Positions 1 to 60,592 of a DNA stretch of 60,592 nt are shown piece by piece; the stretch's first letter is position 1; every line of letters begins with the position of its first letter. The notes beneath the pieces are model-generated. The model worked only from the letters and a program-made list of their open reading frames with translations, ran no database searches and had not been told where the DNA came from. The stretch is from Nemertoderma westbladi. Its lineage: Eukaryota; Animalia; Xenacoelomorpha. The position numbers and the translations under genes were made by a program. Location of the stretch: positions 1-60,592 of the forward strand of contig JAUCBJ010004648.1 in assembly GCA_032718475.1 (NCBI GenBank), given 5' to 3'.

Positions 1-302
1 AAACCCCATTGATTATAGTCCATCACTGCTCTCTCAATGGTTTCAAGATTACATAGATAAAAAGTTGTTTATTGACGGCGGTATAATTTATTATAAATTT
101 GACAATCAATCGTGGGTGTGGGTAGTAAGTATGATTTACCAGTTAAACATAATTAAGATTATGATCATGATTAAGATATCAGAATTGCATGAAAGTTAAT
201 AAGTACTGGTATAAGAACGGATAATTAATCCAAAATCAGTTCACTTAAATTCAATCACAAAAAAATAAATGTAACTATACTATATAATTATATAATACTG
301 TA

Positions 303-985
303 TAACAGATATGAATAAAATTACTAAAAGGTTGTTTTATTAGTTATATGTTTAGCATGAATGAAAAATTTCGTGAAAATTTCATTTATTTATGACCAAT
401 TTTTTGTTGAACAAAGAAAAATGGTATTATCTAAAATAGCGGGAAGGTTTGAATTGTTCCTTAAACTTTAAACATCTTTATCGCTGAATGTTGGTTTTTC
501 ATGAAATGAAATAGGCTATTTATCCGCCAATTTTAACTGAAATGAGTTGAAATTTGGTACCCTTGTTCAGAATACCCTTTCCATAAATCTTCTAAACAAA
601 TTTGGCTGGAAATACCCTGGAGCCCTTTTTCATCAAAAAAGCACAAAAGGCCTTTTTTTGGGCCTTTTTGGTCTTAAATGGCCCCAAGCCATTTTCAGTT
701 AAAAACGTTCAGAAAAATTGGATCCAAGGGTCTTTTGAACTTATATTCCAAATTGCGACAAATTCCAACAAATATTGGTACAAATATAGCCTTTCGCGCA
801 AAAAGACACTTTTGGCCATTACAGAGCCATTTTGGGGACAATTTTAAAAATATGTTGTTTGGCTATTCTTAAACAACCCAGAAAATGTTTAGTAGTACAA
901 AAAATAATTTTGACCCAATTTTAGGGTCCAGTGAAACCAAAATGTGAGGTTACATTTGGGGGTGCCACCCCCCCCCCCCCCCCCA
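303..985 (-). mobile_element. Non-autonomous DNA transposon fragment (TTAA next to a G-rich terminus; Kolobok-like)
   Basis: Reverse-complement similarity to 59646-60385. The terminus is a poly-G/C tract next to TTAA (986-989). No coding capacity. Superfamily is inferred only from TTAA plus a purine-rich terminus. Confidence 0.55.
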
Positions 986-1403
986 TTAACTGTTTGTCGA
1001 GTGGTTATCGGTATATATATAAACTCGCTTTTATTTAGGATACTTCAGGTACTAGAATCATTAAATTTGCTACTTAAAAGTATATGAATTATCTAATAGA
1101 CCAAACCGTCAATATTTTAGAATTGCTCTTTATTATAAAAAAACTAAAGTAAAATGATAACTACGTGTGTTTAGTAATAACTTTAATATTTCATAAAACT
1201 ACTGTGAAATATCCAAACCGAAAATCTCAAAACAACTGAAAAATATATAATTGTAGGTAAAATTAACTTTGTAAACTTGTGTACCAATTTCCCATTTCCC
1301 ATAATATATTTGAATTTACTGAATCAAATAAATAATGAATAAAGTAAAGTAGCGAGGCACACCGCGTTGGACACAGTAGATGTTGTAAAAATAAGGGAGT
1401 GTT

Positions 1404-2571
1404 TGTACGCGCTTTTGAAGACCTTTAGCAGTTTAACCTGCCAAAATTTATATGTCTTTTGGTTTATAAATAGACTTTAGAAGTTGACAAATATTTAATA
1501 CCAATAAACACAACATTAGCAGAAGCCAGCCTAGTGCGCGTCCATTCACCCGCTGGATATACCCGGGGGGCTGGATTCTGAGGGCTTAGATTATTATTGC
1601 AGTGTAAGCTTACTGTATTATTCGATTGATTGTTAATAAATAATTTCTGACTAATATTATTCACTTTCGGGAAATATTAACAGTTCCTTTAGGACGTGGC
1701 GCTCTATCTAGGTAAACAGAGATATGACTTATACTAATCACAACGGTAAGTCGGTAAGGCTTATGATTCACGTATGAGGCGCATTCTTTAGGAAATGCTT
1801 AGTTATCAGTCACAATCAGGCACACTACCGGTAACACACAATACTGCTCACTAATTTGCAGACCGTCAATGAATTTTATCATATATAAAGAGAACAGCAA
1901 CGGACCCATGTAGTGCTTATCAAATAGCATTAAATTCACTACAAACCACAATAATATAAGTCGCAATCGCTATATATAACCCGTCTCTCTAACCTGTAGT
2001 GTATCAAGAAAATTGGGAAATTTGGGTTCTTTATATATGTTCTCCAAATAATATTCAACCAAAACACAACAGTAAACAGCAGTATAATAATGTATGTTGA
2101 ACCGATAATGTAAGACTGAATTGAGATAAGATAAGATAACAGTTATACGCTCTATAATTTAAGCCTACTAATGTTTCTTCTAAAGTATGAAACGAATTAA
2201 CTTTAGAGCCGGTGTTCCTGGCCTAGATAGAAACAACACAAAGTATCAAAGAAAAAACAGTAAGACTGAACGCTCTAGCATGATCTGCCAAAAGCTCCAC
2301 ATCGACAGAAAAAATCGCTCTAATTGGCTGTTAAGCAAACAAAGAACCATGTGTCCAATGGCCGTTTCCATGTCAGCAACCAGCTGTTAGATGTCGTAAT
2401 CTGAATCATCAAGGCTAAGCTGTGCAAGGGTATTTGGTGCATTGCGGGTTTTTTGCCTTACCATGTCCTCCAAAGCACGTATCTAGAAGAATGACTTTTA
2501 TGTCCGTTAAAACACCTATAACGGTACCTTGCGGGCGAGGGGGACTGAGTATATCCGCAAAAGCTTTTACA
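1404..2571 (-). repeat. 3' LTR of element A (1168 bp)
   Basis: Direct repeat of 18578-19698. By eye it differs by about five substitutions plus a 47-bp segment (2143-2189) that the 5' LTR lacks. Confidence 0.97.
2136..2146 (-). promoter_or_regulatory. Candidate self-primer / transcript 5' end in the LTR (sense ATAACTGTTAT)
   Basis: Exact reverse complement of the 11 nt immediately after the 5' LTR (18567-18577). Confidence 0.6.
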
Positions 2572-2582
2572 CCGCTCCCAGA
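2572..2582 (-). promoter_or_regulatory. Short polypurine tract (TCTGGGAGCGG) abutting the 3' LTR
   Basis: Lies directly before the TGT of the 3' LTR; a degenerate equivalent (TCTGTGAGCAG) precedes the 3' LTR of element B. Confidence 0.65.
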
Positions 2583-2649
2583 AAAAGGGATTCAAGTTTA
2601 TAAATATACAAAAATCACAGTTTCTAATATATGTAAATACTCTAAACAG

Positions 2650-5600
2650 TTAGTCTTTCTTGCGCGGACGGCGTTTACGCAGTTTTTTAAAGCTAGCCAG
2701 AGTCCTTTTCTCTTTGGGGCGAGCCACTTTACAGGGAGGGCTATAACTCCTGGGTGAAGGGTGCAATATGATTGCATCAGAGGGTGTAGGATTATGGTCG
2801 GTGTATCCGCCAGTCGAAGTACCGGGTTGATTGACATCAACGTCGGGGGAGAGGGGTCTAACAGCTTTGAGAGCTCGTTTTAAGACAGCCGCTCTTACGG
2901 GTCCTTTACGAGTGGTCTGAACGAGGGCCGTGGGTGGACCATAGGCAGTTAGAAACCTCCGGGGTTTAATGGTTCTTTCCAACTCGCGTTCGCGGGCTCG
3001 GTATTCGTAAGGCCGTCGATATACTTCCTGTAACTCGGGGTGTGAGTTAACAAACAAGTCTCCATAGTCCGGATCCTGACGGATATAATTGATTAAGTTA
3101 TAGGAATGAAGGTCGCTAGGATTAACACTCCTGAGAAATTTGCGTACGAATTTGGTTGAAATACATTCTCCGACGCGCTTCAGTAGCTCGTAACTCGATA
3201 TGCGTGATTTCTGTTCGACCGAAGCGAATAGATAAGGATGGAACGCATAAACTCCTTCGTAAGCGCGTCCGGGATAATAGCGATGGCGCGAATCACAATG
3301 TAAATCAGCGTTCGCTTCCCAAGCTCTGATGTTACGTAGTGTGATCATTTCATCTACGCTTTCCAAATCGTGATTAAAAGGGCAATCGAAACTGGCATGT
3401 CCCTTTAGCTGACAATGGTGACATTGAGTCATAAATTGAGGGCAAACCGCAAAGATATGCAAGTTATTGAGTCTGCAATATGCGCAATAAATTTCCATAG
3501 TCGGTTGTTCTTGGAAATAGGAACAGCGGACGTTTGTGTCCATGGGCGTATCATGGTCTCTCGATGCACATAACCGACAACGTTGCCTAGAAACATAGTT
3601 GGCATGTTGATAATCGTAAGCAGTGAGACATTGTGGACCTTGATACCATTCTATGATGTAATCGTTGTCGCTGTTCCGGGGCGCGATAGGCTGAATCTCC
3701 TCAGATTCTAGACATATTGGTTCGTCTTCCAAGTGCATAGCCGAGGTGGGCGTGTCTGTCTCTTCAGGCGGACCTATTGTCTGAATTTCCACGACAGAAT
3801 AACCTGTGGGGATTCGAGGTCTTTGTATAACAGAGGAGTGCAAGTTCGATATACAAATCTCTTGGAAAATGGCGAATCCAGCGCTATCCAACTTCTCTGC
3901 AGCTGAGTTTCTTAGGCTGAGTTTGGTCAAAGCGCGGTCTTTAAATTGGCTATCCACGTTGCGGAACGGGGTTAAAAATCGTCGGAAACATTCGAAGCGG
4001 ATGAATTTATTATGTTCATCTAGCTTAGCGAGTTTGGTCCCAAGTATTAATGGATGGGCGCGTATAGTACGACTGCACACATCGGCTAGCCAACCGGCAA
4101 GTGTGGTGTTTTCAAAGATCGTGTATATAGCTAAGGAGGGACGGAGTGGAACACTCATGAAGCTATACACGGCGCCAGGTGCGGTCAATGGTCCATCAAA
4201 GTATAATCGAGAATAATGGTCTCCGTATACTTGTTGATAGTTAATGGGATTTCCGACTTTGAAATTCCATCCGTATTCCTGAAAGGCAAGATGTCCGATG
4301 GAAGTTCGTTGCACCTTTGTAATGTTGCTAGACATGTTAGCATACATGGTGCGGAAGAAACCTCGACCTTCTGCCCAGGGAGCAATCAGCTGAGTATCAA
4401 CGAAAGGGTATGGAATGTTCTCCATATTCCGAAAGTCGTTTTGGAGATCTCCATAAACAGCTGAGCCGATTTTAAGGATTCTTTCGTTGAACAACATCTC
4501 GAGTACGGGCTGGGGTAACATCGATCCATCGATGCCCATGGCCGGTTTGCGTTCGGTGTCAATGACGTAACGCTGCGCGAGTTCGAATTGTCCATGTCGG
4601 AGATTCTTTTGTGTTTCGGTGAGAGTTTCAAAAGAATAATCAATCACGTCGGAACACGCTCGAGTAAACACGTGGGTAGAACCAGCTAATCCGCGTATGT
4701 GGATCATGCGCGTAGTTCCTAGTTCTCCGACCGGAACGCTACCTTCATTATCGTAGGTGACAACTCCATACATCTCAATAACATTAAGAGTTTCATTCCA
4801 CTCCTTGGTGGCGTTCTCTAGGGTCATCCCTACTGGATGCCACAAGGTGGCGCATTGGTTAGCGTCAGGGAGATCGCTATACTTCATGTGCCGAGTGATA
4901 TACGTCTCCACATTTCCATATCTTTGTATTTTCTCTTCATCAAATAATACATCTAGATTCCAATGGACTAATCGAGTTTTAATAAATCCATCGAGATTAT
5001 AAGGGGGTTCTATATCTTTCTCGATTCTAGAAATGTTATATGGTTTTCTAAATGAGTTTACTTTTACTAACTGATCCAGATGTTTCTGCAATTGTTCGAG
5101 TTCGACAATGTCTAGAGGATTTATTAGTGGTAGAAACTTTAAATTATGCGTCGGGTCTTCTGGTTTTACCATATAATATTGAGTCAGATTAACGTAATAA
5201 GGGTGGTCTTTAATCCCATAAAACGAGTTCTGTAAAGGTCTACCGCGTATGTTGACATCGTGTACCATACGACGGACAAGATCCGCTCGATTGTCCGGAG
5301 GTTCAACGAGTATACCGTCAACACGAGCGGCCTCTATCGGCGGACGCTGTAACATAGGGGCGTCAGCGATAAGATTTTGCGATCCTGTACTGATATCAAC
5401 CGGTTGAGGTTGTATCGTCGTGAAGAGTTTGTCTCCGAAATGTGGAATCATCGAGGGATGACGAATGGTTTGAGAGTAGAGGTCTGTCATAAGGATTTGA
5501 GCTTCAGGTTGGGCTAAAGCGGCTTCTTCTCTCTCTTCCAGTTTCGTGTGTTTCTCCTCGAGTAGATTTTCTTCCGCTTGTCTCTGTAAGCGTTCATCCA

Positions 5601-6903
5601 AAAATTCTTGTAGAGAATACGTGCGTCCAAGCTCGATGTCTTCCTCGAGGTTTTGGATTTCTCTATCGAACTGTGGCAAGGCTAGCTCCTTCACCGATTG
5701 GACTTGTTGTTGTAATTTACGTTTCTCTAAACAATCTTGTGTTCCCTTTCCGATCTTCTGTCGAATAGCATCTAAAGCGTTTCTTATAACGCTCTCCTCG
5801 ACTTCCGTGGCGGGTTGCATCAGGTTTAATCCTGGACGATTGTAAGGATCAAAGGGCGATATGAGTTGCCCGCGTCCCAATCCGGCCAAGTAGGATGGGC
5901 GAATGTCTAACGAACCCACTACCGGAGCGCCACCGATTAATTGTTCGGGTAACACTAAGTCTTTGAACAGAGAATATAGTTCGGGAGGATCAGTGATACT
6001 GTTAGGATCAAGAGTTTGAGGTCTCACTAGGGAATGAGGAGGCCTGACCGAGTATTCCGGAACTCTGATCATGGGTTTATTCAGTGATCGTTTAAGACTA
6101 GCGATCGTAGGTGGTACGTCGAACAGGTTTCGCTCGAAACTCCCGTAAGTGTAACGCGTAAAGCTGAGTTTAGCGCAACGTCTCCGCGGATGTTTATGTC
6201 TTTCAGTTTGTTGGTTGGGTCTAGGGCATTCGTCACAATAATACCAAAGACGTACGTCCTGCAGAGGAAACGCGGGTGATCGTTCTCCAGTTTTGCAATA
6301 TTCTTCCATTTGTTCAAAACTATCCGGGATAACAGGTAGTGGACGATCGGCGGTAAGATACATCATCGTGAAATAGAGCCGTTTGAGTTCTACCACAGGG
6401 TCCTGATGTATACCTTGAGGATATCGAGTCTCTAGGTTCTGCTGACTGTCGATGTTGAGATAGGTTTCTCTCAAAAATTCTAGGTATTCGTTGAAGTCGA
6501 TGCGTTTATCCGGTTCTTCAACGTTTTCTCTTTCCAGTCTACTACGAATAGAATTTTCGTGATCTATTCTCGGTTTATCGTTACGACTCCGCTGGGTATG
6601 ATATTTAAATAGAACCATTTCCCTCTCTGTATCTATATCGTCCGTATCATGCAAATCGATAGGATGGCCGGTAGTTAAGAAGTCCATATACGTACCATTA
6701 CGATTCGTATAGCGAGTGGTGAATTTTCGATAGTCCAATTCACGCGCAAGTTGCTCTTGGGACATCGGCGGTTCGATATAACGACCATCGTCCTCCGTAA
6801 TGGTTGGATCGGCTTCACCGCGTATTAAGCTATCCACAAATGCTTGTAAAGGTAGGGCATATCGCTCCCTAATACCAAGATCATCTTCTATCAACTCCGT
6901 CAT
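2650..6903 (-). CDS. Extra ORF3 of element A, 1417 aa: N-terminal Cys/His domain, coiled coil, DEDDy (WRN/RNase D-like) 3'-5' exonuclease, three CCHC-type zinc knuckles, basic C-terminal tail
   Basis: Intact ORF. ExoI VVTYDNEG (D718/E720); ExoII LPQPVLEMLFNERILKIGSAVYGD (D819); FVDTQ; SIGHLAFQEYG; ExoIII-like PLRPSLAIYTIFE (Y927/E931). Knuckles CRLC..H, CAYC..HIFAVC and CHHCQLKGHASFDC. Tail KKLRKRRPRKKD. Confidence 0.85.
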   Translation of the reverse strand: MTELIEDDLGIRERYALPLQAFVDSLIRGEADPTITEDDGRYIEPPMSQEQLARELDYRKFTTRYTNRNGTYMDFLTTGHPIDLHDTDDIDTEREMVLFKYHTQRSRNDKPRIDHENSIRSRLERENVEEPDKRIDFNEYLEFLRETYLNIDSQQNLETRYPQGIHQDPVVELKRLYFTMMYLTADRPLPVIPDSFEQMEEYCKTGERSPAFPLQDVRLWYYCDECPRPNQQTERHKHPRRRCAKLSFTRYTYGSFERNLFDVPPTIASLKRSLNKPMIRVPEYSVRPPHSLVRPQTLDPNSITDPPELYSLFKDLVLPEQLIGGAPVVGSLDIRPSYLAGLGRGQLISPFDPYNRPGLNLMQPATEVEESVIRNALDAIRQKIGKGTQDCLEKRKLQQQVQSVKELALPQFDREIQNLEEDIELGRTYSLQEFLDERLQRQAEENLLEEKHTKLEEREEAALAQPEAQILMTDLYSQTIRHPSMIPHFGDKLFTTIQPQPVDISTGSQNLIADAPMLQRPPIEAARVDGILVEPPDNRADLVRRMVHDVNIRGRPLQNSFYGIKDHPYYVNLTQYYMVKPEDPTHNLKFLPLINPLDIVELEQLQKHLDQLVKVNSFRKPYNISRIEKDIEPPYNLDGFIKTRLVHWNLDVLFDEEKIQRYGNVETYITRHMKYSDLPDANQCATLWHPVGMTLENATKEWNETLNVIEMYGVVTYDNEGSVPVGELGTTRMIHIRGLAGSTHVFTRACSDVIDYSFETLTETQKNLRHGQFELAQRYVIDTERKPAMGIDGSMLPQPVLEMLFNERILKIGSAVYGDLQNDFRNMENIPYPFVDTQLIAPWAEGRGFFRTMYANMSSNITKVQRTSIGHLAFQEYGWNFKVGNPINYQQVYGDHYSRLYFDGPLTAPGAVYSFMSVPLRPSLAIYTIFENTTLAGWLADVCSRTIRAHPLILGTKLAKLDEHNKFIRFECFRRFLTPFRNVDSQFKDRALTKLSLRNSAAEKLDSAGFAIFQEICISNLHSSVIQRPRIPTGYSVVEIQTIGPPEETDTPTSAMHLEDEPICLESEEIQPIAPRNSDNDYIIEWYQGPQCLTAYDYQHANYVSRQRCRLCASRDHDTPMDTNVRCSYFQEQPTMEIYCAYCRLNNLHIFAVCPQFMTQCHHCQLKGHASFDCPFNHDLESVDEMITLRNIRAWEANADLHCDSRHRYYPGRAYEGVYAFHPYLFASVEQKSRISSYELLKRVGECISTKFVRKFLRSVNPSDLHSYNLINYIRQDPDYGDLFVNSHPELQEVYRRPYEYRARERELERTIKPRRFLTAYGPPTALVQTTRKGPVRAAVLKRALKAVRPLSPDVDVNQPGTSTGGYTDHNPTPSDAIILHPSPRSYSPPCKVARPKEKRTLASFKKLRKRRPRKKD

Positions 6904-6944
6904 ATCTGCTATCTGAGTTTATTAATATCAAATATGTTTATATT

Positions 6945-7097
6945 TAGGCGAGCGGGCGTCGCTGCCTACTACTCTTTGCCCCCAGACAGTGGGATTCTCA
7001 GCGCCGATGTACCGTTGTCGCGCTGTTTACGCCAACATGTAGCAACATCACGACAACGATAACCGGCACAAGTCACTCCACTGTCCGTCCCAAAGGC
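6945..7097 (-). ncRNA. Conserved cis-acting RNA stem-loop structure upstream of ORF3 (candidate IRES or regulatory element)
   Basis: Nested stems GGACAGTGG/CCACTGTCT, GTGCCGG/TCGGCGC and TATCGTTGTCGTG/CGCGACAACGGTA, plus a TAGGC..GCCTA hairpin. Compensatory changes are seen in the element B copy (45348-45504). Confidence 0.6.
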
Positions 7098-7721
7098 TTG
7101 GATCCACTTAGGTTCTTTCTATAGGAGAGTTGGGCTACTTTTACAATTGCGACTAGCTACTGTAAACATACTTTAGCAGTAACATTCACCTATAAAGGCA
7201 CAAATTCCACACAACTGTCACCAACTGCACACATACAGGCCATTTGTCCGTTAGTCAGTGCCTTCCAGAATGTCACGTTATTACTGTGTATCCTTGGATA
7301 CTAACAGTATGCTATATATTCTCTATGCTATGCAATGGGACAAGCTTTCTATTGTTCTTTTAACTTGCTTCTAATTCTAGCGTGGGTGTTGCTATGGTGA
7401 CATTATGGAATGCTAGCGGTAGAATTAGGGTAATTCTCATGCATACAGATCTGGGATGCTATTTAATAATAATTCTTTAATTGTCAATATCCTCTTTATG
7501 CATGATTTTATTAATTTTATCGGCTATTGACTATATGTTGGAGATTCTCGCACTCTAATACACTCGATAGGATGAATCTCCGCTCCCGTGATCTATTAAT
7601 TAATGGAATTTTGGGAATGTTATAAATTGCGCAAAATGACAATTTATGAAATTCATTAAAAATATGAATTTAAATTTATTCCCGTGAATTTTATTATTTG
7701 ATGTTAAAATTGACACAATTT

Positions 7722-8010
7722 GATTCCAGAGCAGGTCTGGGGACATAGGATCCTTAATTCTATGAAAATTGTCTTTTAAGAGTATCGGTAAGTGCTGCGA
7801 TATCTTAATTGACTAGAAATTTAAATGATCTGAATTTTACAGATTTTAATAAATATTAAATTAATATTTAAGATGGGCACCGATTTATTCCAGAACTTGT
7901 CTGGGGACGTTAACCACTGATTCTAGAATTTGTCTTTCAAGTATATCGGTGGGTGCCACGATATCTTAATCGACTAGAATTACTGATGGTCAAAAGGTTT
8001 AACAGATTTA
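7722..8010. repeat. Diverged ~160-bp tandem duplication in the pol-ORF3 spacer
   Basis: Two units sharing TTCCAGA..GTCTGGGGAC..TTGTCTTT..TATCGGT..CGATATCTTAAT.GACTAGAA; also present in element B (~44410-44720). Confidence 0.75.
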
Positions 8011-8521
8011 TTTGCGTTTTACGCTACTGTTATATGGACATCACGCTACTATATGTATTATTTAATATAAGGTAGAAGAGCAATATCACACGAAGCAATG
8101 TCAGTGTGAAGAGGCAAGTCGTTTCCAAGGTCTACCCAGAGCTTGGTTTAGCCGAGACACGAGGATCTGAACTTTGCATTCCTAATACTCTGCCTACCAA
8201 TAATACTTGAATATAGTAGTGGCTTTATTGTACTTGAATAAGTACGGACATTTCATCTTACTGTAGTCACGTATTTATAATATGATACGGACAGTAAGGA
8301 AAGAGAAAAATTATTTCTCGCCGTCATACTAAATATATATTATATATGTAATTACGTAATAAACACTAATATATTGCACTAATCTACCAAATAATCTAAA
8401 ATAACCTTCTACTAAATAAAATTGAATAAAAACGATTATAATAAAGTACATAATAAAGTTCGCATATAAAAATATAATAAAATAGATAAAATAATATAGT
8501 GATACACCCACTCCAGACGTA

Positions 8522-11500
8522 TCACGTTGGGGAGTCCCTAGATGTTTGAGGAATTAGGGAGGTGGTCGTGGGAAGAGTGTCTTGCCTTCCATAGTTTCCA
8601 GAGAGTTCTCTGTCTCTTTCCAGTAAACATAAACGACCAACTGGGCGATTGAGTTGTTGCGTCTCAAAGATTATGCCTGGCTTCTTGAAGTTACGCCGCA
8701 TGACGACAAGTTCTACTGAGCGCACTAAACCATCATCCGAGATGTGAGTCTCGATGATACGACCTGTCTGCCACCGTTTACGTGGGAGGTCTTGATCTAC
8801 AATAAGCACCATATCTCCGGCGCTGACGTTTTCTTGCTGCGCAAACCACTTAGTTCGAAGTTGTAGCGTGGGCAGATAATGTTTCTCGAAATGGTCAGCG
8901 AAACGACGGGATAGCAACTGCATAAGTTGCCAAGTTCGACGGCAGTATTCGTCTCCGTCGGCAATCTCCGATCGTGGGAGCATGGCTACAGGTTTCTTCA
9001 GTAGGAAGTGCGCGGGTGTTAGCGCTTCCAGGGAATCGGGACTCGATGAGACTGGCATAAGCGGTCTCTCGTTGAGATAGGCAGCTATTTCCTCCATTAA
9101 CGTCCGCAAAAGTTCGTCGGTGAGATACGCGCGGCATGGCACTATAAAGTGAAATGCGGTTTTGACACTTCGAATTAATCTCTCCCAACTTCCTCCCCAC
9201 CAAGGGGCGTCGGCGGCGTTGAAGGTCCAGCTAGACGCTGTTATCCTTAGCTGGTCGTCCACCTGTCTTTGGTTCCAGTCCTTCACGTAAGCCTGTATTT
9301 CGTTGTTGGCACCAATGAAGTTCGTTCCCTTATCCGATCTCATGGTATTACTCGTCCCGAAGCGAGCGATCTGTCGTCGTAAACTTAATACGAAGCTGTT
9401 GGTAGATAGATCGTTCACCATATCGAGATGGATGGCTCTGCAAGTCATGCATACGAAGATGACACACCATCTCTTGACTATAGTCCTAGCACGATATACT
9501 TCAATAGGGCCAAATAAATCTACACCAGTATTAGTAAAAGGTGGTTCATAGAAGCTTACTCGTTCCCTAGGTAATTCTGCCTCTCGCTGTGTTAAAGGCC
9601 TACTGAATGCTTTCCTACAGGGTATGCAGTTCCTAAGAACTTGGTTCAGAGCTCTACGGGGTTTATCAAAATAATAGCGAGTTTGAATTTCGCTAAGAAC
9701 TCGTTCTCTACCAGCATGATAAAGTTTACTGTGAACATCTACAATCATCTTGATTTGTACTTCAAGATTTCTAATGAGTATGGGGAATTTAGTGTCAAAG
9801 GATAATGGCGCATTGGTGAGCCTTCCTCCAACACGTATTAACCCATCTATCATTGTGCTAGAGAATCGATCCCTTAAGCGCATCTGCGGATTTCTCAACA
9901 ACAGAAAATACTTATCAGAATCCTCATAGCATTGCAGGAGTCTCAGTATCTGCTTATTGGTTTCTTCATGCTCCTGGTAACTAATTTTCTCCTTTAGAAA
10001 CCGGTCGGATGTTTTATATTTGGGTAAATTTTTAATAACATGAACTTGCGCAGATGTCAATGGAGCGGTATCACTAGTGGTCTTAGTCCTGGAGTAGTGA
10101 TGATGAAGACATAGTCTTAAATATGTGACGGCTTTACAGAGCCTATTCCAGGAACTGTAGTGATGCATTGCTCTCTGCAGCAGGGGTGAGATTCCTTGCG
10201 AGACGTCTGGTATTCCAGATTTCCAATCTCTATCTCGAATTTCCGCAACAGACTTATTTGTGGCGAGGGATTGTGGATCCGAAGCATCGTTTCCGGAAGC
10301 ATGTAATACAGATAGATCGATAGTCGGTTTAAATAACTTCGATTTACTCGCCCGGGTTTTAGGTTTGACTGTCTCCGCTCCCTTGGCTTGTCTAATCTGC
10401 GCCGTAGTAAGGTGAGGAGGCCATTCATCCTCTTCCTTGCTCAGGAAGTCGGGTCCACCCAACCAATCTGGAGTATCTATCAGTTCCTGTGGAGTTGCTC
10501 CCCTGGAGGCGATATCGGCTGGATTAATCGTACCAGGGCAATGTCTCCATTGATCTATCTTTGTGCGACTAAGAATAATAGCTAACCTGTTAGTAACAAA
10601 AACGCTGAACTGACAGACTTCATTGGTTAGATACTCCAACACGAGTAAAGCGTCGGTCCAATAAACCGTTTTCTCCAGTGGATAGTCGATTTGTTCCGTT
10701 ACGTTCCGGCCGATGGCTGTAGCGTATAAAGCCGCCTTTAACTCCGCTCGAGGAACCTTTAACTTGTTGTTAATCAATGAGGTAACCAAGGCGACTTTGA
10801 TTCCATCCGGGGTTTCGACTCGCAGATATTCTACTATACCTATTCCCATGTCGCTGGCGTCTCCAAACACATGGAGTTGATAGGAATACGTAGGAAGAAC
10901 ATGGCCAAAATATGCACGGGAAATTATAAAGTTCTCGATGGCAGGTAGAGAATCTTCCCATTTCATCCATTTCTTTAACAATTCTCCCTTAAGCGGATCG
11001 TCCCATGAGTGGTTTTCAAGCCACATTTGTTGTACTAAACTCCGAGCAATCAATATAACTGGGCTTATAAATCCCAATAGGTCGAAATAAGTGCTCAGGA
11101 TACTTAAACAAATCCTTTTGGTCCGAACTGGATTATCTCGCTGTTTTAACTGAAAAAACAGGATGTCTCTTTCAGTGTCCCACTTCAAGCCAAGCGTCTT
11201 GGTTTCAGGAAGATCGTCCTTTATTAAGTCTAGGTCTTTCGCTCCTCGGTCTTCTACCGGTATCGCTTCCAGAAACTCACGGGAGTTGCTGGTGAATTTC
11301 GTCAGTCGAAATCCACCTCTTTTCAAACACTCTACCGTTCCTTTCGCGACATCTATGGCTTCTTCTACTGATGGAAGGGACCTTAAATTGTCGTCCATGT
11401 ATATATTCCGTTTGATGTTGTCTATCACCTCTTTTGAGAAGGCGTCTCGGTTGTCATTCGCAGTGGTTCGCACCACGGAGCAGGCGTTGGAAGGGCTTGA

Positions 11501-14500
11501 TATGATCCCAAAAGCCTGGATGGTCATCCAGTACTCTACCGGTTTCTGGTTGAGGTCTCCTTCAGGCCACCACAGAAATCTCAGACTGTCTCTATCTCTA
11601 TCCAGCGCCTTGACTTGTAAGAACATTCCTTCTATATCGGAGGCGAACGCGATGGAATATTGTCTTAATCTCAAAAGTATTCCCAACAAAGATTGGAGTA
11701 AGTTGGGTCCTGGTAACAACTCGGAATTGAGGGATTGGCCCATATATAGGGCGGAGCCATCGAATACGACTCGTACTTCGTGGGGTTTACCGGGTTTGGG
11801 AACGTAATGATGTGTTAAGTAATACGTTCTCTCAGTCACTGGTGTTCCCTCCGGTACTCGCTCCGCGTATCCCTTTTTTATAAATTTCTTCAATTGAGTT
11901 TGGTACATTTCTTTAGCTGAAGCATTAGCCGTAAGGCGTCGATGTAATTGAGCGATTCTTTTCTCTGCCAAGGGTCTGTTATTTATAAATCTAGGTTCTC
12001 GTTTTCGAAATGGTAGGCCGATTTCATATCTACCTTGGTCCTTTAAAAAACGTGTAGTTGTTTCCTGGATTTGCTTGGCTCTTTCTTCTTCTATCGATAG
12101 AGCCTTATCGTATGAATTGGGCTCTACCAGTTCTTGAGTAAAGAATCGTACGGCTAGTTCGTCCCGAGTTCTAGCGTTGTAGCGCTCTATCTCATCGTTT
12201 AGTTCGTCATTGTAAGCAATGGGTTCCGATGGGCGTATCAGTTGACATAGGTTCACCTGATTTTTCCAAGTTTTGTTTTCTGTAAGTAGGTCGATTGTGT
12301 TCTCTTCATCGAAGAGTTGGTAGATGTCGTCATTATCTGAGGAGTATGGTGTTCCCTCAGTTAGTTCGTCCACCTCACTGCTCTCCTCTTCCCAATCGTT
12401 TACTTGGTATATTCGTTCTTGTGGCATTCTCTCTTCGAGAGTCCTGCGGGAAGGGCCAGTAAAGTACCAACCTACTCTAGTTCTTACTGCATAGGTTTGC
12501 AGTGGCTGCGGTTGAGCAGGCCGTTTCTCCAATGTTTCGAGCGCCTCATGCGCGTTTTGGCCGATGAGTATTTGCACTCCAGGATAATCTGTCTGGAATC
12601 GAGGTATCTTAAGATGTTGGATACTCTCATCCTCGTCCCAATTATAAAGGTCTGCCTGAGTAGTAGCGAAGTTCTTTATAGCCACCATTTTTACCGACCT
12701 TATACCTTGTACTCCTAATTTATCCTGGGGGGTGGACAACACACCTACATAGTAATCTGCCGTTAGGGTAGATTTCCAAACCTGCATAATTCCTGACATA
12801 TTCAATTTAGTCCGGACTTTGGGTTGTCCAGCAAAGATATCTTCGGCTAATTCTTGATCGATGAATGTTCCTGTGCTGCCGGAGTCAAGGAGTGCGTTCA
12901 CTATGTAACTGTGGTTAGGACCGTGAACTCTTACCTGCACTACAGGAAATTCTCTGATTCCTACGTTGGAAGTTGGAGCTTTCCAAGATGGTTGTTTGGC
13001 AAAAGTAGTTGTGGGAAACTCATTGTTGGTGTCCTTTTTATAAGTACACTTTACGTCGGAGTAACAGGTTCGCCGTTGGTGTCCTGGTCTGAGGCAATTA
13101 TAGCATAACCGCTTATCCCATACGACTGCACGTCTGTCTACAAGGGATTTCTTTAGAAATTCAGCACACGCACTCAAACGGTGGGTACCGTCGCACAGCG
13201 CACAGTTAGGTTTTATGTTACTCACTTTACCTTGGTTAACCTGATGCACTCTCGTTCTTTGTTCGGGCTTTCTTACGTGCATTCTGTTAGGGGACTGAGG
13301 AGGGGTCTTGGCAACCTGTTCTCTCCTATCGTTGGTTCGAGCTTTATATTTACTTACGTCTTTTGAGGTTTTGCCAACATAGTAAGATCGATCAGTGTCT
13401 TTCCCGCTGTCCTCTTCTTGAGAAGCTTGGCTTTCGCCGTCGTCAGTGTAACACACCGGTGTTACTCTTCTCCTAGAAGCGGGTTTCTCACTTACCTTAT
13501 TTTCCGATGTTTTCTCTCTGGACTGCTTGATGAGTTGTAGTTTTACTTCACCATCTAAGAAGGACATGAGATCAGCCATGGTAGGGCTTCGTCGTTGTTG
13601 TTCATTCATGTACAACACTTTCTTGTCCCAGCGTGTACATACTCCACCCTTTGGTAAAGTAGAGACTACGGCTCCAATAACCATGGAACTCTGATATTCA
13701 TGAGACTTACCTAACCAGTCCAATTGTCTACAGATCTCCTGAATCTCATCGGAAAACTCTATAATCCCGCTACTAAGGAAGTTTCGGGGGGCTACTAATT
13801 TTGCATACAAATACTTAGCTATGTTATCCTTGTTACCATACCTGATGTTTAATGTATCCCAAACTTGTCTTAATCCTTCTGGATGTCCAATAAACTTTAA
13901 CGCCATTAACTTGGGAGGTCCTTCCAAGCACTTGATGAGGAATCTAAGTTTCTCTCCGTTAGATAGTACAGAGTTCTGTATGCTATCTTTGTAATATTCA
14001 TTGAAAGGTAACCATTTCATCTCATCTCCATTGAATTTAACGATCTCTCCCACTTTGACCGCTTGGCGGGCTTCTGTTCTAGCCATCTGACGCGTAAAGC
14101 TTTCTTGGGCCATCGTGTTATTTAATATCGAATTATCGGTATATAAATTTCTCGGATCATTATCAGGTCTATAGGGAATATCATTAACAACAGATTTATA
14201 ATCACCCTTAATAGGGTTTGCTATAGGAGTTTCTACTTCACTAGCAGTATAGATGCGTGTAGGCTCCACACCTTGCGCATGTAATACTTCAGACCTAACA
14301 GGTTGACACAATGTTACTGGGGGTATTGGTATGCCCTTTTGTATGTTGACTAATTTGTCGCGTTCTAGTGCGATACTTTGCTGCACTTCTTGCAATTCTG
14401 CCCTACCTTCCCTTACTGTTCCCTTAAGTTGGTGGACAGTCTCCTGCATCTGTCCGAGCAGGAGATTCATCCCCCGCCGTCCCTCCTCTACCCACTCGAC

Positions 14501-16351
14501 CGCCGAAGCGGGAGTCGCCAACATTGTAGCGGGCTGACGCGGGACGACGGGAGACAAATCTTTGATTTCTCTCTCAGCTTCCAGGACAGGGATATTCTCA
14601 TGGACTGTTCTACCGGGTACAGGCAGTGTAGTACTGTGCAAAGGGAACTTAGAGTTAAGCTCTGGAAGTACAGGGGTCTCTAGCACAGGAGTGACTTTGG
14701 TAACGACAGGCCTAATTATTTCAGGCTCATCAACTATAGTAGGGAGTTTTTTGACCTTAATAATTTGGTCTGTAGGTTCTATTCTACCTAAGTCTGTGCT
14801 AGCTAGTTGCCTTCTCACAGCTGGGGGCAAATCAGGCAATTTGTGATGGTAAGATGTTTTTCTACGCCTGCTTAGACGAGATCTATTTCCTCCGCCTTCA
14901 GGATCGGTGGTTTCGCTTTCCTCCGATGACGTATATCCCTGGCGTTTGGGAGTAGATCTTCTCATCATCTGCATGTGACTAGCAGTTAACTGTTTATTTA
15001 TGTTGTCTTGCGTCTCTTGCAGATTTTCCAACTCCAGTTGGGTAGTCTCCTCAGAGGCTCTCCGTTCTGCTTCTGCCACTGCCTTAGCTGCTTTTCTTTC
15101 TGCTTCTGCTTCTGCCGCCGCTGCCTTTCTTTCTGCTTCCACTTCGGCCATTGCCGCTGTTACTGCAGCTGCCTTTCGGTCCTCTATCCGTTTTTTCTTT
15201 ACTTGTTCTTCTTGGACTCTAGTGAGGCGGAGTTTTTCATCAAATTCAGCTTGGTTAGCAGCTAACATTTCAGCATCGATTGAGTCTAACACACGCTGGG
15301 TTCCTTCACTATTAGGGGAAAGTCCAGACAGCCGTCTCCTCAACTCTTCGTCTCCTAGGAATCGCTGATAGTCGGACAGATAAATGTCGATGGCGTCTCT
15401 CGTTCGTGGTCTCTCTGCGGTCTCTTCGCCTTCCACTTGAGAAAGGGTGGCATCGGTTGGTTCTTCATAGGTTAGTCTCTCAGACAGCTGGGATTTCCAC
15501 TGGTCCGTTTCTTATACTTTGAGACCTACCCGCTGGAACCAAGTTTTGACAGCAACCTGCAGCGACGTGTCCTGTCTTCTTTTGGAAGTTTCCTCAAAGG
15601 CTGATAGGATTAGTCTAATGCGTAGGGTTCTTTCACGTACTTGATAAAGCAGCTCTTCCTGCTCTTGAGGTCCTTGGGGTTGTCGAAACAATTGTTCTTC
15701 CAATCGCTCTAAGGAGCCGAAGAATCCCTGCACATATCCTGCTGCCGACCTCTTCCAAACAGCTGGATACATCGTATCTTTAGCCACTCCCATCCTGTGT
15801 ATATCTTCCCAAGTAGCTTCGGACAAATCTAACGGGAGTCCGGGTCCGGGAAAGTTCCATTGTGACTCGACAATAGACATCAATTCTTCCCTGGCGTATC
15901 CCGCATAATTATCTTGGGTCGCTCTCATACTTCTCGCCCAATCGGCTTGATGTTCTTCCACCACAATCAATATAGTAGTTAGTACTGCGGCAGGAAGGGT
16001 GAGAAGGGGGTCCGAGTAGGCTGTAGCCGCCATCTGCAATCCGCGTTCGGGGGTCAGCTCTACAGTATCCGAACTACTGGAGCTATCTGATCGCTGGGAA
16101 CAAGTTTCTTGGCTAGGATGTTGCTGCTGTTGGACAGCTGCTTCCTGGTTCCGTTTGACTTGGGCCCGAGTGCCGATGATAGACCTACGGTGTTGGATTA
16201 GCTTAGGGTCTGATACTACTACTGGAGGGATGACCTTTCTTTCAGTAGGAGGTGAGCTGAACTCCTTTCTTAATCGCTCCACACTCCTATCTGTGTCACA
16301 GATGGTTGTATCGATTAGACTGTCTGACAGGTTTTGCTGGGTGTCAGACAT
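8522..16351 (-). CDS. BEL/Pao gag-pol polyprotein of element A (single frame, one in-frame TAA at 15512-15514)
   Basis: ORFs 16351-15512 and 15436-8522 are in the same frame; element B has CAA at the stop position. Motifs: gag KFNGD..W..F, Cys/His knuckles, protease LLDSGS, RT YMDD, RNase H VFGDASD, integrase H..H/CIPC, DLFGP, SDKG, WERLIRSVK. Confidence 0.93.
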
Positions 16352-17688
16352 ATTTAGCTATACAGTTGAATGTCTACTGCTATAGTTACAGTTAAAGCAA
16401 GTCTATTAATTCAGTATGACCGTTGGCCTAGTACCGGTAATTTATTGCAGTATATTAGAATACCGGTATACACTTATAATATATATAAGTATTGTAAACT
16501 AGTTTTGTCACAGAGTACCGATATATAAATTTAGCACAAATATATATAAATATATAATAGGCCTATCGTGAATACCGGTATACAGCTTACACTTATAGTA
16601 TATATAAGTATAATTATGAACTAGAATTAATTACAGAGTACCGGTATGATTTCAGCCCAAATTTATAGAAATAAATATAATAAGCCTATGGTAAATACCG
16701 GTATGTCAATTATTTTAGAATAATTGAATTTCTGAATATTTTAGGGTTACTTGGTTACTTTAACTTACTTTATTACCGTTATTTAAGCAGTAGTCCAACT
16801 GATATTGAGACCTAGTTGTTGGATGGCAGGCCTACTGTTTATAAATCGTTTGAGTTGATTTATAATAGATAGATACCCGTTTAAAATGGGTTTTGTCAAT
16901 ATTTGAAATAAATGTTATTATTTCTGGGGAAGTCACTACACAGAAGCTGTGCGCTCTCAGTGAAGTGCTACTTATGGGACACTAAAACAGATTATTCTAA
17001 TTTACCTAAGTTACTTAATACTACAAATTACTTACGATACGGGTGAAATTAATTCTTTAATTAAAACACAACAAAATATTATGTACGAAATTTTAGGGTA
17101 ATTTTACAGGAAGTCTACAAACCAGCCTAACAAAGGGTTAGAATTCTGGTTATTACAAAGGACAGGGTACTGCGGTATTTGAAAATAATAAGTAGTAGTA
17201 AATATATTGCACTGTCCAGATAGGAAAATACCACCGCCTGACGACCTATAGCCGTATCGCTATAGGTACTACGTTATGTATCACCTACCTGGAAGTTAAT
17301 TACCGCGGACTACCAGATCCAACGTGCCTATTAACCACTTTAGAACACAAATATACTGCCTACACACTAATTACCTTCGGAAAGCACTGTACACTAAACC
17401 CTAAATTAGGTACAAGTACTGGTACAACAAATAATCTGTAGTTAAATATACTTGAACAGTTAAAAGAACCACGGCATCTGCTGGAGTGACCGAAGCACAA
17501 AGTCACCAGTCTTTTCCTACGCCAAGCAGCCCGTGTAGTACCAGGGTTAATTTAACTATAACGGTATGTGTAACAAACACAATTACTGTAGGAATAAACT
17601 TGGGGACATGAATGTTGCGAATAATCGCATAAACTCTGAATAATAAATATTACGCTACCCGTACAGAATACTCAAACAAATACAAACC

Positions 17689-18230
17689 AAACGCTGGCAG
17701 ACTACCACCAAGCCTAAATAAACTACCGTACGTGTAGATTCCGAAATGGTTAGTTAGTATGCGTTCTAACACGGTAGTACGACTTATTCTTTAAGAGGGG
17801 ATTGACCTTACAGCTATGGCTGCCCCAACTTACTAACTGGCACTTTATCAGACAAACTCTACACACGCAGCAATCTCTTCAGACCTAATAATAGCTAGAC
17901 AACAATCCAGCCTACAAAATATCTGAGTAATAACTATTACGGTACCTGAACAGACCACACAAACAAACACAGGCCAAAACGCTGGCAGAATACTGTCAAG
18001 CCTAAATAAACTACAGTATGTGCAGATTCCAAAATGGTTAGTTAGTATGCGTTCTAACACGGTAGTACGACTTATTCTTTAAGAGGGGATTGACCTTACA
18101 GCTATGGCTGCCCCAACTTACTAACTGGCACTCTATCGGACAAACTCTACACACGCCGTAATCTCTCTAAACCCAACAACAATCTAACAACAGTCCGGCC
18201 TACAATTATCTGAACAATCTGAGCAGACTT
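17689..18230. repeat. ~288-bp tandem duplication in the 5' leader of element A
   Basis: AAACGCTGGCAGA...GCCTAAATAAACTAC... starts at ~17689 and again at ~17977; single copy in element B. Confidence 0.85.
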
Positions 18231-18388
18231 ACACGTCTTCAGCTCAATATTAACTTACTAGGAAATAAAACCGACAGAAATAAGTAAAATCTCAATAAAA
18301 AACCAGGGCTGCAGTCCCTGATTAAATACTAAGACCTACCGGTATACAATAATCAAAATCGAATAATACTAATGTACTTATACTGGAA

Positions 18389-18511
18389 GTACCGGTTAGG
18401 ACAGTTGGGCCTACGGACCTACAGAAGTACCGGTTCTGGCAGTTGGACCTACGGACCTACAGCAGTACCGGTTCTGGCAGTTGGGCCTACTGACCTACAG
18501 AAGTACCGGTT
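18389..18511. repeat. 38-bp tandem repeat, three copies plus a partial
   Basis: GTACCGGTTCTGGCAGTTGGRCCTACGGACCTACAGAA-like units start at 18389, 18427, 18465 and 18503. Confidence 0.9.
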
Positions 18512-18566
18512 CAGGTTTACCGGTCGACCGGTACTTTCAACTTTATTGCTTACTGCAATAAAGACA

Positions 18567-18577
18567 ATAACTGTTAT
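18567..18577 (-). promoter_or_regulatory. Non-tRNA primer-binding site of element A (sense ATAACAGTTAT)
   Basis: Directly follows the 5' LTR, lacks the TGG expected for tRNA CCA pairing, and is complementary to LTR motif 2136-2146. Confidence 0.65.
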
Positions 18578-19698
18578 TGTACGCGCTTTTGAAGACCTTT
18601 AGCAGTTTAACCTGCCAAAATTTATATGTCTTTTGGTTTATAAATAGAGTTTAGAAGTTGACAAATATTTAATACCAATAAACACAACATTAGCAGAAGC
18701 CAGCCTAGTGCGCGTCCATTCACCCGCTGGATATACCCGGGGGGCTGGATTCTGAGGGCTTAGATTATTATTGCAGTGTAAGCTTACTGTATTATTCGAT
18801 TGATCGTTAATAAATAATTTCTGACTAATATTATTCACTTTCGGGAAATATTAACAGTTCCTTTAGGACGTGGCGCTCTATCTAGGTAAACAGAGATATG
18901 ACTTATACTAATCACAACGGTAAGTCGGTAAGGCTTATGATTCACGTATGAGGCGCATTCTTTAGGAAATGCTTAGTTATCAGTCACAATCAGGCACACT
19001 ACCGGTAACACACAATACTGCTCACTAATTTGCAGACCGTCAATGAATTTTATCATATATAAAGAGAACAGCAATGGACCCATGTAGTGCTTATCAAATA
19101 GCATTAAATTCACTACAAACCACAATAATATAAGTCGCAATCGCTATATATAACCCGTCTCTCTAACCTGTAGTGTATCAAGAAAATTGGGAAATTTGGG
19201 TTCTTTATATATGTTCTCCAAATAATATTCAACCAAAACACAACAGTAAACAGCAGTATAATAATGTATGTTGAACCGATAATGTAAGACTGAATTGAGA
19301 TAAGATAAGATAACAGAAACGAATTAACTCTAGAGCCGGTGTTCCTGGCCTAGATAGAAACAACACAAAGTATCAAAGAAAAAACAGTAAGACTGAACGC
19401 TCTAGCATGATCTGCCAAAAGCTCCACATCGACAGAAAAAATCGCTCTGATTGGCTGTTAAGCAAACAAAGAACCATGTGTCCAATGGCCGTTTCCATGT
19501 CAGCAACCAGCTGTTAGATGTCGTAATCTGAATCATCAAGGCTAAGCTGTGCAAGGGTATTTGGTGCATTGCGGGTTTTTTGCCTTACCATGTCCTCCAA
19601 AGCACGTATCTAGAAGAATGACTTTTATGTCCGTTAAAACACCTATAACGGTACCTTGCGGGCGAGGGGGACTGAGTATATCCGCAAAAGCTTTTACA
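18578..19698 (-). repeat. 5' LTR of element A (1121 bp)
   Basis: Direct repeat of 1404-2571, TG...CA, followed by TSD GTGTT. Confidence 0.97.
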
Positions 19699-20651
19699 GT
19701 GTTGATCCTGAAATAATCTAAATTTGCTGCCAAAAAGCAAGTTAGTAGTAGTATGTTTATTGACATTAATAATAAAGGATATTATTAACATAAACAAAGG
19801 ACAGCATAATCACAAATAACCAAGAAATGGGAAAATGATGGAACTATACCTATAGTAAACTGTATTCAAAAAATGTACTTTTTAATGTCCAATATATTCA
19901 AAGGATTAAGCTAAGCAATCATAGTTCGAAAATATAATAATTAGTACAGTAACATTTTAATCGCCAAGACCTGTATTACTTCCTATATGCACATAATGAC
20001 CGTACATTATTACTATTGCCATAGACCAATACATTCCTATTATCAAGATATAAACCTTCATACAGTATTTGGTACAGTAGCATTTTAATCACCGTAGACC
20101 TGTATTACATAGATAGTTTAGTGAAATAGCTTGCTATATTGTTCAGAGCAAAACAATTCATTGTGAAAAAACACAATGTAAACTCCCGATTTCCTCGTTG
20201 TAAACCCACAATTTTGCACCGAAAATGTAGCTTTGATCTTTTTAATAATAGTTGGTTTCAGTATATTGTTATACAATTTACAGTAGAAAGCGTAGGTCTA
20301 CAGAATATACGTTGTGGGGTATTCCTAGCGAGAATTGGAAAATTTCAGGACATCCAATTCCTAGACCCCCTGCCAAAATGAATCTCGAGTCTCACAGAAT
20401 AAGAAACTACTATGTAGTGGGATGATCCTAATGGGAATTGAAAAATTTCGATTTCAATTATGCGAGTTTTATCGAGGTTCAGTATTGTCAAATCGGAGCA
20501 TCCCATTGCTTCACTCCGGAACCTCCTGAGTCTAAAAATTTGGGAGTGACCATATAGTAAGTGTACCAAAGATGAGATACATGAAATGTGTTACACCAAG
20601 TCCACCAAATAAAGAGTGCTATTTGTGTATAATGGTTTATTTCCAGCAAAA

Positions 20652-20858
20652 TTAATTGGAAAAGTGTGCGTAAACCATCACTTCACATATGTTCATTGCA
20701 TGACCATTGTCGGTGAAAATGACCACATATCTTCCTCTCTTTCCGTTGCAGTTAATTTGAGTTAGCCAATTTCCATTTGGAACAGTTCCGCACAAAGGTT
20801 CACCATTCCATCTTAGGCCATTCAGCAAAGCTGATGAAACGCTGTTTACAACATGTAC
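20652..20858 (-). CDS. Host gene terminal exon: C-terminal half of an F-type lectin (fucolectin) domain
   Basis: After a TTAAG acceptor it reads VHVVNS...PLCGTVP...INCNGKRGRYVVIFTDNGHAMNICEVMVYAHFSN*. GRYV and CEV motifs are typical of the family. Phase 0 matches the donor at 56741. Confidence 0.85.
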   Translation of the reverse strand, partial: VHVVNSVSSALLNGLRWNGEPLCGTVPNGNWLTQINCNGKRGRYVVIFTDNGHAMNICEVMVYAHFSN

Positions 20859-21055
20859 CTTAAGTAAATAATCACAATAATACCATTAAAATTAAATATA
20901 ACTAAATTATATTGATATAAAAAATATCCATAAATTTTCCAAAAATATAAAGTTCACAACACTTAACTAATCCTTCTCAGAGCCATAATGTGCTTATTTA
21001 TCAAAAAAATATAATGAGCTACACGACCTTTACCACGACTTTGCCAAACAACAAC

Positions 21056-24000
21056 TCAGGTCAGGTATTCTATGTCATTGATCAATAAAACTTGCCACCT
21101 CCATGCAGCATAAAGGAGGTGCCACCTGTGGTGGCTGCATAGACCGACCCTGTTACTAGGCAAATCTGGTCCTGTAACTAGGACCCCCTTCGTTCTGGGA
21201 TAAGGACGCCCTTGGTCCTGGATTAAGAATCCATATACTTGGCTGCAGGGGTATATGGCCTGGCCAGGCAGATGGTGATCTACCAATGGCTGGTCAGGAG
21301 TAAAGTGTTCTCATGTCCACTCTGAGTGCACTTCACTGCGACCTGCACCTGGCAGCAGGGGTACAGGGAATGGCCCAGCAGATGAGCTACATAGCCAATG
21401 GTGGGTCATGTGCCTCATATCTGACTACAATGCGACACCCATCCTGTGAAATGGCAAACCAGGGTGTGGTATTTGCCCCGAGAGCTGACTCGGCAAAAAA
21501 GCACCCCCAACCCCAACTATGGATTATATTAGTAATGCGGAGGTCCGGCAACTAGAGGCCAGTGGAATTACCGGACACAATTGGCCTCACAGGCGTCAGT
21601 TATCTCCTGACCGGCTGCCTGTCTCACCCCCTACTAGAGAGTATGGCCAACAATTCTGATGACCTTTCTGGCCCAAAACCTGGGTCACCAGGGAGGCCAG
21701 ATTGTGAGGGGGAGAGAGATTCTGGAGTTGGAGCCTACTCTCATGTTCCACCTCGAACAACAAAGCCATTGGTGAATCTGAGGCAAGTCACTAGACTAGC
21801 CGCGGTTAACACCCTAACACTCGGGTCCCCAATGCGACAAGGTGAGCTGACTGCCTTGGCAGATAAGCTTTCTTTTAGCGCAGTGGGTATTCAAGAGCAC
21901 CGAATGCAGACTGGACAGACTGATGAGGTTCTGATTAAGGACATGGGGGTGGTTGGTGACTCGCCCTCGCCTCAGCACATAATAGTGGCAATGGTGGAAT
22001 TCGACTATTGATGAATCCATCTGCACATGTAGCATTGGACAAAAAGACCAAATCTCTAACCACATTATCCGTTGCTACTTCTCATATTCTGGAAGACTGG
22101 TAAGCCTACTGTAAGGTGGTTCTGATTGTGTGCTATTCTCCAACTAGTGTTGCCTCAGTAAAAGAGGTGGAAAATTTCTACCACAATCTACAAGCAGCTA
22201 CTGATGGAGTGGATCAGCATGCATTCTTAACATTCCTGGGAGACTTTAATGCAAGTCTGCATTAATCACCTACATCACCATGGGTCTATAGTGATAATGT
22301 TAACCGAAATTCCGTCCACCTTCAGAATTTCATCTCTGGAAATGGATTGTTTTCAGCTGGAACCCCATTTCAAAGAAGCGAACTGGAAAGCTATGGACTC
22401 ATAGTGGGCCCAGTGGTCACAAGTCCCAGATAGACCACATTCTGTTTCGTAGAAAATACAGGAGCTCGATACAAGACTGTAATGCATTTACACGTTGACC
22501 CTTCTCCAGTGATCACCGCCTTATTATGGCCATGGTAAGACTTAGTGTGTGTTCTAGCAGAACAACGAAAATATCAGCAAGAAAATATTAGAAAATAACA
22601 AACATAAAATAATAAAATTAGCAAGAAAATATCAGCGCCGGAGACATGGTCCTAATAGTCGATTCGGATCTTCCCCGCAAGAGGTGGCAGATAGGTAGTA
22701 TCATTGAGACCCATATATCTAACGACGGATTAGTGCAATCGGTAGAACTCGTAGTTATGAGGCTCATCTATCCCATCATAGTAGACATGTACAGAACTAC
22801 AAGAATCCCACAAGAAATGAAAATAATAAAAAATAAGTTGGTGCCAGTTTTTAAAGAAGGGCAACCTAACACTCTATGGTTCTTTTCAGGGAATCTCATT
22901 GATCTTGATTGCTGCAAAGCTATACAATAGAATTCGATTACACCGCATCAGGGATCCCATTGAGAGACTGCTCGGTGGAAATCAGAATGGGTTCCGTAAA
23001 GGTCGTGGGACCATGGAGCCCAATTTGGCACTTAGAAGGATAATTGAAGTGTGATAAAAAAATAAAAAAAGTGTGATAATTGAAGAATTATCAAAAAAGA
23101 AAGACATGCATCTGGCTGTTATCGTTGTTGACTTCTTCTAGGCCTTTGATTCAGTCTCTCGCTGACGTATGTTCAGCATACTTTCATTATATGGGATTCC
23201 TGATAAAATTATTGCAGCAATCAAATCATTATAATATGATGGTTGGACAACATTTGTGTCTTCTGTTTATGGTGACACAGAACCATTTGAAGTATTATGG
23301 AAAGTCCTCCAAGGAGACACACTTGCGCCATTCTATGTTCAACTCATGTCCTTAGATCATCATAATGATGATGGGGTGATAGTAACTAATGAGCAGAGGA
23401 TCCCAATGGCTCCTCTGCTCATTAGAACAGGCTGCTTCTAGTGTTGGTCTTTTTATTAACTCAAATTTTTGGGGAGTTAACTTTGAAAGTCCTCAGCAAG
23501 TCTCTGACCGGATATGCATAAGCTCAAAGGATGGTTTGAAAGAGCATGTGGATGACTTATGTTAACTGGGATCATGGATCCGGAAATCAGGTGAGGACCT
23601 TCGAATACGTAAGGGAAAGGCATGGGCAGCCTTGAATAGGCTTTCCAGGATTTGGACGTCACAGAGAATTATTCGGAAACTTAAGGTCCGATTATTTAGA
23701 GCAGCAGTAGTTCCAGTACTCCTCTATGGGAGTCCATGCTGGGCTCTATCTGCTGAGGACACCAAATCTCTGGATGGCACATTCACAAGAATGCTACGCC
23801 GGGTTCATTGTGTCAAGTATGTACAATGCACACATCTCCAATTAGACACTATATATCATTGGAGGTGTCTCATTGGTTCCCCCAAGCTTGACACTAGAAC
23901 AAAATCGCCTCCGCTTTGCTGGACATTGCTTTCGCCGTGAGGACCAACCAGTGCATAATCTTGTGCTTTGGAAGCCTTATGGAGAGAGCCTTATGCAGCC

Positions 24001-24171
24001 CATGACTTTCTTGAGACGCATCTTAAAGGACACTTGCGTCGAAGATGCGGATGATCTAGCACATGTCTTGGCTGATCGGAAGTTGTGGTGGCGCAATTTT
24101 GTCGACAGTCCGGCACAGCATTCTTGAATATGCATCTGCAATGCAGCATGCCGATGCTAGTAGTAGTAGTA
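21056..24171 (+). mobile_element. Decayed RTE-group non-LTR retrotransposon
   Basis: APE motifs (IQEHR, YSPT, GDFNA, QIDHIL, SDHR); RT motifs (QNGFRKGRGT, VDF..AFDS, VLQGDTLAPF); C-terminal RLRFAGHCFR; (TAG)n tail; many frameshifts. Confidence 0.85.
22620..22762 (+). mobile_element. Isolated BEL integrase C-terminal fragment embedded in the LINE
   Basis: QENISAGDMVLIVDSDLPRKRWQIG..ETHISNDGLVQSVELVVMR matches element A at ~8697-8840. Confidence 0.85.
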
Positions 24172-24439
24172 CCAAACCAATTAAGGCTCCCACATACAAT
24201 CTTTCACTAGGATCCATCATTTGATGCTATTGTATAGCTTCGCATCAATAGGAATTCCACAAAAAGATCCAAAAACTGTTACGTTTTCATCCTTGCGAAA
24301 TGGCACGAACGTATTTGTTATAATTTCTTGTGGGAATAATCTGATCGTTCTGTCAATGTCTATGATGATGGGGGGGGGGGGGGGGGAAACTATCTATCTA
24401 CTCCCTTGGTACGGTTGGTCTTAATGCTATTTGTAGCAG

Positions 24440-24760
24440 TCATGATGTCACCAGCGATGTCACCAATGGAAATATCTGTGAGTAAGGACTCAGACACAGG
24501 ATGTAACGCAATGTTATCAGGCAATAACCTGTCATTATTTAGGAGCTTCTCAAAGTGGACATTTCAACCATTGAGGTGATCAGATGGAGATTCAGCCTTT
24601 TAACCTTGGTGGTTGATTGGCTTTTCCTGTCTGTCAGCAAGTTAATCGATTGCAATGCCTGTGGCGATTTCCTGCTGGCATTAAAATTTGTTATGTTGTC
24701 AACTTGATGATTGATAACTCCTGCAGATTAGGAGAGTACTACTGCCATTGTTTAGGGATC
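24440..24760 (-). mobile_element. RTE-like LINE linker fragment, inverted
   Basis: Degenerate translation resembles the linker motif HFEKLLN; low confidence. Confidence 0.4.
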
Positions 24761-24849
24761 TAGGGATTTATGGATCTATCTTGTTTTGTTTAGCCTAACT
24801 GCATAACGTAAAATGTATCCGGTATTGCCTAGGACTGGAGAGCCGCACC

Positions 24850-25071
24850 CACATTAACAATTCCCACTTCAGTGCAATTAACTGGTTACCCGTCAACTGC
24901 GAATTAAACAACACCTGGCAACATGGCAAAAACACAGTCTTTGGTCAACTTTCCTTTGACTATAAGGGGCCAGAGATCTGGAGTAGCCTACCGCGCAATG
25001 TAACCGAGCCAGTATCTGTGGAAGCCTTCAAACACGCAGTAAAATCACATTACCTAAGCTCACTTCATTGA
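24850..25071 (+). mobile_element. CR1/L2-like LINE 3' end fragment
   Basis: Translates to ...FGQLSFDYKGARDWSSLPRNVTEPVSVEAFKHAVKSHYL..*, the typical CR1/L2-group ORF2 C-terminus. Confidence 0.7.
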
Positions 25072-25346
25072 CATATCGCCAAGCTTTTTTAGTTATCTTA
25101 AGATCTATTTTTAAAACTTTAACTTTCATACTCCATTTTAATTACCAAAATAACATATTTTTTTAATTTATATCAAAGCACAATATATTATTACTTAATA
25201 TTACAGTACAAATTAATAATTTTGAATAATTTTACAGAATTTTTAATGTTATGCAAGAAATACTTTATTTGCGAATATTAAAAGAATGAATGATATCCTG
25301 CATTACTGAATAAATTGTATAATATGTGGGATTATTTCACTGTTAA

Positions 25347-26923
25347 CCCTATTAAACCCGGGGGGGGGGGGGGGGGGGGTCAATATGACCCCTCCCGTGG
25401 TTTTTTTATTATAATTCTGAAACAAACGCAGTTGGGAATCTGAAATTTTATGACTTTTCCTAAAAATCTATTGTCTTCCTAGTAGTGAAAACCGTTTTCA
25501 AAAATATTGGGTACTTTTCGAGTTATAGCGCCATTTTTTAACCCTACTTTTGGCACTTTTTTTGAGACGTTTTTTGAAAATTACATTTCATTAAATATGA
25601 ATTGTAACATCTCTATTTTTTATTTACACGGTTTTTTTGGTGTTAGAAATTTGATGGAATTCATATAAATTGATTTAGAAATTTTAAACATGTTTTTTTC
25701 GGTGGGTGCCAAATTTTGGTGCCAGCACCAAATTTTGAAATAAGTCAATTTTGTAAATTGATCGTTTGAAACTTGTTTTTTTACGCAATTGGGGTTTTTT
25801 GGGTTTCTGGATTCGAAGAAATATATACGAGTTGCACCAAGCGTATCAAACTTGTATTTTTCGGTGCTGTGTGCAAATTTTGGTGCTAGCACGAAATTTT
25901 GAAAATCCATTCAATAGATAAAATTGCTTGTGAGAATTTATTTCTTGCGTTTTAGAGGTTTATGGCTGTTCTGAATTCAATGGAAAATATAATTATCGAA
26001 CTAGACATCTCAAACTTGTATTTTTCGGATGTGGGTGCAAAATGTGGTGCTAGCACCAAATTTTGAAAACCATCAAATATATCAATTGATTGTGTCACCT
26101 TGTTTCTTGCGTTATACGGGTTTGTGATGGTTCTGAATTCAATAGAATCAGTAAAAATTTCATAAGAGTTGTCAAACTTGTATTTTTCGCCGGTGGGTGA
26201 AAATTGTTGTGCCAGCACCAAATTTTGGAAAATATGCAAATTGATAAGTAGATAGTATCACCTTGTTTCTTGCGTTATACGGGTTTATGAGGGTCCTGAA
26301 TCCGATGGAATCAATAAAAACTGCACTGGACATCGCAAACTTGTACTTTTTGGTGATGGGTACGAAATTTGGTGCTAGCACCAAAATTTCCCAAATTACG
26401 CCGAAAAATACAAGTAGCAATGATCTAGCATATTAGAAATGTATTCCATTAGAATCCGCGCCCTCGAAAACCTGAAAATGTGAATTTATAGCATCGTATA
26501 AGTGAATTAAAAATTTTGAGTTCTAACTGAAAAGTGCTGGTTACTTGTTTTTTTCATTTTTTTCCTACGCAGAGAGGACTAAACAGCCATTTATAGTAAT
26601 CATATCATTTTTTAATATTTTCCAATGTATTTTACACCCCAGAAAACCTGTATTGAAAAATAATTAGCCGAAAATGTAACTTTCAAATTTGGTGAAAATT
26701 GTGCACGACTTGTAATTTTGGTGCTGCAATATAACCACCCCAGTACATTTTTTCGAAATTTTTTTTTTTCGGTCGGATCCAGACAAGTGATACCTACGTA
26801 CAAACAAAAAATCAGACGTTTTCGTAAATATTTGTAGATTTTAGAGGGGGGGGGGGGGGGGGGGGGTCAATATGACCCTTTCCCGGTATTTGTACAACAT
26901 TTTATAGCCCGGTACTAATAGGG
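25347..26923. mobile_element. piggyBac-like non-autonomous element
   Basis: TTAA on both sides (25343-25346, 26924-26927); CCCTATTA/TAATAGGG inverted termini; subterminal direct repeat G(n)TCAATATGACCC; about five internal ~163-bp tandem repeats; no ORF. Confidence 0.85.
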
Positions 26924-28272
26924 TTAAGGTAGATATCTACAGTACTACGTAAAAAACTTTCTAAATCCGATGTATTTTACCTTGATTTGTAGTTGTTGTA
27001 ATTTGCCTATTTCCTACAATAGTTATAATTTCACTTGGGTTTCCGTTGGCGCAATGGTCGAGTAGGTTAATCTCAGATATCTCAGATTCAGACAGGAAAA
27101 AACCCCGGTCAACATGCATCTCCTACAGGTGCGAGCTGTTGCTGTTTGTCAGTACACGCAAGTACACTTAGGTGCGAATAGCACGCTCTATAATTTGGTG
27201 ATTTGCAGTACTAACAGTACAGTACCGGTTAGCTTTGTAGGCCTTATAGATTGACTGACCTGTCTGATTTCAAAGTATTTGATCAGGCAAGAGGCAGCTT
27301 TCTGCTACTGGCACAAGTTCGGCTAAGCGAGGTTTACTAACATCCTACCGCACCCTTATTTACTGCTGATCACCGCAGTAACAAAGTTCTAGAATCAAAT
27401 TTATATACCAGAGCAGCTATACGTACAAAGTATTGGTAAATTAACCAATAAGGTAGTAAATTAACACCTATTTCCTTATCTCACAATCAGAATCTGGTAT
27501 TTGTGCCAATCACGGGTGTAGTTACTAACACCGTAATTGCCCGGTTGAGTTATTAACGAAGGAGCAGAGAGCCCTTTTGATGTCAGTTTGTAAGTATTGC
27601 AGCTACAACGTGCGACTAGCTTAATCGAGTAGCTAGTGCCCGGTATTGTTATTTTGTTAAAATCACCAAAACCTAATATAACGGCGATACACCAAAATTG
27701 TTTTACTCGTAACACACACACACACACACACGTCTTGGGATCTAAGCTGGGCTACTGATTATGGTACGAATATTCTATTATTTGAGGAGATATTTGGTAT
27801 TTGTTTTACTCAGGCATAGAGGCACCCTTTTGACTGCTATTTTCCTGTCGGCAGTATTGTTTTACGCTAGTGTCGTTGACCTGCTAGCTCGTATATACCC
27901 ATATAAATCACACCGCGGCAAGTTTACAGTATTTTAGGTCCATTAGCGATAGTTAGGATTCGCTCCGCGGGGATTGTTTTCCCGTGAGTTTAGTATGTAT
28001 TGGTAGACTGTACATCTGCCTCACCGGTTAGAGGCCGGGCATCCTGTTTGTCTAGTTAGCCCGGGCATTTGATTTGCCCAAGTATTAGACAGTATAGACA
28101 TCAGGCTCCATTCCCCACCAGTAGTAGTTGGTGTAATTAGTATCTGTTTATTTAGACACCCTGGACTGGGATTTCTTGTCAGATACTGTACGAGCCCGTA
28201 TACACTGCTGGATTATACAGTAAGGTACTTCGTTATTAGGATCTGGTAGGCGGTATACTATTGGACTTATCA

Positions 28273-28281
28273 GTAGGAGAT
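28273..28281 (+). promoter_or_regulatory. Non-tRNA PBS of element D (GTAGGAGAT), repeated three times in ~43-bp units to ~28370
   Basis: Follows the inferred LTR end TTATCA; complementary to ATCTCCTAC at 27118-27126. Confidence 0.5.
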
Positions 28282-29112
28282 ATATAACTATATCTTATTT
28301 AGCTATTGTAACTCAGTAGGAGATATATTAATATATCTTATTTAGCTATTTTTACTCAGTAGGAGATATTTTATACATTAAAATTAGTAGAATTAGTAAT
28401 TTGTAGAATATTTCTTACCGATAGGCCTTTAGGGTAGCTAGTAGTTTTGTATTTGGCTAGCTGTAGATAGCTAGTTAGATTGTAATAATATGGTCTTAGG
28501 CCGTGTATGTGCGGTGTTACTTTTTTCGGTACTTGAAAAGGTATGCAAGACCAATTTGTATCAGTACCCAGGAAAATTTTTTTGTAGAGTAGTCCATAAA
28601 ACTCTCACCTTCGATTTTTCAGGACTCAAGGATTCATTTCTGGACCGCCTCGAAGGATTAGGCCGTTTTTAGCTAGTTTGGGAGGTACACGATTCGTCCG
28701 CGACGCTGGAAACGGAACAGTTCTCGTCCAGTTTGTATCTGGGGATCTGTATGACTGGAAGATCAAAGAAACGTAAGTTTTACGACTCGTGTCGTTTAAA
28801 CTTAGAGCACAGTAGTACTCAAAATTTGTGGGTTCCACTGTCTAATTTATGTGTTTGTTGGTACTTATTTTCCCTAGACATTGCTGTTTTGCCTATTATT
28901 TGTACTTGTTGATATATATTTTGGTAGCGTATACCGCTATCTCACTTATTCATATAGATTTAGCCGGTAGGCTGAATTAGTAATACTTTTATTATATACA
29001 CTTTTTGATTTTATTTGTACTGGTTAGGGTATATATAGTATATATATATATACCAAGGTAAGTTTTGACATTTTGACATTTATTACCCGTATTCGATGTA
29101 TACAATGCAGAC

Positions 29113-32100
29113 ATGAGTGATACACCATACTTGACCAGACACCCACCTACCGACTATGATTCGTGTGATGCAGACAGATCGACAGTAGACGACCCAAGAA
29201 GGAGGACTCGCGATTCTACCAATGTCACACTGCATGCATCGCCGGTACTGCGAACGGAAATACCGGAAGCCGTAGCGCGTGGCAACAGTAGAACCGAAGA
29301 CTTCCTTACCATCCCACAAACCAGATTGCGGGAACCGGACATGGTAAGTTCAACTGGAAGCCAGGAGAACATTATTAGGAGTATAGGAGGACACATGGCC
29401 CAGATAACTTGAAATAGCGGAGAAGGTTTTTGCGTCATGCGTGAGTTAACCGCCCCGATGTCGAGATACAAGTTCTACACCCTTCAGGTAAGAATAGAAA
29501 GTAGGGTACATGCCTCTGTAGATAAACTCAAAGGTTTATACAAACTTGCAGAGTTGCGTGGCGACAACTTTACTCAGGTAAAGATAATAGATAAACTGGT
29601 AAGTGCGAGGGAAAGTCTCATGCAGTTTAAGTCGGTTGTAGGATCGACTCAGCAAGAACAACTCAACCAACTGATGGGTGAGTCTGTTTCCGACTTGTTG
29701 TTGCAACCTGAAGACGAAGAAGAACTATATTGCCTGGATGGGAGGTTAGAGGCACTCACCAATTTTCTTCGTAGATGCGTCGTACCGATCGAAGAACCGG
29801 AAGTTGTACCGAGAGGGATGATGGAAGTTCTAACTATGGAAGGCTCGCGAGCCTGCCAAATTCCACAACTGGATAGATCGTTCGCTAGCATACGGAGCAA
29901 CATTAGTCGGACGGCATCGGCAATTGCTCGACGGCGGCAGGGGATCGCACCCCAGCAATGAAACTTCATAGAAGAAGCGCGGATGCAGATTGCACAAGTT
30001 GCTGCCAAAAGAGAGGGACGATGCAGGGAGAGCGACGATAGAATAGCTAAATTCCATGCAGACGATGAGTCGATTCGCAATGGCTATGATAACAGGTTTG
30101 TTATGTCAGAATCAATTCTGCAGCCATGAGCGACTATATCGCCAATTCTAGCAGGTAAGGTAAGTAATCCACCTACAGTAAGGCGTAGTTTACTTGTAGG
30201 GAGAGACGAACCTACGCTTATGAAAATAAAACAGGTGAGTATACCATTACGAGTTACACCTGTAACGTGCTGCGCGAACCCAGTCATTTATAGACCAACT
30301 AACTACAAGTCTTAAAACCGACATTTTTATTTGACCATTGGCACAATGCTTAACGAGACCTACGACTTCGTGGAAGGCTTGCGAGCCTACCGAATGCCGA
30401 AGAACTATAGATGTGGGTAGTACCCACAAATTCGAGCGGCATTTAACGAGACCTACGACTTCGTGGAAGGATTGCGACCTACCAAACGCCGAAGAACTGT
30501 GGATATCGAACAAAGGCAAACGTGGCCAACAAGATTAATATGCCTAACGCGAACACGCCACCCACCGTATCCCGACGATAGTGATTCATCCAGCGATACG
30601 GAGTTGATGGAATGGGAAATATTCCGTACTGGAGTGGCGGCTGATTACAAATGGGAGGAGAGATTTACGAATCCTTACATTGACAACCTTCCACGAGAAA
30701 CATCCGCTCAGAAACCCATGTTGCAACCAGCGGAGGCGATTAGCGCCAGACAGTTTACTGAAATGGTGGATCGATTGGCTCAACTCGAAGAGCGACTCGA
30801 AGCGCAGCCGTCGGATCGATCACGGACCAGCGTGGAGTTAGAACAACCTCAACCACAACGACCACCTTATAGAGAACTGGATGCACGACAAACTCCGAAT
30901 CCTTGAGGAGAAGACCCCATTAATGTCTCGTATCGACGAACAACGCGCGGACAGGAGCAACCGGACACTATTACAGGACAGGGATGCAGGCAGTTGGATT
31001 TGGTCAACGAGATCGCTAAGATTGCAGCCAGACACGGATTACCGGCACAACAACTGCCAAAGTTCTCTGGCAAAGCGAAACACTGGCATACACTGGTAGA
31101 CTATGTAGAGTCCCAGATCGCTATGTGTGCCTTCACTTCAACAGAGAAGTTTAATTACTTGCTCCAAGTGTTATCAGGTGAGCCAAAGAGGTTAGCGGAG
31201 ACCTTTATTGGTGTTCCAAATGCTTTTGAGCTGGCATACGACCGTGTATTCTCCATATATGGCGGTAACGTAGCCATGGCTAAATCCATCATAGAAGACC
31301 TCTATAGAGGCGGACCCATCTCGAAACCTATTGATCTTCTACAACTAGCGGACGAGATAAAGAACGCTATAGGGACTTTGCGGTCCATTGGTCAACTCGA
31401 GTACGCCAACGCACCTACAGTTCTGATCTGGATCATCAGCAGACTCCACCATCGGTTGCGCCGAGAGTGGCGCTGGATAGAGAGAGTACCAGCATGAAAA
31501 GGCCAGCGGACTATTGAAGCTGACCGACGTTTACCAGTTGATCTCGCGAGAGGCCGTAGTCGAGACACGGTCTAACTACACGGACCATCATATAGCGGCA
31601 GAAGGGATTACTATCGCTGCGCCGAATCGGACCAAACAACTTCCAACAAACGCAAAGGCCGTAACCTATACCACCCCAAGGGATACCTCCAAGGTTCTGA
31701 CGCCCATTGGCACCAAGCAGCCACAAAACAGTTGCCGGCAGATTTTGTGGGATGTCAATTCTGTGAGTGGAATGGCGGAAGATATGGCGGACACACGTTA
31801 TGAGGATGTCGCGCATTCAAGTATCTAGGAGTAGAGGAAAGATGACTCCAGATTCGCCCATTGGACTCTTGCTGGAGGTGTACCATGCTTGGACACGTCC
31901 GGAAGGACTCGCCAAGCGATGACACATGTCCTCTGTGTGGATGCAACCATGATGCGTTCTCTGACTAAGCCTCTGACTAAGCGTTTTCGACGAGAACATC
32001 CCAATAAAGCGGCTAGATGTGACGCGCTTTACAAAGAGCGCGCCCCGCACGAAGTCCGTACTTTCTACACGGATTATGTAGACCAATCAGGTTCGTTGGA

Positions 32101-34198
32101 CGAGGACGAGACGGAGGACAAAACCTTTTACATGCATGCGGGGGAGGAGGAACAACCATCTGTAACGCTCCTTACTCAGAATCAGCTGAAGGGTTTCAGC
32201 GTGATTCCCATTAAGATCACTGGAACCCAAGGGAGCAAGCGTATATACGCTATCTTGGACTCTGCGTCTTCACATAGCTACGTTGACGAACATGTGGTTG
32301 ACGTAGTTACAGACATGAGCCAAGGTTAGACTGCTCAGTATACTGTCAGTAGCATGCATGGTAAGAGAGCGATACCCGTAACGAGAGTCAAACGAACTCT
32401 GGATTCTCTTCTTTCCAAAGCGGAGCATAGCAGAGAGGATCACTCATTACTTCCGGTAAGGAACTTGACATTTGCCGCCACCAAGGACTTTAGTAACCTA
32501 CTTGGTCCTGAGCCAGAACAATCCCCGGAAGACCATAAGTATTTCCAACATCTTGGAATACCGGAATGTCCTGTTAACTATCGCTCAATTGCGATGTTGA
32601 TTGGGACAGACCAGTTCCACTTGCTTCAAAATGGGAGACACGCCAATCTGTAATAACAGCGGGCAACCCTTACGCTTGTAGAACTCCCATAGGTTGGTAT
32701 ACGAGAGCGCCTGTGCATTCACTAGAGGTAAGTGACCAGGAGGATGACGTTTTAAGCAGGTGTAGTCTATGAACTACTACGTTAGCCAATTCTCCCTCAC
32801 ATTCCTGTGGTCCCACTGTACATACAGTACCATGACAGACTTACATCACCACTAACACCAACATAACGGACTTGGACGAGACCACATGGACCTCTAACTT
32901 ACAGCTACTTGCAGCGGAACAGGTTGTATCGACCACCAAAGACCAAAGAGTTGATGCTCTGGATGTCCCGACGAACGAGGATCTTGGAAGGCTTGCGAGA
33001 CTACCAACAGATCCGAAATCGACACTGTTGTCAAGTCAAAGGCAAAAGCCAGCGCCAAGGTCAAGAGGAAACAAGGACGAATAAAATCCAATGACCTGGA
33101 CAATAGACCAGACATTACGCCAGACTTCTCACCAGACATTCGACCAGACGTTCCAACAAATCTTTCGACGGATGTTCCGCGGGAGATTTCACCAGACATT
33201 TCGCCAGATTGTTAACCAAATGTCTCGCCAGATTATTCATCAGACTGTCCACCAGATTATTCTCCGGATTCTTCGCCAGACTGCTTTATGGGGCTCTCGA
33301 CAGATTGTCTACCGGATGTCTCACCAGATTTTCCACCAGACCTTTCGATGGATTTTCCACCAGATGTTTGACTAGACATCTTGCCAGACTGTCCACCAGA
33401 TTTTAGACCAGACACTCTGCCAGACGCTATGCCAGACTTTCTATGGGACAGACGACAGAACATTTCAACGTAAGTTCCGCCATATGTTTCACCAGATGTC
33501 TCACCAGACTGTTCGCCATACCCCTCACCAGACTGTCTACCAGACTTTCCACGAGACGATCCACCAGAAAGTAGCGACATGTGCTATGACCCTGCAATAT
33601 ACCCATTGGAGCAGACCAGTACTAACTCATTAGGTATTACCAACTTACCTACTTTGACTTCCTTGAGTTACCATAACAACGGTGTGGCTACAGGTATCAC
33701 ACTCCGCTCAAGGAAAATACTTGACTTACAACATATGGCTAAAGGTGTGACTAAAGTTAGGAGGCTTACAAGCTCACAGGAACACACTGATACCATAGAG
33801 TTGAAACCATTACTACCAGTCAACTCACTGAGTGCGGATGGTAAAGGTGAGACCATTTAGATTAAAGTACTTAATTATTAATAATTAAGAACTTAATGGA
33901 CAAACCCATTGCACAAAGGAAGACACTCACTGGAAGGCCCGCGGGCCTACCAAGTCCACCAAGTATCCACACTATAATTATACCTTACCTGATGACGTCA
34001 CCCTTGATTAGATCATGGACGGATGTGTGCCGCAAGTTAGCATGGCTCAAACGTTTGAGACAATATGCCAGAGGCAAATGCGACCTTCCAAGAAGACTAA
34101 CCTTGGCTGAAGTTGATAGTTGTGAGATTGATACTATTAAACATTATCAATTGCGATATTTCGCACGAGAGTTCACAGCGATCAATCAGGGTAAATAG
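29113..34198 (+). pseudogene. Fragmented gag-pol of element D
   Basis: A run of short ORFs with BEL gag, zinc-knuckle and protease motifs, interrupted by stops and frameshifts. Confidence 0.75.
33090..33570 (+). repeat. 12-bp-period coding minisatellite (xSPD/xxPD repeats) in the RH-IN linker
   Basis: Recurrent CCAGAC/CCAGAT with 12-nt spacing; homologue at ~53790-54220 (minus). Confidence 0.75.
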
Positions 34199-34201
34199 AT
34201 A

Positions 34202-35361
34202 TGAAAAGTCCAGTAGTATACCGCCTACCAGATCCTAGTAATGATGTACCTTACTATAAGATCTAGTAGTGTATATGGGCTCATACAGTATCTGACAATA
34301 AATCCCAGTCCAGAGTGTCTAAATAAACAGATACTAAATACGCAAACTACTACTGGCGAGGAACGGAGCCTGGTGTCTACTATAATACGTGGGCGAGTCA
34401 AATGCCCGGGCGAACTAGACAAAAAAGGATACCCGGCCTCTAACCGGTGAGGCAGAAGTACAGTCTACGGTGACAGACCAAACTCACGGGAAAACAATCC
34501 ACGCGCAGCGAATCCTAACTATCGCTAACGGACCTAAATACCGTAAACTTGCCGCAGTGTGATTTATATGGTTTATATGAGCTAGTGGATTAACAGACTA
34601 GCGTAACAATACTACTATCAAGCGGTAGCAGTCAAAGGGGGGTAGTACCTAAAGTAACAATACTGCTGACAGGGGCAAAGCAGTCAAAGCATGCCATCTA
34701 AAATACTTGCCGTAAAACTAAATACTAAATATCTCCTAAAATTACAAATACGAATGGTACAACTGCTAAATATCTCCTATTGAAAGTAACCTAAAGTAAG
34801 CAATAACTAGTAGGTCTCGAAAGGGGGTATATATGTTTTAGGACGTGTGTGTGTGTGTGCGTGTTATGAATAAAACAATTTTGGGGTATTTCTGTTGTAC
34901 TAGGTTTTAATGATTTTAATCAAAACAATACTGGGCGCTAGCTACTAAAATAAGCTAGTTGCGCTCTGTAGGTTTAATACTTACAAACTGACAGTTCTCT
35001 CCTTCTTATCCACAACTCAACCGGGCAATTCCGGTGTTAGTAACTACACCCGTGATTGGCACTAATACCAGATTCTGGTTGTAGGATAAGATAATAGGTG
35101 TTAATTACTACCGTACGTAGCTGATCTGGTACACAAATTTGATTCTAGAACTTTGTTAGTGCGGTGGTTAGCAGTAAATACCTCTCAGTATATGGCAAGG
35201 CGCAGTAGGATATTAGTAACCTCCCTCGGCCAAGCATGTGCTGGTAGCAGAAAGCTGCTCCATGCCTGATCAAATATTTCAGGCTCAGACAGGGGCGGGC
35301 AAATGTATAAACTACAAAGTGAACCGGTGGGAAGATGGGGCGACAAACGCTGAGCAAAGGT
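34202..35361 (-). mobile_element. Element C, 3' part: short ORF3 continuation joined to a 3' LTR remnant
   Basis: Continues element C across TSD AAGGT; homologous to 27225-28272; ends in CA at 34202. Confidence 0.7.
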
Positions 35362-35859
35362 TGTAAAAGCTTTTGCGGATATAACTGGCCCTTTTTCTCC
35401 GCAATGTACTGTGTAAGGTGTTTTAGAGGACATAACAAGCGATTTTATCAGCTATGTCTGCATGTGTGCTCTAACGGACATAAAAAGCCAGTTTTCCCAC
35501 AATTCGCTCAAATACTCTAAACTACCTAACTCAAATGACGCAATCTACAAGCTGATTTGCTGTGCGCACATAGCCTCTTTGTTCTGTTCTACCAACCAAT
35601 CAGAGCGATTTCGCCTTGTGTTGGAGAAGGCCTGCAAAAACCCGAATAGTTCGGCATTTAGACATTTGCGGAATCTGTAGAATCTGGAGCTCAGCCAATG
35701 AGAGCTTTTTCTCTTTACATTGAGAGATGCCTACAGAAACCCACGCAATTCAGTCAGTGTGTATCTTTCTAAGCCAGAACACCGGCTTAGGATTCTTCTG
35801 TACTTCTGTAGAAGTTTCAGACTTTGGCCAGAACATTAGATGCCTTTGATTATCGAAAC

Positions 35860-35871
35860 ATAAACTATTAC
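35860..35871 (+). promoter_or_regulatory. Candidate self-primer in the LTR of B (ATAAACTATTAC)
   Basis: Exact reverse complement of 36900-36911; same LTR context as the motif in A; repeated at 47634-47645. Confidence 0.65.
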
Positions 35872-36228
35872 CAACGGTCAATGGTCAACGGTGCACAATC
35901 CACGGTACGGTACCGTACAAAAACAATTACTGCATTATTTCACTGTCTGTTATTAATGGTTAAATCTGTTGATGGATATATTGTTATATTTAGAGAATAT
36001 CGATAAAGAACCCAAAAAACCCCAATCTTATTGATTATTTAAGGTTAGAGGACAGGTTACCGGTAGCAATTGCGACTTACATTATAGTGGTTCTGGAGTG
36101 AATTAAATGCTATTTCATAATCCCTACAGTGTGTCATGTTGCTATCCTCCTTATATATGATAAAATTCAGTAACTGTCGGCAGATCAGTGTGAAGCAGTG
36201 TGAAGTTGTGTGCGGTGATGAGACTGGT

Positions 36229-36507
36229 CTCTCTCGGGGCAAATACCACACCCTGGTTTGCCATTCCACAGGGTGGGTGTCGCAATGGAGTCAGATATGA
36301 GGCCCATCACCCATATCTACTCTGGCGCATATGACCCACCTTAATCCAGGACCAAGGGCGTCCTTATCCCAGAACGAAGGGGGTCCTAGTTACAGGACCA
36401 GATTTGCCCTAGTAAAAGGGGTCATGCAGCTACAGGTGGCACCTCCTTTATGCTGCATGGAGGTGGCAAGTTTTCTTGATCAATGACCTAGAATACCTGA
36501 CCTGACC
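36229..36507 (+). mobile_element. 279-bp SINE-like retroposon with (CCTGA)n tail
   Basis: 13-bp TSD TGATGAGACTGGT (36216-36228, 36508-36520); absent from the 3' LTR; reverse-complement match to 21056-21485. Confidence 0.85.
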
Positions 36508-36899
36508 TGATGAGACTGGTAATAAAGCATCTCCTAAAGAATGCGCCTTTTATGTAAATCAATAGACATCCCGTTGTGTTTAGTGTAAGTCATAACTCTG
36601 TTTATATACTTAAAGCGCCACGTCCTAAAGGAACTGTTAATATTTCCCTGAAAGTGAATATATTGTCAGAGATTATATAGCAACTATCAATTGAATGATA
36701 CAGTAGGTCTACAACGCAATAATAAGTCAAAGCATCCGAATCCAGTCTCCCTTAACAGTGGGTGAATGGTCGCGCATAGACTGGCTTCGGCTAATGTTAT
36801 TTCAGTAATATTAAATTGTCGTAGGCTAAAGTCGATTTATAAATTAGAAGACACCTAAAATTAGCGGGTTAAACTGCTAAAAGTCTAAAAGCGCGAACA

Positions 36900-36911
36900 G
36901 TAATAGTTTAT
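36900..36911 (+). promoter_or_regulatory. Non-tRNA PBS of element B (GTAATAGTTTAT)
   Basis: Immediately after the 5' LTR; complementary to 35860-35871. Confidence 0.7.
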
Positions 36912-38869
36912 ACTCGTTTATTGCAGTGTAGACAATAAATACATTTGTCTATTGTTCTGGTAAGAACAATAACAGTTATAGCTTTCTTTATTGCAGTAGG
37001 CAATAAAGTTGAAAAGTACCGGTCGACCGGTAACCAGTAGGCCTAACTACCTAACCACCCGGACCGGTACTTACAGCAGTACAGGTACATCAGTATTATT
37101 CGATTTGATAATTATATACCGGTAGGTCTTGATATTAATCGGGGACGCCTGGTTTTTATTGGGATTTTACTTATTTCTGTCAGTTTTATTTATCTGTAAG
37201 TTAATATTGAGCAGAAGACGTGTAAGCCTGCTCAGATTGTACAGATAATTTGTAGGCTGGATTGTCGTCTGGCTGTTGTTAGGTCTGAAGAGATTGCGGT
37301 GTGTGTAGAGTGTCTGTCCGGTAAAGTACTAGTTAGGAACGTGGGGGCAGCCAGTGCTGTAAGGTAAATCCCCCCCGAAAGAATAAGTCGTACTACTCGG
37401 TTAGAACGCATACTAACTAACCATTTCGGAATCTGCACATACTGTAGTTTATTTAGGCTTGATAGTAGTCTGCCAGCGTTTGGTTTGTATTTTGTTTGAG
37501 TAGTCTGTATGGGTAGCGTAATATTTATTATTCAGAGTTTATGCGATTATTCGCAACATTCATACCTCCAAGTTTATTCCTACAGTAATTGTGCTTGTTA
37601 TACATACCGTTATAGTTAAATTAACCCCGGTACTACATCAGGGCTGCTCGGCGTAGGTAAACACCGGCGATTTTATGCGCTAGTCACTCCAGCAGATGCT
37701 GTGGTTCTTTTAGCTGTTCAAGTATATTTAACTGCTGGTTATTTGTTATACAAGTACTTGTACCTAATCTAGGGTTTAGTGTACAATACTTTCCGAAAGT
37801 AATTAGTTTGTGGGCAGTATATTTGTGTTGTAAAGTGGTTAATAGGCACGTTAGCTCTGGTAGGCTGCGGTAATTAACTTCTAGGTAGGGACACTCCGGG
37901 TACATAACGTAGTACTTATAGTGCTGTATAGCAAAAAGGCTATAAGTCGTCAGACGGTGGTATTTTCTTATCTGGACAACACAGTGTATTTACTACTGCT
38001 TAATTATTTTCAAATACCGTAGTATCCTGTCCGTTTGTAATAACCAGAAATTCTAACTCCCTGTTAGACTGGTTTGTAGATTCCCTGTAAAATTACCCTA
38101 AGAAAAATTTGTACGTGTAATTTGTTATTGTTTATTTAGAGATTGTAATCTCACTCAATAATTGTAGGTAATTAGTAGATAAGTAACTTAGTAAAGTAGA
38201 ATTATTCGTTTTAGTGTCCAACAGGTGGCACTCCACTGAGAGCGTTAGCTTCTGTGTAGTGACCCCTTACCAGAAACAATAACATTTGTTTCAAATATTG
38301 GCAAATCCCATTGTACGGGTATACATATTATAAATCAACTCAAACCGATTTATAAATAGTAGGCCTGTCATCCATCAATTAGGTCTTAATATCAGTTGGA
38401 CTACTGCTTAAATAACGGTAATAAAGTAACGTAAAGTAACCAAGTAACCCTAAAATTCAGAAATTCAATTATTCTAAAATAATTGATATACCGGTATTTA
38501 CGATAGGCTTATTATATTTATTTCTATAAAGTTATGCTGAAATCATATACCGGTATTCTGTAATTAATTTAGTCTATAATTATACTTATATATACTATAA
38601 GTGTAAACTGTATACTGGTATTCACGGTAGGCTTATTATATATTTATATATTTACGCTGAATTATATACCGGTATTTTTGTGACAAACCCTAGTCTGTAA
38701 TAATACTTATACTATAAGTGTATACCGGTATTTTAATATATTGTATATATATCACGTTACACTGAGTAACGATATCGGTAATTGATCCCTAGGCTTACAG
38801 TGTATACTGAATTACTAGACTTGCTTTAACTGTCGTTATATTAGTAAGCATTCAACTGTACAATCAAAC

Positions 38870-41800
38870 ATGTCTGACACAAAGCAAACACTGTCAGATA
38901 GTCTCTTAGAAAGTGCTAGAAGGAGTGTTAGACAGGGTCTTAAAAGATCTGGGACTCAGCTAAGAGTATAGAACGTCTGAGACCAAAGTCCAAGTCCCCT
39001 CCTACTGTAAGAAAGGTCATCCCTACAGTAGTAGTGTCAGACCCTAGGCTAGTAGAGCACCATAGGTCTATCATAGGCACTCGGGCTCAAGTCAAGCGGG
39101 ACCAAGAGGAAGCTGTTAAACAGCAGCAACACTCGAGCCGAGAACTTATTTCTCAGCGATCAGATAGCTCCAGTAGTTCGGATACTGTAGAGCTGACATC
39201 CGAGCACGGAGCAAGGATGGCAGATGCGGTTTATTCGGATCCCCTTCTCATTCTTCCTGCAGCCGTACTCACTAGGGTATTGATTGCGGTGGAGGAACAC
39301 CAAATTGATTGGGCGAGAGGTAGGCGATCGACCAAGGACAGTTATGCAGGATACACCAAGGAGGAACTGAAGTCTATTGTCGAGTCGCAATGGAACTTCC
39401 CCGGACCCGGACTCCCGTTTGACTTATCGGAAGCTGCCTGGAAGACATACACAGGATGGGAGTGACAAAAGACACTAGTGATCCAGCTGTGTGGAAGAGG
39501 TCGGCACCAGGATATGTACAGGGATTCTTCAGCTCTTTGGAGCGATTAGAGGAACAACTGTTTCAACAACCCCAAGGACCTCAAGAGCAGGGAGAGCTGC
39601 TTTATCAAGTTCGAGAAAGAACTCTAAGGATCAGACTAATCCTATCGGCCTTTGAGGAAGCTTCGAAAAGAAGACAGGACACGTCGTTGCAAGTTGCCGT
39701 CAAGACTTGGTTCCAGCGGGTGAGTCTCAGGGTTCAAGGAACGGCCCAGTGGAAATCTCAGCTGGCTGAGCGCTCAATCCATGGAGAATCAACAGACGCT
39801 ACCTTTTCTCAAGTGGAAAGTGAAGCGACAGCAGAGAAACCGCAGAAGAAGGACGCTATTGACCTCTATCTGTCAGACTATCAACGATTTATAGGAGACG
39901 AAGAGTTGAGGAGACGGCTGGCTGGACTTCGCCCTAATAGTGAAGGAGCCAAGTGTGTGTTAGACACATTAGATGCGGAAATGTTAGCTGCGAACCAAGC
40001 TAAATTTGATGAACGCCTCCGCATCGCTAGTCTCCAAGAAGAATTGGTAAAGAAAAAACGTATAGAAGACGGAAAGACAGCAGCAGCGGCAGCGGCAGAA
40101 GTTGAAAGAAAAGCGGCAGCGGCAGCGGCAGCGGCAGAGGTAGAAGCGGAAAGAAAAGCAGCAGCGGCAGCGGCAGAGGTAGAAGCGGAAAGAAAGCGAG
40201 CAGCGGTAGAAGCGGAAAGAAAAGCAGCAGAGGCAGTGGCAGAAGCAGAACGGAGAGCGTCTGAAGAGACCACCCAACTAGAGTTGGAAAATCTGCAAGA
40301 GACGCAAGATTACATAGACAAACAGTTAACAGCTAGTCAGATGCAGATGATAAGTAGATCTACTCCCAAGCGACAGAGCTATACATCATCGGACGAAGGC
40401 GATACAACAGATCCTGAAGGTGGAGCAAATAGATCTCGTCTCAGCAAGCATAGAAGAATGCCCCACCGTCAGAAATTGCCTAATCTGCCCCCAGCTGTGA
40501 GAAGGCAACTAGCTAGCACAGATTTGGGTAGTACAGAACTCACAGACCAAATTATTAAAATAGAAAGACTCCCTACTATAGTAGATGAGCCTGAAATAAT
40601 CAGGCCTGTTCTCGAAGCCACCCCTTCGGTGATAGAGACACCTGTACTCCCGGAACCTACCTCTAAATTCCCTTTGCACAGCACTAAACTACCTGTGCCC
40701 AACAGAACCGCCTCTGAGACAGTTCCTGTCCTGGACTCCAAGCGAAATATCAATGATTTGTCACCCGTTGTCCCTCGTCTACCCGCTACTATGTTGGCGG
40801 CTCCCGCTTCGGCGGTCGAGTGGGTGGATGAGGGACGGCGGGAAATGGGTCTCCTGCTCGGGCAACTGAGGGAACACCGTTTGTGTTCCTCTCAGCAGGT
40901 CCGGGAGATGGAAGGGACTGTTCAGCAGTTAAAGGGAACAGTCAGAGAGGGTAGGTTAGAGTTGCAAGAAGTGCAGCAGAATATCGCGTTAGAACGCGAT
41001 AAATTGGTAAATATACAAAAAGGTATACCACCACCCCCTGTAACAATGTGTCAACCTGTTAGGTCTGAAGTATGTCATGCGCAAGGTGTAGAGCATACAC
41101 GCATCTATACTGCTAGTGAAGTAGAAACTCCTATAGTAAACCCTATTAAGGGTAATTATAAACCTGTTGACAATGATATTCCATATAGACCTGATTATAA
41201 TCCGAGAAATTTATATACCGATAACTCGATATTAAATAATACGATGGCCCAAGAAAGTTTTACGCGTCAAATGGCTAGAACCGAAGCCCGTCAAGCGGTA
41301 AAGATGGGAGAGATAGTCAAGTTCAATGGAGATGAGATGAAATGGTTACCTTTTAATGAATAAAGATAACATACTGAACTCTGTACTAGCTAACGGAGAG
41401 AAACTTAGATTCCTCATCGAGTGCTTGGAAGGACCTCCCAAGTTAATGGCGTTGAAGTTTATTGGACATCCAGATGGATTAAGACAAGTTTGGGATACAC
41501 TAAACATCATGTATGGTAATAGGACTAACATAGCTAGGTATTTGTATGCGAAATTAATGGCACCCCGAAAGTTTCTTAGCAGCGGGATTATAGAGTTTTC
41601 CGATGAGATTCAGGAGATCTGTAGACAATTAGACTGGTTGGGTAAGTCTCATGAATACCAAAATTATATGGTTGTAGGAGCCTTAGCATCAGCTTTGCCA
41701 AAGGGTGAAGTAGGTACTCGCTGGGACAAAAAGGATTCTATTTGATGGACCAACAACATAGAGATCCAACCATGATGGACCTTCTGTCATTCTTAAACCG

Positions 41801-43889
41801 AGAGGTAAGATTACAACTCCTAAAACAGTCTAGAGAGAAGACTCCTGAAAGTGAGGTAAGTGAAAAACCCGTTTCTAGGAGAAAGGTAACACCAGTGTGT
41901 TATACAGACGACGGCGAAAGCCAGACCTCTCAAGAGGAGAGCAATAGGAGAGACACTGAAAGATCTTACTATGTCAACAAAGCACCAAAAGACGTAAGTA
42001 AATTAAAGTCTCGAACCAGTGACAGGAGAGAATATACAACAAAAACTCCTCCCACGTCTCCTAAAAGAATTCATGGAAGAAAGCCCGAGGAAAGAACGAG
42101 TGTGCATAACATTACCCAAGGTAAAGTAAGTAACATCAAGCCAAAATGTGTGTTGTGCGATGGGCCCCATCGTTTAAGTGTGTGTGAGGAGTTCCTAAAG
42201 AAATACCTAAAAGATAGACGCGAAGTCATGTGGGATAAGCGGTTGTGTTATAATTGTCTCAGACAAGGACACCAACGGCGAACCTGTTACTCCGACGCAA
42301 GGTGTGCGAAGTGCGGCGCGAAACATCATATTTTGTTGCACACCGAATTCGAAAGAAACAGCCCGAGTCAGGTAAGGGAGTCTGAACTACATGTCCAATT
42401 CAGTGATGTGAATGACACTGACCTCAGTTCCGAGATGGAAGGATTCTCCACAGATGAATTCTCCGACGAAAACGAATCCTGTTATCTAATAAACACCGCA
42501 GTGTATCGAGCACTTACGTATGAGACAGAAACTGAGAGTGAGCTTCCCCTCACTATTCCAGACAGACAACCATCTTGGAAAATGCCAACTACCAACGTAG
42601 GAATCCGAGAATTTCCCGTAGTGCAGTTGAGAGTCCACGGCGTCAGCAAGAGTTATATAGTGAGCGCCCTTCTCGACTCCGGCAGCACAGGAACCTTCAT
42701 CGATAAAGAACTAGCCGAAGATATCTTTGCTGGACAACCTAAGTTCCGAACTAAGTTGAACCTTTCAGGAATTATGCAGGTTTGGAAATCTACAGTAGCT
42801 ACGGACTACTATGTAGGCACTTTGTCCACCCCCCAGGATGAACTAGGAAAACACAGTATAAGGTCAGTAAAAATGGTGGCTATAAAGAACTTCGCTACCA
42901 GCCAAGTGGAACCTTATAACTGGGATGAAGACGATTTCACCCAACAGTATGACATACCTAGATTCAACACAGACTACCCTGGGGTACAAATACTTATCGG
43001 CCAAAATGCGCATGAGGCGCTGGAGACATTAGAAAAACGGCCTACTCAACCGCAACCACTACAAACTTATGCGGGAAGAACTAGAGTAGGTTGGTACTTT
43101 ACTGGCCCCTCCCATAGGACACTCATGGAAAGGCTACCAAAGGAGCAAATTTACCAGGTGTGTGAATGGGAAGGGGAAACAAGTGAGGGAGACGACTCAC
43201 TTGAGGGAATACCATACTCCTCAGATAATGATGATATTAACTCTAATGTAGATCAATGGAGACATTGCCTTGGGACGATTAATCCAGCCGACATCGCTTC
43301 CAGAGGAGCAACTCCTCAAGAACTGATAGATACTCCAGACTGGTTAGGTGGACCCGACTTCCTGAGTAAAGAAGAGGATGAATGGCCTCCTCATCTCACC
43401 ACGGCTGAGATTAGACAAGCCAAGGGAGCGGAGAAATTCAAACCTAAAACCCGGACAAGTAAATCAAAGTTATCCAAACCAGTGATAGATCTATCTGTAC
43501 TACACATTTCCGGAGACGACGTTACGAATCTAAACTCCCTCGCCACAAATAAATCTGTCGAGGAAATTAGAGAAAGAGACAGGAAATCTGGAACATCAGA
43601 CGTCTCGCAAGGACTCTCACCTCTCCTGCAGAGAGCGATACATCCCTATAGTTCCGGGAATCGGCTTTGTAAGGCCGTCGTGTATTTGAAGCGATGTTTC
43701 TATCGTCACTATTCCAGGACGAAGAGGAAACCTGGAATCGTATTTGAAACACAACAACTCAATCGCACAGTTGGTCGTCTATGTTTACTGGAAAGAGACC
43801 GAGAACTGTCCAGAAACTATGGAAGGCAAGATACTCTTCCCACGACCACCTCCCTAATCCGACAAATATCTAGGGACTCCATAACGTAA
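38870..43889 (+). pseudogene. gag-pol of element B: gag and protease retained, RT/RNase H and integrase core deleted
   Basis: High similarity to A with frameshifts. Junctions SSDNDDI|..VDQWRHC (~43240) and HYSRTK|RKPGIVFE (~43722) skip RT-RH and IN. Confidence 0.9.
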
Positions 43890-45347
43890 CAACATACGGA
43901 GTGGGTGTGTGACTATATTATTTTGCATATTTTATTATTTTTATATTTATGTATGTATTATTATGTAATTTTATTATAATCGTTTTCTTTAATTTTATTT
44001 AGTCACATATTATTTTAGCGATTATTTAGTAGATTAGTGCAATATATTAGTCTTATTACTTAATTATGTATATTATATATTTAGTGCGACAGTGAGAATT
44101 AATTATTTTTCTCTTTCCTTACTGTCCGTATCATATTATAAATACGCGACTACAGTAAGATGAAATATCCGTACTTATTAAAGTACAATAAAGCTCCTAC
44201 TATATTCAAGTATTATTGGTAAGCAGAGTATTAGGAATGCAAAGTTCAGATCCTCGTGTCTCGGCTAAACCAAGCTCTGGGTAGACCTTGGAAACGACTT
44301 GCCTCTTCTCACTGACATTGCTTCGTGCGATATTGCTCTCATACCGTATATTAAATAATACATATAGTAGCGTGATGTCCCTTTTAACAGTAGCGTAAAA
44401 CGCAAAATAAATCTGTTAAACCCTTTGACCATCTGCAATTCTAGTCGATTAAGATATCGTGGCACCCACCGATATACTTGAAAGACAAAATTTAGAATCA
44501 GTGGTTAACGTCCCCAGACAAGTTCTGGAATAAATCGGTGCCCATCTTAAATATTATAATTAATATTTATAAAAATCTATAAATCAAAATCTGTTAAAAT
44601 TTAGATCCTTTGAAATTATAGTCAATTAAGATATCGTAGCACTTACCGATACTCTTAAAAGGACAAAATTCCTAAAAATAAGGATCCTCGTCCCCAGACA
44701 TGTTCTGGAATAAAATGGTGTCTATTTAATATTAAATATTAAAATTACGGGAATAAATTTAAATTCATATTTTTTAATGAATTTGATAAATTGTTATTTT
44801 ATACAATTTATAACATTCCCAAAATTCTATTAATTAATAGATCATGGGAGCGGAGATTCACCCTATTAAGTGTATTAAGTGTGCGAGAATCTCCAATATA
44901 TGGTCAATAGCCGATAAAATTCATAAAATCATATATAAAGGGGAATATTGACAATTAAATAATTATTATTAAATAGCATCCCAGATCTGTATGCATGAGA
45001 ATTACCCTAATTCTACTGCTAGCTTTACATAATGTCACCATAGCAACAACCACGCTAGAATTAGAAGCGAGTTAAAAGAAAAATAAAAATTTGCCCATTG
45101 AATAACATACGGAATAGATAGCACACCGCTAGTATCCAGAGATACATAATAATAACATGACATTCTGGAAGGCACTTGACTAACGAACAAATGACCCGAA
45201 TGTGTGATAGAATGTGTACAATTTGTGACAGTTGCGTGGAATTTGTGCGTTTATAGGTGAATGTTACTACTAAGGTGTGTTTACAGTAGCGAGTCGCAGT
45301 TGTGAAAGTAGCCCTACCTCTGTAGCAAGAACCTGAAGTAAATATTG

Positions 45348-45504
45348 GCCCTTGGGACGGACAGTGGAGTGACTCGCGCTGAGTATTGTTGTCGTTGTGT
45401 AGCTACTACGTTGGCGATAGACACGGCGGCGACAGTATATCAGCGCTGAGGATCTTGCGCTGTCCGGGGGCAGTGAGGGGTAGGCAGCGACGCCCGCTAG
45501 CCTA
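45348..45504 (+). ncRNA. Element B copy of the structured RNA upstream of ORF3
   Basis: Stems GGACAGTG/CGCTGTCC, GCGCTGA/TCAGCGC, GTATTGTTGTCGTTGTGT/ACACGGCGGCGACAGTAT and TAGGC..GCCTA. Confidence 0.6.
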
Positions 45505-45544
45505 ATATAATGAATTATAATATTGATAAACTCATATAGCAACG

Positions 45545-47057
45545 ATGACTGAGTTGATAGAAGATGATCTTGGTATCAGGGAGCGATATACCTTACCGTT
45601 AGAAGCGTTTGTTGATAGCTTAATACGCGGTGATGCTAGTCCAGCTACTACGAAGGACGATGGTCGTTATATCGAACCGCCAATGTCCAAGGAACAATTC
45701 CCGCGTGAATTGGACTATAGAAAATTCACCGCTCGATATACGCAGCGTAATAGTACGTATATGGACCTCTTAACTACTGGTCATCCTATCGATTTACACG
45801 ATATGGACGATATAGACACCAAAAGAAAAATGGTTCTATTTAAATATCATACCCAGCGGAGGCGGAACAATAAACCGAGAATCGAACATGAGAATTCTAT
45901 TCGAAATTGACTCGAAAGAGAAGACGTTGAAGGGCCGGATAAATGCAGTAACTTCAACGAATATCTGGAATTATTGAGAGAAACATATCTCAATATTGCC
46001 AGTCAACAAAATCTAGAAACTCGATATCCTCAAGGTATACATCATGACCCTATGATAGAACTCAAATGGCTCTATTCCACTATGATGTATCGTACCACCG
46101 ATCGACCGCTACCTGTTGTACCGGATAGCTTCGAACAGATGGAGGAATATTGTAAAACTGAAGAAAGATCACTCGCGTTTTCCCTACAAGACGTGCGTCT
46201 TTAGTGTTATTGCGATGAATGCCCTAGACCCAACCAACGAATGGAAAGACATAAACATCCGCGGAGACGTTGCGTTGAACACGGTTTTACTCGCTATACT
46301 TACGGGAGTTTTGAGCGAAGCTTGTTTGATGTATCACCTACGCTCGTTTGACTCAGACGATCCTTAAATAAACCAATGATCAGAGTTCCGGAATACTCGA
46401 TCAGACCTCCTTATTCCCTAATGAGACCTCAGACTCTTGATCCTAATAGTATCACGGATCCTCCCGAACTGTACTCACTGCTCAAATTCCGGTGAAAAAC
46501 ATCGGTGGCACTCCGGTTGTGGGCTCCCTAAATATTCGCCCATCTTACCTAGCCGGATTGGGACGCGGACACCTAATGTCGCCATTCAACCGTATAATCG
46601 TCCCCGTTTAACACGATACAACCCGTCACCCAGGTGGAGGAGAGCGTTGTACGAAATGCGTTAGGCGCTATTCTATAAAGGATCAGAAAAGTAACCTATG
46701 TTTGTTCAGATAAACGTAAATTGCAGCAGCAAGTCCAAGCGGTAAACGAATTAGCTTATCTCAGTTTGATCGGGAAATCCAGAATCTCTAAGAAGTTATC
46801 GAACTTGGACGACCCTATTCTCTTCGAGAGTTTTTGGACGAACGCATCCAACAACCAGCGGAGGACAATCAGCTCGAGGAGAAGCATATCGAATTGGACG
46901 AGACACCGACCGTAACCCTAAACCTTCTGATGCAATTGTATTGCACCCTTCACCCAGGAGTTATAGCCCTCCTAGTAAAGTGGCTCGCCCCAAAGAGAAA
47001 AGGACTCTTGCTAGCCTCAAAAAACTGCGTAAACGCCGTCCGCGCAAGAAAGACTAA
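45545..47057 (+). pseudogene. ORF3 pseudogene of element B (exonuclease and knuckle region deleted)
   Basis: Starts MTELIEDDLGIRERY as in A; has stops and frameshifts; jumps near 46905 from the coiled coil to the C-terminal tail ending KKLRKRRPRKKD*. Confidence 0.9.
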
Positions 47058-47135
47058 CTGTTTAGAGTATTTTTATATTTTAGAAACTGTGATTTTTTAT
47101 ATTTTATAGAATTAAATCCCATTTTCTGTGAGCAG

Positions 47136-50100
47136 TGTAAAAGCTTTTGCGGATATAACTGGCCCTTTTTCTCCGCAATGTACTGTGTAAGGTGTTTTGA
47201 GGACATAACAAGCGATTTTATCAGCTATGTCTGCATGTGTGCTCTAGCGGACATAAAAAGCCAGTTTTCCCACAATTCGCTCAAATACTCTAAACTACCT
47301 AACTCAAATGATGCAATCTACAAGCTGATTTGCTGTGCGCACATAGCCTCTTTGTTCTGTTCTATCAACCAATCAGAGCGATTTCGCCTTGTGTTGGAGA
47401 AGGCCTGCAAAAAACCCGAATAGTTCGGCATTTAGACATTTGCGGAATCTGTAGAATCTGGAGCTCAGCCAATGAGAGCTTTTTCTCTTTACATTGAAAG
47501 ATGCTTACAGAAACCCACGCAATTCAGTCAGTGTGTATCTTTCTAAGCCAGAACACCGGCTTAGGATTCTTCTGTACTTCTGTAGAAGTTTCAGACTTTG
47601 GCCAGAACATTAGATGCCTTTGATTATCGAAACATAAACTATTACCAACGGTCAACGGTCAACGGTGCACAATCCACGGTACGGTACCGTACAAAAACAA
47701 TTATTGCATTATTTCACTGTCTGTTATTAATGGTTAAATCTGTTGATGGATATATTGTTATATTTAGAGAATATTGATAAACAACCGCGACCTCTATACT
47801 AACAGTGAACAGACAAATACCCGTATACTCCTCTGCCAACCTAATAAGTTCTCGTCTAACCAATAAGACACAAAGACTGCTCTACTGTTAAGTAAAGGGG
47901 ATCAGGAGCGTGATATTACTAAATTGTAAAGGTTGCTAAATACAAAACCGCTACTTACCGTTAGATGGCGCTAATCTGCCGTCCGCTAATATAATTTACT
48001 AAATTTACACAGCTCCTGCAAAATCGCTTGTTCCTTTCTCTACCGATTGCTCGACAGAGAGCTAACTGTTCGAATCTATGAGCCACGCGGGAATAACCAA
48101 AACAATAAACCCGAGTCGGCTCCCTAAGCTTACTTAAGACGAGTGCGAGAGGCTTTGCACTCAGAGTATTCTTACGCCTAATTCTATCACTATTAAAGCA
48201 CGCTATTGCCTACGTCTTTTCTAATCGCGAATACTGGGGGTTCCCTATCGTATGTGTGAATGCGAGAATATTTAAATATCAAAATGGTACAGTGTTTGTC
48301 TCTACGTGGATAGTACCGCTCTGGGTCTAAACTTGCCTGCAGCTGGCTTTAGGCCAGCAAATTACTAGCGTGTTGTGTGTACCGAATAGTGCGATCTAGC
48401 TGATTGCCCGCTAATGCAAATAACCGCTCAGCGTGAATAGTTTACAGTACTCTAATTATTACCTTAGCTACTCTCCGCTATGCTGCGTACTAATTCTTAA
48501 TTTTTACTAATCAATTACAGTCACAAATATGTAACAGCGTACTAATTACTAAGAGTTCCAGAATACGTAATTCTAATTTATTACGCAACAGGTTTCGCTA
48601 GTAATAGCCTAAATTGCCGTATTACTTTGACCTAATCAGTAACTAATTGTTGTAACTAAGAAATAGAAATCAATCAAAGAAAAGGGGGCGCCTACCTAAA
48701 CATTCACAATCGTAGGCACACTTCAATAACACACCAATCAGCGTCAGCAATCACAGTTCGCAATTATGCAGTTAACTACTGTATAGCCCACAGTTATGCG
48801 ACTCACTATTCGTACTTCACACTCCACGTTGTGATACGTGCAGGCCTCTCCCGGGTACATATAGGACTCCTAACTAACCTGATTCCTGCCCCCCTAATAC
48901 TAAATAGAGACGAAACCTGGATCATCAGCCCCCTAATTACTGTACCAGCGAATGGTCTGCATACCACAGCGTGAACTACCCGACCGCAACGGTGACCCCC
49001 CGCCAGCGTTGCTCGCTTTTGAATCCTCCGCTCTCCCTTCGTCGCTAACCCCCCGATGTGCCCACCGCCCACTGGCACCTTAGCCCTCCATTATGCTAAT
49101 AGCTACCGTAGCGGCGCATGCAAATCACAAAGTCTGACAGTCTCAGAAATCCCTTAGGATTATTGCGTAGAAAGGAATCACATAGAACCATTAACAAAAG
49201 GTAGAAATCATAGTTCCAGTTGTAATTAGCAGTAATCGATGGAATTAATTGAGAAACACAATCAAGAATAATCGCACTAGCAAATCATCTTAAGAAATTA
49301 ATCAAAAATTTAGCAAATTGCAGAAATACGCAAAAATATCCGTCAAAATTGAATAGGGACAGCTCAGCAAGTACAAGGGTGTGGATTGTGAGGTATAGAA
49401 AGATACAGCTCTACCGGCAAACCGCCAATTTATAGGTGATCCGGATGGGGTGATGCAATAGGGTGACTCAATCGCTCTCCTATTGGCTCTCCAGTCCGCG
49501 CTAGCATTAGACCAAGCTGGAAGCAGTTAGTCCAATAAGGAGGCCGGATTGTAGCCCTATTGCTGCCCAAACCTCGAATTATTACCATATATGGTAATGG
49601 ATCATGTCCCTGGCTGCTGAATGGCCAGGACAGCGTCCCTATATGCTAGCCCTATTGAAGCTAATATCAGCAAGCACGAAATCCAGGGTCCGACTAAACT
49701 TGCTACCCTGGAACTATCTACATATATCCTAATACAAAATTACGTAGGTAGGGCTACATATTATACAAAATGGATGGATTCAAATATATGGGCGTTTTGG
49801 TTTCCCTATCTAAATATCGCCTCGCTATTATATCTTATCTAAAATATTATGCTGCACAACGGACTAATATTACATACAGTACAACGGACCAATACATGTG
49901 GATACAGCGCCATATACCGTAACAAATATCGATAAAGAACCCAAAAAACCCCAATCTTATTGATTATTGAAGGTTAGAGGACAGGTTACCGGTAGCAATT
50001 GCGACTTACATTATAGTGGTTCTGGAGTGAATTAAATGCTATTTCATAATCCCTACAGTGTATCATGTTGCTATCCTCCTTATATATGATCAAATTCAGT

Positions 50101-50536
50101 AACTGTCGGCAGATCAGTGTGAAGCAGTGTGAAGTTGTGTGCGGTGATGTGACTGGTAATAAAGCATCTCCTAAAGAATGCGCCTTTTATGTAAATCAAT
50201 AGACGTCCCATTGTGTTTAGTGTAAGTCATAACTCTGTTTATATACTTAAAGCGCCACGTCCTAAAGGAACTGTTAATATTTCCCTGAAAGTGAATATAT
50301 TGTCAGAGATTATATAGCAACTATCAATCGAATGATACAGTAGGTCTACAACGCAATAATAAGTCAAAGCATCCGAATCCAGTCTCCCTTAACAGTGGGT
50401 GAATGGTCACGCATAGACTGGCTTCGGCTAATGTTATTTCAGTAATATTAAATTGTCGTAGGCTAAAGTCGATTTATAAATTAGAAGACACCTAAAATTA
50501 GCGGGTTAAACTGCTAAAAGTCTAAAAGCGCGAACA
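47136..50536 (+). repeat. 3' LTR of element B (interrupted by a solo LTR)
   Basis: Matches 35362-36899 on both sides of the 47775-49924 insertion. Confidence 0.93.
47775..49924. mobile_element. Solo LTR (2150 bp) of another family, probably on the minus strand
   Basis: TG...CA termini; 5-bp TSD AATAT (47770-47774, 49925-49929); absent from the 5' LTR of B; non-coding. Confidence 0.85.
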
Positions 50537-50541
50537 AAGGT

Positions 50542-51450
50542 GATACTATTGAAGAGTTCGGGTGTCATATCCTTGGGTTCGGTTTGATCGTAGGATATCC
50601 AATAAAATGGTAGGCTCGCGAGCCTTCCGCCGAACTCCTCGATCTCGCCTTTCTCGTACGCCTTGTATGCTCTATACAAGCTTAGAGCTTCCCGTTTCTC
50701 TTGTGTCGACTTATTAGACTTGTCCACTATCATAATATAGACGTCCGGCTCAACTAATTTGGGCTCATAAATGACAATCTCGCCCGCGTTCGGTCCACTC
50801 ATCTTAAACGAGTGGTACGGATTCAGCAAAGGGTATCCGCCTTGTTGGTAATGCAGACTCTGGTGGTTTGGGCAACGCGCTAATATCGGCTCAGGGTTCT
50901 CCGGGTTCAAGCGCATAGGAATCGCGTTGTCTTGCTCACGCATACACCCTCCACATTTATAGAACAGTTTATAAATGGAGAACGCGTTCTTAGTTTCCGG
51001 ATCCTCTCCTCGAGCGCGTCTATAAAGATGCATCCCATCAAATTCGTCCCTAGCTGCAGGCAAGGGTTCACTCGCAGTCAAATATTGCAGCATGTGATAT
51101 AATCGGCGTATCTCCGTGTCTGGATCCTCGCAAATGTCGCTAGCGTCGCATAATGCAAAACCGTCGTAGGGGTACAACGCATTGAACTACGCGCGTAACT
51201 CCTCCACTCTCTTGTTATAAGCATCTAATCGCTGTCACGTAACATTTGGATCCGCCTTGGACTTAGCTGGCTTGGCTGTACTTCTAGCCATACTCTCAAC
51301 TCCAAACACGTTAAAGTTTCGGCCCCGTATCGGTTGAATGGTGCCTGGTGCTCCTGCTCCTGCGTATATCCCTGACGTAACTCTTTATACATCTTCTCCA
51401 CCATCATATACACGTATATATGGTTACATATCATTACGTTCTACTAGATG
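50542..51450 (-). pseudogene. ORF3 homologue of element C (N-terminal part), disrupted by insertion of element B
   Basis: DPDTEIRRLYHMLQYLTASEPLPAARDEFDGM...LFYKCGGC aligns with A ORF3 DPVVELKRLYFTMMYLTADRPLPVIPDSFEQM...LWYYCDEC; lies downstream of integrase. Confidence 0.8.
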
Positions 51451-52094
51451 AAGCAGAAATAGAGGTTAGATGTGAGGAGACTTAGAGTTTTATCGGCTTT
51501 TGGCTCAACTTTGCTCTAAAACACCTACCCATTTGCCTAAGATTTCGGGTTTCGCGTGATTTCGCACTGGCTCCTAATCCAAAATGTGCCGATAAAAAAC
51601 GAATTCCAGGTAAACTAGCCGCGAGTCTAAAATACTCACCTTTTAATCCCAAACTACTTCCCAAAGAAAATAAAGCAGTTGAGAATTAATCAGACTTATA
51701 ATAATAGACACGACTATGGAACAAGGCCAATTTTCTTTTCCAAAAAATTTTTTCCATCCATTCCTTCCATCTGCTCTTGTCCCTCTCCAATTTTAATTTT
51801 ATCCAACCGTATCCTGGAATTCGTCCATTGGAGAATCGTTTTTCTTAAATTTAAATCCAAATGAATGGATTTGTCTAATAATTTTTGAAAAATTGACTCA
51901 CTTGTGGGTTCCAAGTGGAATTCCATTCCTACTGCAAACACAATCCCGCTCCTATGTGATACATAAGGGTACTACCCTCCATGTTCACAAATAAAGACAA
52001 TGGAATTCCACCACTGTCTTTATCTACAGTGAAGAGGAATACAAATGTACATACAGTAATACAAAATACCAAAATCGCTAAAATACAGTAAGGC

Positions 52095-55060
52095 TATATG
52101 GCAACCATCGAGGGTCCCACATCTCTATTTACTGAGATTGGGTGGAGATTTGTAGTCTCCTGTCTCGTTTCTAGTCTCCTCAAGGAGCATGAGACGTTGT
52201 ACAGACAGGCCTATCTATGGTGCGTCCATCAATAGTCCATACATTAACTGTCCTTACTACACCAGATGTCGGGTGCGTGGTCAAAATGACTCCAGTCAGC
52301 CAAACCCGTCATTTCAAATTGGTTTCAGCCAATAAAACATGGTCACCGCATCTTAAACATCGGGTATTAAGATACCAAGAGGTTCTGGTCGAAATAGAGA
52401 GCAAATAGTACTTCTGCCATATTTCCCAGAATTTGTTGGTTAACAATTGAGTGATTTTCCAAGCTTTGTTGCCGTATCCGTCACTATCGACAGGTACCGA
52501 AGTGGGCAACAATGTCGTCGGCGCCTGCATAAGCAGGTGCGCTGGTGTCAAGGCAAACTTGGAGTCGTTGTTGTCTGGGATCAAAGCAATCGGTCTAGTG
52601 TTCAACACCGCTTCGATTTCTATTAACAACTTCGTCAGTTGGTCGTTTGTTAAGATACGTTGTGTCGGTATTACTTTCGCCATAGCCGTCTTGATTGACC
52701 CAAGCAATCTCTCCCAAACGCTGCCTCTCCATGGACTGTCAGAAGTGTCCAATGGTTTGGTCCAATTTCTTTAAGGCTCTAGTGATTTCATTCCATGCAC
52801 CTACAAAGTTAGTCCCTTGGTCGCAATAAATGGATTTGACCAATCCACGTCTAGCGATAAATCGCTGTAAGGCTAGGATAAAGGCATTGGTGGTCAAATC
52901 TGTCACACGCTCTATATGAACAGCTCTGCTGGCCATGCAAGTGAAGATTAATCCCCAGCGTTTTACCTGTACCCTTCCGCATTTCGCAATTAGAGGTACA
53001 AAACTGTCTATCCCTGTCTCAAAGAAAGGGGGTCTAAAGGCCTGTAACCTTGCTAACGGTAGTTCACTCATCTCTTGATGTCCTATCCTCGCGTGCACCT
53101 TCTTACAAATAATACTTGTAAATTATAGGTCTCCAACTCAAGATCGGTGAAGACTTGATCTGTTTACCCTGATTGATCACTGTGAACTCTCGTGCGAAAT
53201 ATCGCAATTGATAATGTCTAATAATATCAACTTCACAACTACCAACTTCATCCAAGGTAAGTCTTCTAGGAAAGTCGCGTTTGCCTCTGGCATATTGTCT
53301 CAAACGTTTGAGCCACTTGCGGCACGCATCAGTCCATGATCTAGTTAGGTTAACTATCCTGTCAACATAAGTGTTGGTGATGTCATCAGGTAAGGTATAG
53401 TCAAAGTGTGGATACTTGTTCAGACTTGGTAGGCCCACGGGCCTTCCGGTGAGTGTCTCACGTTGTACAATAGGTTTGTCTGAGTCCTTAACTACTTCAA
53501 TCTCCATGGTCTTACCTTTACCGTCCGCACTCAGTGAATTGACTGGAAGTAACGGTTTCAACTCTACGGTATCAGTGTGTTCCTGTGGGCTTGTAAGCCT
53601 CCTAACCTTAGTCATACGTTTACCTGTAGGCTGTAAGTCAAGTATTTTCCTTGAACGGAGTGTGATCGCTGTGGCCACACCTTCGTTGTCCAATGAAGTC
53701 AAAATAGGTAAGTTGTTAATACCTAGTGGGTGTGTACTAGTCCGCTCCAATGGTTTCATTGCGGCTTTATAGCACACGTTGTTACTTTCCGATTGATTGT
53801 CTAGTGGAAAGTCTGGTAGACAGTCTGGTGAGGCGTCCGGCGAACAGTCTGGTGAGACGTCTGGTTAAACATATCACGGAACTTCCGGCGAAACGTCCTG
53901 TCGTCTGTCCCAAAGAAAGTCTGGCGTAGCTTCTGTCAGAATGTCTGGTCTAAAATCTAGTGGACAGTCTGTCGAGATGTCTGGTGGAAAGTCTGGTGAG
54001 ACGTCCGGTAGACAATCTGTTGAGAGCTCCATTAAGCAATCTGGCGAATAATCCGGAAAACAATCTGGTGTCGCTTCTGGCGAATAATCTGGTGAGACAT
54101 CTGGTGAACAATCCGGCGAAACGTCTGGTGAAATCCCCTGCGGAACATCCGGTGAAAGATTCGCTAGTACGCCTGGTCGAGTGTCTGGTGATACGTCTGG
54201 AGTAATGTCAGGTATAATGTCCAGGTCATCAGATTTCGTCTGTCCTTGTTTCCTCTTGACCTTGGTGTTGGCTTTCGCTTTCGACTCGACAACAGTGTCG
54301 ATTTTTATCTCGGCACCCTCCGGTATGATGTTAGTTTTCGCGTCAAATAACAGTGGCCATTCGTCCGATGGTCGCTATAGGAAGTCAGGTCCTCTAAACC
54401 AAAAGGATTTATTGTCCGGTTTACAAAAGTCAATAGGTAACATCCCCCGTGACGCGATGTCAGCTCGGTTCAGTTTCCCTGGACAGTGACGCCAATCTTG
54501 TTTGAGAAGTATTTCAGCCCCTCTGTTGGCTACGAAAGTCTTGAACTTGAATGTTTCGTTATTTATGTACCAAAGTACTGACGTCGCATCAGTCCAATAT
54601 GTGACCTTCCAGTTAGCCTCCAGCTCGCGTTGAACTAGACTGACAACATCGGTGGATATCGTCCCGGCTTGTAGCTCTCCACGAGGTACAGTCATATACT
54701 TTAATGGCATGGTTTTTGGCCTTGAAGTAACGAGAAACACTTCGTAGCTGTCCGAAGTCACTTGTCGTCTAAGGTATAGAGTAACCCCCAGTCCATCCTT
54801 ATTAGCGTCGCTCAAGCTGTGAAGCTCCAAGTCGGCAGGAAAGGTTGTCTGTAAAGGAAAATATACCCTTGGGATCGTATAGTCCTGTAAGAAAGTCAGT
54901 TGGGCTTCCCAGTCCCTCCATTGCTGAGCTAACTTTTCTGGGATGGGATCATCCCATTCCAGTCCGGCTTGCCAAATGCTGCGGAGTATGATCCAAGCAT
55001 GTAGGATCACTGGACTAATGAAACACAGTGGGTCATACAGTCGATATTGTTTTGAGGGTA
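52095..55060 (-). pseudogene. Element C pol remnant: RNase H, linker and integrase (BEL/Pao)
   Basis: YDPL..ISP, LHSLSDAN, VPRGEL, YWTDA, WRHCPGKLNRADIASRG, ETGIDSF, CDQGTNFVGA, WERLLGSIK, LNTRP. Confidence 0.9.
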
Positions 55061-55084
55061 TATACAGTAGGAATAGTTTCTGTA

Positions 55085-55542
55085 CCTGACCCCAAAAAAC
55101 CCCAATTGCGAATAAAACAAGTTTCAAACAATCAATTTACAAAATTGACATATTTCAAAATTTGGTGCTGGCACCAAAATTTGGCACCCGCCGAAAAAAA
55201 ACAAGTTTGAAATTTCTAAAGTAATTTATATGAATTCCACCCAATTGCTAACACCAAAAAAACCGGTGTAAATAAAAAATATAGATGTTACAAATCATAT
55301 TTAATGAACTGTAATTTTCCAAAAACGTCTAAAAAAAGTGCCAAAAGTAGGGTTAAAAAATGGTGCTATAACTCTAAACTACCCATTATTTTTGAAAACG
55401 GTTTTAACTACTAGGAAGACAATAGATTTTTAGGAAAAGTCATAAAATTTCAGATTCCCAACTGCGTTTGTTTCAGAATTATTATAAAAAAACCACGGGG
55501 GGGTAGGGTCATATTGACCCCCCCCCCCCCCCCCCCATAGGG
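55085..55542 (-). mobile_element. Truncated copy of the piggyBac-like element
   Basis: Reverse complement of ~25347-25810; ends ATAGGG followed by TTAA (55543-55546). Confidence 0.85.
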
Positions 55543-55549
55543 TTAATTG

Positions 55550-56460
55550 CCTCTTTGAAGGCAGTATAACCCTTGCCACAGTGATTTTGGGTGTTGTGGC
55601 AAAAATCATACCTGTTGTTCATCCGCATTGTGAAGCTCGATCTCACATTGAACTGCTGCAATGGAGATAACAGATCATGCTGAGGTGGCAAGGCATAATG
55701 TTAGATTTGATATCATGGACATTAAATCTCACCTTAGCCAAAAAGACTATGGTGAAAAAGGGATAAGAGGTTAAGTGTACTTGAGTGCAATATAGTACAG
55801 ATCTCCTGTATTTTTTATGAACCAGTATATTGCCAGTTTAGAAGTTAAGACCACTGGGTCCAGTTCTATCCATTGTATTCAAATTCGCTACTTGATCTAC
55901 TATCAATTTCGAACGATGAGGTCCTGAAGATGGACTAAATTTCGATTGGTTGACGCTATTTTCTTAGTCCCACAGCAATGCTGATAATTTAAAACCCACT
56001 AACAGGCTTTAAAATCACACAGAAAAGTGAAGAATACATGACTTTCCACTCCATAATGAAGCTACTTGACTATTCTGCGAGAATATTTCAACCCTTGTTA
56101 TTAAGGAACACAATTTGGTGAATATTACACAATCAGAACCATCTTTACCTTTTTTTAGCCAGTCCTCCATCAGATGATAAGTGGAAACTGATGATGCAGT
56201 TGGTGATTTAGTCTATGTTGTCCAAAAAAAGGTTCATGTGGAATCATTAACAAAACCAATTCCTCCATTTCCAATGTCGATTTCTATGGTGAGGGCAAGT
56301 CACCAACACCCTCCAGTATCTCTAATGAGATCCGCACCAGTCTGAATTTGGTGCTCTTGAACTCCTTCTGCTTGAGTGAAGGCAAAGCATACCTGTCGGA
56401 GCTGCTAGCTCGCCTTTTTTTCAGTGAGGGCTCATGTGTTAGAAGGTTAAGTTTAAGGCT
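55550..56460 (-). mobile_element. Highly decayed RTE-like endonuclease/linker fragment
   Basis: Patchy reverse-complement similarity to ~21780-22550. Confidence 0.5.
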
Positions 56461-56740
56461 AGTTAAGTGACTTGTTTCATGTTCACCAACTAACCGCTGA
56501 GTGAGTTGGAGTAGAATGTTAGAGTATCCTCAAACTGTAGTATCCTTCTTCCCCGTACAACCTGGTACCTTTGGTAACCCAGGGTTTGGGCAAGAAAGAT
56601 CATCAGGTCATAAATGGCGCTTGTGATGCCATCTTGGTACAATTTTTCCACTGGTTCCCAATGATTATTCCGCATTATTGAAGTATTCCAAAGTGAGGGT
56701 TAAGGGGTGTATGATTTATACGATATAAGTACATACTTAC

Positions 56741-56973
56741 CCTTGAACCAATAATTCGGAAGGCGCAACAATCCTGTCGATTGTAGATATTAACCAGACC
56801 AATGGTTAGGTCGTCAAACCCAATATCAACCCACCACCAATCCTGTGGTAAATAGTCTTGAGTGTGGAAACAAGAACCAGCAGCGAAATTGGAGTTGGTA
56901 TTTCCATCGACTCCTCTCGAAGATGGGGAATGGTAGCTACTCAAACCGGTGGGTCTCCCAAAGGCTAAGTTAC
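56741..56973 (-). CDS. Host gene exon: N-terminal half of an F-type lectin domain
   Basis: TTTTTAG acceptor and GTAAGT donor. Reads NLAFGRPTGLSS..SSRGVDGNTNSNF..GSCFHTQ..WWWVD..IYNRQDCCAFRI, with the His...R-x-D-x4-R fucose-binding motif. Confidence 0.92.
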
Positions 56974-57049
56974 CTAAAAAAAATGTATGGAATTAATTTC
57001 GCACTCAATTGCTAGGAATTATTATTTTTTAAGGTGTTGGGATTTATTA

Positions 57050-57730
57050 GAGATTTGTGATTTGAGGCCATTGAACATAATCTCAAAAGATGGTATGCTT
57101 GAGCAAGTCGACGACTTCTGTTACCTGGGATCATGGATCCTGAAGTCAGGTGAGGAGGACCCTCGAAAATGTAAGGGAAAGACAAGGGCAGCAGTAAATG
57201 GGCTTTCCAGGATTTGGAAGTCACATATAATTCTTCGGAAACTTAAGGTACGATTATTTAGAGCAGCAGTAGTTCCAGTACTCCTCTATGGGAGTCCATG
57301 CTGGGCTCTAACTGCTGAGGACACCAAATCTTTCGATGGCACATTCACAAGAATGCTACGCCGGGTACATTATGTCAAGTACAATGCACACATCTCCAAC
57401 CAGACACTATATAACATTGGATGTGTCTCATTGGTTCCCCCAAGCTTGACACTAGAACAAAGTCGCCTCCGCTTTGCAGGACATTGCTTTCGCCGTGAGG
57501 ACCAGCCAGTGCATAATCTTGTGCTTTGGCAGCCTCATGGAGTGAATAAGCATGGTCGACAGCCCATGACTTTCTTGAGACGCATATTAAAGGACTGGCC
57601 TTGGAGATGCGGATGATCTAGCAAATGTCATGGGTGATAGGGAGTTGTGGCGGCGCAATTTTGTCGACAAGCCGGCACAGCATTCTTAAAAATGCAGCTG
57701 CAATGCTGCATGTCGATCCTAGTAGTAGTA
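57050..57730 (+). mobile_element. 5'-truncated RTE-group LINE (3' end)
   Basis: LEQVDDFCYLGSW...KVRLFRAAVVPVLLYG...RLRFAGHCFR; homologous to ~23530-24170; (TAG)n tail. Confidence 0.88.
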
Positions 57731-58174
57731 AGGATTATTGCCATCATACAAAATTGCTTAACACCTATAAATAATGATTAACACTAGTTAGCATAATTGG
57801 CATAATGCAACTTGAAGTATTTTGTACTATTAACCAAAACACCAAAACACTAATTAAGTGTTTTGGTACAAATAAATGTGTGAGTAATGGGAAATAATAT
57901 TTCCCCTTAATGTATTTAGATATATTGTATCTAAATATAGAGTAATCATGGTTTTCTATACTATTGGAATTGGAGAGTTAATAAATGTAACAAACTATTG
58001 GAACAAGGTTTGTAAACAATATCACCATATGCTTAGATTATCATACATTATAATTATAATACTTTAAACTTTATCTATATTCGAATTAAAATTTTTTAAA
58101 CAATGTTATATAATAACTAATAAGATCCATACTACATCTATGGTATACTGTAGTCATAAATACTTCTACCTTAC

Positions 58175-58333
58175 CTGTTGGAACGGACTGACAGATTTTG
58201 TCATCACCAACGCAATGGTTTGAATATCCCGTATACCCCACAATTGTGTGACAGAGACGAGTGAGTGATCTTTGATAGGTACCACACTCGCTATCCCATA
58301 ACCACGTGGTTGTGTATTCCGACCAGAAGCTTG
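58175..58333 (-). CDS. Host gene exon: thrombospondin type-1-like repeat
   Basis: TTACAG acceptor and GTAAGG donor; 159 bp, phase 1-1, in frame with the next lectin exon. Reads SFWSEYTTTWLWDSECGTYQRSLTRLC...CVGDDKICQ. Confidence 0.7.
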
Positions 58334-58771
58334 CTGTAACAACAAACATTTTTATATATAAGAAATTAGGATTGATATAATTTCTTCTAGAATGGTCTAT
58401 CATCTATCATACTGAGAAAACTAAAGTGCTGCAATGGCTTTGTGACACTTTCAGTCCATTATGTGAGAAAGGTACATCTGATATACAATAGCTGGTAAGT
58501 GTACTAAACTGCTAGTGCACACTAAATCTGTACAAATATTTCTAACGAACAGTTGTCTTGGTTAAAATAAATTTAGTAGACAATTATTAATCCCTGTAAT
58601 TGTATGCAAGGGATTGAACCTTGATAACCAAATACCGACTGTTGATCAATGAGACTCATTCTGAACATAAAGTAAATACGCGAGAAATCATGCAAAGGTC
58701 CGCGTCTACTAACGCATGAACTATCTCCTTGAATGGCTTACTACCAATCTTACAACAAAAAAACATTCAGT

Positions 58772-58830
58772 GGAATAGGGGATTGAACTCGGTACCTAGA
58801 GATTCCAAGTCCCACGCTCTATCAACTGGG
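58772..58830 (-). other. Degenerate tRNA-like (A/B box) sequence, probable SINE head
   Basis: Minus strand CCCAGTTGATAGAGCG...GAGTTCAATCCC; no complete cloverleaf. Confidence 0.35.
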
Positions 58831-59645
58831 GAAGGGCTGTGGTAAAACAGACTGTAAATAAGGGGGGAAAACAAATACGGGGAAAAATGACCAGAGATGG
58901 AGAAGAAAAATCAGAGAGGAAGGAAAAAAGCAATAATGTATATTTGTACCATACATATTTTTATTATAATTTTTATACATTTGTAAATATTGAAACATCA
59001 ATATTAATATTATATGAGAATATGTACTATACATAATATAGATAGAGCATTGTATATATATATTAAATATATAGGCCTTGCGAAATCATCTTGTACGTTA
59101 GTAAAAGTCATTCAGTTCCTCTTAGTGTCGTTATATTGTTCCAAAATTGATTTATTATCAATGTAAGGACACCATATGGCAGATCTCAGATGTGTCGTGT
59201 CCCCTCAAAATATATTATGTTCGAAGCCGTCAGGTATTTTATTGAAGTTTGCAATGTATTTATAGCAGTTAGGGCATCTTCGTTTGTCTCATTCGTTTGG
59301 CTCTCATCTATAAGTCGAGACTAACGTGTAGTCATTTGGGAGCAGCCTGTATCTAATAATATAATACCACCAACCTCAACTATTGGATCTATTTTACTAA
59401 AATATCTTTAGTAAACAATTATCCTTTACGTCTAGCTATCAACGTATCTTCCTATAAGACAAGGCTATGTTTATCTCAAAGATCCGTTAGCTTTCAGGGC
59501 TAACAATATGGATCTCTGTCCCCTCTGCTGCCGTAAAACATAAAAAATCTAAAATACAGTACCCTTTTCGAAACACTTATACGTCACCTTCTAAATATAT
59601 TAAAGTACACTTTAAACAATGAATACAATCAAACATATATTTTAA

Positions 59646-60592
59646 GGGGGGGGGGGGGGGGGGGGGGGGGGGTAGCACCCCCAAATTGAACCTCACATTT
59701 TTGTGTCTCTGGACCATAAAATTGGGTGAAAATTATTTTTTGAGCTACTAAACATCGTCTGGACTGTTTGAGAATAACCAAACCAAATATTTTTAAAATT
59801 GGCCCCAAAATGGCTCCGTAATGGCCAAAAGTGCCTTTTTGCGCCAAGGGCTATTTCTCCACCAATATTTGTTGAAATTTGTCGAAATTTGGAATATGGG
59901 TTCAGAAGAACCCTGCATCCAATTCTTCTGAACAAATTTTGCCACAAATGCTCTGGAGCCTTTTTAGAACAAAAAGGCAAAGGCCAAAAAAGGGCTTTTT
60001 TGGGCCTTTTTGATATAAAAAGGCTCCAGGGCATTTCCAACCAAATTTGTTAAGAAGAAGTATGGAGAAGGGTAATCTTAACAAATGTACCAAATGTCAA
60101 CTCATTTCATTTATAACTGGCGGAGAAATAGCCCTTTTCATGACAAAACGTCATTCTGAGATATGGGTATTTAAAGTTTAAGAAACAATTCAAACCTTCC
60201 CGCTATTTTAGATAATACCATTTTTCTATGTCCAACAATAACTTTGTCAAAAATGAATGAAATTTAACGAAATTTTTCATGCTTGCTAAACTTATAATAT
60301 AACTAGTAAAATAACCTTTAATATATAAAGCTAAACATATAACCAGTAAAACAACTTTCTAGCAATTTTATTCATATCTGTAACGAAAGAGCCTTTTCTA
60401 TAAAAAGGGCCTCTTACAATTGTAATACATAGTGCTGCTCGAAGGCTTTTCAAAACTCAGACCAGCTCTTACGTTTTGGGTAATAACTTCAGTTTGAGAA
60501 AAGATATGAGAAAACTGCTTGCAGATTTCAAATCTCCATTAAATTTGGCACATGATAGAACAAAAAAACTTTTTTGTCAATTTGCAAAATAG
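59646..60592 (+). mobile_element. Non-autonomous DNA transposon (Kolobok-like), possibly running off the window
   Basis: Begins TTAA|GGGGG...; homologous to the inverted 303-985 up to ~60385. The right boundary is not seen. Confidence 0.55.

Follow-up and report, generated by a model that had tools for sequence, protein, structure and literature searches.

How does an LTR retrotransposon begin reverse transcription when no tRNA-type site stands behind its 5′ LTR? Elements of the BEL/Pao superfamily are described as tRNA-primed, and the ICTV profile of the Belpaoviridae, which regards their replication as poorly understood, lists among their features a polypurine tract, a genome of 4.2-10 kb and an 18-nt site that is the complement of the 3′ end of tRNA-Arg or tRNA-Gly (PMC8742986). 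The stretch of DNA analysed here, referred to as the window, comprises 60,592 nt of Nemertoderma westbladi contig JAUCBJ010004648.1 (GCA_032718475.1, forward strand) and contains BEL/Pao elements for which the initial annotation had proposed self-priming in the manner of Tf1. In the absence of a tRNA-type site, the primer for reverse transcription in these elements is likely to be a short fragment from the 5′ end of the element's own RNA, as in Tf1.

Structure of the elements in the window

Element A lies on the complementary strand and spans 18.3 kb in total. It has a 5′ LTR (18578..19698) with TG...CA ends and a 3′ LTR of 1168 nt (1404..2571); the two differ by five substitutions over 1121 aligned nt and by one gap of 47 nt, which are missing from the 5′ copy. 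The element is flanked by a 5-bp target duplication, GTGTT. The gag-pol region (8522..16357, complementary strand), interrupted by a single in-frame stop between 16357-15512 and 15511-8522, encodes in order the Pfam domains DUF1759, Peptidase_A17 (E 1.6e-30), Integrase_H2C2 and DUF5641, and these domain families recur in the best 120 homologues listed, at 33-43% identity. Element B, on the forward strand, has a 5′ LTR (35362..36899) with an insertion of 292 nt at about 36216-36507, a 3′ LTR (47136..50536) with an insertion of 2155 nt, and a 5-bp target duplication, AAGGT. Its gag-pol and extra ORF (38867..46756) contain frameshifts and internal deletions, and align piecewise to those of A with 62-85% identity. 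By their proteins, A and B are BEL/Pao elements, and the TG...CA LTR ends and 5-bp target duplications found in both are a BEL/Pao trait.

Element B sits inserted within element D of the C family, whose LTR remnant (34202..35328, complementary strand) is without the part expected to hold the motif described below. Element C, on the forward strand, retains a 5′ LTR (25325..28272) that a TTAA-flanked insertion (about 25346-26923) splits close to the start. The 3′ end of this LTR was placed by alignment to the D LTR, and its 5′ start by two contigs of run X4 that read across the insertion point. Both C and D are truncated; the domains found in them are DUF1759, and Peptidase_A17 plus DUF5641. The Gag of C, a distant element, shares 23% identity with that of A, and in a quick tree without named reference clades A and D stand on long branches (1.43 and 2.2). 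We found no relatives of these elements among the viral contigs searched.

Behind pol, A carries an extra ORF of 1422 aa (2650..6918, complementary strand) with no env-like match. It matched nothing in Pfam at E 0.01 and no solved structure, one homologue search was also empty, and a single-sequence structure model (pLDDT 31.5) was unusable. One homologue with a sub-threshold Pfam match is the basis for a weak indication that the ORF possibly encodes a 3′-5′ exonuclease domain with zinc knuckles. In the bdelloid rotifer LTR elements Juno and Vesta, ORF3 is a DEDDy exonuclease (excerpt of PMC5408684). Element A resembles them in having an ORF behind pol that is possibly a 3′-5′ exonuclease; the difference is that this reading is weak in A, which was set beside the rotifer ORFs by description only.

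The sequence behind the 5′ LTR is complementary to the element's own LTR

As had been claimed from the sequence, TGG follows the 5′ LTR in none of the three elements A, B and C. In A, the 11 nt directly after the LTR, the near-palindrome ATAACAGTTAT (18567..18577, complementary strand), are the exact complement of the candidate self-primer ATAACTGTTAT (2146-2136) at LTR position 426, and the annotated coordinates hold. The complete motif is present in the 3′ LTR only, as the 47-nt gap takes its first 5 nt from the 5′ copy. In B, the 12 nt GTAATAGTTTAT (36900-36911, forward strand) are likewise the exact complement of the annotated candidate self-primer at LTR position 499 (35860..35871, forward strand), and also of the motif copy in the 3′ LTR (47634-47645). 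When the LTRs were dinucleotide-shuffled, the observed match length was reached in 6/5000 shuffles for A and 3/5000 for B (medians 6 and 5 nt), and swapped pairs failed, with 5 nt for the A LTR against the B site and 7 nt for the B LTR against the A site. The two motifs are homologous; an indel and two substitutions separate them, and every one of these differences has its counterpart at the site. The initial annotation was right that pairing has been kept; the pyrimidine|A step that it noted at the motif start is seen in both elements. B also contains a second, A-type site (36969..36979, forward strand) within a diverged tandem copy of the unit formed by site and hairpin; this second site finds 7 nt at best in the B LTR and is no match.

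The same arrangement is found in element C, where a 9-nt match links 28273..28281 to the candidate self-primer at 27118..27126 (forward strand), and the match is 10 nt in most other C copies compared. Three 43-nt units stand in tandem behind this LTR (28271, 28314, 28357); the site belongs to the first, and contigs of runs X1 and X3 skip two of the units. None of the splice options tested for A, B and C made the match longer. Contigs of run X5, taken as RNA by guess only, showed no variants inside the A motif among 40 of 87 entries; they did not cover 2041-2327 and contained no GT-AG joint for the A LTR. ARAGORN found no tRNA within the window.

Complementarity is retained in most relative families

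We examined 17 scored families of relatives from metagenome contigs, which with A, B and C make 20 elements, by an anchored test that seeks in each LTR a complement to the bases beginning 0-5 nt behind the 5′ LTR. Of the 17, 16 match their own LTR over 10-15 nt, as compared with 3/380 cross-pairs, although one cross-pair (L025 site against L037 LTR) was as long as 14 nt, and self-matches of about 9-16 nt occur across A, B, C and most readable relatives. The exception, L056, reaches 5 nt only. Eight of the relative LTR ends were picked by inspection, so that those eight are not independent; among the nine families with an LTR end defined by the divergence of two copies, eight match. Two related families, L027 and L041, have changed on both sides and retained pairing. 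A published criterion for predicted self-primers is a match of at least 10 bp, 0-5 bp behind the LTR (excerpt of PMC6317226), and such a match is found in 18/20 elements (A, 11 nt; B, 12 nt; 16 relatives), the C copy here having 9 nt. None of the 20 elements has TGG starting 0-5 nt behind its LTR.

In a blind pass over 34 more loci, matches of at least 11 nt were found in 10/34, as compared with 12/1122 cross-pairs; many of the 24/34 loci below 10 nt have LTRs that are not fully assembled. A junction search without anchoring, over 49 loci, was dropped in favour of the anchored test because it was too permissive (own matches of at least 11 nt in 13/49; cross-pairs, including same-family ones, in 83/2352).

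In 13/17 families, complementarity is seen only when a predicted GT-AG intron (GTAAGT...AG, 66-175 nt) inside the LTR is taken out. Spliced and contiguous forms show no clustering on the tree (5 and 4 changes; 257/500 and 189/500 shuffles gave counts as low), and the one hint at an order of gain or loss is the contiguous L018, which is placed among spliced relatives. All matches, 19/19, end in A-pyrimidine (background 0.12), a count that overstates independence because the families are related to each other; the invariant end hints at a fixed cut site. Taken together, the covariation between A and B, the distant element C and the relative families support self-priming, and suggest that it occurs frequently in the sample of BEL/Pao elements examined.

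Alternative explanations

A variant of self-priming, rather than an alternative to it, places the transcript start 110-125 nt upstream at TCAGTC, with the motif internal and only its last 11-12 bases pairing. In both A and B, CCAAT lies about 55-58 nt before such an initiator-like TCAGTC, which stands at -123 and -110 from the motif. A TATA box at about -30 is lacking in A, B and C, and a start at the motif would demand the splicing of a first exon of 6-11 nt in relatives. This longer primer is a possibility that we do not favour, as the pairing stops after 9-15 nt, the upstream CCAAT/TCAGTC pair is absent from C, and in 14/19 cases (background 0.37, in a window picked after looking) a pyrimidine-A step occurs 12-14 nt away from where the match has its 3′ end. 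The TATA-like boxes found -31 to -34 before the match in only 2/16 relatives, L016 and L012, count for the longer primer by their rarity and against it by their position.

The pairing might instead be structural or regulatory, serving packaging, dimerisation, hiding of the site or marking of spliced and unspliced RNA, while the primer is a host RNA, for instance an internal fragment of a tRNA or another small RNA. Hairpins are abundant in the leader, and the sites of four families (L006, L029, L044, L061) contain GTTCGAA, which we take to resemble a tRNA T-loop. Half-tRNA priming is known in Ty1/copia lineages (excerpt of PMC6317226). We nevertheless judge this explanation unlikely, because the site varies by family, each time tracking its own LTR, because a purely structural helix needs neither a start 0-5 nt behind U5 nor an invariant end, and because a second tRNA-like site at the LTR end is absent in 20/20 elements. 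Chance in AT-rich, palindrome-rich DNA, or a functionless local duplication, could draw on the palindromic A site, the tandem duplications in B and C and the modest length of the C match by itself, but it is largely refuted and highly improbable in view of the shuffle and cross-pair controls, the 13 families that match only once a canonical intron is removed, and the changes that recur on both sides in the pairs A/B and L027/L041.

Discussion

In the self-priming model that we prefer, transcription would begin at the motif or 1-3 nt before it, a start that the pyrimidine-A step supports indirectly. In intron-bearing relatives, splicing would first unite the two primer halves; in A, B and C, the primer would be ready-made, with no splicing needed. 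The transcript 5′ end would then loop back to pair with the site, 0-5 nt behind U5, and be cleaved behind the conserved A-pyrimidine end; the enzyme would probably be the RNase H of the element, as in Tf1. Reverse transcriptase would extend the new 3′ end over R-U5, from about 730 nt (A, and B minus its insertion) to 1150 nt (C), and the nascent strand would transfer to the 3′ copy of R. Plus-strand synthesis would also copy the attached primer and in this way restore the site, so that motif and site would change together. Inheritance of the intron would need a 3′ copy left unspliced, or a primer supplied in trans from spliced RNA. Observations that weigh against the model are the lack of a general R-U5 duplex (below), the local hairpin that contains the A site, a motif:site pair probability of 0.02 when the whole 1.1-kb leader of B is folded (0.63-0.77 for C), the incomplete motif in the 5′ LTR of A, the failure of L056 to match, and the 24/34 further loci below 10 nt.

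Tf1, Tf2 and Tj1 of fission yeasts and the Tf1/sushi group including Tcn1, all Ty3/gypsy, similarly lack a tRNA site and have a short LTR motif complementary to the bases behind the 5′ LTR, with the motif 3′ end facing U5. In Tf1, a second duplex between R and U5 adjoins the primer. We sought a general R-U5 duplex and found 2/18 elements (L027 and C) below z -1.64, with a mean z of 0.08. Pairing in Tf1 involves the first 11 bases, and RNase H cleaves between the eleventh and the twelfth (excerpts of PMC7175516 and PMC4600332). The elements studied here differ in belonging to another superfamily, in the distance of 730-1150 nt between motif and site in A-C, in the lack of a general R-U5 stem, in the intron-split motif of 13/17 relatives, and in a start site and a cleavage that are predicted. 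The annotated label Tf1-like is therefore to be qualified on two points, the general R-U5 stem and, in those relatives, the intron that splits the motif. The proteins are BEL/Pao, not those of Ty3/gypsy chromoviruses; the elements are not members of the Tf1/sushi group, and their resemblance to it is likely a mechanistic parallel only. The plant Ty1/copia lineage TAR (Houba, Osr-1), for which comparable pairing between LTR and site led to a prediction of self-priming, belongs to a different superfamily, and its description in the excerpt of PMC6317226 mentions no intron-split primer. With the Belpaoviridae (Semotivirus), our elements share the Gag-PR-RT-RH-IN order, TG...CA LTRs, the 5-bp duplication, the Pao peptidase, DUF1759 and DUF5641; they differ in having no 18-nt tRNA site, in the 18.3-kb length of A, in a partly purine sequence before the 3′ LTR, and in an extra ORF without env match.

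A broader proposal, which we consider somewhat probable, is that a large and widespread BEL/Pao branch has abandoned tRNA priming and self-primes with the 5′ end of its own RNA, and that in many families the spliceosome joins a first exon of less than 12 bases to the second across an LTR intron, so that replication would depend on splicing. A, B and C would then be long-LTR, intron-free forms, and B would represent a primer switch with the old site kept as a duplicate.

For Ty3/gypsy and Ty1/copia, self-priming is already demonstrated or predicted, and we found no report of a self-priming BEL/Pao element in the literature searched; BEL/Pao would be the third LTR superfamily. Search programs for LTR elements that rely on a tRNA site would overlook or mis-annotate such elements, and the rule of a match 0-5 nt behind the LTR with an A-pyrimidine end predicts both primer and cut site. 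If true, a splice-assembled primer would tie reverse transcription to host splicing, and would pose the puzzle of an intron that survives in a repeat copied through RNA.

Elements within the Window

The window consists of eukaryotic DNA with nested mobile elements. Element A (19698 to 1404, minus strand) has LTRs of 1.1 kb and is flanked by a 5-bp target duplication. Element B (35362 to 50536, plus strand) sits inside element D, and element C begins near 25325 and runs up to the LTR of D, which truncates it at 34202. The polyprotein of A matched DUF1759, Peptidase_A17, Integrase_H2C2 and DUF5641, and the best 120 homologues listed were BEL/Pao-type proteins (33–43% identity). Some of these protein families are also present in C and D, whose proteins have diverged far from those of A (Gag 23%, Pol 37–45%). 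Comparing the 5′ with the 3′ LTR shows 5 differences over 1121 aligned positions in A and 15 over 1245 in B. In A, an ORF of 281 aa and the 2329-aa polyprotein are divided by a single in-frame stop (15512–15514, minus strand). The 3′ LTRs of A and B are preceded by only partly purine bases (2587–2572, minus strand; 47120–47135, plus strand), with a T-run followed by CTGGGAGCGG in A or CTGTGAGCAG in B; most relatives have a G-rich tract instead.

The 5′ LTR of B carries a 292-nt insertion (36216–36507) resembling, at 93% identity, two pieces of 21056–21484, the region upstream of a degraded LINE-like element at about 21000–24170; a 2155-nt insertion in its 3′ LTR (47770–49924) has no other match within the window. 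A piggyBac-like non-autonomous element flanked by TTAA, with termini of G runs and internal repeats of 163 nt, is present at 25346–26923, inserted 21 nt into the LTR of C, and at 55091–55536, and has very high depth in the run contigs.

Behind pol, A has an extra 1422-aa ORF (6918–2650, minus strand), with homologues in B (45530–46756, plus strand) and, partially, in D (51135–50938, minus strand). A search of 1.84 billion representatives gave a single homologue of this ORF (P0122, E 1.9e-7), which shows a sub-threshold 3′-5′ exonuclease match (E 0.2) and zinc knuckles. The ORF of A itself has candidate D-x-E (723) and K-x-G...D (816–824) motifs and C-terminal CxxC clusters, and its product may be a DEDD nuclease resembling the rotifer ORF3s described in passages of PMC5408684.

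Pairing between LTR and Primer Position

The initial annotation had claimed that the bases directly behind the 5′ LTR are the exact complement of a motif within the LTR, and we confirmed this for 11 nt in A (site 18567–18577, motif 2136–2146, minus strand) and 12 nt in B (site 36900–36911, motif 35860–35871, plus strand). Dinucleotide shuffles of each LTR reached the observed length in 6 of 5000 cases for A and 3 of 5000 for B. As also claimed, the sequences differ between A and B yet the pairing is kept: the motifs are alignable homologues whose differences, two substitutions and an indel, each have a mirrored counterpart in the sites, and exchanging LTRs and sites between the elements reduced the match to 5 and 7 nt. 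B has, 69 nt further downstream, a diverged second copy of the site-plus-hairpin unit that retains the sequence of A and has lost the match to the LTR of B, from which we infer that the A-type site is older and that the first site of B changed along with its motif. The picture is not fully clean: the 5′ LTR of A lacks 47 nt, including the first 5 bases of the motif, and the site of A is a near-palindrome within a local hairpin.

Alignment with the LTR of D puts the LTR end of element C at 28272; the 9 bases directly behind it (28273–28281) are the complement of 27118–27126. The TTAA-flanked insertion interrupts this LTR; two contigs of run X4 span the insertion point and agree with the window as far back as 25325, placing the motif inside the LTR. 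In contigs of the sequencing runs X1 (18), X3 (17) and X4 (2), which make up the entire depth at this position or close to it, base 27117 differs from that of the window and pairs, giving 10 nt. The site of C is tripled in the window copy; two units are absent from the contigs of X1 and X3, and the three-unit tandem is private to this copy as compared with the run contigs.

The leaders behind the LTRs of A and B (18577–18480, minus strand; 36900–37030, plus strand) share short perfect hairpins and palindromes in series, possibly packaging or dimerisation signals. The tandem duplication of the site region in both B (36900–36979, two diverged units) and C (28271–28399, three units) suggests a hot spot of slippage or strand transfer.

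Survey of Relatives

A scan of metagenome contigs, seeded with the nearest homologues of A and uninformative about insect or nematode BEL/Pao clades, yielded 69 loci. We scored 17 distinct families with a readable LTR and LTR end, plus A, B and C, by the longest exact complement beginning 0–5 nt behind the LTR, contiguous or across a GT[AG]AG...AG intron. The match was at least 10 nt in 18 of 20 (exceptions: C, 9; family L056, 5), as compared with 3 of 380 cross-pairs. TGG, reported absent behind the window's 5′ LTRs, occurred within 0–5 nt in none of the 20. In 13 families the match was found only across a predicted intron (66–175 nt, GTAAGT donor in all), and it was contiguous in three relatives and in A, B and C. 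Eight of the nine relatives whose LTR end was set by divergence of two copies were positive; the eight with ends picked by inspection, which are for that reason not independent, were all positive. For L023 and L056, the exact end base was corrected visually. The single long cross-pair, a 14-nt complement of the L025 primer site at L037:1064–1077 (U5 region), may be chance or a relic.

A blind test of 34 additional loci, requiring an A-pyrimidine end, gave at least 11 nt in 10, versus 12 of 1122 cross-pairs; four positives were spliced (one being the family of L030) and six contiguous. The remaining 24 stayed below 10 nt; the LTRs of many of them were only partly assembled. The other 18 loci comprised six copies of scored families and loci that were short or left out.

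Shape of the Match and Possible Start Site

The 3′ end of the match is A followed by C or T in 19 of 19 cases (background 0.12), and the base after this A-pyrimidine end is C in 13. In all 13 spliced cases, 5–8 paired bases come from the second exon. In 14 of 19 cases, a pyrimidine-A step is located 12–14 nt before the 3′ end of the match (background 0.37; interval picked after looking at the data), a position that would suit a transcript start immediately ahead of the paired bases. Two observations speak against such a start: A and B carry CCAAT and TCAGTC sites 110–180 nt upstream, and only L016 and L012 showed a TATA-like box, at −31 to −34. A second R-U5 duplex, also searched for, was not a general feature (2 of 18). 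Whole-leader folding predicted pairing probabilities of 0.02 in B and 0.63–0.77 in C; computed folds of 1.1 kb that take no account of chaperone proteins carry little weight in either direction. In a quickly built tree that leaves the placement of A unsure, L018 (contiguous, 177-nt LTR) is sister to the spliced L027 (99% support) within a spliced group, which fits intron loss in L018.

Discussion

These elements have no tRNA-type site; at the primer position they carry an element-specific complement with a fixed 3′ end, which covaries with the LTR motif and in many families is split by predicted canonical introns. The earlier suggestion of self-priming is thereby supported and, with the complements in relatives, widened. 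On these comparisons, we consider it probable that the BEL/Pao elements here prime by their own RNA; if so, the motif more likely than not represents the first bases of the transcript. Transcription would begin at the motif, and the RNA would be spliced at the predicted joint, fold back and be cut by RNase H, with strong-stop synthesis across 730–1150 nt. The site would be regenerated when the attached primer is copied, and the intron may persist through a 3′ R copy left unspliced or because the primer is given in trans.

Passages of PMC6317226 describe self-priming in Tf1/Sushi, Tcn1 and TAR, with a 10-bp criterion, and passages of PMC7175516 and PMC4600332 the mechanism of Tf1 and Tj1. Term look-up in the BEL/Pao surveys PMC3118150, PMC554778, PMC2774666 and PMC6238403 gave no PBS or tRNA passage. 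In the literature covered, which also takes in parts of PMC3601003, PMC5408684 and PMC6934838, we found no report of BEL/Pao self-priming; Repbase Reports, GyDB, subscription journals, primary Tf1 papers and supplements may hold one. The ICTV profile gives the BEL/Pao site as 18 nt, for tRNA-Arg or tRNA-Gly (PMC8742986). Self-priming here would be a known mechanism, in a new variant, in a superfamily profiled as tRNA-primed.

Follow-up and report, generated by a model that had tools for sequence, protein, structure and literature searches.

In a 60,592-nt stretch of the Nemertoderma westbladi genome (hereafter the window), a BEL/Pao retrotransposon carries a third gene, ORF3, placed downstream of pol and ahead of the 3' LTR. 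ORF3 encodes a protein that very probably carries a nuclease domain of the DEDD fold, followed by three CCHC-type zinc knuckles. Our preferred reading, held tentatively, is that ORF3 is an accessory RNA-binding 3'-5' exoribonuclease, most probably blunting host RNA silencing or surveillance. The features discussed are collected in Table 1.

Table 1. Coordinates of ORF3, its host element and related copies in the window
Feature	Position	Strand	Remarks
ORF3	2650..6903	minus	1417 aa, ATG to stop, no internal stops
N-terminal conserved stretch	6220..6411	minus	aa 165-228, ends in C-x2-C
Predicted DEDDy-like nuclease domain	4069..4806	minus	~aa 700-945; RNase D HMM, Atlas, alignments, homolog P0002
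Putative ExoI, D718/E720	4752-4744	minus	
Putative ExoII, D819	4449-4447	minus	
Putative ExoIII, Y927/E931	4125-4111	minus	
Three CCHC-type knuckles	3382..3579	minus	aa 1109-1174
Conserved motif E..A.....R....G after knuckles	3184..3381	minus	aa 1175-1240; no named family
Basic C-terminal tail, NLS-like	2653..2721	minus	putative localisation signal
gag-pol	8522..15268	minus	2248 aa: DUF1759, knuckle, protease, RT, RNase H, integrase, DUF5641
gag 5' part	15512..16351	minus	in frame with gag-pol, closed by in-frame stop 15512-15514
5' LTR	18578..19698	minus	TG..CA
3' LTR	1404..2571	minus	
Target duplication of host element, 5 bp	1399-1403 and 19699-19703		
Primer binding site (PBS), host element	18567..18577	minus	11 nt, exact complement of LTR site
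LTR site complementary to PBS	2136..2146	minus	putative self-primer
Copy B	35362..50537	plus	sister subfamily, 77-88% identical; 5-bp target duplication, internal deletion
PBS, copy B	36900..36911	plus	12 nt, other letters; exact complement of LTR site
Copy B LTR sites matching its PBS	35860-35871 and from 47634	plus	
Related ORF3 remnant	50938..51135	minus	behind integrase of more distant BEL element C

The host element and ORF3

The host element is a BEL/Pao retrotransposon of 18.3 kb with near-identical LTRs, and it belongs to a young family of very high copy number. Its assignment to BEL in the original prediction was upheld by Pao-type domains arranged in the order gag, PR, RT, RNase H, IN, with Pfam matches to PF05380 (E 2e-30), PF03564, PF18701 and PF17921, and by the TG..CA LTRs and the target duplication. 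The 5' LTR lacks 47 bases found in the 3' LTR, a gap that truncates the putative self-primer site. The ORF3 of copy B lacks residues ~458-1365, nuclease and knuckles included.

The pol stop and the start of ORF3 are 1.6 kb apart, 79 bases separate the end of ORF3 from the 3' LTR, and the opposite strand is stop-rich throughout. Its intact frame and its position agreed with what had been predicted, as did the lack of an evident signal peptide or membrane segment in a hydropathy scan (19-residue maximum 1.2; acidic N-terminus). The lack of an evident membrane segment rules out an env role as fusion glycoprotein. The NLS-like tail described earlier was also found, with nine K/R among the final 17 residues, and a basic tail is likewise present in copy B. 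The conserved N-terminal stretch recurs in the window's more distant BEL element (38%, 68 aa, E 2e-8).

ORF3 evolves under purifying selection. Across the whole gene, 24 of the 40 listed variants were synonymous, compared with a transition-weighted expectation of 29% (p 6e-5), and in the nuclease domain this held for 33 of the 40 best-supported variants (29% expected; p 3e-12). Comparison with a second copy gave a dN/dS of 0.16, which is not near 1. Since synonymous variants exceed expectation, the reading frame is not due to chance, and the same excess rules out a captured host gene in neutral drift.

The predicted nuclease domain, the knuckles and their relatives

Residues D718, E720, D819, Y927 and E931, proposed as the motif residues of a DEDDy exonuclease, were confirmed at these positions in the translation. 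The NCBIfam RNase D HMM matched aa 798-864 (E 5.4e-4 and 2.7e-4), covering only model positions 60-124 of 363. An hhalign alignment (E 3.5e-5) paired D819 with the E. coli RNase D residue D85, and in a second set-up the score of ORF3 against RNase D exceeded those of 100 out of 100 column shuffles. This match supports the assignment of D819 as the ExoII aspartate. A four-way alignment placed D718/E720, D819 and Y927/E931 on D28/E30, D85 and Y151/D155 of RNase D. Taken singly, the ExoI and ExoIII alignments are not significant, equally good ones being obtained in 201 and 99 of 500 shuffles, respectively, and with the default aligner ExoI falls elsewhere owing to an insertion of ~30 aa. Atlas features gave a best match of 0.93, and all ten top family-bearing matches fell within the PF01612 family or clan; shared features numbered 162, below the 170 typical for family members.

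The motif acids are conserved. None of the best-supported 40 variants, out of 90, hits the five motif codons, and a homolog, P0002 (E 3.9e-7 in a search among 1.84 billion; 27-30% identical), retains D-x-E, D and Y-x3-E plus the same knuckles. P0002 itself matched PF01612 at E 0.2 only. In both proteins ExoIII reads Y-x3-E in place of the canonical Y-x3-D, and because of this Glu the domain is called DEDDy-like here rather than canonical DEDDy. A literature search on natural DEDE variants found no relevant report. Neither the full-length protein nor the nuclease domain alone had a match in Pfam or PDB, and no HRDC domain was detected after the nuclease. The RNase H-like fold that had been anticipated was not obtained by structure prediction, mean pLDDT being 31 for a single-sequence model of aa 680-980 and 30 for a three-sequence model of P0002. 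The DEDDy-like assignment is sustained by the ExoII match, the collinear motifs and their conservation in P0002, whereas ExoIII has Glu and the structure models are of low confidence. Because the last acid is Glu and both models fell short, catalytic activity is less certain than the fold; on balance, an active domain is somewhat more likely than an inactive one.

The three CCHC-like knuckles expected downstream of the nuclease are present, with canonical spacing in the third only: C1109-x2-C-x4-H-x9-C, C1140-x2-C-x5-H-x4-C and C1161-x2-C-x4-H-x4-C. The first is backed by alignment with relatives. Top matches of the knuckle profile were Air2, retroviral NC and Lin28, and PDB entries 7c42 and 7c45 (Trypanosoma brucei RNase D, TbRND) were also matched.

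Among relatives the nuclease varies. In P0003 it is degenerate, the second ExoI acid being lost and ExoII and ExoIII not clear, and none was detectable in the L003 and L004 third genes, where the knuckle module alone is kept; the L003 gene is sited behind another BEL pol. These sequence comparisons show the triple knuckle plus a helical motif to be the apparent conserved core of a third-gene family whose nuclease may look intact, be degenerate or be missing; the nuclease appears to be an accessory part rather than the core. Word-based searches, covering similar lengths, gave no match to ORF3 aa 640-1240, and P0002 itself was the sole match when P0002 or a three-sequence profile was used. No related loci were found in viral contigs, prokaryote genomes or a first metagenome scan; the best phage record reached E ~10, and PHROGs gave nothing below E 0.06.

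Proposed role and alternatives

The protein might be made from its own RNA or from a spliced RNA, and the basic tail would import it to the nucleus. The three knuckles would hold single-stranded RNA and could pass it on to the catalytic site, as happens in trypanosome RNase D, and the RNase D-like domain would trim RNA 3' ends by a two-metal mechanism in which Glu is the final ligand. Targets may be small guide RNAs, their precursors or antisense transcripts, and such trimming would weaken host silencing or surveillance of the element. Given a DEDD fold and an active enzyme, we put the likelihood that ORF3 targets silencing RNAs at about two thirds, and counter-silencing is the most likely of the three roles proposed originally. 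Gain and loss of the nuclease among relatives would fit a role in host conflict better than an essential replication step. The 3' ends of piRNAs are mostly methylated and resistant to such enzymes, which counts against counter-silencing. To our knowledge, protein suppressors of RNA silencing from animal retrotransposons are little documented. A bolder proposal, which we regard as rather unlikely, is that the BEL lineage built a nuclease suppressor of silencing onto an old knuckle third gene: an active DEDE exoribonuclease, bearing a nuclear tail and knuckles like those of Air2, would destroy silencing RNAs, which could explain the very high copy number, together with tRNA-free self-priming.

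A possible but doubtful alternative is that the nuclease is weak or dead and the protein acts by binding RNA 3' ends or silencing proteins, like EXD1 and Maelstrom. The replacement of Asp by Glu at ExoIII in both ORF3 and P0002, the degenerate motifs of P0003 and the survival of the knuckle module alone in L003 and L004 all agree with this, and inactive DEDD derivatives occur in piRNA biology (PMC5408684). However, all four acids, as well as the Tyr, are conserved at ~27-30% identity, where a dead site should have drifted as in P0003. Should ORF3 be no more than a helper that binds RNA, it would still mark out a BEL third-gene family that has no name yet.

It is improbable, in our judgement, that an active enzyme processes the element's own RNA (transcript 3' ends, lariats or RNA remaining after reverse transcription). 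The fold evidence is the same as for action on silencing RNAs, members of the RNase D family process the 3' ends of structured RNAs, and an equivalent role has been suggested for rotifer genes (PMC5408684); against this, the nuclease is patchy among relatives, and the separate ORF would have no evident way into the particle.

Each copy has a PBS complementary to its own LTR. The pairing spans 11 of 11 bases in the host element and 12 of 12 in copy B, which was equalled in 5 and 1 of 2000 shuffles, respectively, and PBS and LTR site co-vary between the copies; no tRNA genes were found within the window. As far as sequence can tell, the self-priming signature is real, so this part of the idea that ORF3 trims the self-primer stood. 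The nuclease would reduce LTR-started RNA to the 11-12 bases shielded by PBS pairing, since the duplex would halt a single-strand 3' exonuclease, and the loop from site to PBS would be ~740 nt. The trimming itself is nevertheless very unlikely. An optional nuclease is an unlikely maker of the primer, and related third genes carry it in degenerate form or lack it, among them the one behind the L003 BEL pol (a contig without its 5' end, so that priming is not visible). Moreover, pol has RNase H motifs, and the Tf1 primer is made by the RNase H of RT, according to the title of a reference cited in PMC4600332.

Proofreading of reverse transcription or trimming of cDNA ends, also proposed earlier, found no support and has only a slight chance of being correct: the clan contains polymerase proofreading domains, the ExoII segment is similar to the one in Pol I and the element is long, but the top profile match is RNase D, the knuckles are of RNA type and the nuclease is unfused to pol and optional in relatives. 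That the motifs arose by chance in a protein of another fold, as the Pfam, PDB and structure-model results would allow, is very unlikely, given that three partly independent methods (Atlas, RNase D HMM and hhalign) agree on the clan and that the motifs keep a collinear order and are shared by P0002.

Comparison with known systems

The self-priming elements Tf1/sushi, Tcn1 and TAR likewise have a PBS that can pair with 11-12 nt of their own LTRs, and the available texts describe this for Gypsy and Copia lineages, not for BEL/Pao (PMC6317226, PMC4600332).

Among cellular enzymes, ORF3 matches E. coli RNase D and Rrp6 in the ExoII region and in collinear motifs; it differs in that HRDC is undetected, ~30-aa insertions follow strand 3 and precede ExoIII, and ExoIII has Glu. 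The likeness to TbRND is at the level of architecture, a DEDD nuclease followed by CCHC knuckles and no HRDC, which in TbRND is a functional RNA-trimming arrangement (PMC7797062). TbRND is a cellular enzyme of the mitochondrion; its four knuckles lie ~30 aa from the nuclease, and its ExoIII has the canonical Asp, a direct ligand of metal A (PMC7797062), whereas ORF3 has three knuckles ~165 aa away, an extra 700 N-terminal residues and Glu at ExoIII.

Dada DNA transposons also carry a DEDDy domain, which is canonical DEDD, sits inside the DDE transposase and is proposed to act on DNA ends (PMC3706591). The precedent named in the original prediction, DEDDy ORFs in bdelloid rotifer retroelements, is real: ORF3s of the LTR retrotransposons Juno1/2 and Vesta2/5 are also RNase D-like, occupy the env position, lack a membrane segment and have a non-standard acid set, and Athena/Terminon elements carry such DEDDy genes too (PMC5408684). 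The hosts there are Juno, Vesta and Penelope-like elements, and the main text never names BEL; the rotifer motif is DEED versus DEDE in the BEL ORF3, the available text describes no knuckles versus three here, and rotifer ORF3 evolution showed no clear departure from neutrality, in contrast to strong purifying selection here (PMC5408684). The likeness is by description, as none of our homolog searches returned the rotifer sequences.

In the papers compared here, similar cargo is described from other transposon groups only; Repbase reports may include such BEL elements. A DEDDy third gene is known from rotifer Gypsy-like elements; new here are the BEL host, the DEDE motif and the knuckles. Roles for retroelement DEDDy genes have been putative ever since they were reported from rotifers, and ORF3 provides an intact, strongly selected case in a different superfamily, whose relatives with intact-looking, degenerate or no nuclease form a natural comparative set for function and DEDE activity.

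The third gene and its host element

ORF3, the third gene of the BEL/Pao element copy A, is a real feature and a real selected gene. Its reading frame, originally described as an intact ORF of 1417 aa, contains no stop in 1417 codons. Among the 40 best-supported differences listed for the whole ORF (1141 more lie beyond those), 24 were synonymous. For the nuclease region (4090-4770), where 50 more lie beyond the 40 listed, 33 of these 40 were synonymous (p 3e-12 against the approximately 29% expected with transition weighting), with a pN/pS of about 0.06-0.09. None of the 40 created a stop or touched the codons of D718, E720, D819, Y927 or E931, and no indel over 4090-4770 reached the 30% threshold. 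Comparison of 311 N-terminal codons with the sister copy B, after removal of three at which B has a stop, gave a dN/dS of 0.16, inside the 0.12-0.25 range of four gag and pol blocks. This value is not near 1.

Copy A is an 18.3-kb minus-strand element flanked by a 5-bp target duplication. Across about 1,120 aligned bases its LTRs show 5 substitutions, besides a single 47-base gap, and this near-identity indicates a young insertion. A 2248-aa ORF matched the Pao RNase H (PF05380, E 2e-30), DUF1759, DUF5641 and an integrase zinc domain in Pfam, and the pol motifs are ordered RT, RNase H, integrase; copy A is therefore a BEL/Pao element. One in-frame stop at 15512 breaks gag, and the 47-base gap (about 19317, 5' versus 3' LTR) deletes the initial four bases of the putative self-primer along with the sequence that precedes them. 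Copy A thus looks disabled by gap and stop, though ORF3 is intact. The element has a long leader of 2.2 kb and, ahead of ORF3, a spacer of 1.6 kb, and tandem duplications occur within them; in copy B the spacer is conserved at 84%, together with the coding DNA that flanks it.

In copy B a deletion has removed the nuclease and knuckles of ORF3, and the basic tail is retained. Element C, an older BEL relative in the same window, bears a remnant of the ORF3 N-terminal part behind its integrase. Copy B sits inside the ORF3 region of C, and a further relative, D, lies in opposite orientation; C and D each carry a 12/24-base tandem repeat between the RNase H and integrase regions. Fragments of another repeat occur at 23517-24168 and 57076-57730 (with a sub-cut-off DUF6451 match at 56987-57616), and 25634-26389 holds a satellite of 163 bases. 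Contigs of public runs aligned to ORF3 in thousands (16,044 in X1 and 6,574 in X3, totals that do not equal copy number), indicating a family with many diverged copies.

Features of the elements and of the metagenome loci (L001, L003, L004; own coordinates)
Feature	Position	Strand	Remarks
5' LTR of copy A	19698-18578	-	TG..CA
3' LTR of copy A	2571-1404	-	TG..CA
Tandem duplications, leader/ORF3 spacer	17635-18213, 16458-16704, 18388-18515, 7704-8009
Copy B, sister copy	35362-50537	+	77-88% identical to copy A
Element C	34202-35361 and 50538-55037
Element D	27224-34200
12/24-base tandem repeat of C and D	about 53780-54150 and 33016-34200
L003 third gene	5423-8209		~900-aa protein, knuckle module
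L004 third gene	615-3326		~900-aa protein, knuckle module
P0003	L001 124-2022		degenerate nuclease domain, then two knuckle-module copies

Self-priming signature

In copy A the 11 bases following the 5' LTR (18567-18577) are perfectly complementary to LTR bases 2146-2136. In copy B the LTR is followed by 12 bases with other letters (36900-36911), which pair without mismatch with the aligned position of the B LTRs (35860-35871). Shuffles matched these complement lengths in 5/2000 (A, 11 nt) and 1/2000 (B, 12 nt) cases. Duplex energies between primer binding site (PBS) and LTR were -10.1 and -10.7 kcal/mol, crossed pairs being weaker (-6.6 and -2.0). The changes are compensatory, the PBS of each subfamily pairing exactly with the same LTR position. 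By sequence, both copies bear a signature like that of Tf1, with a PBS complementary to the element's own LTR; no description of self-priming for BEL/Pao was found in the literature searched. Tf1 reportedly uses RNase H in self-priming, and since the pol of copy A contains RNase H motifs, ORF3 would be dispensable for this step. Of the proposal that ORF3 trims the self-primer, the self-priming signature stood and the need for ORF3 did not. In copy B (36900-37000) the PBS-plus-hairpin unit is duplicated, and the second unit, 69 bases further on, bears the PBS letters of copy A; it may record a primer-site switch via duplication or recombination.

Nuclease domain and knuckle module

Pfam and PDB sequence searches with the nuclease domain returned no match, and two structure predictions yielded no confident fold. 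The NCBIfam RNase D model covered aa 798-864 (E 5.4e-4, or 2.7e-4 with a shorter query piece), scoring far below cut-off, and PF01612 clusters ranked top in Atlas (0.93; 162 shared features). Among 1.84 billion proteins, aa 560-1340 matched two: the nuclease region hit P0002 (E 3.9e-7) and the knuckle region P0003 (E 9.8e-4). A two-sequence profile placed D819 on D85 of E. coli RNase D with 72% probability (E 3.5e-5); a second set-up scored above 100/100 shuffles, yet with a probability of only 20%, and global-mode profile alignment to RNase D failed. In a four-way alignment D718/E720, D819 and Y927/E931 fell on D28/E30, D85 and Y151/D155, the catalytic residues of RNase D. Alignments of ExoI and ExoIII as isolated pieces were not significant, and the default aligner shifted ExoI. 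P0002 retains D-x-E, D and Y-x3-E; P0003 has D-x-K at ExoI and no clear later motifs. The domain likely belongs to the RNase D-type DEDD clan, with collinear motifs; it is DEDDy-like, with Glu (E931) as fourth acid of a putative active-site pocket.

A three-sequence profile scan of metagenomes retained 4 loci out of 141 pattern matches. In each of them knuckles precede an E..A.....R....G motif, L002 showing just the later part. L003 encodes a pol of BEL type, which matches PF05380 at E 2e-44, shares 27% identity with the pol in the window and is the only pol seen at these loci; behind it comes a 929-aa reading frame that contains the knuckle module and in which no nuclease was detected. Its relative L004 encodes a protein 25% identical across 778 aa; neither nuclease nor Pfam family was found in either. 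L001, a 3.7-kb contig without pol, encodes P0003. The top match of the knuckle-module profile was Air2 (E 8e-7); retroviral NC, Lin28 and the CCHC protein of 7c42/7c45 came next, and the small margin over NC makes Air2 a lead only. The knuckle module is the conserved core of the third gene. Because related loci share it, element C has a remnant and the nuclease varies, in BEL elements the third gene seems to be both old and modular.

Proposed role and known systems

ORF3 would act as an accessory exoribonuclease, its knuckles gripping single-stranded RNA and passing the 3' end to the DEDE site formed by D718/E720, D819 and Y927/E931. In Trypanosoma brucei RNase D, knuckles hold single-stranded RNA and deliver its 3' end to the active site, and catalytic roles are documented for the residues equivalent to those of RNase D (PMC7797062). 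The basic tail makes a nuclear site probable, and the targets, which we only infer, would most likely be host silencing RNAs. The main rival is a binding-only role. In the five long third-gene versions seen, the nuclease looks intact in two, is degenerate in one and undetected in two. Counter-silencing is favoured because a domain that is optional and variably inactivated sits more easily with conflict than with a core step.

No BEL/Pao element with a DEDDy third gene appeared in the literature searched (including PMC3985635, PMC6338049 and PMC7998251), a scope outside which Repbase reports and most subscription papers fall. The rotifer precedent named originally is borne out by PMC5408684 and PMC6431247: Juno and Vesta elements and Terminons likewise carry DEDDy third genes, whereas the host of ORF3 is BEL/Pao. 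In Dada, the DEDDy domain lies inside the transposase (PMC3706591); ORF3, by contrast, is a separate third gene.

Follow-up and report, generated by a model that had tools for sequence, protein, structure and literature searches.

The window, i.e., the whole stretch of 60,592 nucleotides analysed here, consists of animal-like DNA in which LTR elements are nested in one another. Element A occupies positions 1403–19698 on the minus strand, with LTRs at 19698–18577 and 2571–1403 that differ by 5 mismatches over 1122 aligned bases, and with a flank duplication of 4 bp at its borders as drawn here. Its gag-pol frame (8522–16351, minus strand) is divided by a single in-frame stop at 15514–15512. Given that the frame encodes DUF1759, Peptidase_A17, an integrase zinc domain and DUF5641, a domain set that marks the family, the carrier is, by its predicted proteins, a BEL/Pao LTR retrotransposon; among the 120 matches listed, the closest proteins to A gag-pol are 38–45% identical to it and have the same domains. 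Element B (35362–50536, plus strand; 5-bp target duplication) is ~84% identical to A, lacks a counterpart of the stop in gag-pol, and carries three large internal deletions and a broken extra ORF. Its LTRs differ at 14 of 1042 bases, and the 3′ one is interrupted by an insertion of 2.1 kb (47786–49925). B is itself inserted into element C (50538–55037, minus strand), a distant BEL/Pao element.

Several further features accompany these elements. At 27224–34200 (plus strand) there is one more BEL/Pao element, decayed and with C as a relative, and a tandem repeat with a unit of ~163 nt, present in at least 4 copies, occupies 25634–26394. The 2.2-kb leader of A contains repeats of 38 nt and 288 nt, and no TGG-type primer site is visible at 18576–18540 (minus strand), 3′ of its 5′ LTR. 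Directly after the pol stop (8526–8504, minus strand), a purine-rich run followed by TGT matches the tract before the 3′ LTR at 7 of 12 positions and is possibly a second or relic polypurine tract.

Downstream of pol, A carries an extra ORF of 1417 aa (2650–6903, minus strand), which the initial annotation designated ORF3; it is actually the second ORF of the element, because ORF1 and pol of A form one frame, the stop between them being absent from B. The comparison of A with B yields a dN/dS of 0.18 (95% interval 0.14–0.24; 438 codons), next to 0.22–0.25 for gag-pol, which places ORF3 under purifying selection. The protein has no match in Pfam or PDB, and its residues 1–330 have none in the Atlas. 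A single homolog (P0124, unnamed; E 1.5e-6) was retrieved among 1.84 billion representatives; it in turn retrieved only itself, has the central domain and zinc knuckles in common with ORF3 in the same layout, and matches PF01612 weakly (E 0.037). In the Atlas, ORF3 residues 690–1030 are grouped with 3′-5′ exonuclease clusters (score 0.93; 161–168 shared features), 28–41% of whose members carry PF01612. Collectively, these comparisons lend moderate support to a DEDDy-type domain at approximately residues 760–945, followed by a zinc-knuckle-like Cys/His cluster (~1108–1175) and a basic C-terminus. At the presumed catalytic motif positions, the two-sequence alignment with P0124 keeps the Asp of the first motif and places a Ser opposite the Glu of the homolog, and the third motif reads Tyr-x3-Glu; the first motif thus looks altered. 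Two AlphaFold models had a pLDDT of ~30. The best Atlas clusters for the domain are composed mostly of giant-virus proteins, and viral contigs held no relatives of ORF3 or pol.

Extra ORFs located 3′ of pol and carrying a DEDDy-like exonuclease domain have been reported in the Juno and Vesta LTR elements of bdelloid rotifers, where their role was described as to be determined, an acidic D-to-E change was noted, and ORF3s were stated to be typically expressed via spliced messages (PMC5408684). The passages of that article considered here describe no RNA structure upstream of these ORFs. The likeness to ORF3 of A is one of description, and ORF3 differs in its BEL/Pao carrier, its length of 1417 aa, its zinc knuckles and its seemingly altered first motif. 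Hence, the predicted DEDDy ORF3 is itself of a known kind, but no BEL/Pao carrier of such an ORF was found in the literature searched, mostly non-subscription journals, and the present element would extend DEDDy-like extra ORFs to this superfamily.

Pol and ORF3 of A are separated by a non-coding spacer (6904–8521, minus strand), whose measured length of 1618 nt agrees with the 1.6 kb initially given. The spacer holds 19 AUGs and is ~90% identical between A and B, whereas synonymous sites differ by 30–58%. Two tandem units of ~160 nt with multi-stem folds (z −3.6) lie at 7690–8015 (minus strand) in A and at 44403–44750 (plus strand) in B, with 5 double-changed pairs among the 4 units. An origin of the spacer as an old LTR was considered and rejected, a single 20-nt match being all that was detected, and no Pol III B-box was found.

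Shortly before its 3′ end, the spacer holds the feature on which we focus. A long nested stem-loop and a second hairpin had been described as ending ~40 nt before the ATG in both copies, and the coordinates, sequences and folding all bear this out. In A, the predicted fold spans 153 nt of the element's sense (minus) strand and consists of a long bulged helix (7097–6971), with a firm core at 7087–6983, a weak outer helix and an apical 4-bp stem-loop, and of a small hairpin (6968–6945) with a 5-nt loop, 19 nt of which are invariant between A and B. The fold of B (45348–45504, plus strand) has the same two parts, the long helix at 45348–45471 and the small hairpin at 45481–45504, and the distance from the 3′ end of the fold to the ORF3 AUG is 41 nt in one copy and 40 nt in the other. 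The predicted sense-strand energies are −76.4 kcal/mol for A and −81.4 kcal/mol for B, with z scores of −5.5 and −5.6 and none of 200 shuffles equally stable, versus antisense z scores of −1.8 and −2.9. Among 121 windows of 150 nt tiled across the ~18 kb of A, the fold region ranks strongest, and 41 of its pairs have a probability of at least 0.9.

Comparison of the two copies indicates that it is the pairing that has been kept. Within the fold, A and B are identical at 125 of 153 positions (82%), a level above that of synonymous sites and below the ~90% of the spacer overall; the invariant runs are the helix base and the small hairpin, and mid-helix both arms change jointly. The consensus fold has 55 pairs, of which 43 are the same in the two copies, 9 differ in one partner and 3 in both partners. 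When the fold predicted from one copy was read with the letters of the other, 4 of 60 and 3 of 57 pairs were broken, against 11.9 and 14.1 expected when the 36 changes are placed randomly, and none of 5000 permutations did as well; among firm pairs, breakage was 1 of 41 and 1 of 43. On the antisense strand the broken share was at or above chance, a strand asymmetry seen also in the z scores and in line with the earlier remark that several single changes exchange Watson-Crick for G-U pairs, which work on the sense strand only. Both double changes claimed in the initial annotation (GTGCCGG/TCGGCGC versus GCGCTGA/TCAGCGC, and TATCG/CGGTA versus TATTG/CAGTA) are among the three found. The claim of compensatory change thus stands as far as pairs are kept across changes, but the three double changes alone, drawn from two full copies only, do not exceed chance (P 0.11–0.13; 60 of 500 in a second test).

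Partial copies of the fold, recovered from 14 contigs of one sequencing run (whose contigs are hereafter the contig set), added 19 listed changes, 9 of them at firm pairs. Seven of these 9 keep the pairing on their own, one is rescued by a partner change listed with an equal contig depth, which makes a double change that B lacks, and one is undecidable; judged singly, the variants give P 0.08. In the searches made, no third full copy and no homolog beyond the window were found. No Rfam family matches the fold, the three matches in 6850–8600 being chance ones off the fold (E 1.4–7.7). Motif scans returned 13 metagenome and 2 viral loci, all attributable to chance, with a best model score of 23 bits, compared with 190–202 for A and B, and none in prokaryote genomes. 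The original description as an IRES-like or other cis element therefore finds no Rfam family in its support, and it is the broader wording, another cis element, that holds. Taken together, the two-copy comparison provides good support for a functional sense-strand RNA cis element; this conserved structure in a retroelement spacer is, as judged from the sequences, real and previously undescribed, although of a generally known kind.

What the element does is less certain. Given that ORF3 is selected and is preceded by 1618 nt with 19 AUGs, a special expression route seems to be needed, and with that many AUGs, we infer, scanning from pol cannot be this route. The reading we tentatively prefer, at a little under an even chance, is that the fold is a selected, sense-strand structured leader that lets ribosomes start ORF3 without scanning through it. 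Ribosomes would be recruited at the helix base, or passed over it, by internal entry or shunting, and would reach the AU-rich linker and initiate at the first AUG, ~40 nt 3′ of the fold. The message would be either the full-length RNA or an RNA spliced to an acceptor-like AG that precedes the fold by 22 nt. The link of the fold to ORF3 expression is plausible on positional grounds: by a hand estimate, the chance of a fold lying so near the AUG within the spacer is ~3–4%. The linker of A (6904–6944, minus strand) is ~80% A/U (33 of 41 nt) and free of AUGs, and the helix of A contains two AUGs that are absent from B; in A, where ORF3 is intact, AUGs in the helix and none in the linker are what a bypass of the helix by ribosomes would predict. 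In B, the linker has an out-of-frame AUG at 45510, the ORF3 start being at 45545.

The acceptor-like site, a pyrimidine stretch with AG at 7119–7135 (minus strand; B counterpart at 45325), also occurs in two loose ends of the contig set. As one of three such sites common to A and B it is a weak lead; it is the closest to the start in both, the interval from the fold to the AUG containing none. A spliced ORF3 message that uses this AG, and hence retains the whole fold, is therefore possible.

Among the observations that speak against the structured leader are the following: element C has no such fold 5′ of its decayed ORF3 relic; conservation spans the whole spacer, rather than the fold alone; and, in a longer fold of A, the linker pairs with the start region. 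Picornavirus type I and II IRESs have a pyrimidine tract before the AUG and a GNRA loop, and in the fold region the longest pyrimidine run is 3 nt and the loops, of 5–6 nt, include no GNRA. Hepacivirus-type IRESs have a pseudoknot beside the AUG; here, a pairing between an invariant GGGC and the GCCC in the small loop is possible (4 bp, with a 9-nt spacing in both copies), in competition with the outer helix. Of the proposal that an IRES-like element allows ORF3 expression, the cis element itself, its position ~40 nt before the AUG, the selection on ORF3 and the 19 AUGs remain, whereas the lack of an Rfam IRES, of a pyrimidine tract and of a GNRA loop, the possible spliced message and the intact fold in B, whose ORF3 is dead, weigh against it.

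Two described mechanisms of initiation were rejected in their classic form. The caulimovirus-type shunt resembles the present arrangement in that a large stable stem-loop is followed by an AU-rich stretch and then the main AUG, but in RTBV and RTSV a short upstream ORF ends 7–8 nt before the helix (PMC5902531). No such ORF is seen here, the gaps being 21 nt in A and 42 nt in B, from different upstream ORFs, and the fold is internal to the genomic RNA rather than 5′-terminal; moreover, the AU-rich stretch is paired in the longer fold of A. Termination-reinitiation of the calicivirus TURBS type is brought to mind by an AUGA at the start and by the UGGGA at the helix base (7088–7092, minus strand), the sole UGGGA of the A spacer and the same in B, which we take, as a weak lead, for a possible ribosome tether motif; in the longer fold it is paired in A and unpaired in B. 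However, the start is not reached by any ORF from upstream, all three frames being closed no more than 70 nt upstream in both copies.

The main competing explanation, a serious possibility though one we do not consider probable, is that the fold is a shape-read signal for export, localisation or packaging of the full-length RNA, perhaps bound by the ORF3 protein and required in cis by non-autonomous copies, with its proximity to the AUG incidental or secondary. It draws on B, in which the fold is intact and ORF3 broke before the last insertion. The B ORF3 contains 5 stops in 443 codons, as compared to none in 1510 gag-pol codons (P 0.0006; 9 versus 3 when frameshifts are included). Since only 0.37 stops are expected in it since insertion, the excess indicates that the B line moved with a dead ORF3, over an implied divergence of 3–22%, which the nonsynonymous distance, in our own reading, caps at ~8%. 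The letters of B break 1 of 41 core pairs, and neutral decay would leave no more than one broken core pair with P 0.58, 0.22 and 0.04 at 3, 5 and 9% divergence; the test is thus weak at the low end. Retention of the fold in B is moderate evidence for a role in the full-length RNA, although recombination could join a fresh spacer to an old ORF3, the first 121 codons of B being free of stops.

The same explanation fits the keeping of shape as sequence drifts (82% identity versus ~90% for the spacer), and the nucleic-acid-binding types of the ORF3 domains. It also fits the deletions in the contig set: among the joints listed (15 of 20, plus one table), the fold is lost only in two, both LTR-to-LTR, although the edges of others come to within 27 nt downstream of the AUG or 88 nt inside the pol end. 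By a hand estimate, however, six random 2-kb deletions would spare a 150-nt target ~40% of the time, and a signal on the full-length RNA leaves the 40-nt distance to the AUG unexplained. The nearest analogue is the RNA transport element of mouse IAP, a non-coding cis element that is located 3′ of pol and persists in copies with internal deletions (PMC4383553). The same is found for the fold, weakly, over few deletions; the likeness is by description and concerns a putative function, and here a 1417-aa ORF follows instead of a PPT and an LTR. Weighed by hand, placement before the AUG counts about fifteenfold for a tie to ORF3 initiation, retention in B about fourfold for independence from ORF3, and our prior twofold for export-type elements; the structured leader and the export, packaging or binding role can both hold.

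The boldest reading, an unlikely one, joins the two: the ORF3 protein, with its seemingly altered exonuclease-like domain, zinc knuckles and basic tail, would bind the helix and thereby serve export or packaging of the full-length RNA while tuning its own translation, a Rev/RRE-like circuit in a BEL/Pao element that would derive from a nuclease fold. If true, it would account for the site of the fold next to the AUG as well as for its survival in copies with a dead ORF3, and would supply a job for DEDDy ORF3s. We note that ORF3 of B is open over 121 codons (45545–45910) and that a deletion in the contig set (3729–6534) spares 123 codons; a short N-terminal product of ORF3, or its RNA, may matter.

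It is very unlikely that the fold stalls a 5′-3′ exoribonuclease, or directs RNA cutting, to yield a subgenomic RNA bearing ORF3. Plant-virus xrRNAs are intergenic, lie shortly 5′ of downstream ORFs and adopt a compact P1/P2/pseudoknot shape (10.1101/433672). The fold shares the intergenic position of xrRNA_TL, and the 4-bp GGGC/GCCC pairing is possible in both copies. This pairing, however, shows no variation and stands in competition with the outer helix, and no pseudoknot is supported; the 130-nt helix is unlike the compact xrRNA, and Rfam gives no match. The upstream tandem units offer a possible 6-bp loop-to-downstream pairing, but, whereas unit 1 exceeds chance (25 and 12 of 2000), unit 2 does not (627 and 459 of 2000).

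More doubtful still is a role of the long helix as a precursor of small RNAs or as a brake limiting ORF3 translation. With its more than 30 pairs and −76 kcal/mol, such a bulged helix would hinder scanning ribosomes, but the arms change together mid-helix, unlike a conserved guide strand, and the invariant runs belong to the helix base and the small hairpin. Finally, a functionless chance or relic inverted repeat, for which the small number of full copies (two), the nonsignificant double changes and the P of 0.08 for the contig variants could be cited, is highly improbable in view of the strand asymmetry, the permutation test of pair keeping and the identity above that of synonymous sites.

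The structured leader that we prefer has partial parallels among LTR elements. Drosophila gypsy has IRESs in addition to a spliced env RNA (PMC4276936), and the Mytilus mussel element MchSLE-1 has a tested IRES in its antisense 5′ UTR (PMC10974842). In both of these LTR elements, as in the present one, an ORF hardly accessible to scanning ribosomes is preceded by structured non-coding RNA; here, the superfamily is another one, there is no sequence or Rfam match, the spacer measures 1.6 kb, the ORF is not an envelope gene, and the activity is that of a candidate. The wider question is by which route LTR elements express extra ORFs far 3′ of pol and what exonuclease-like ORF3s contribute, and the fold, compact at 153 nt and with natural variants in which the pairing is kept, is a candidate amenable to testing in isolation. 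As to the distant element C, its relic of the N-terminal part of ORF3 is 38% identical over 68 aa. A strong hairpin of 15 bp also lies near 52025–51990, ~110 nt after the C pol. As a lead only, noticed after the fact, one arm of its stem shares an 8-mer with the fold, a match recovered in 42 of 5000 hairpin shuffles and 661 of 5000 spacer shuffles.
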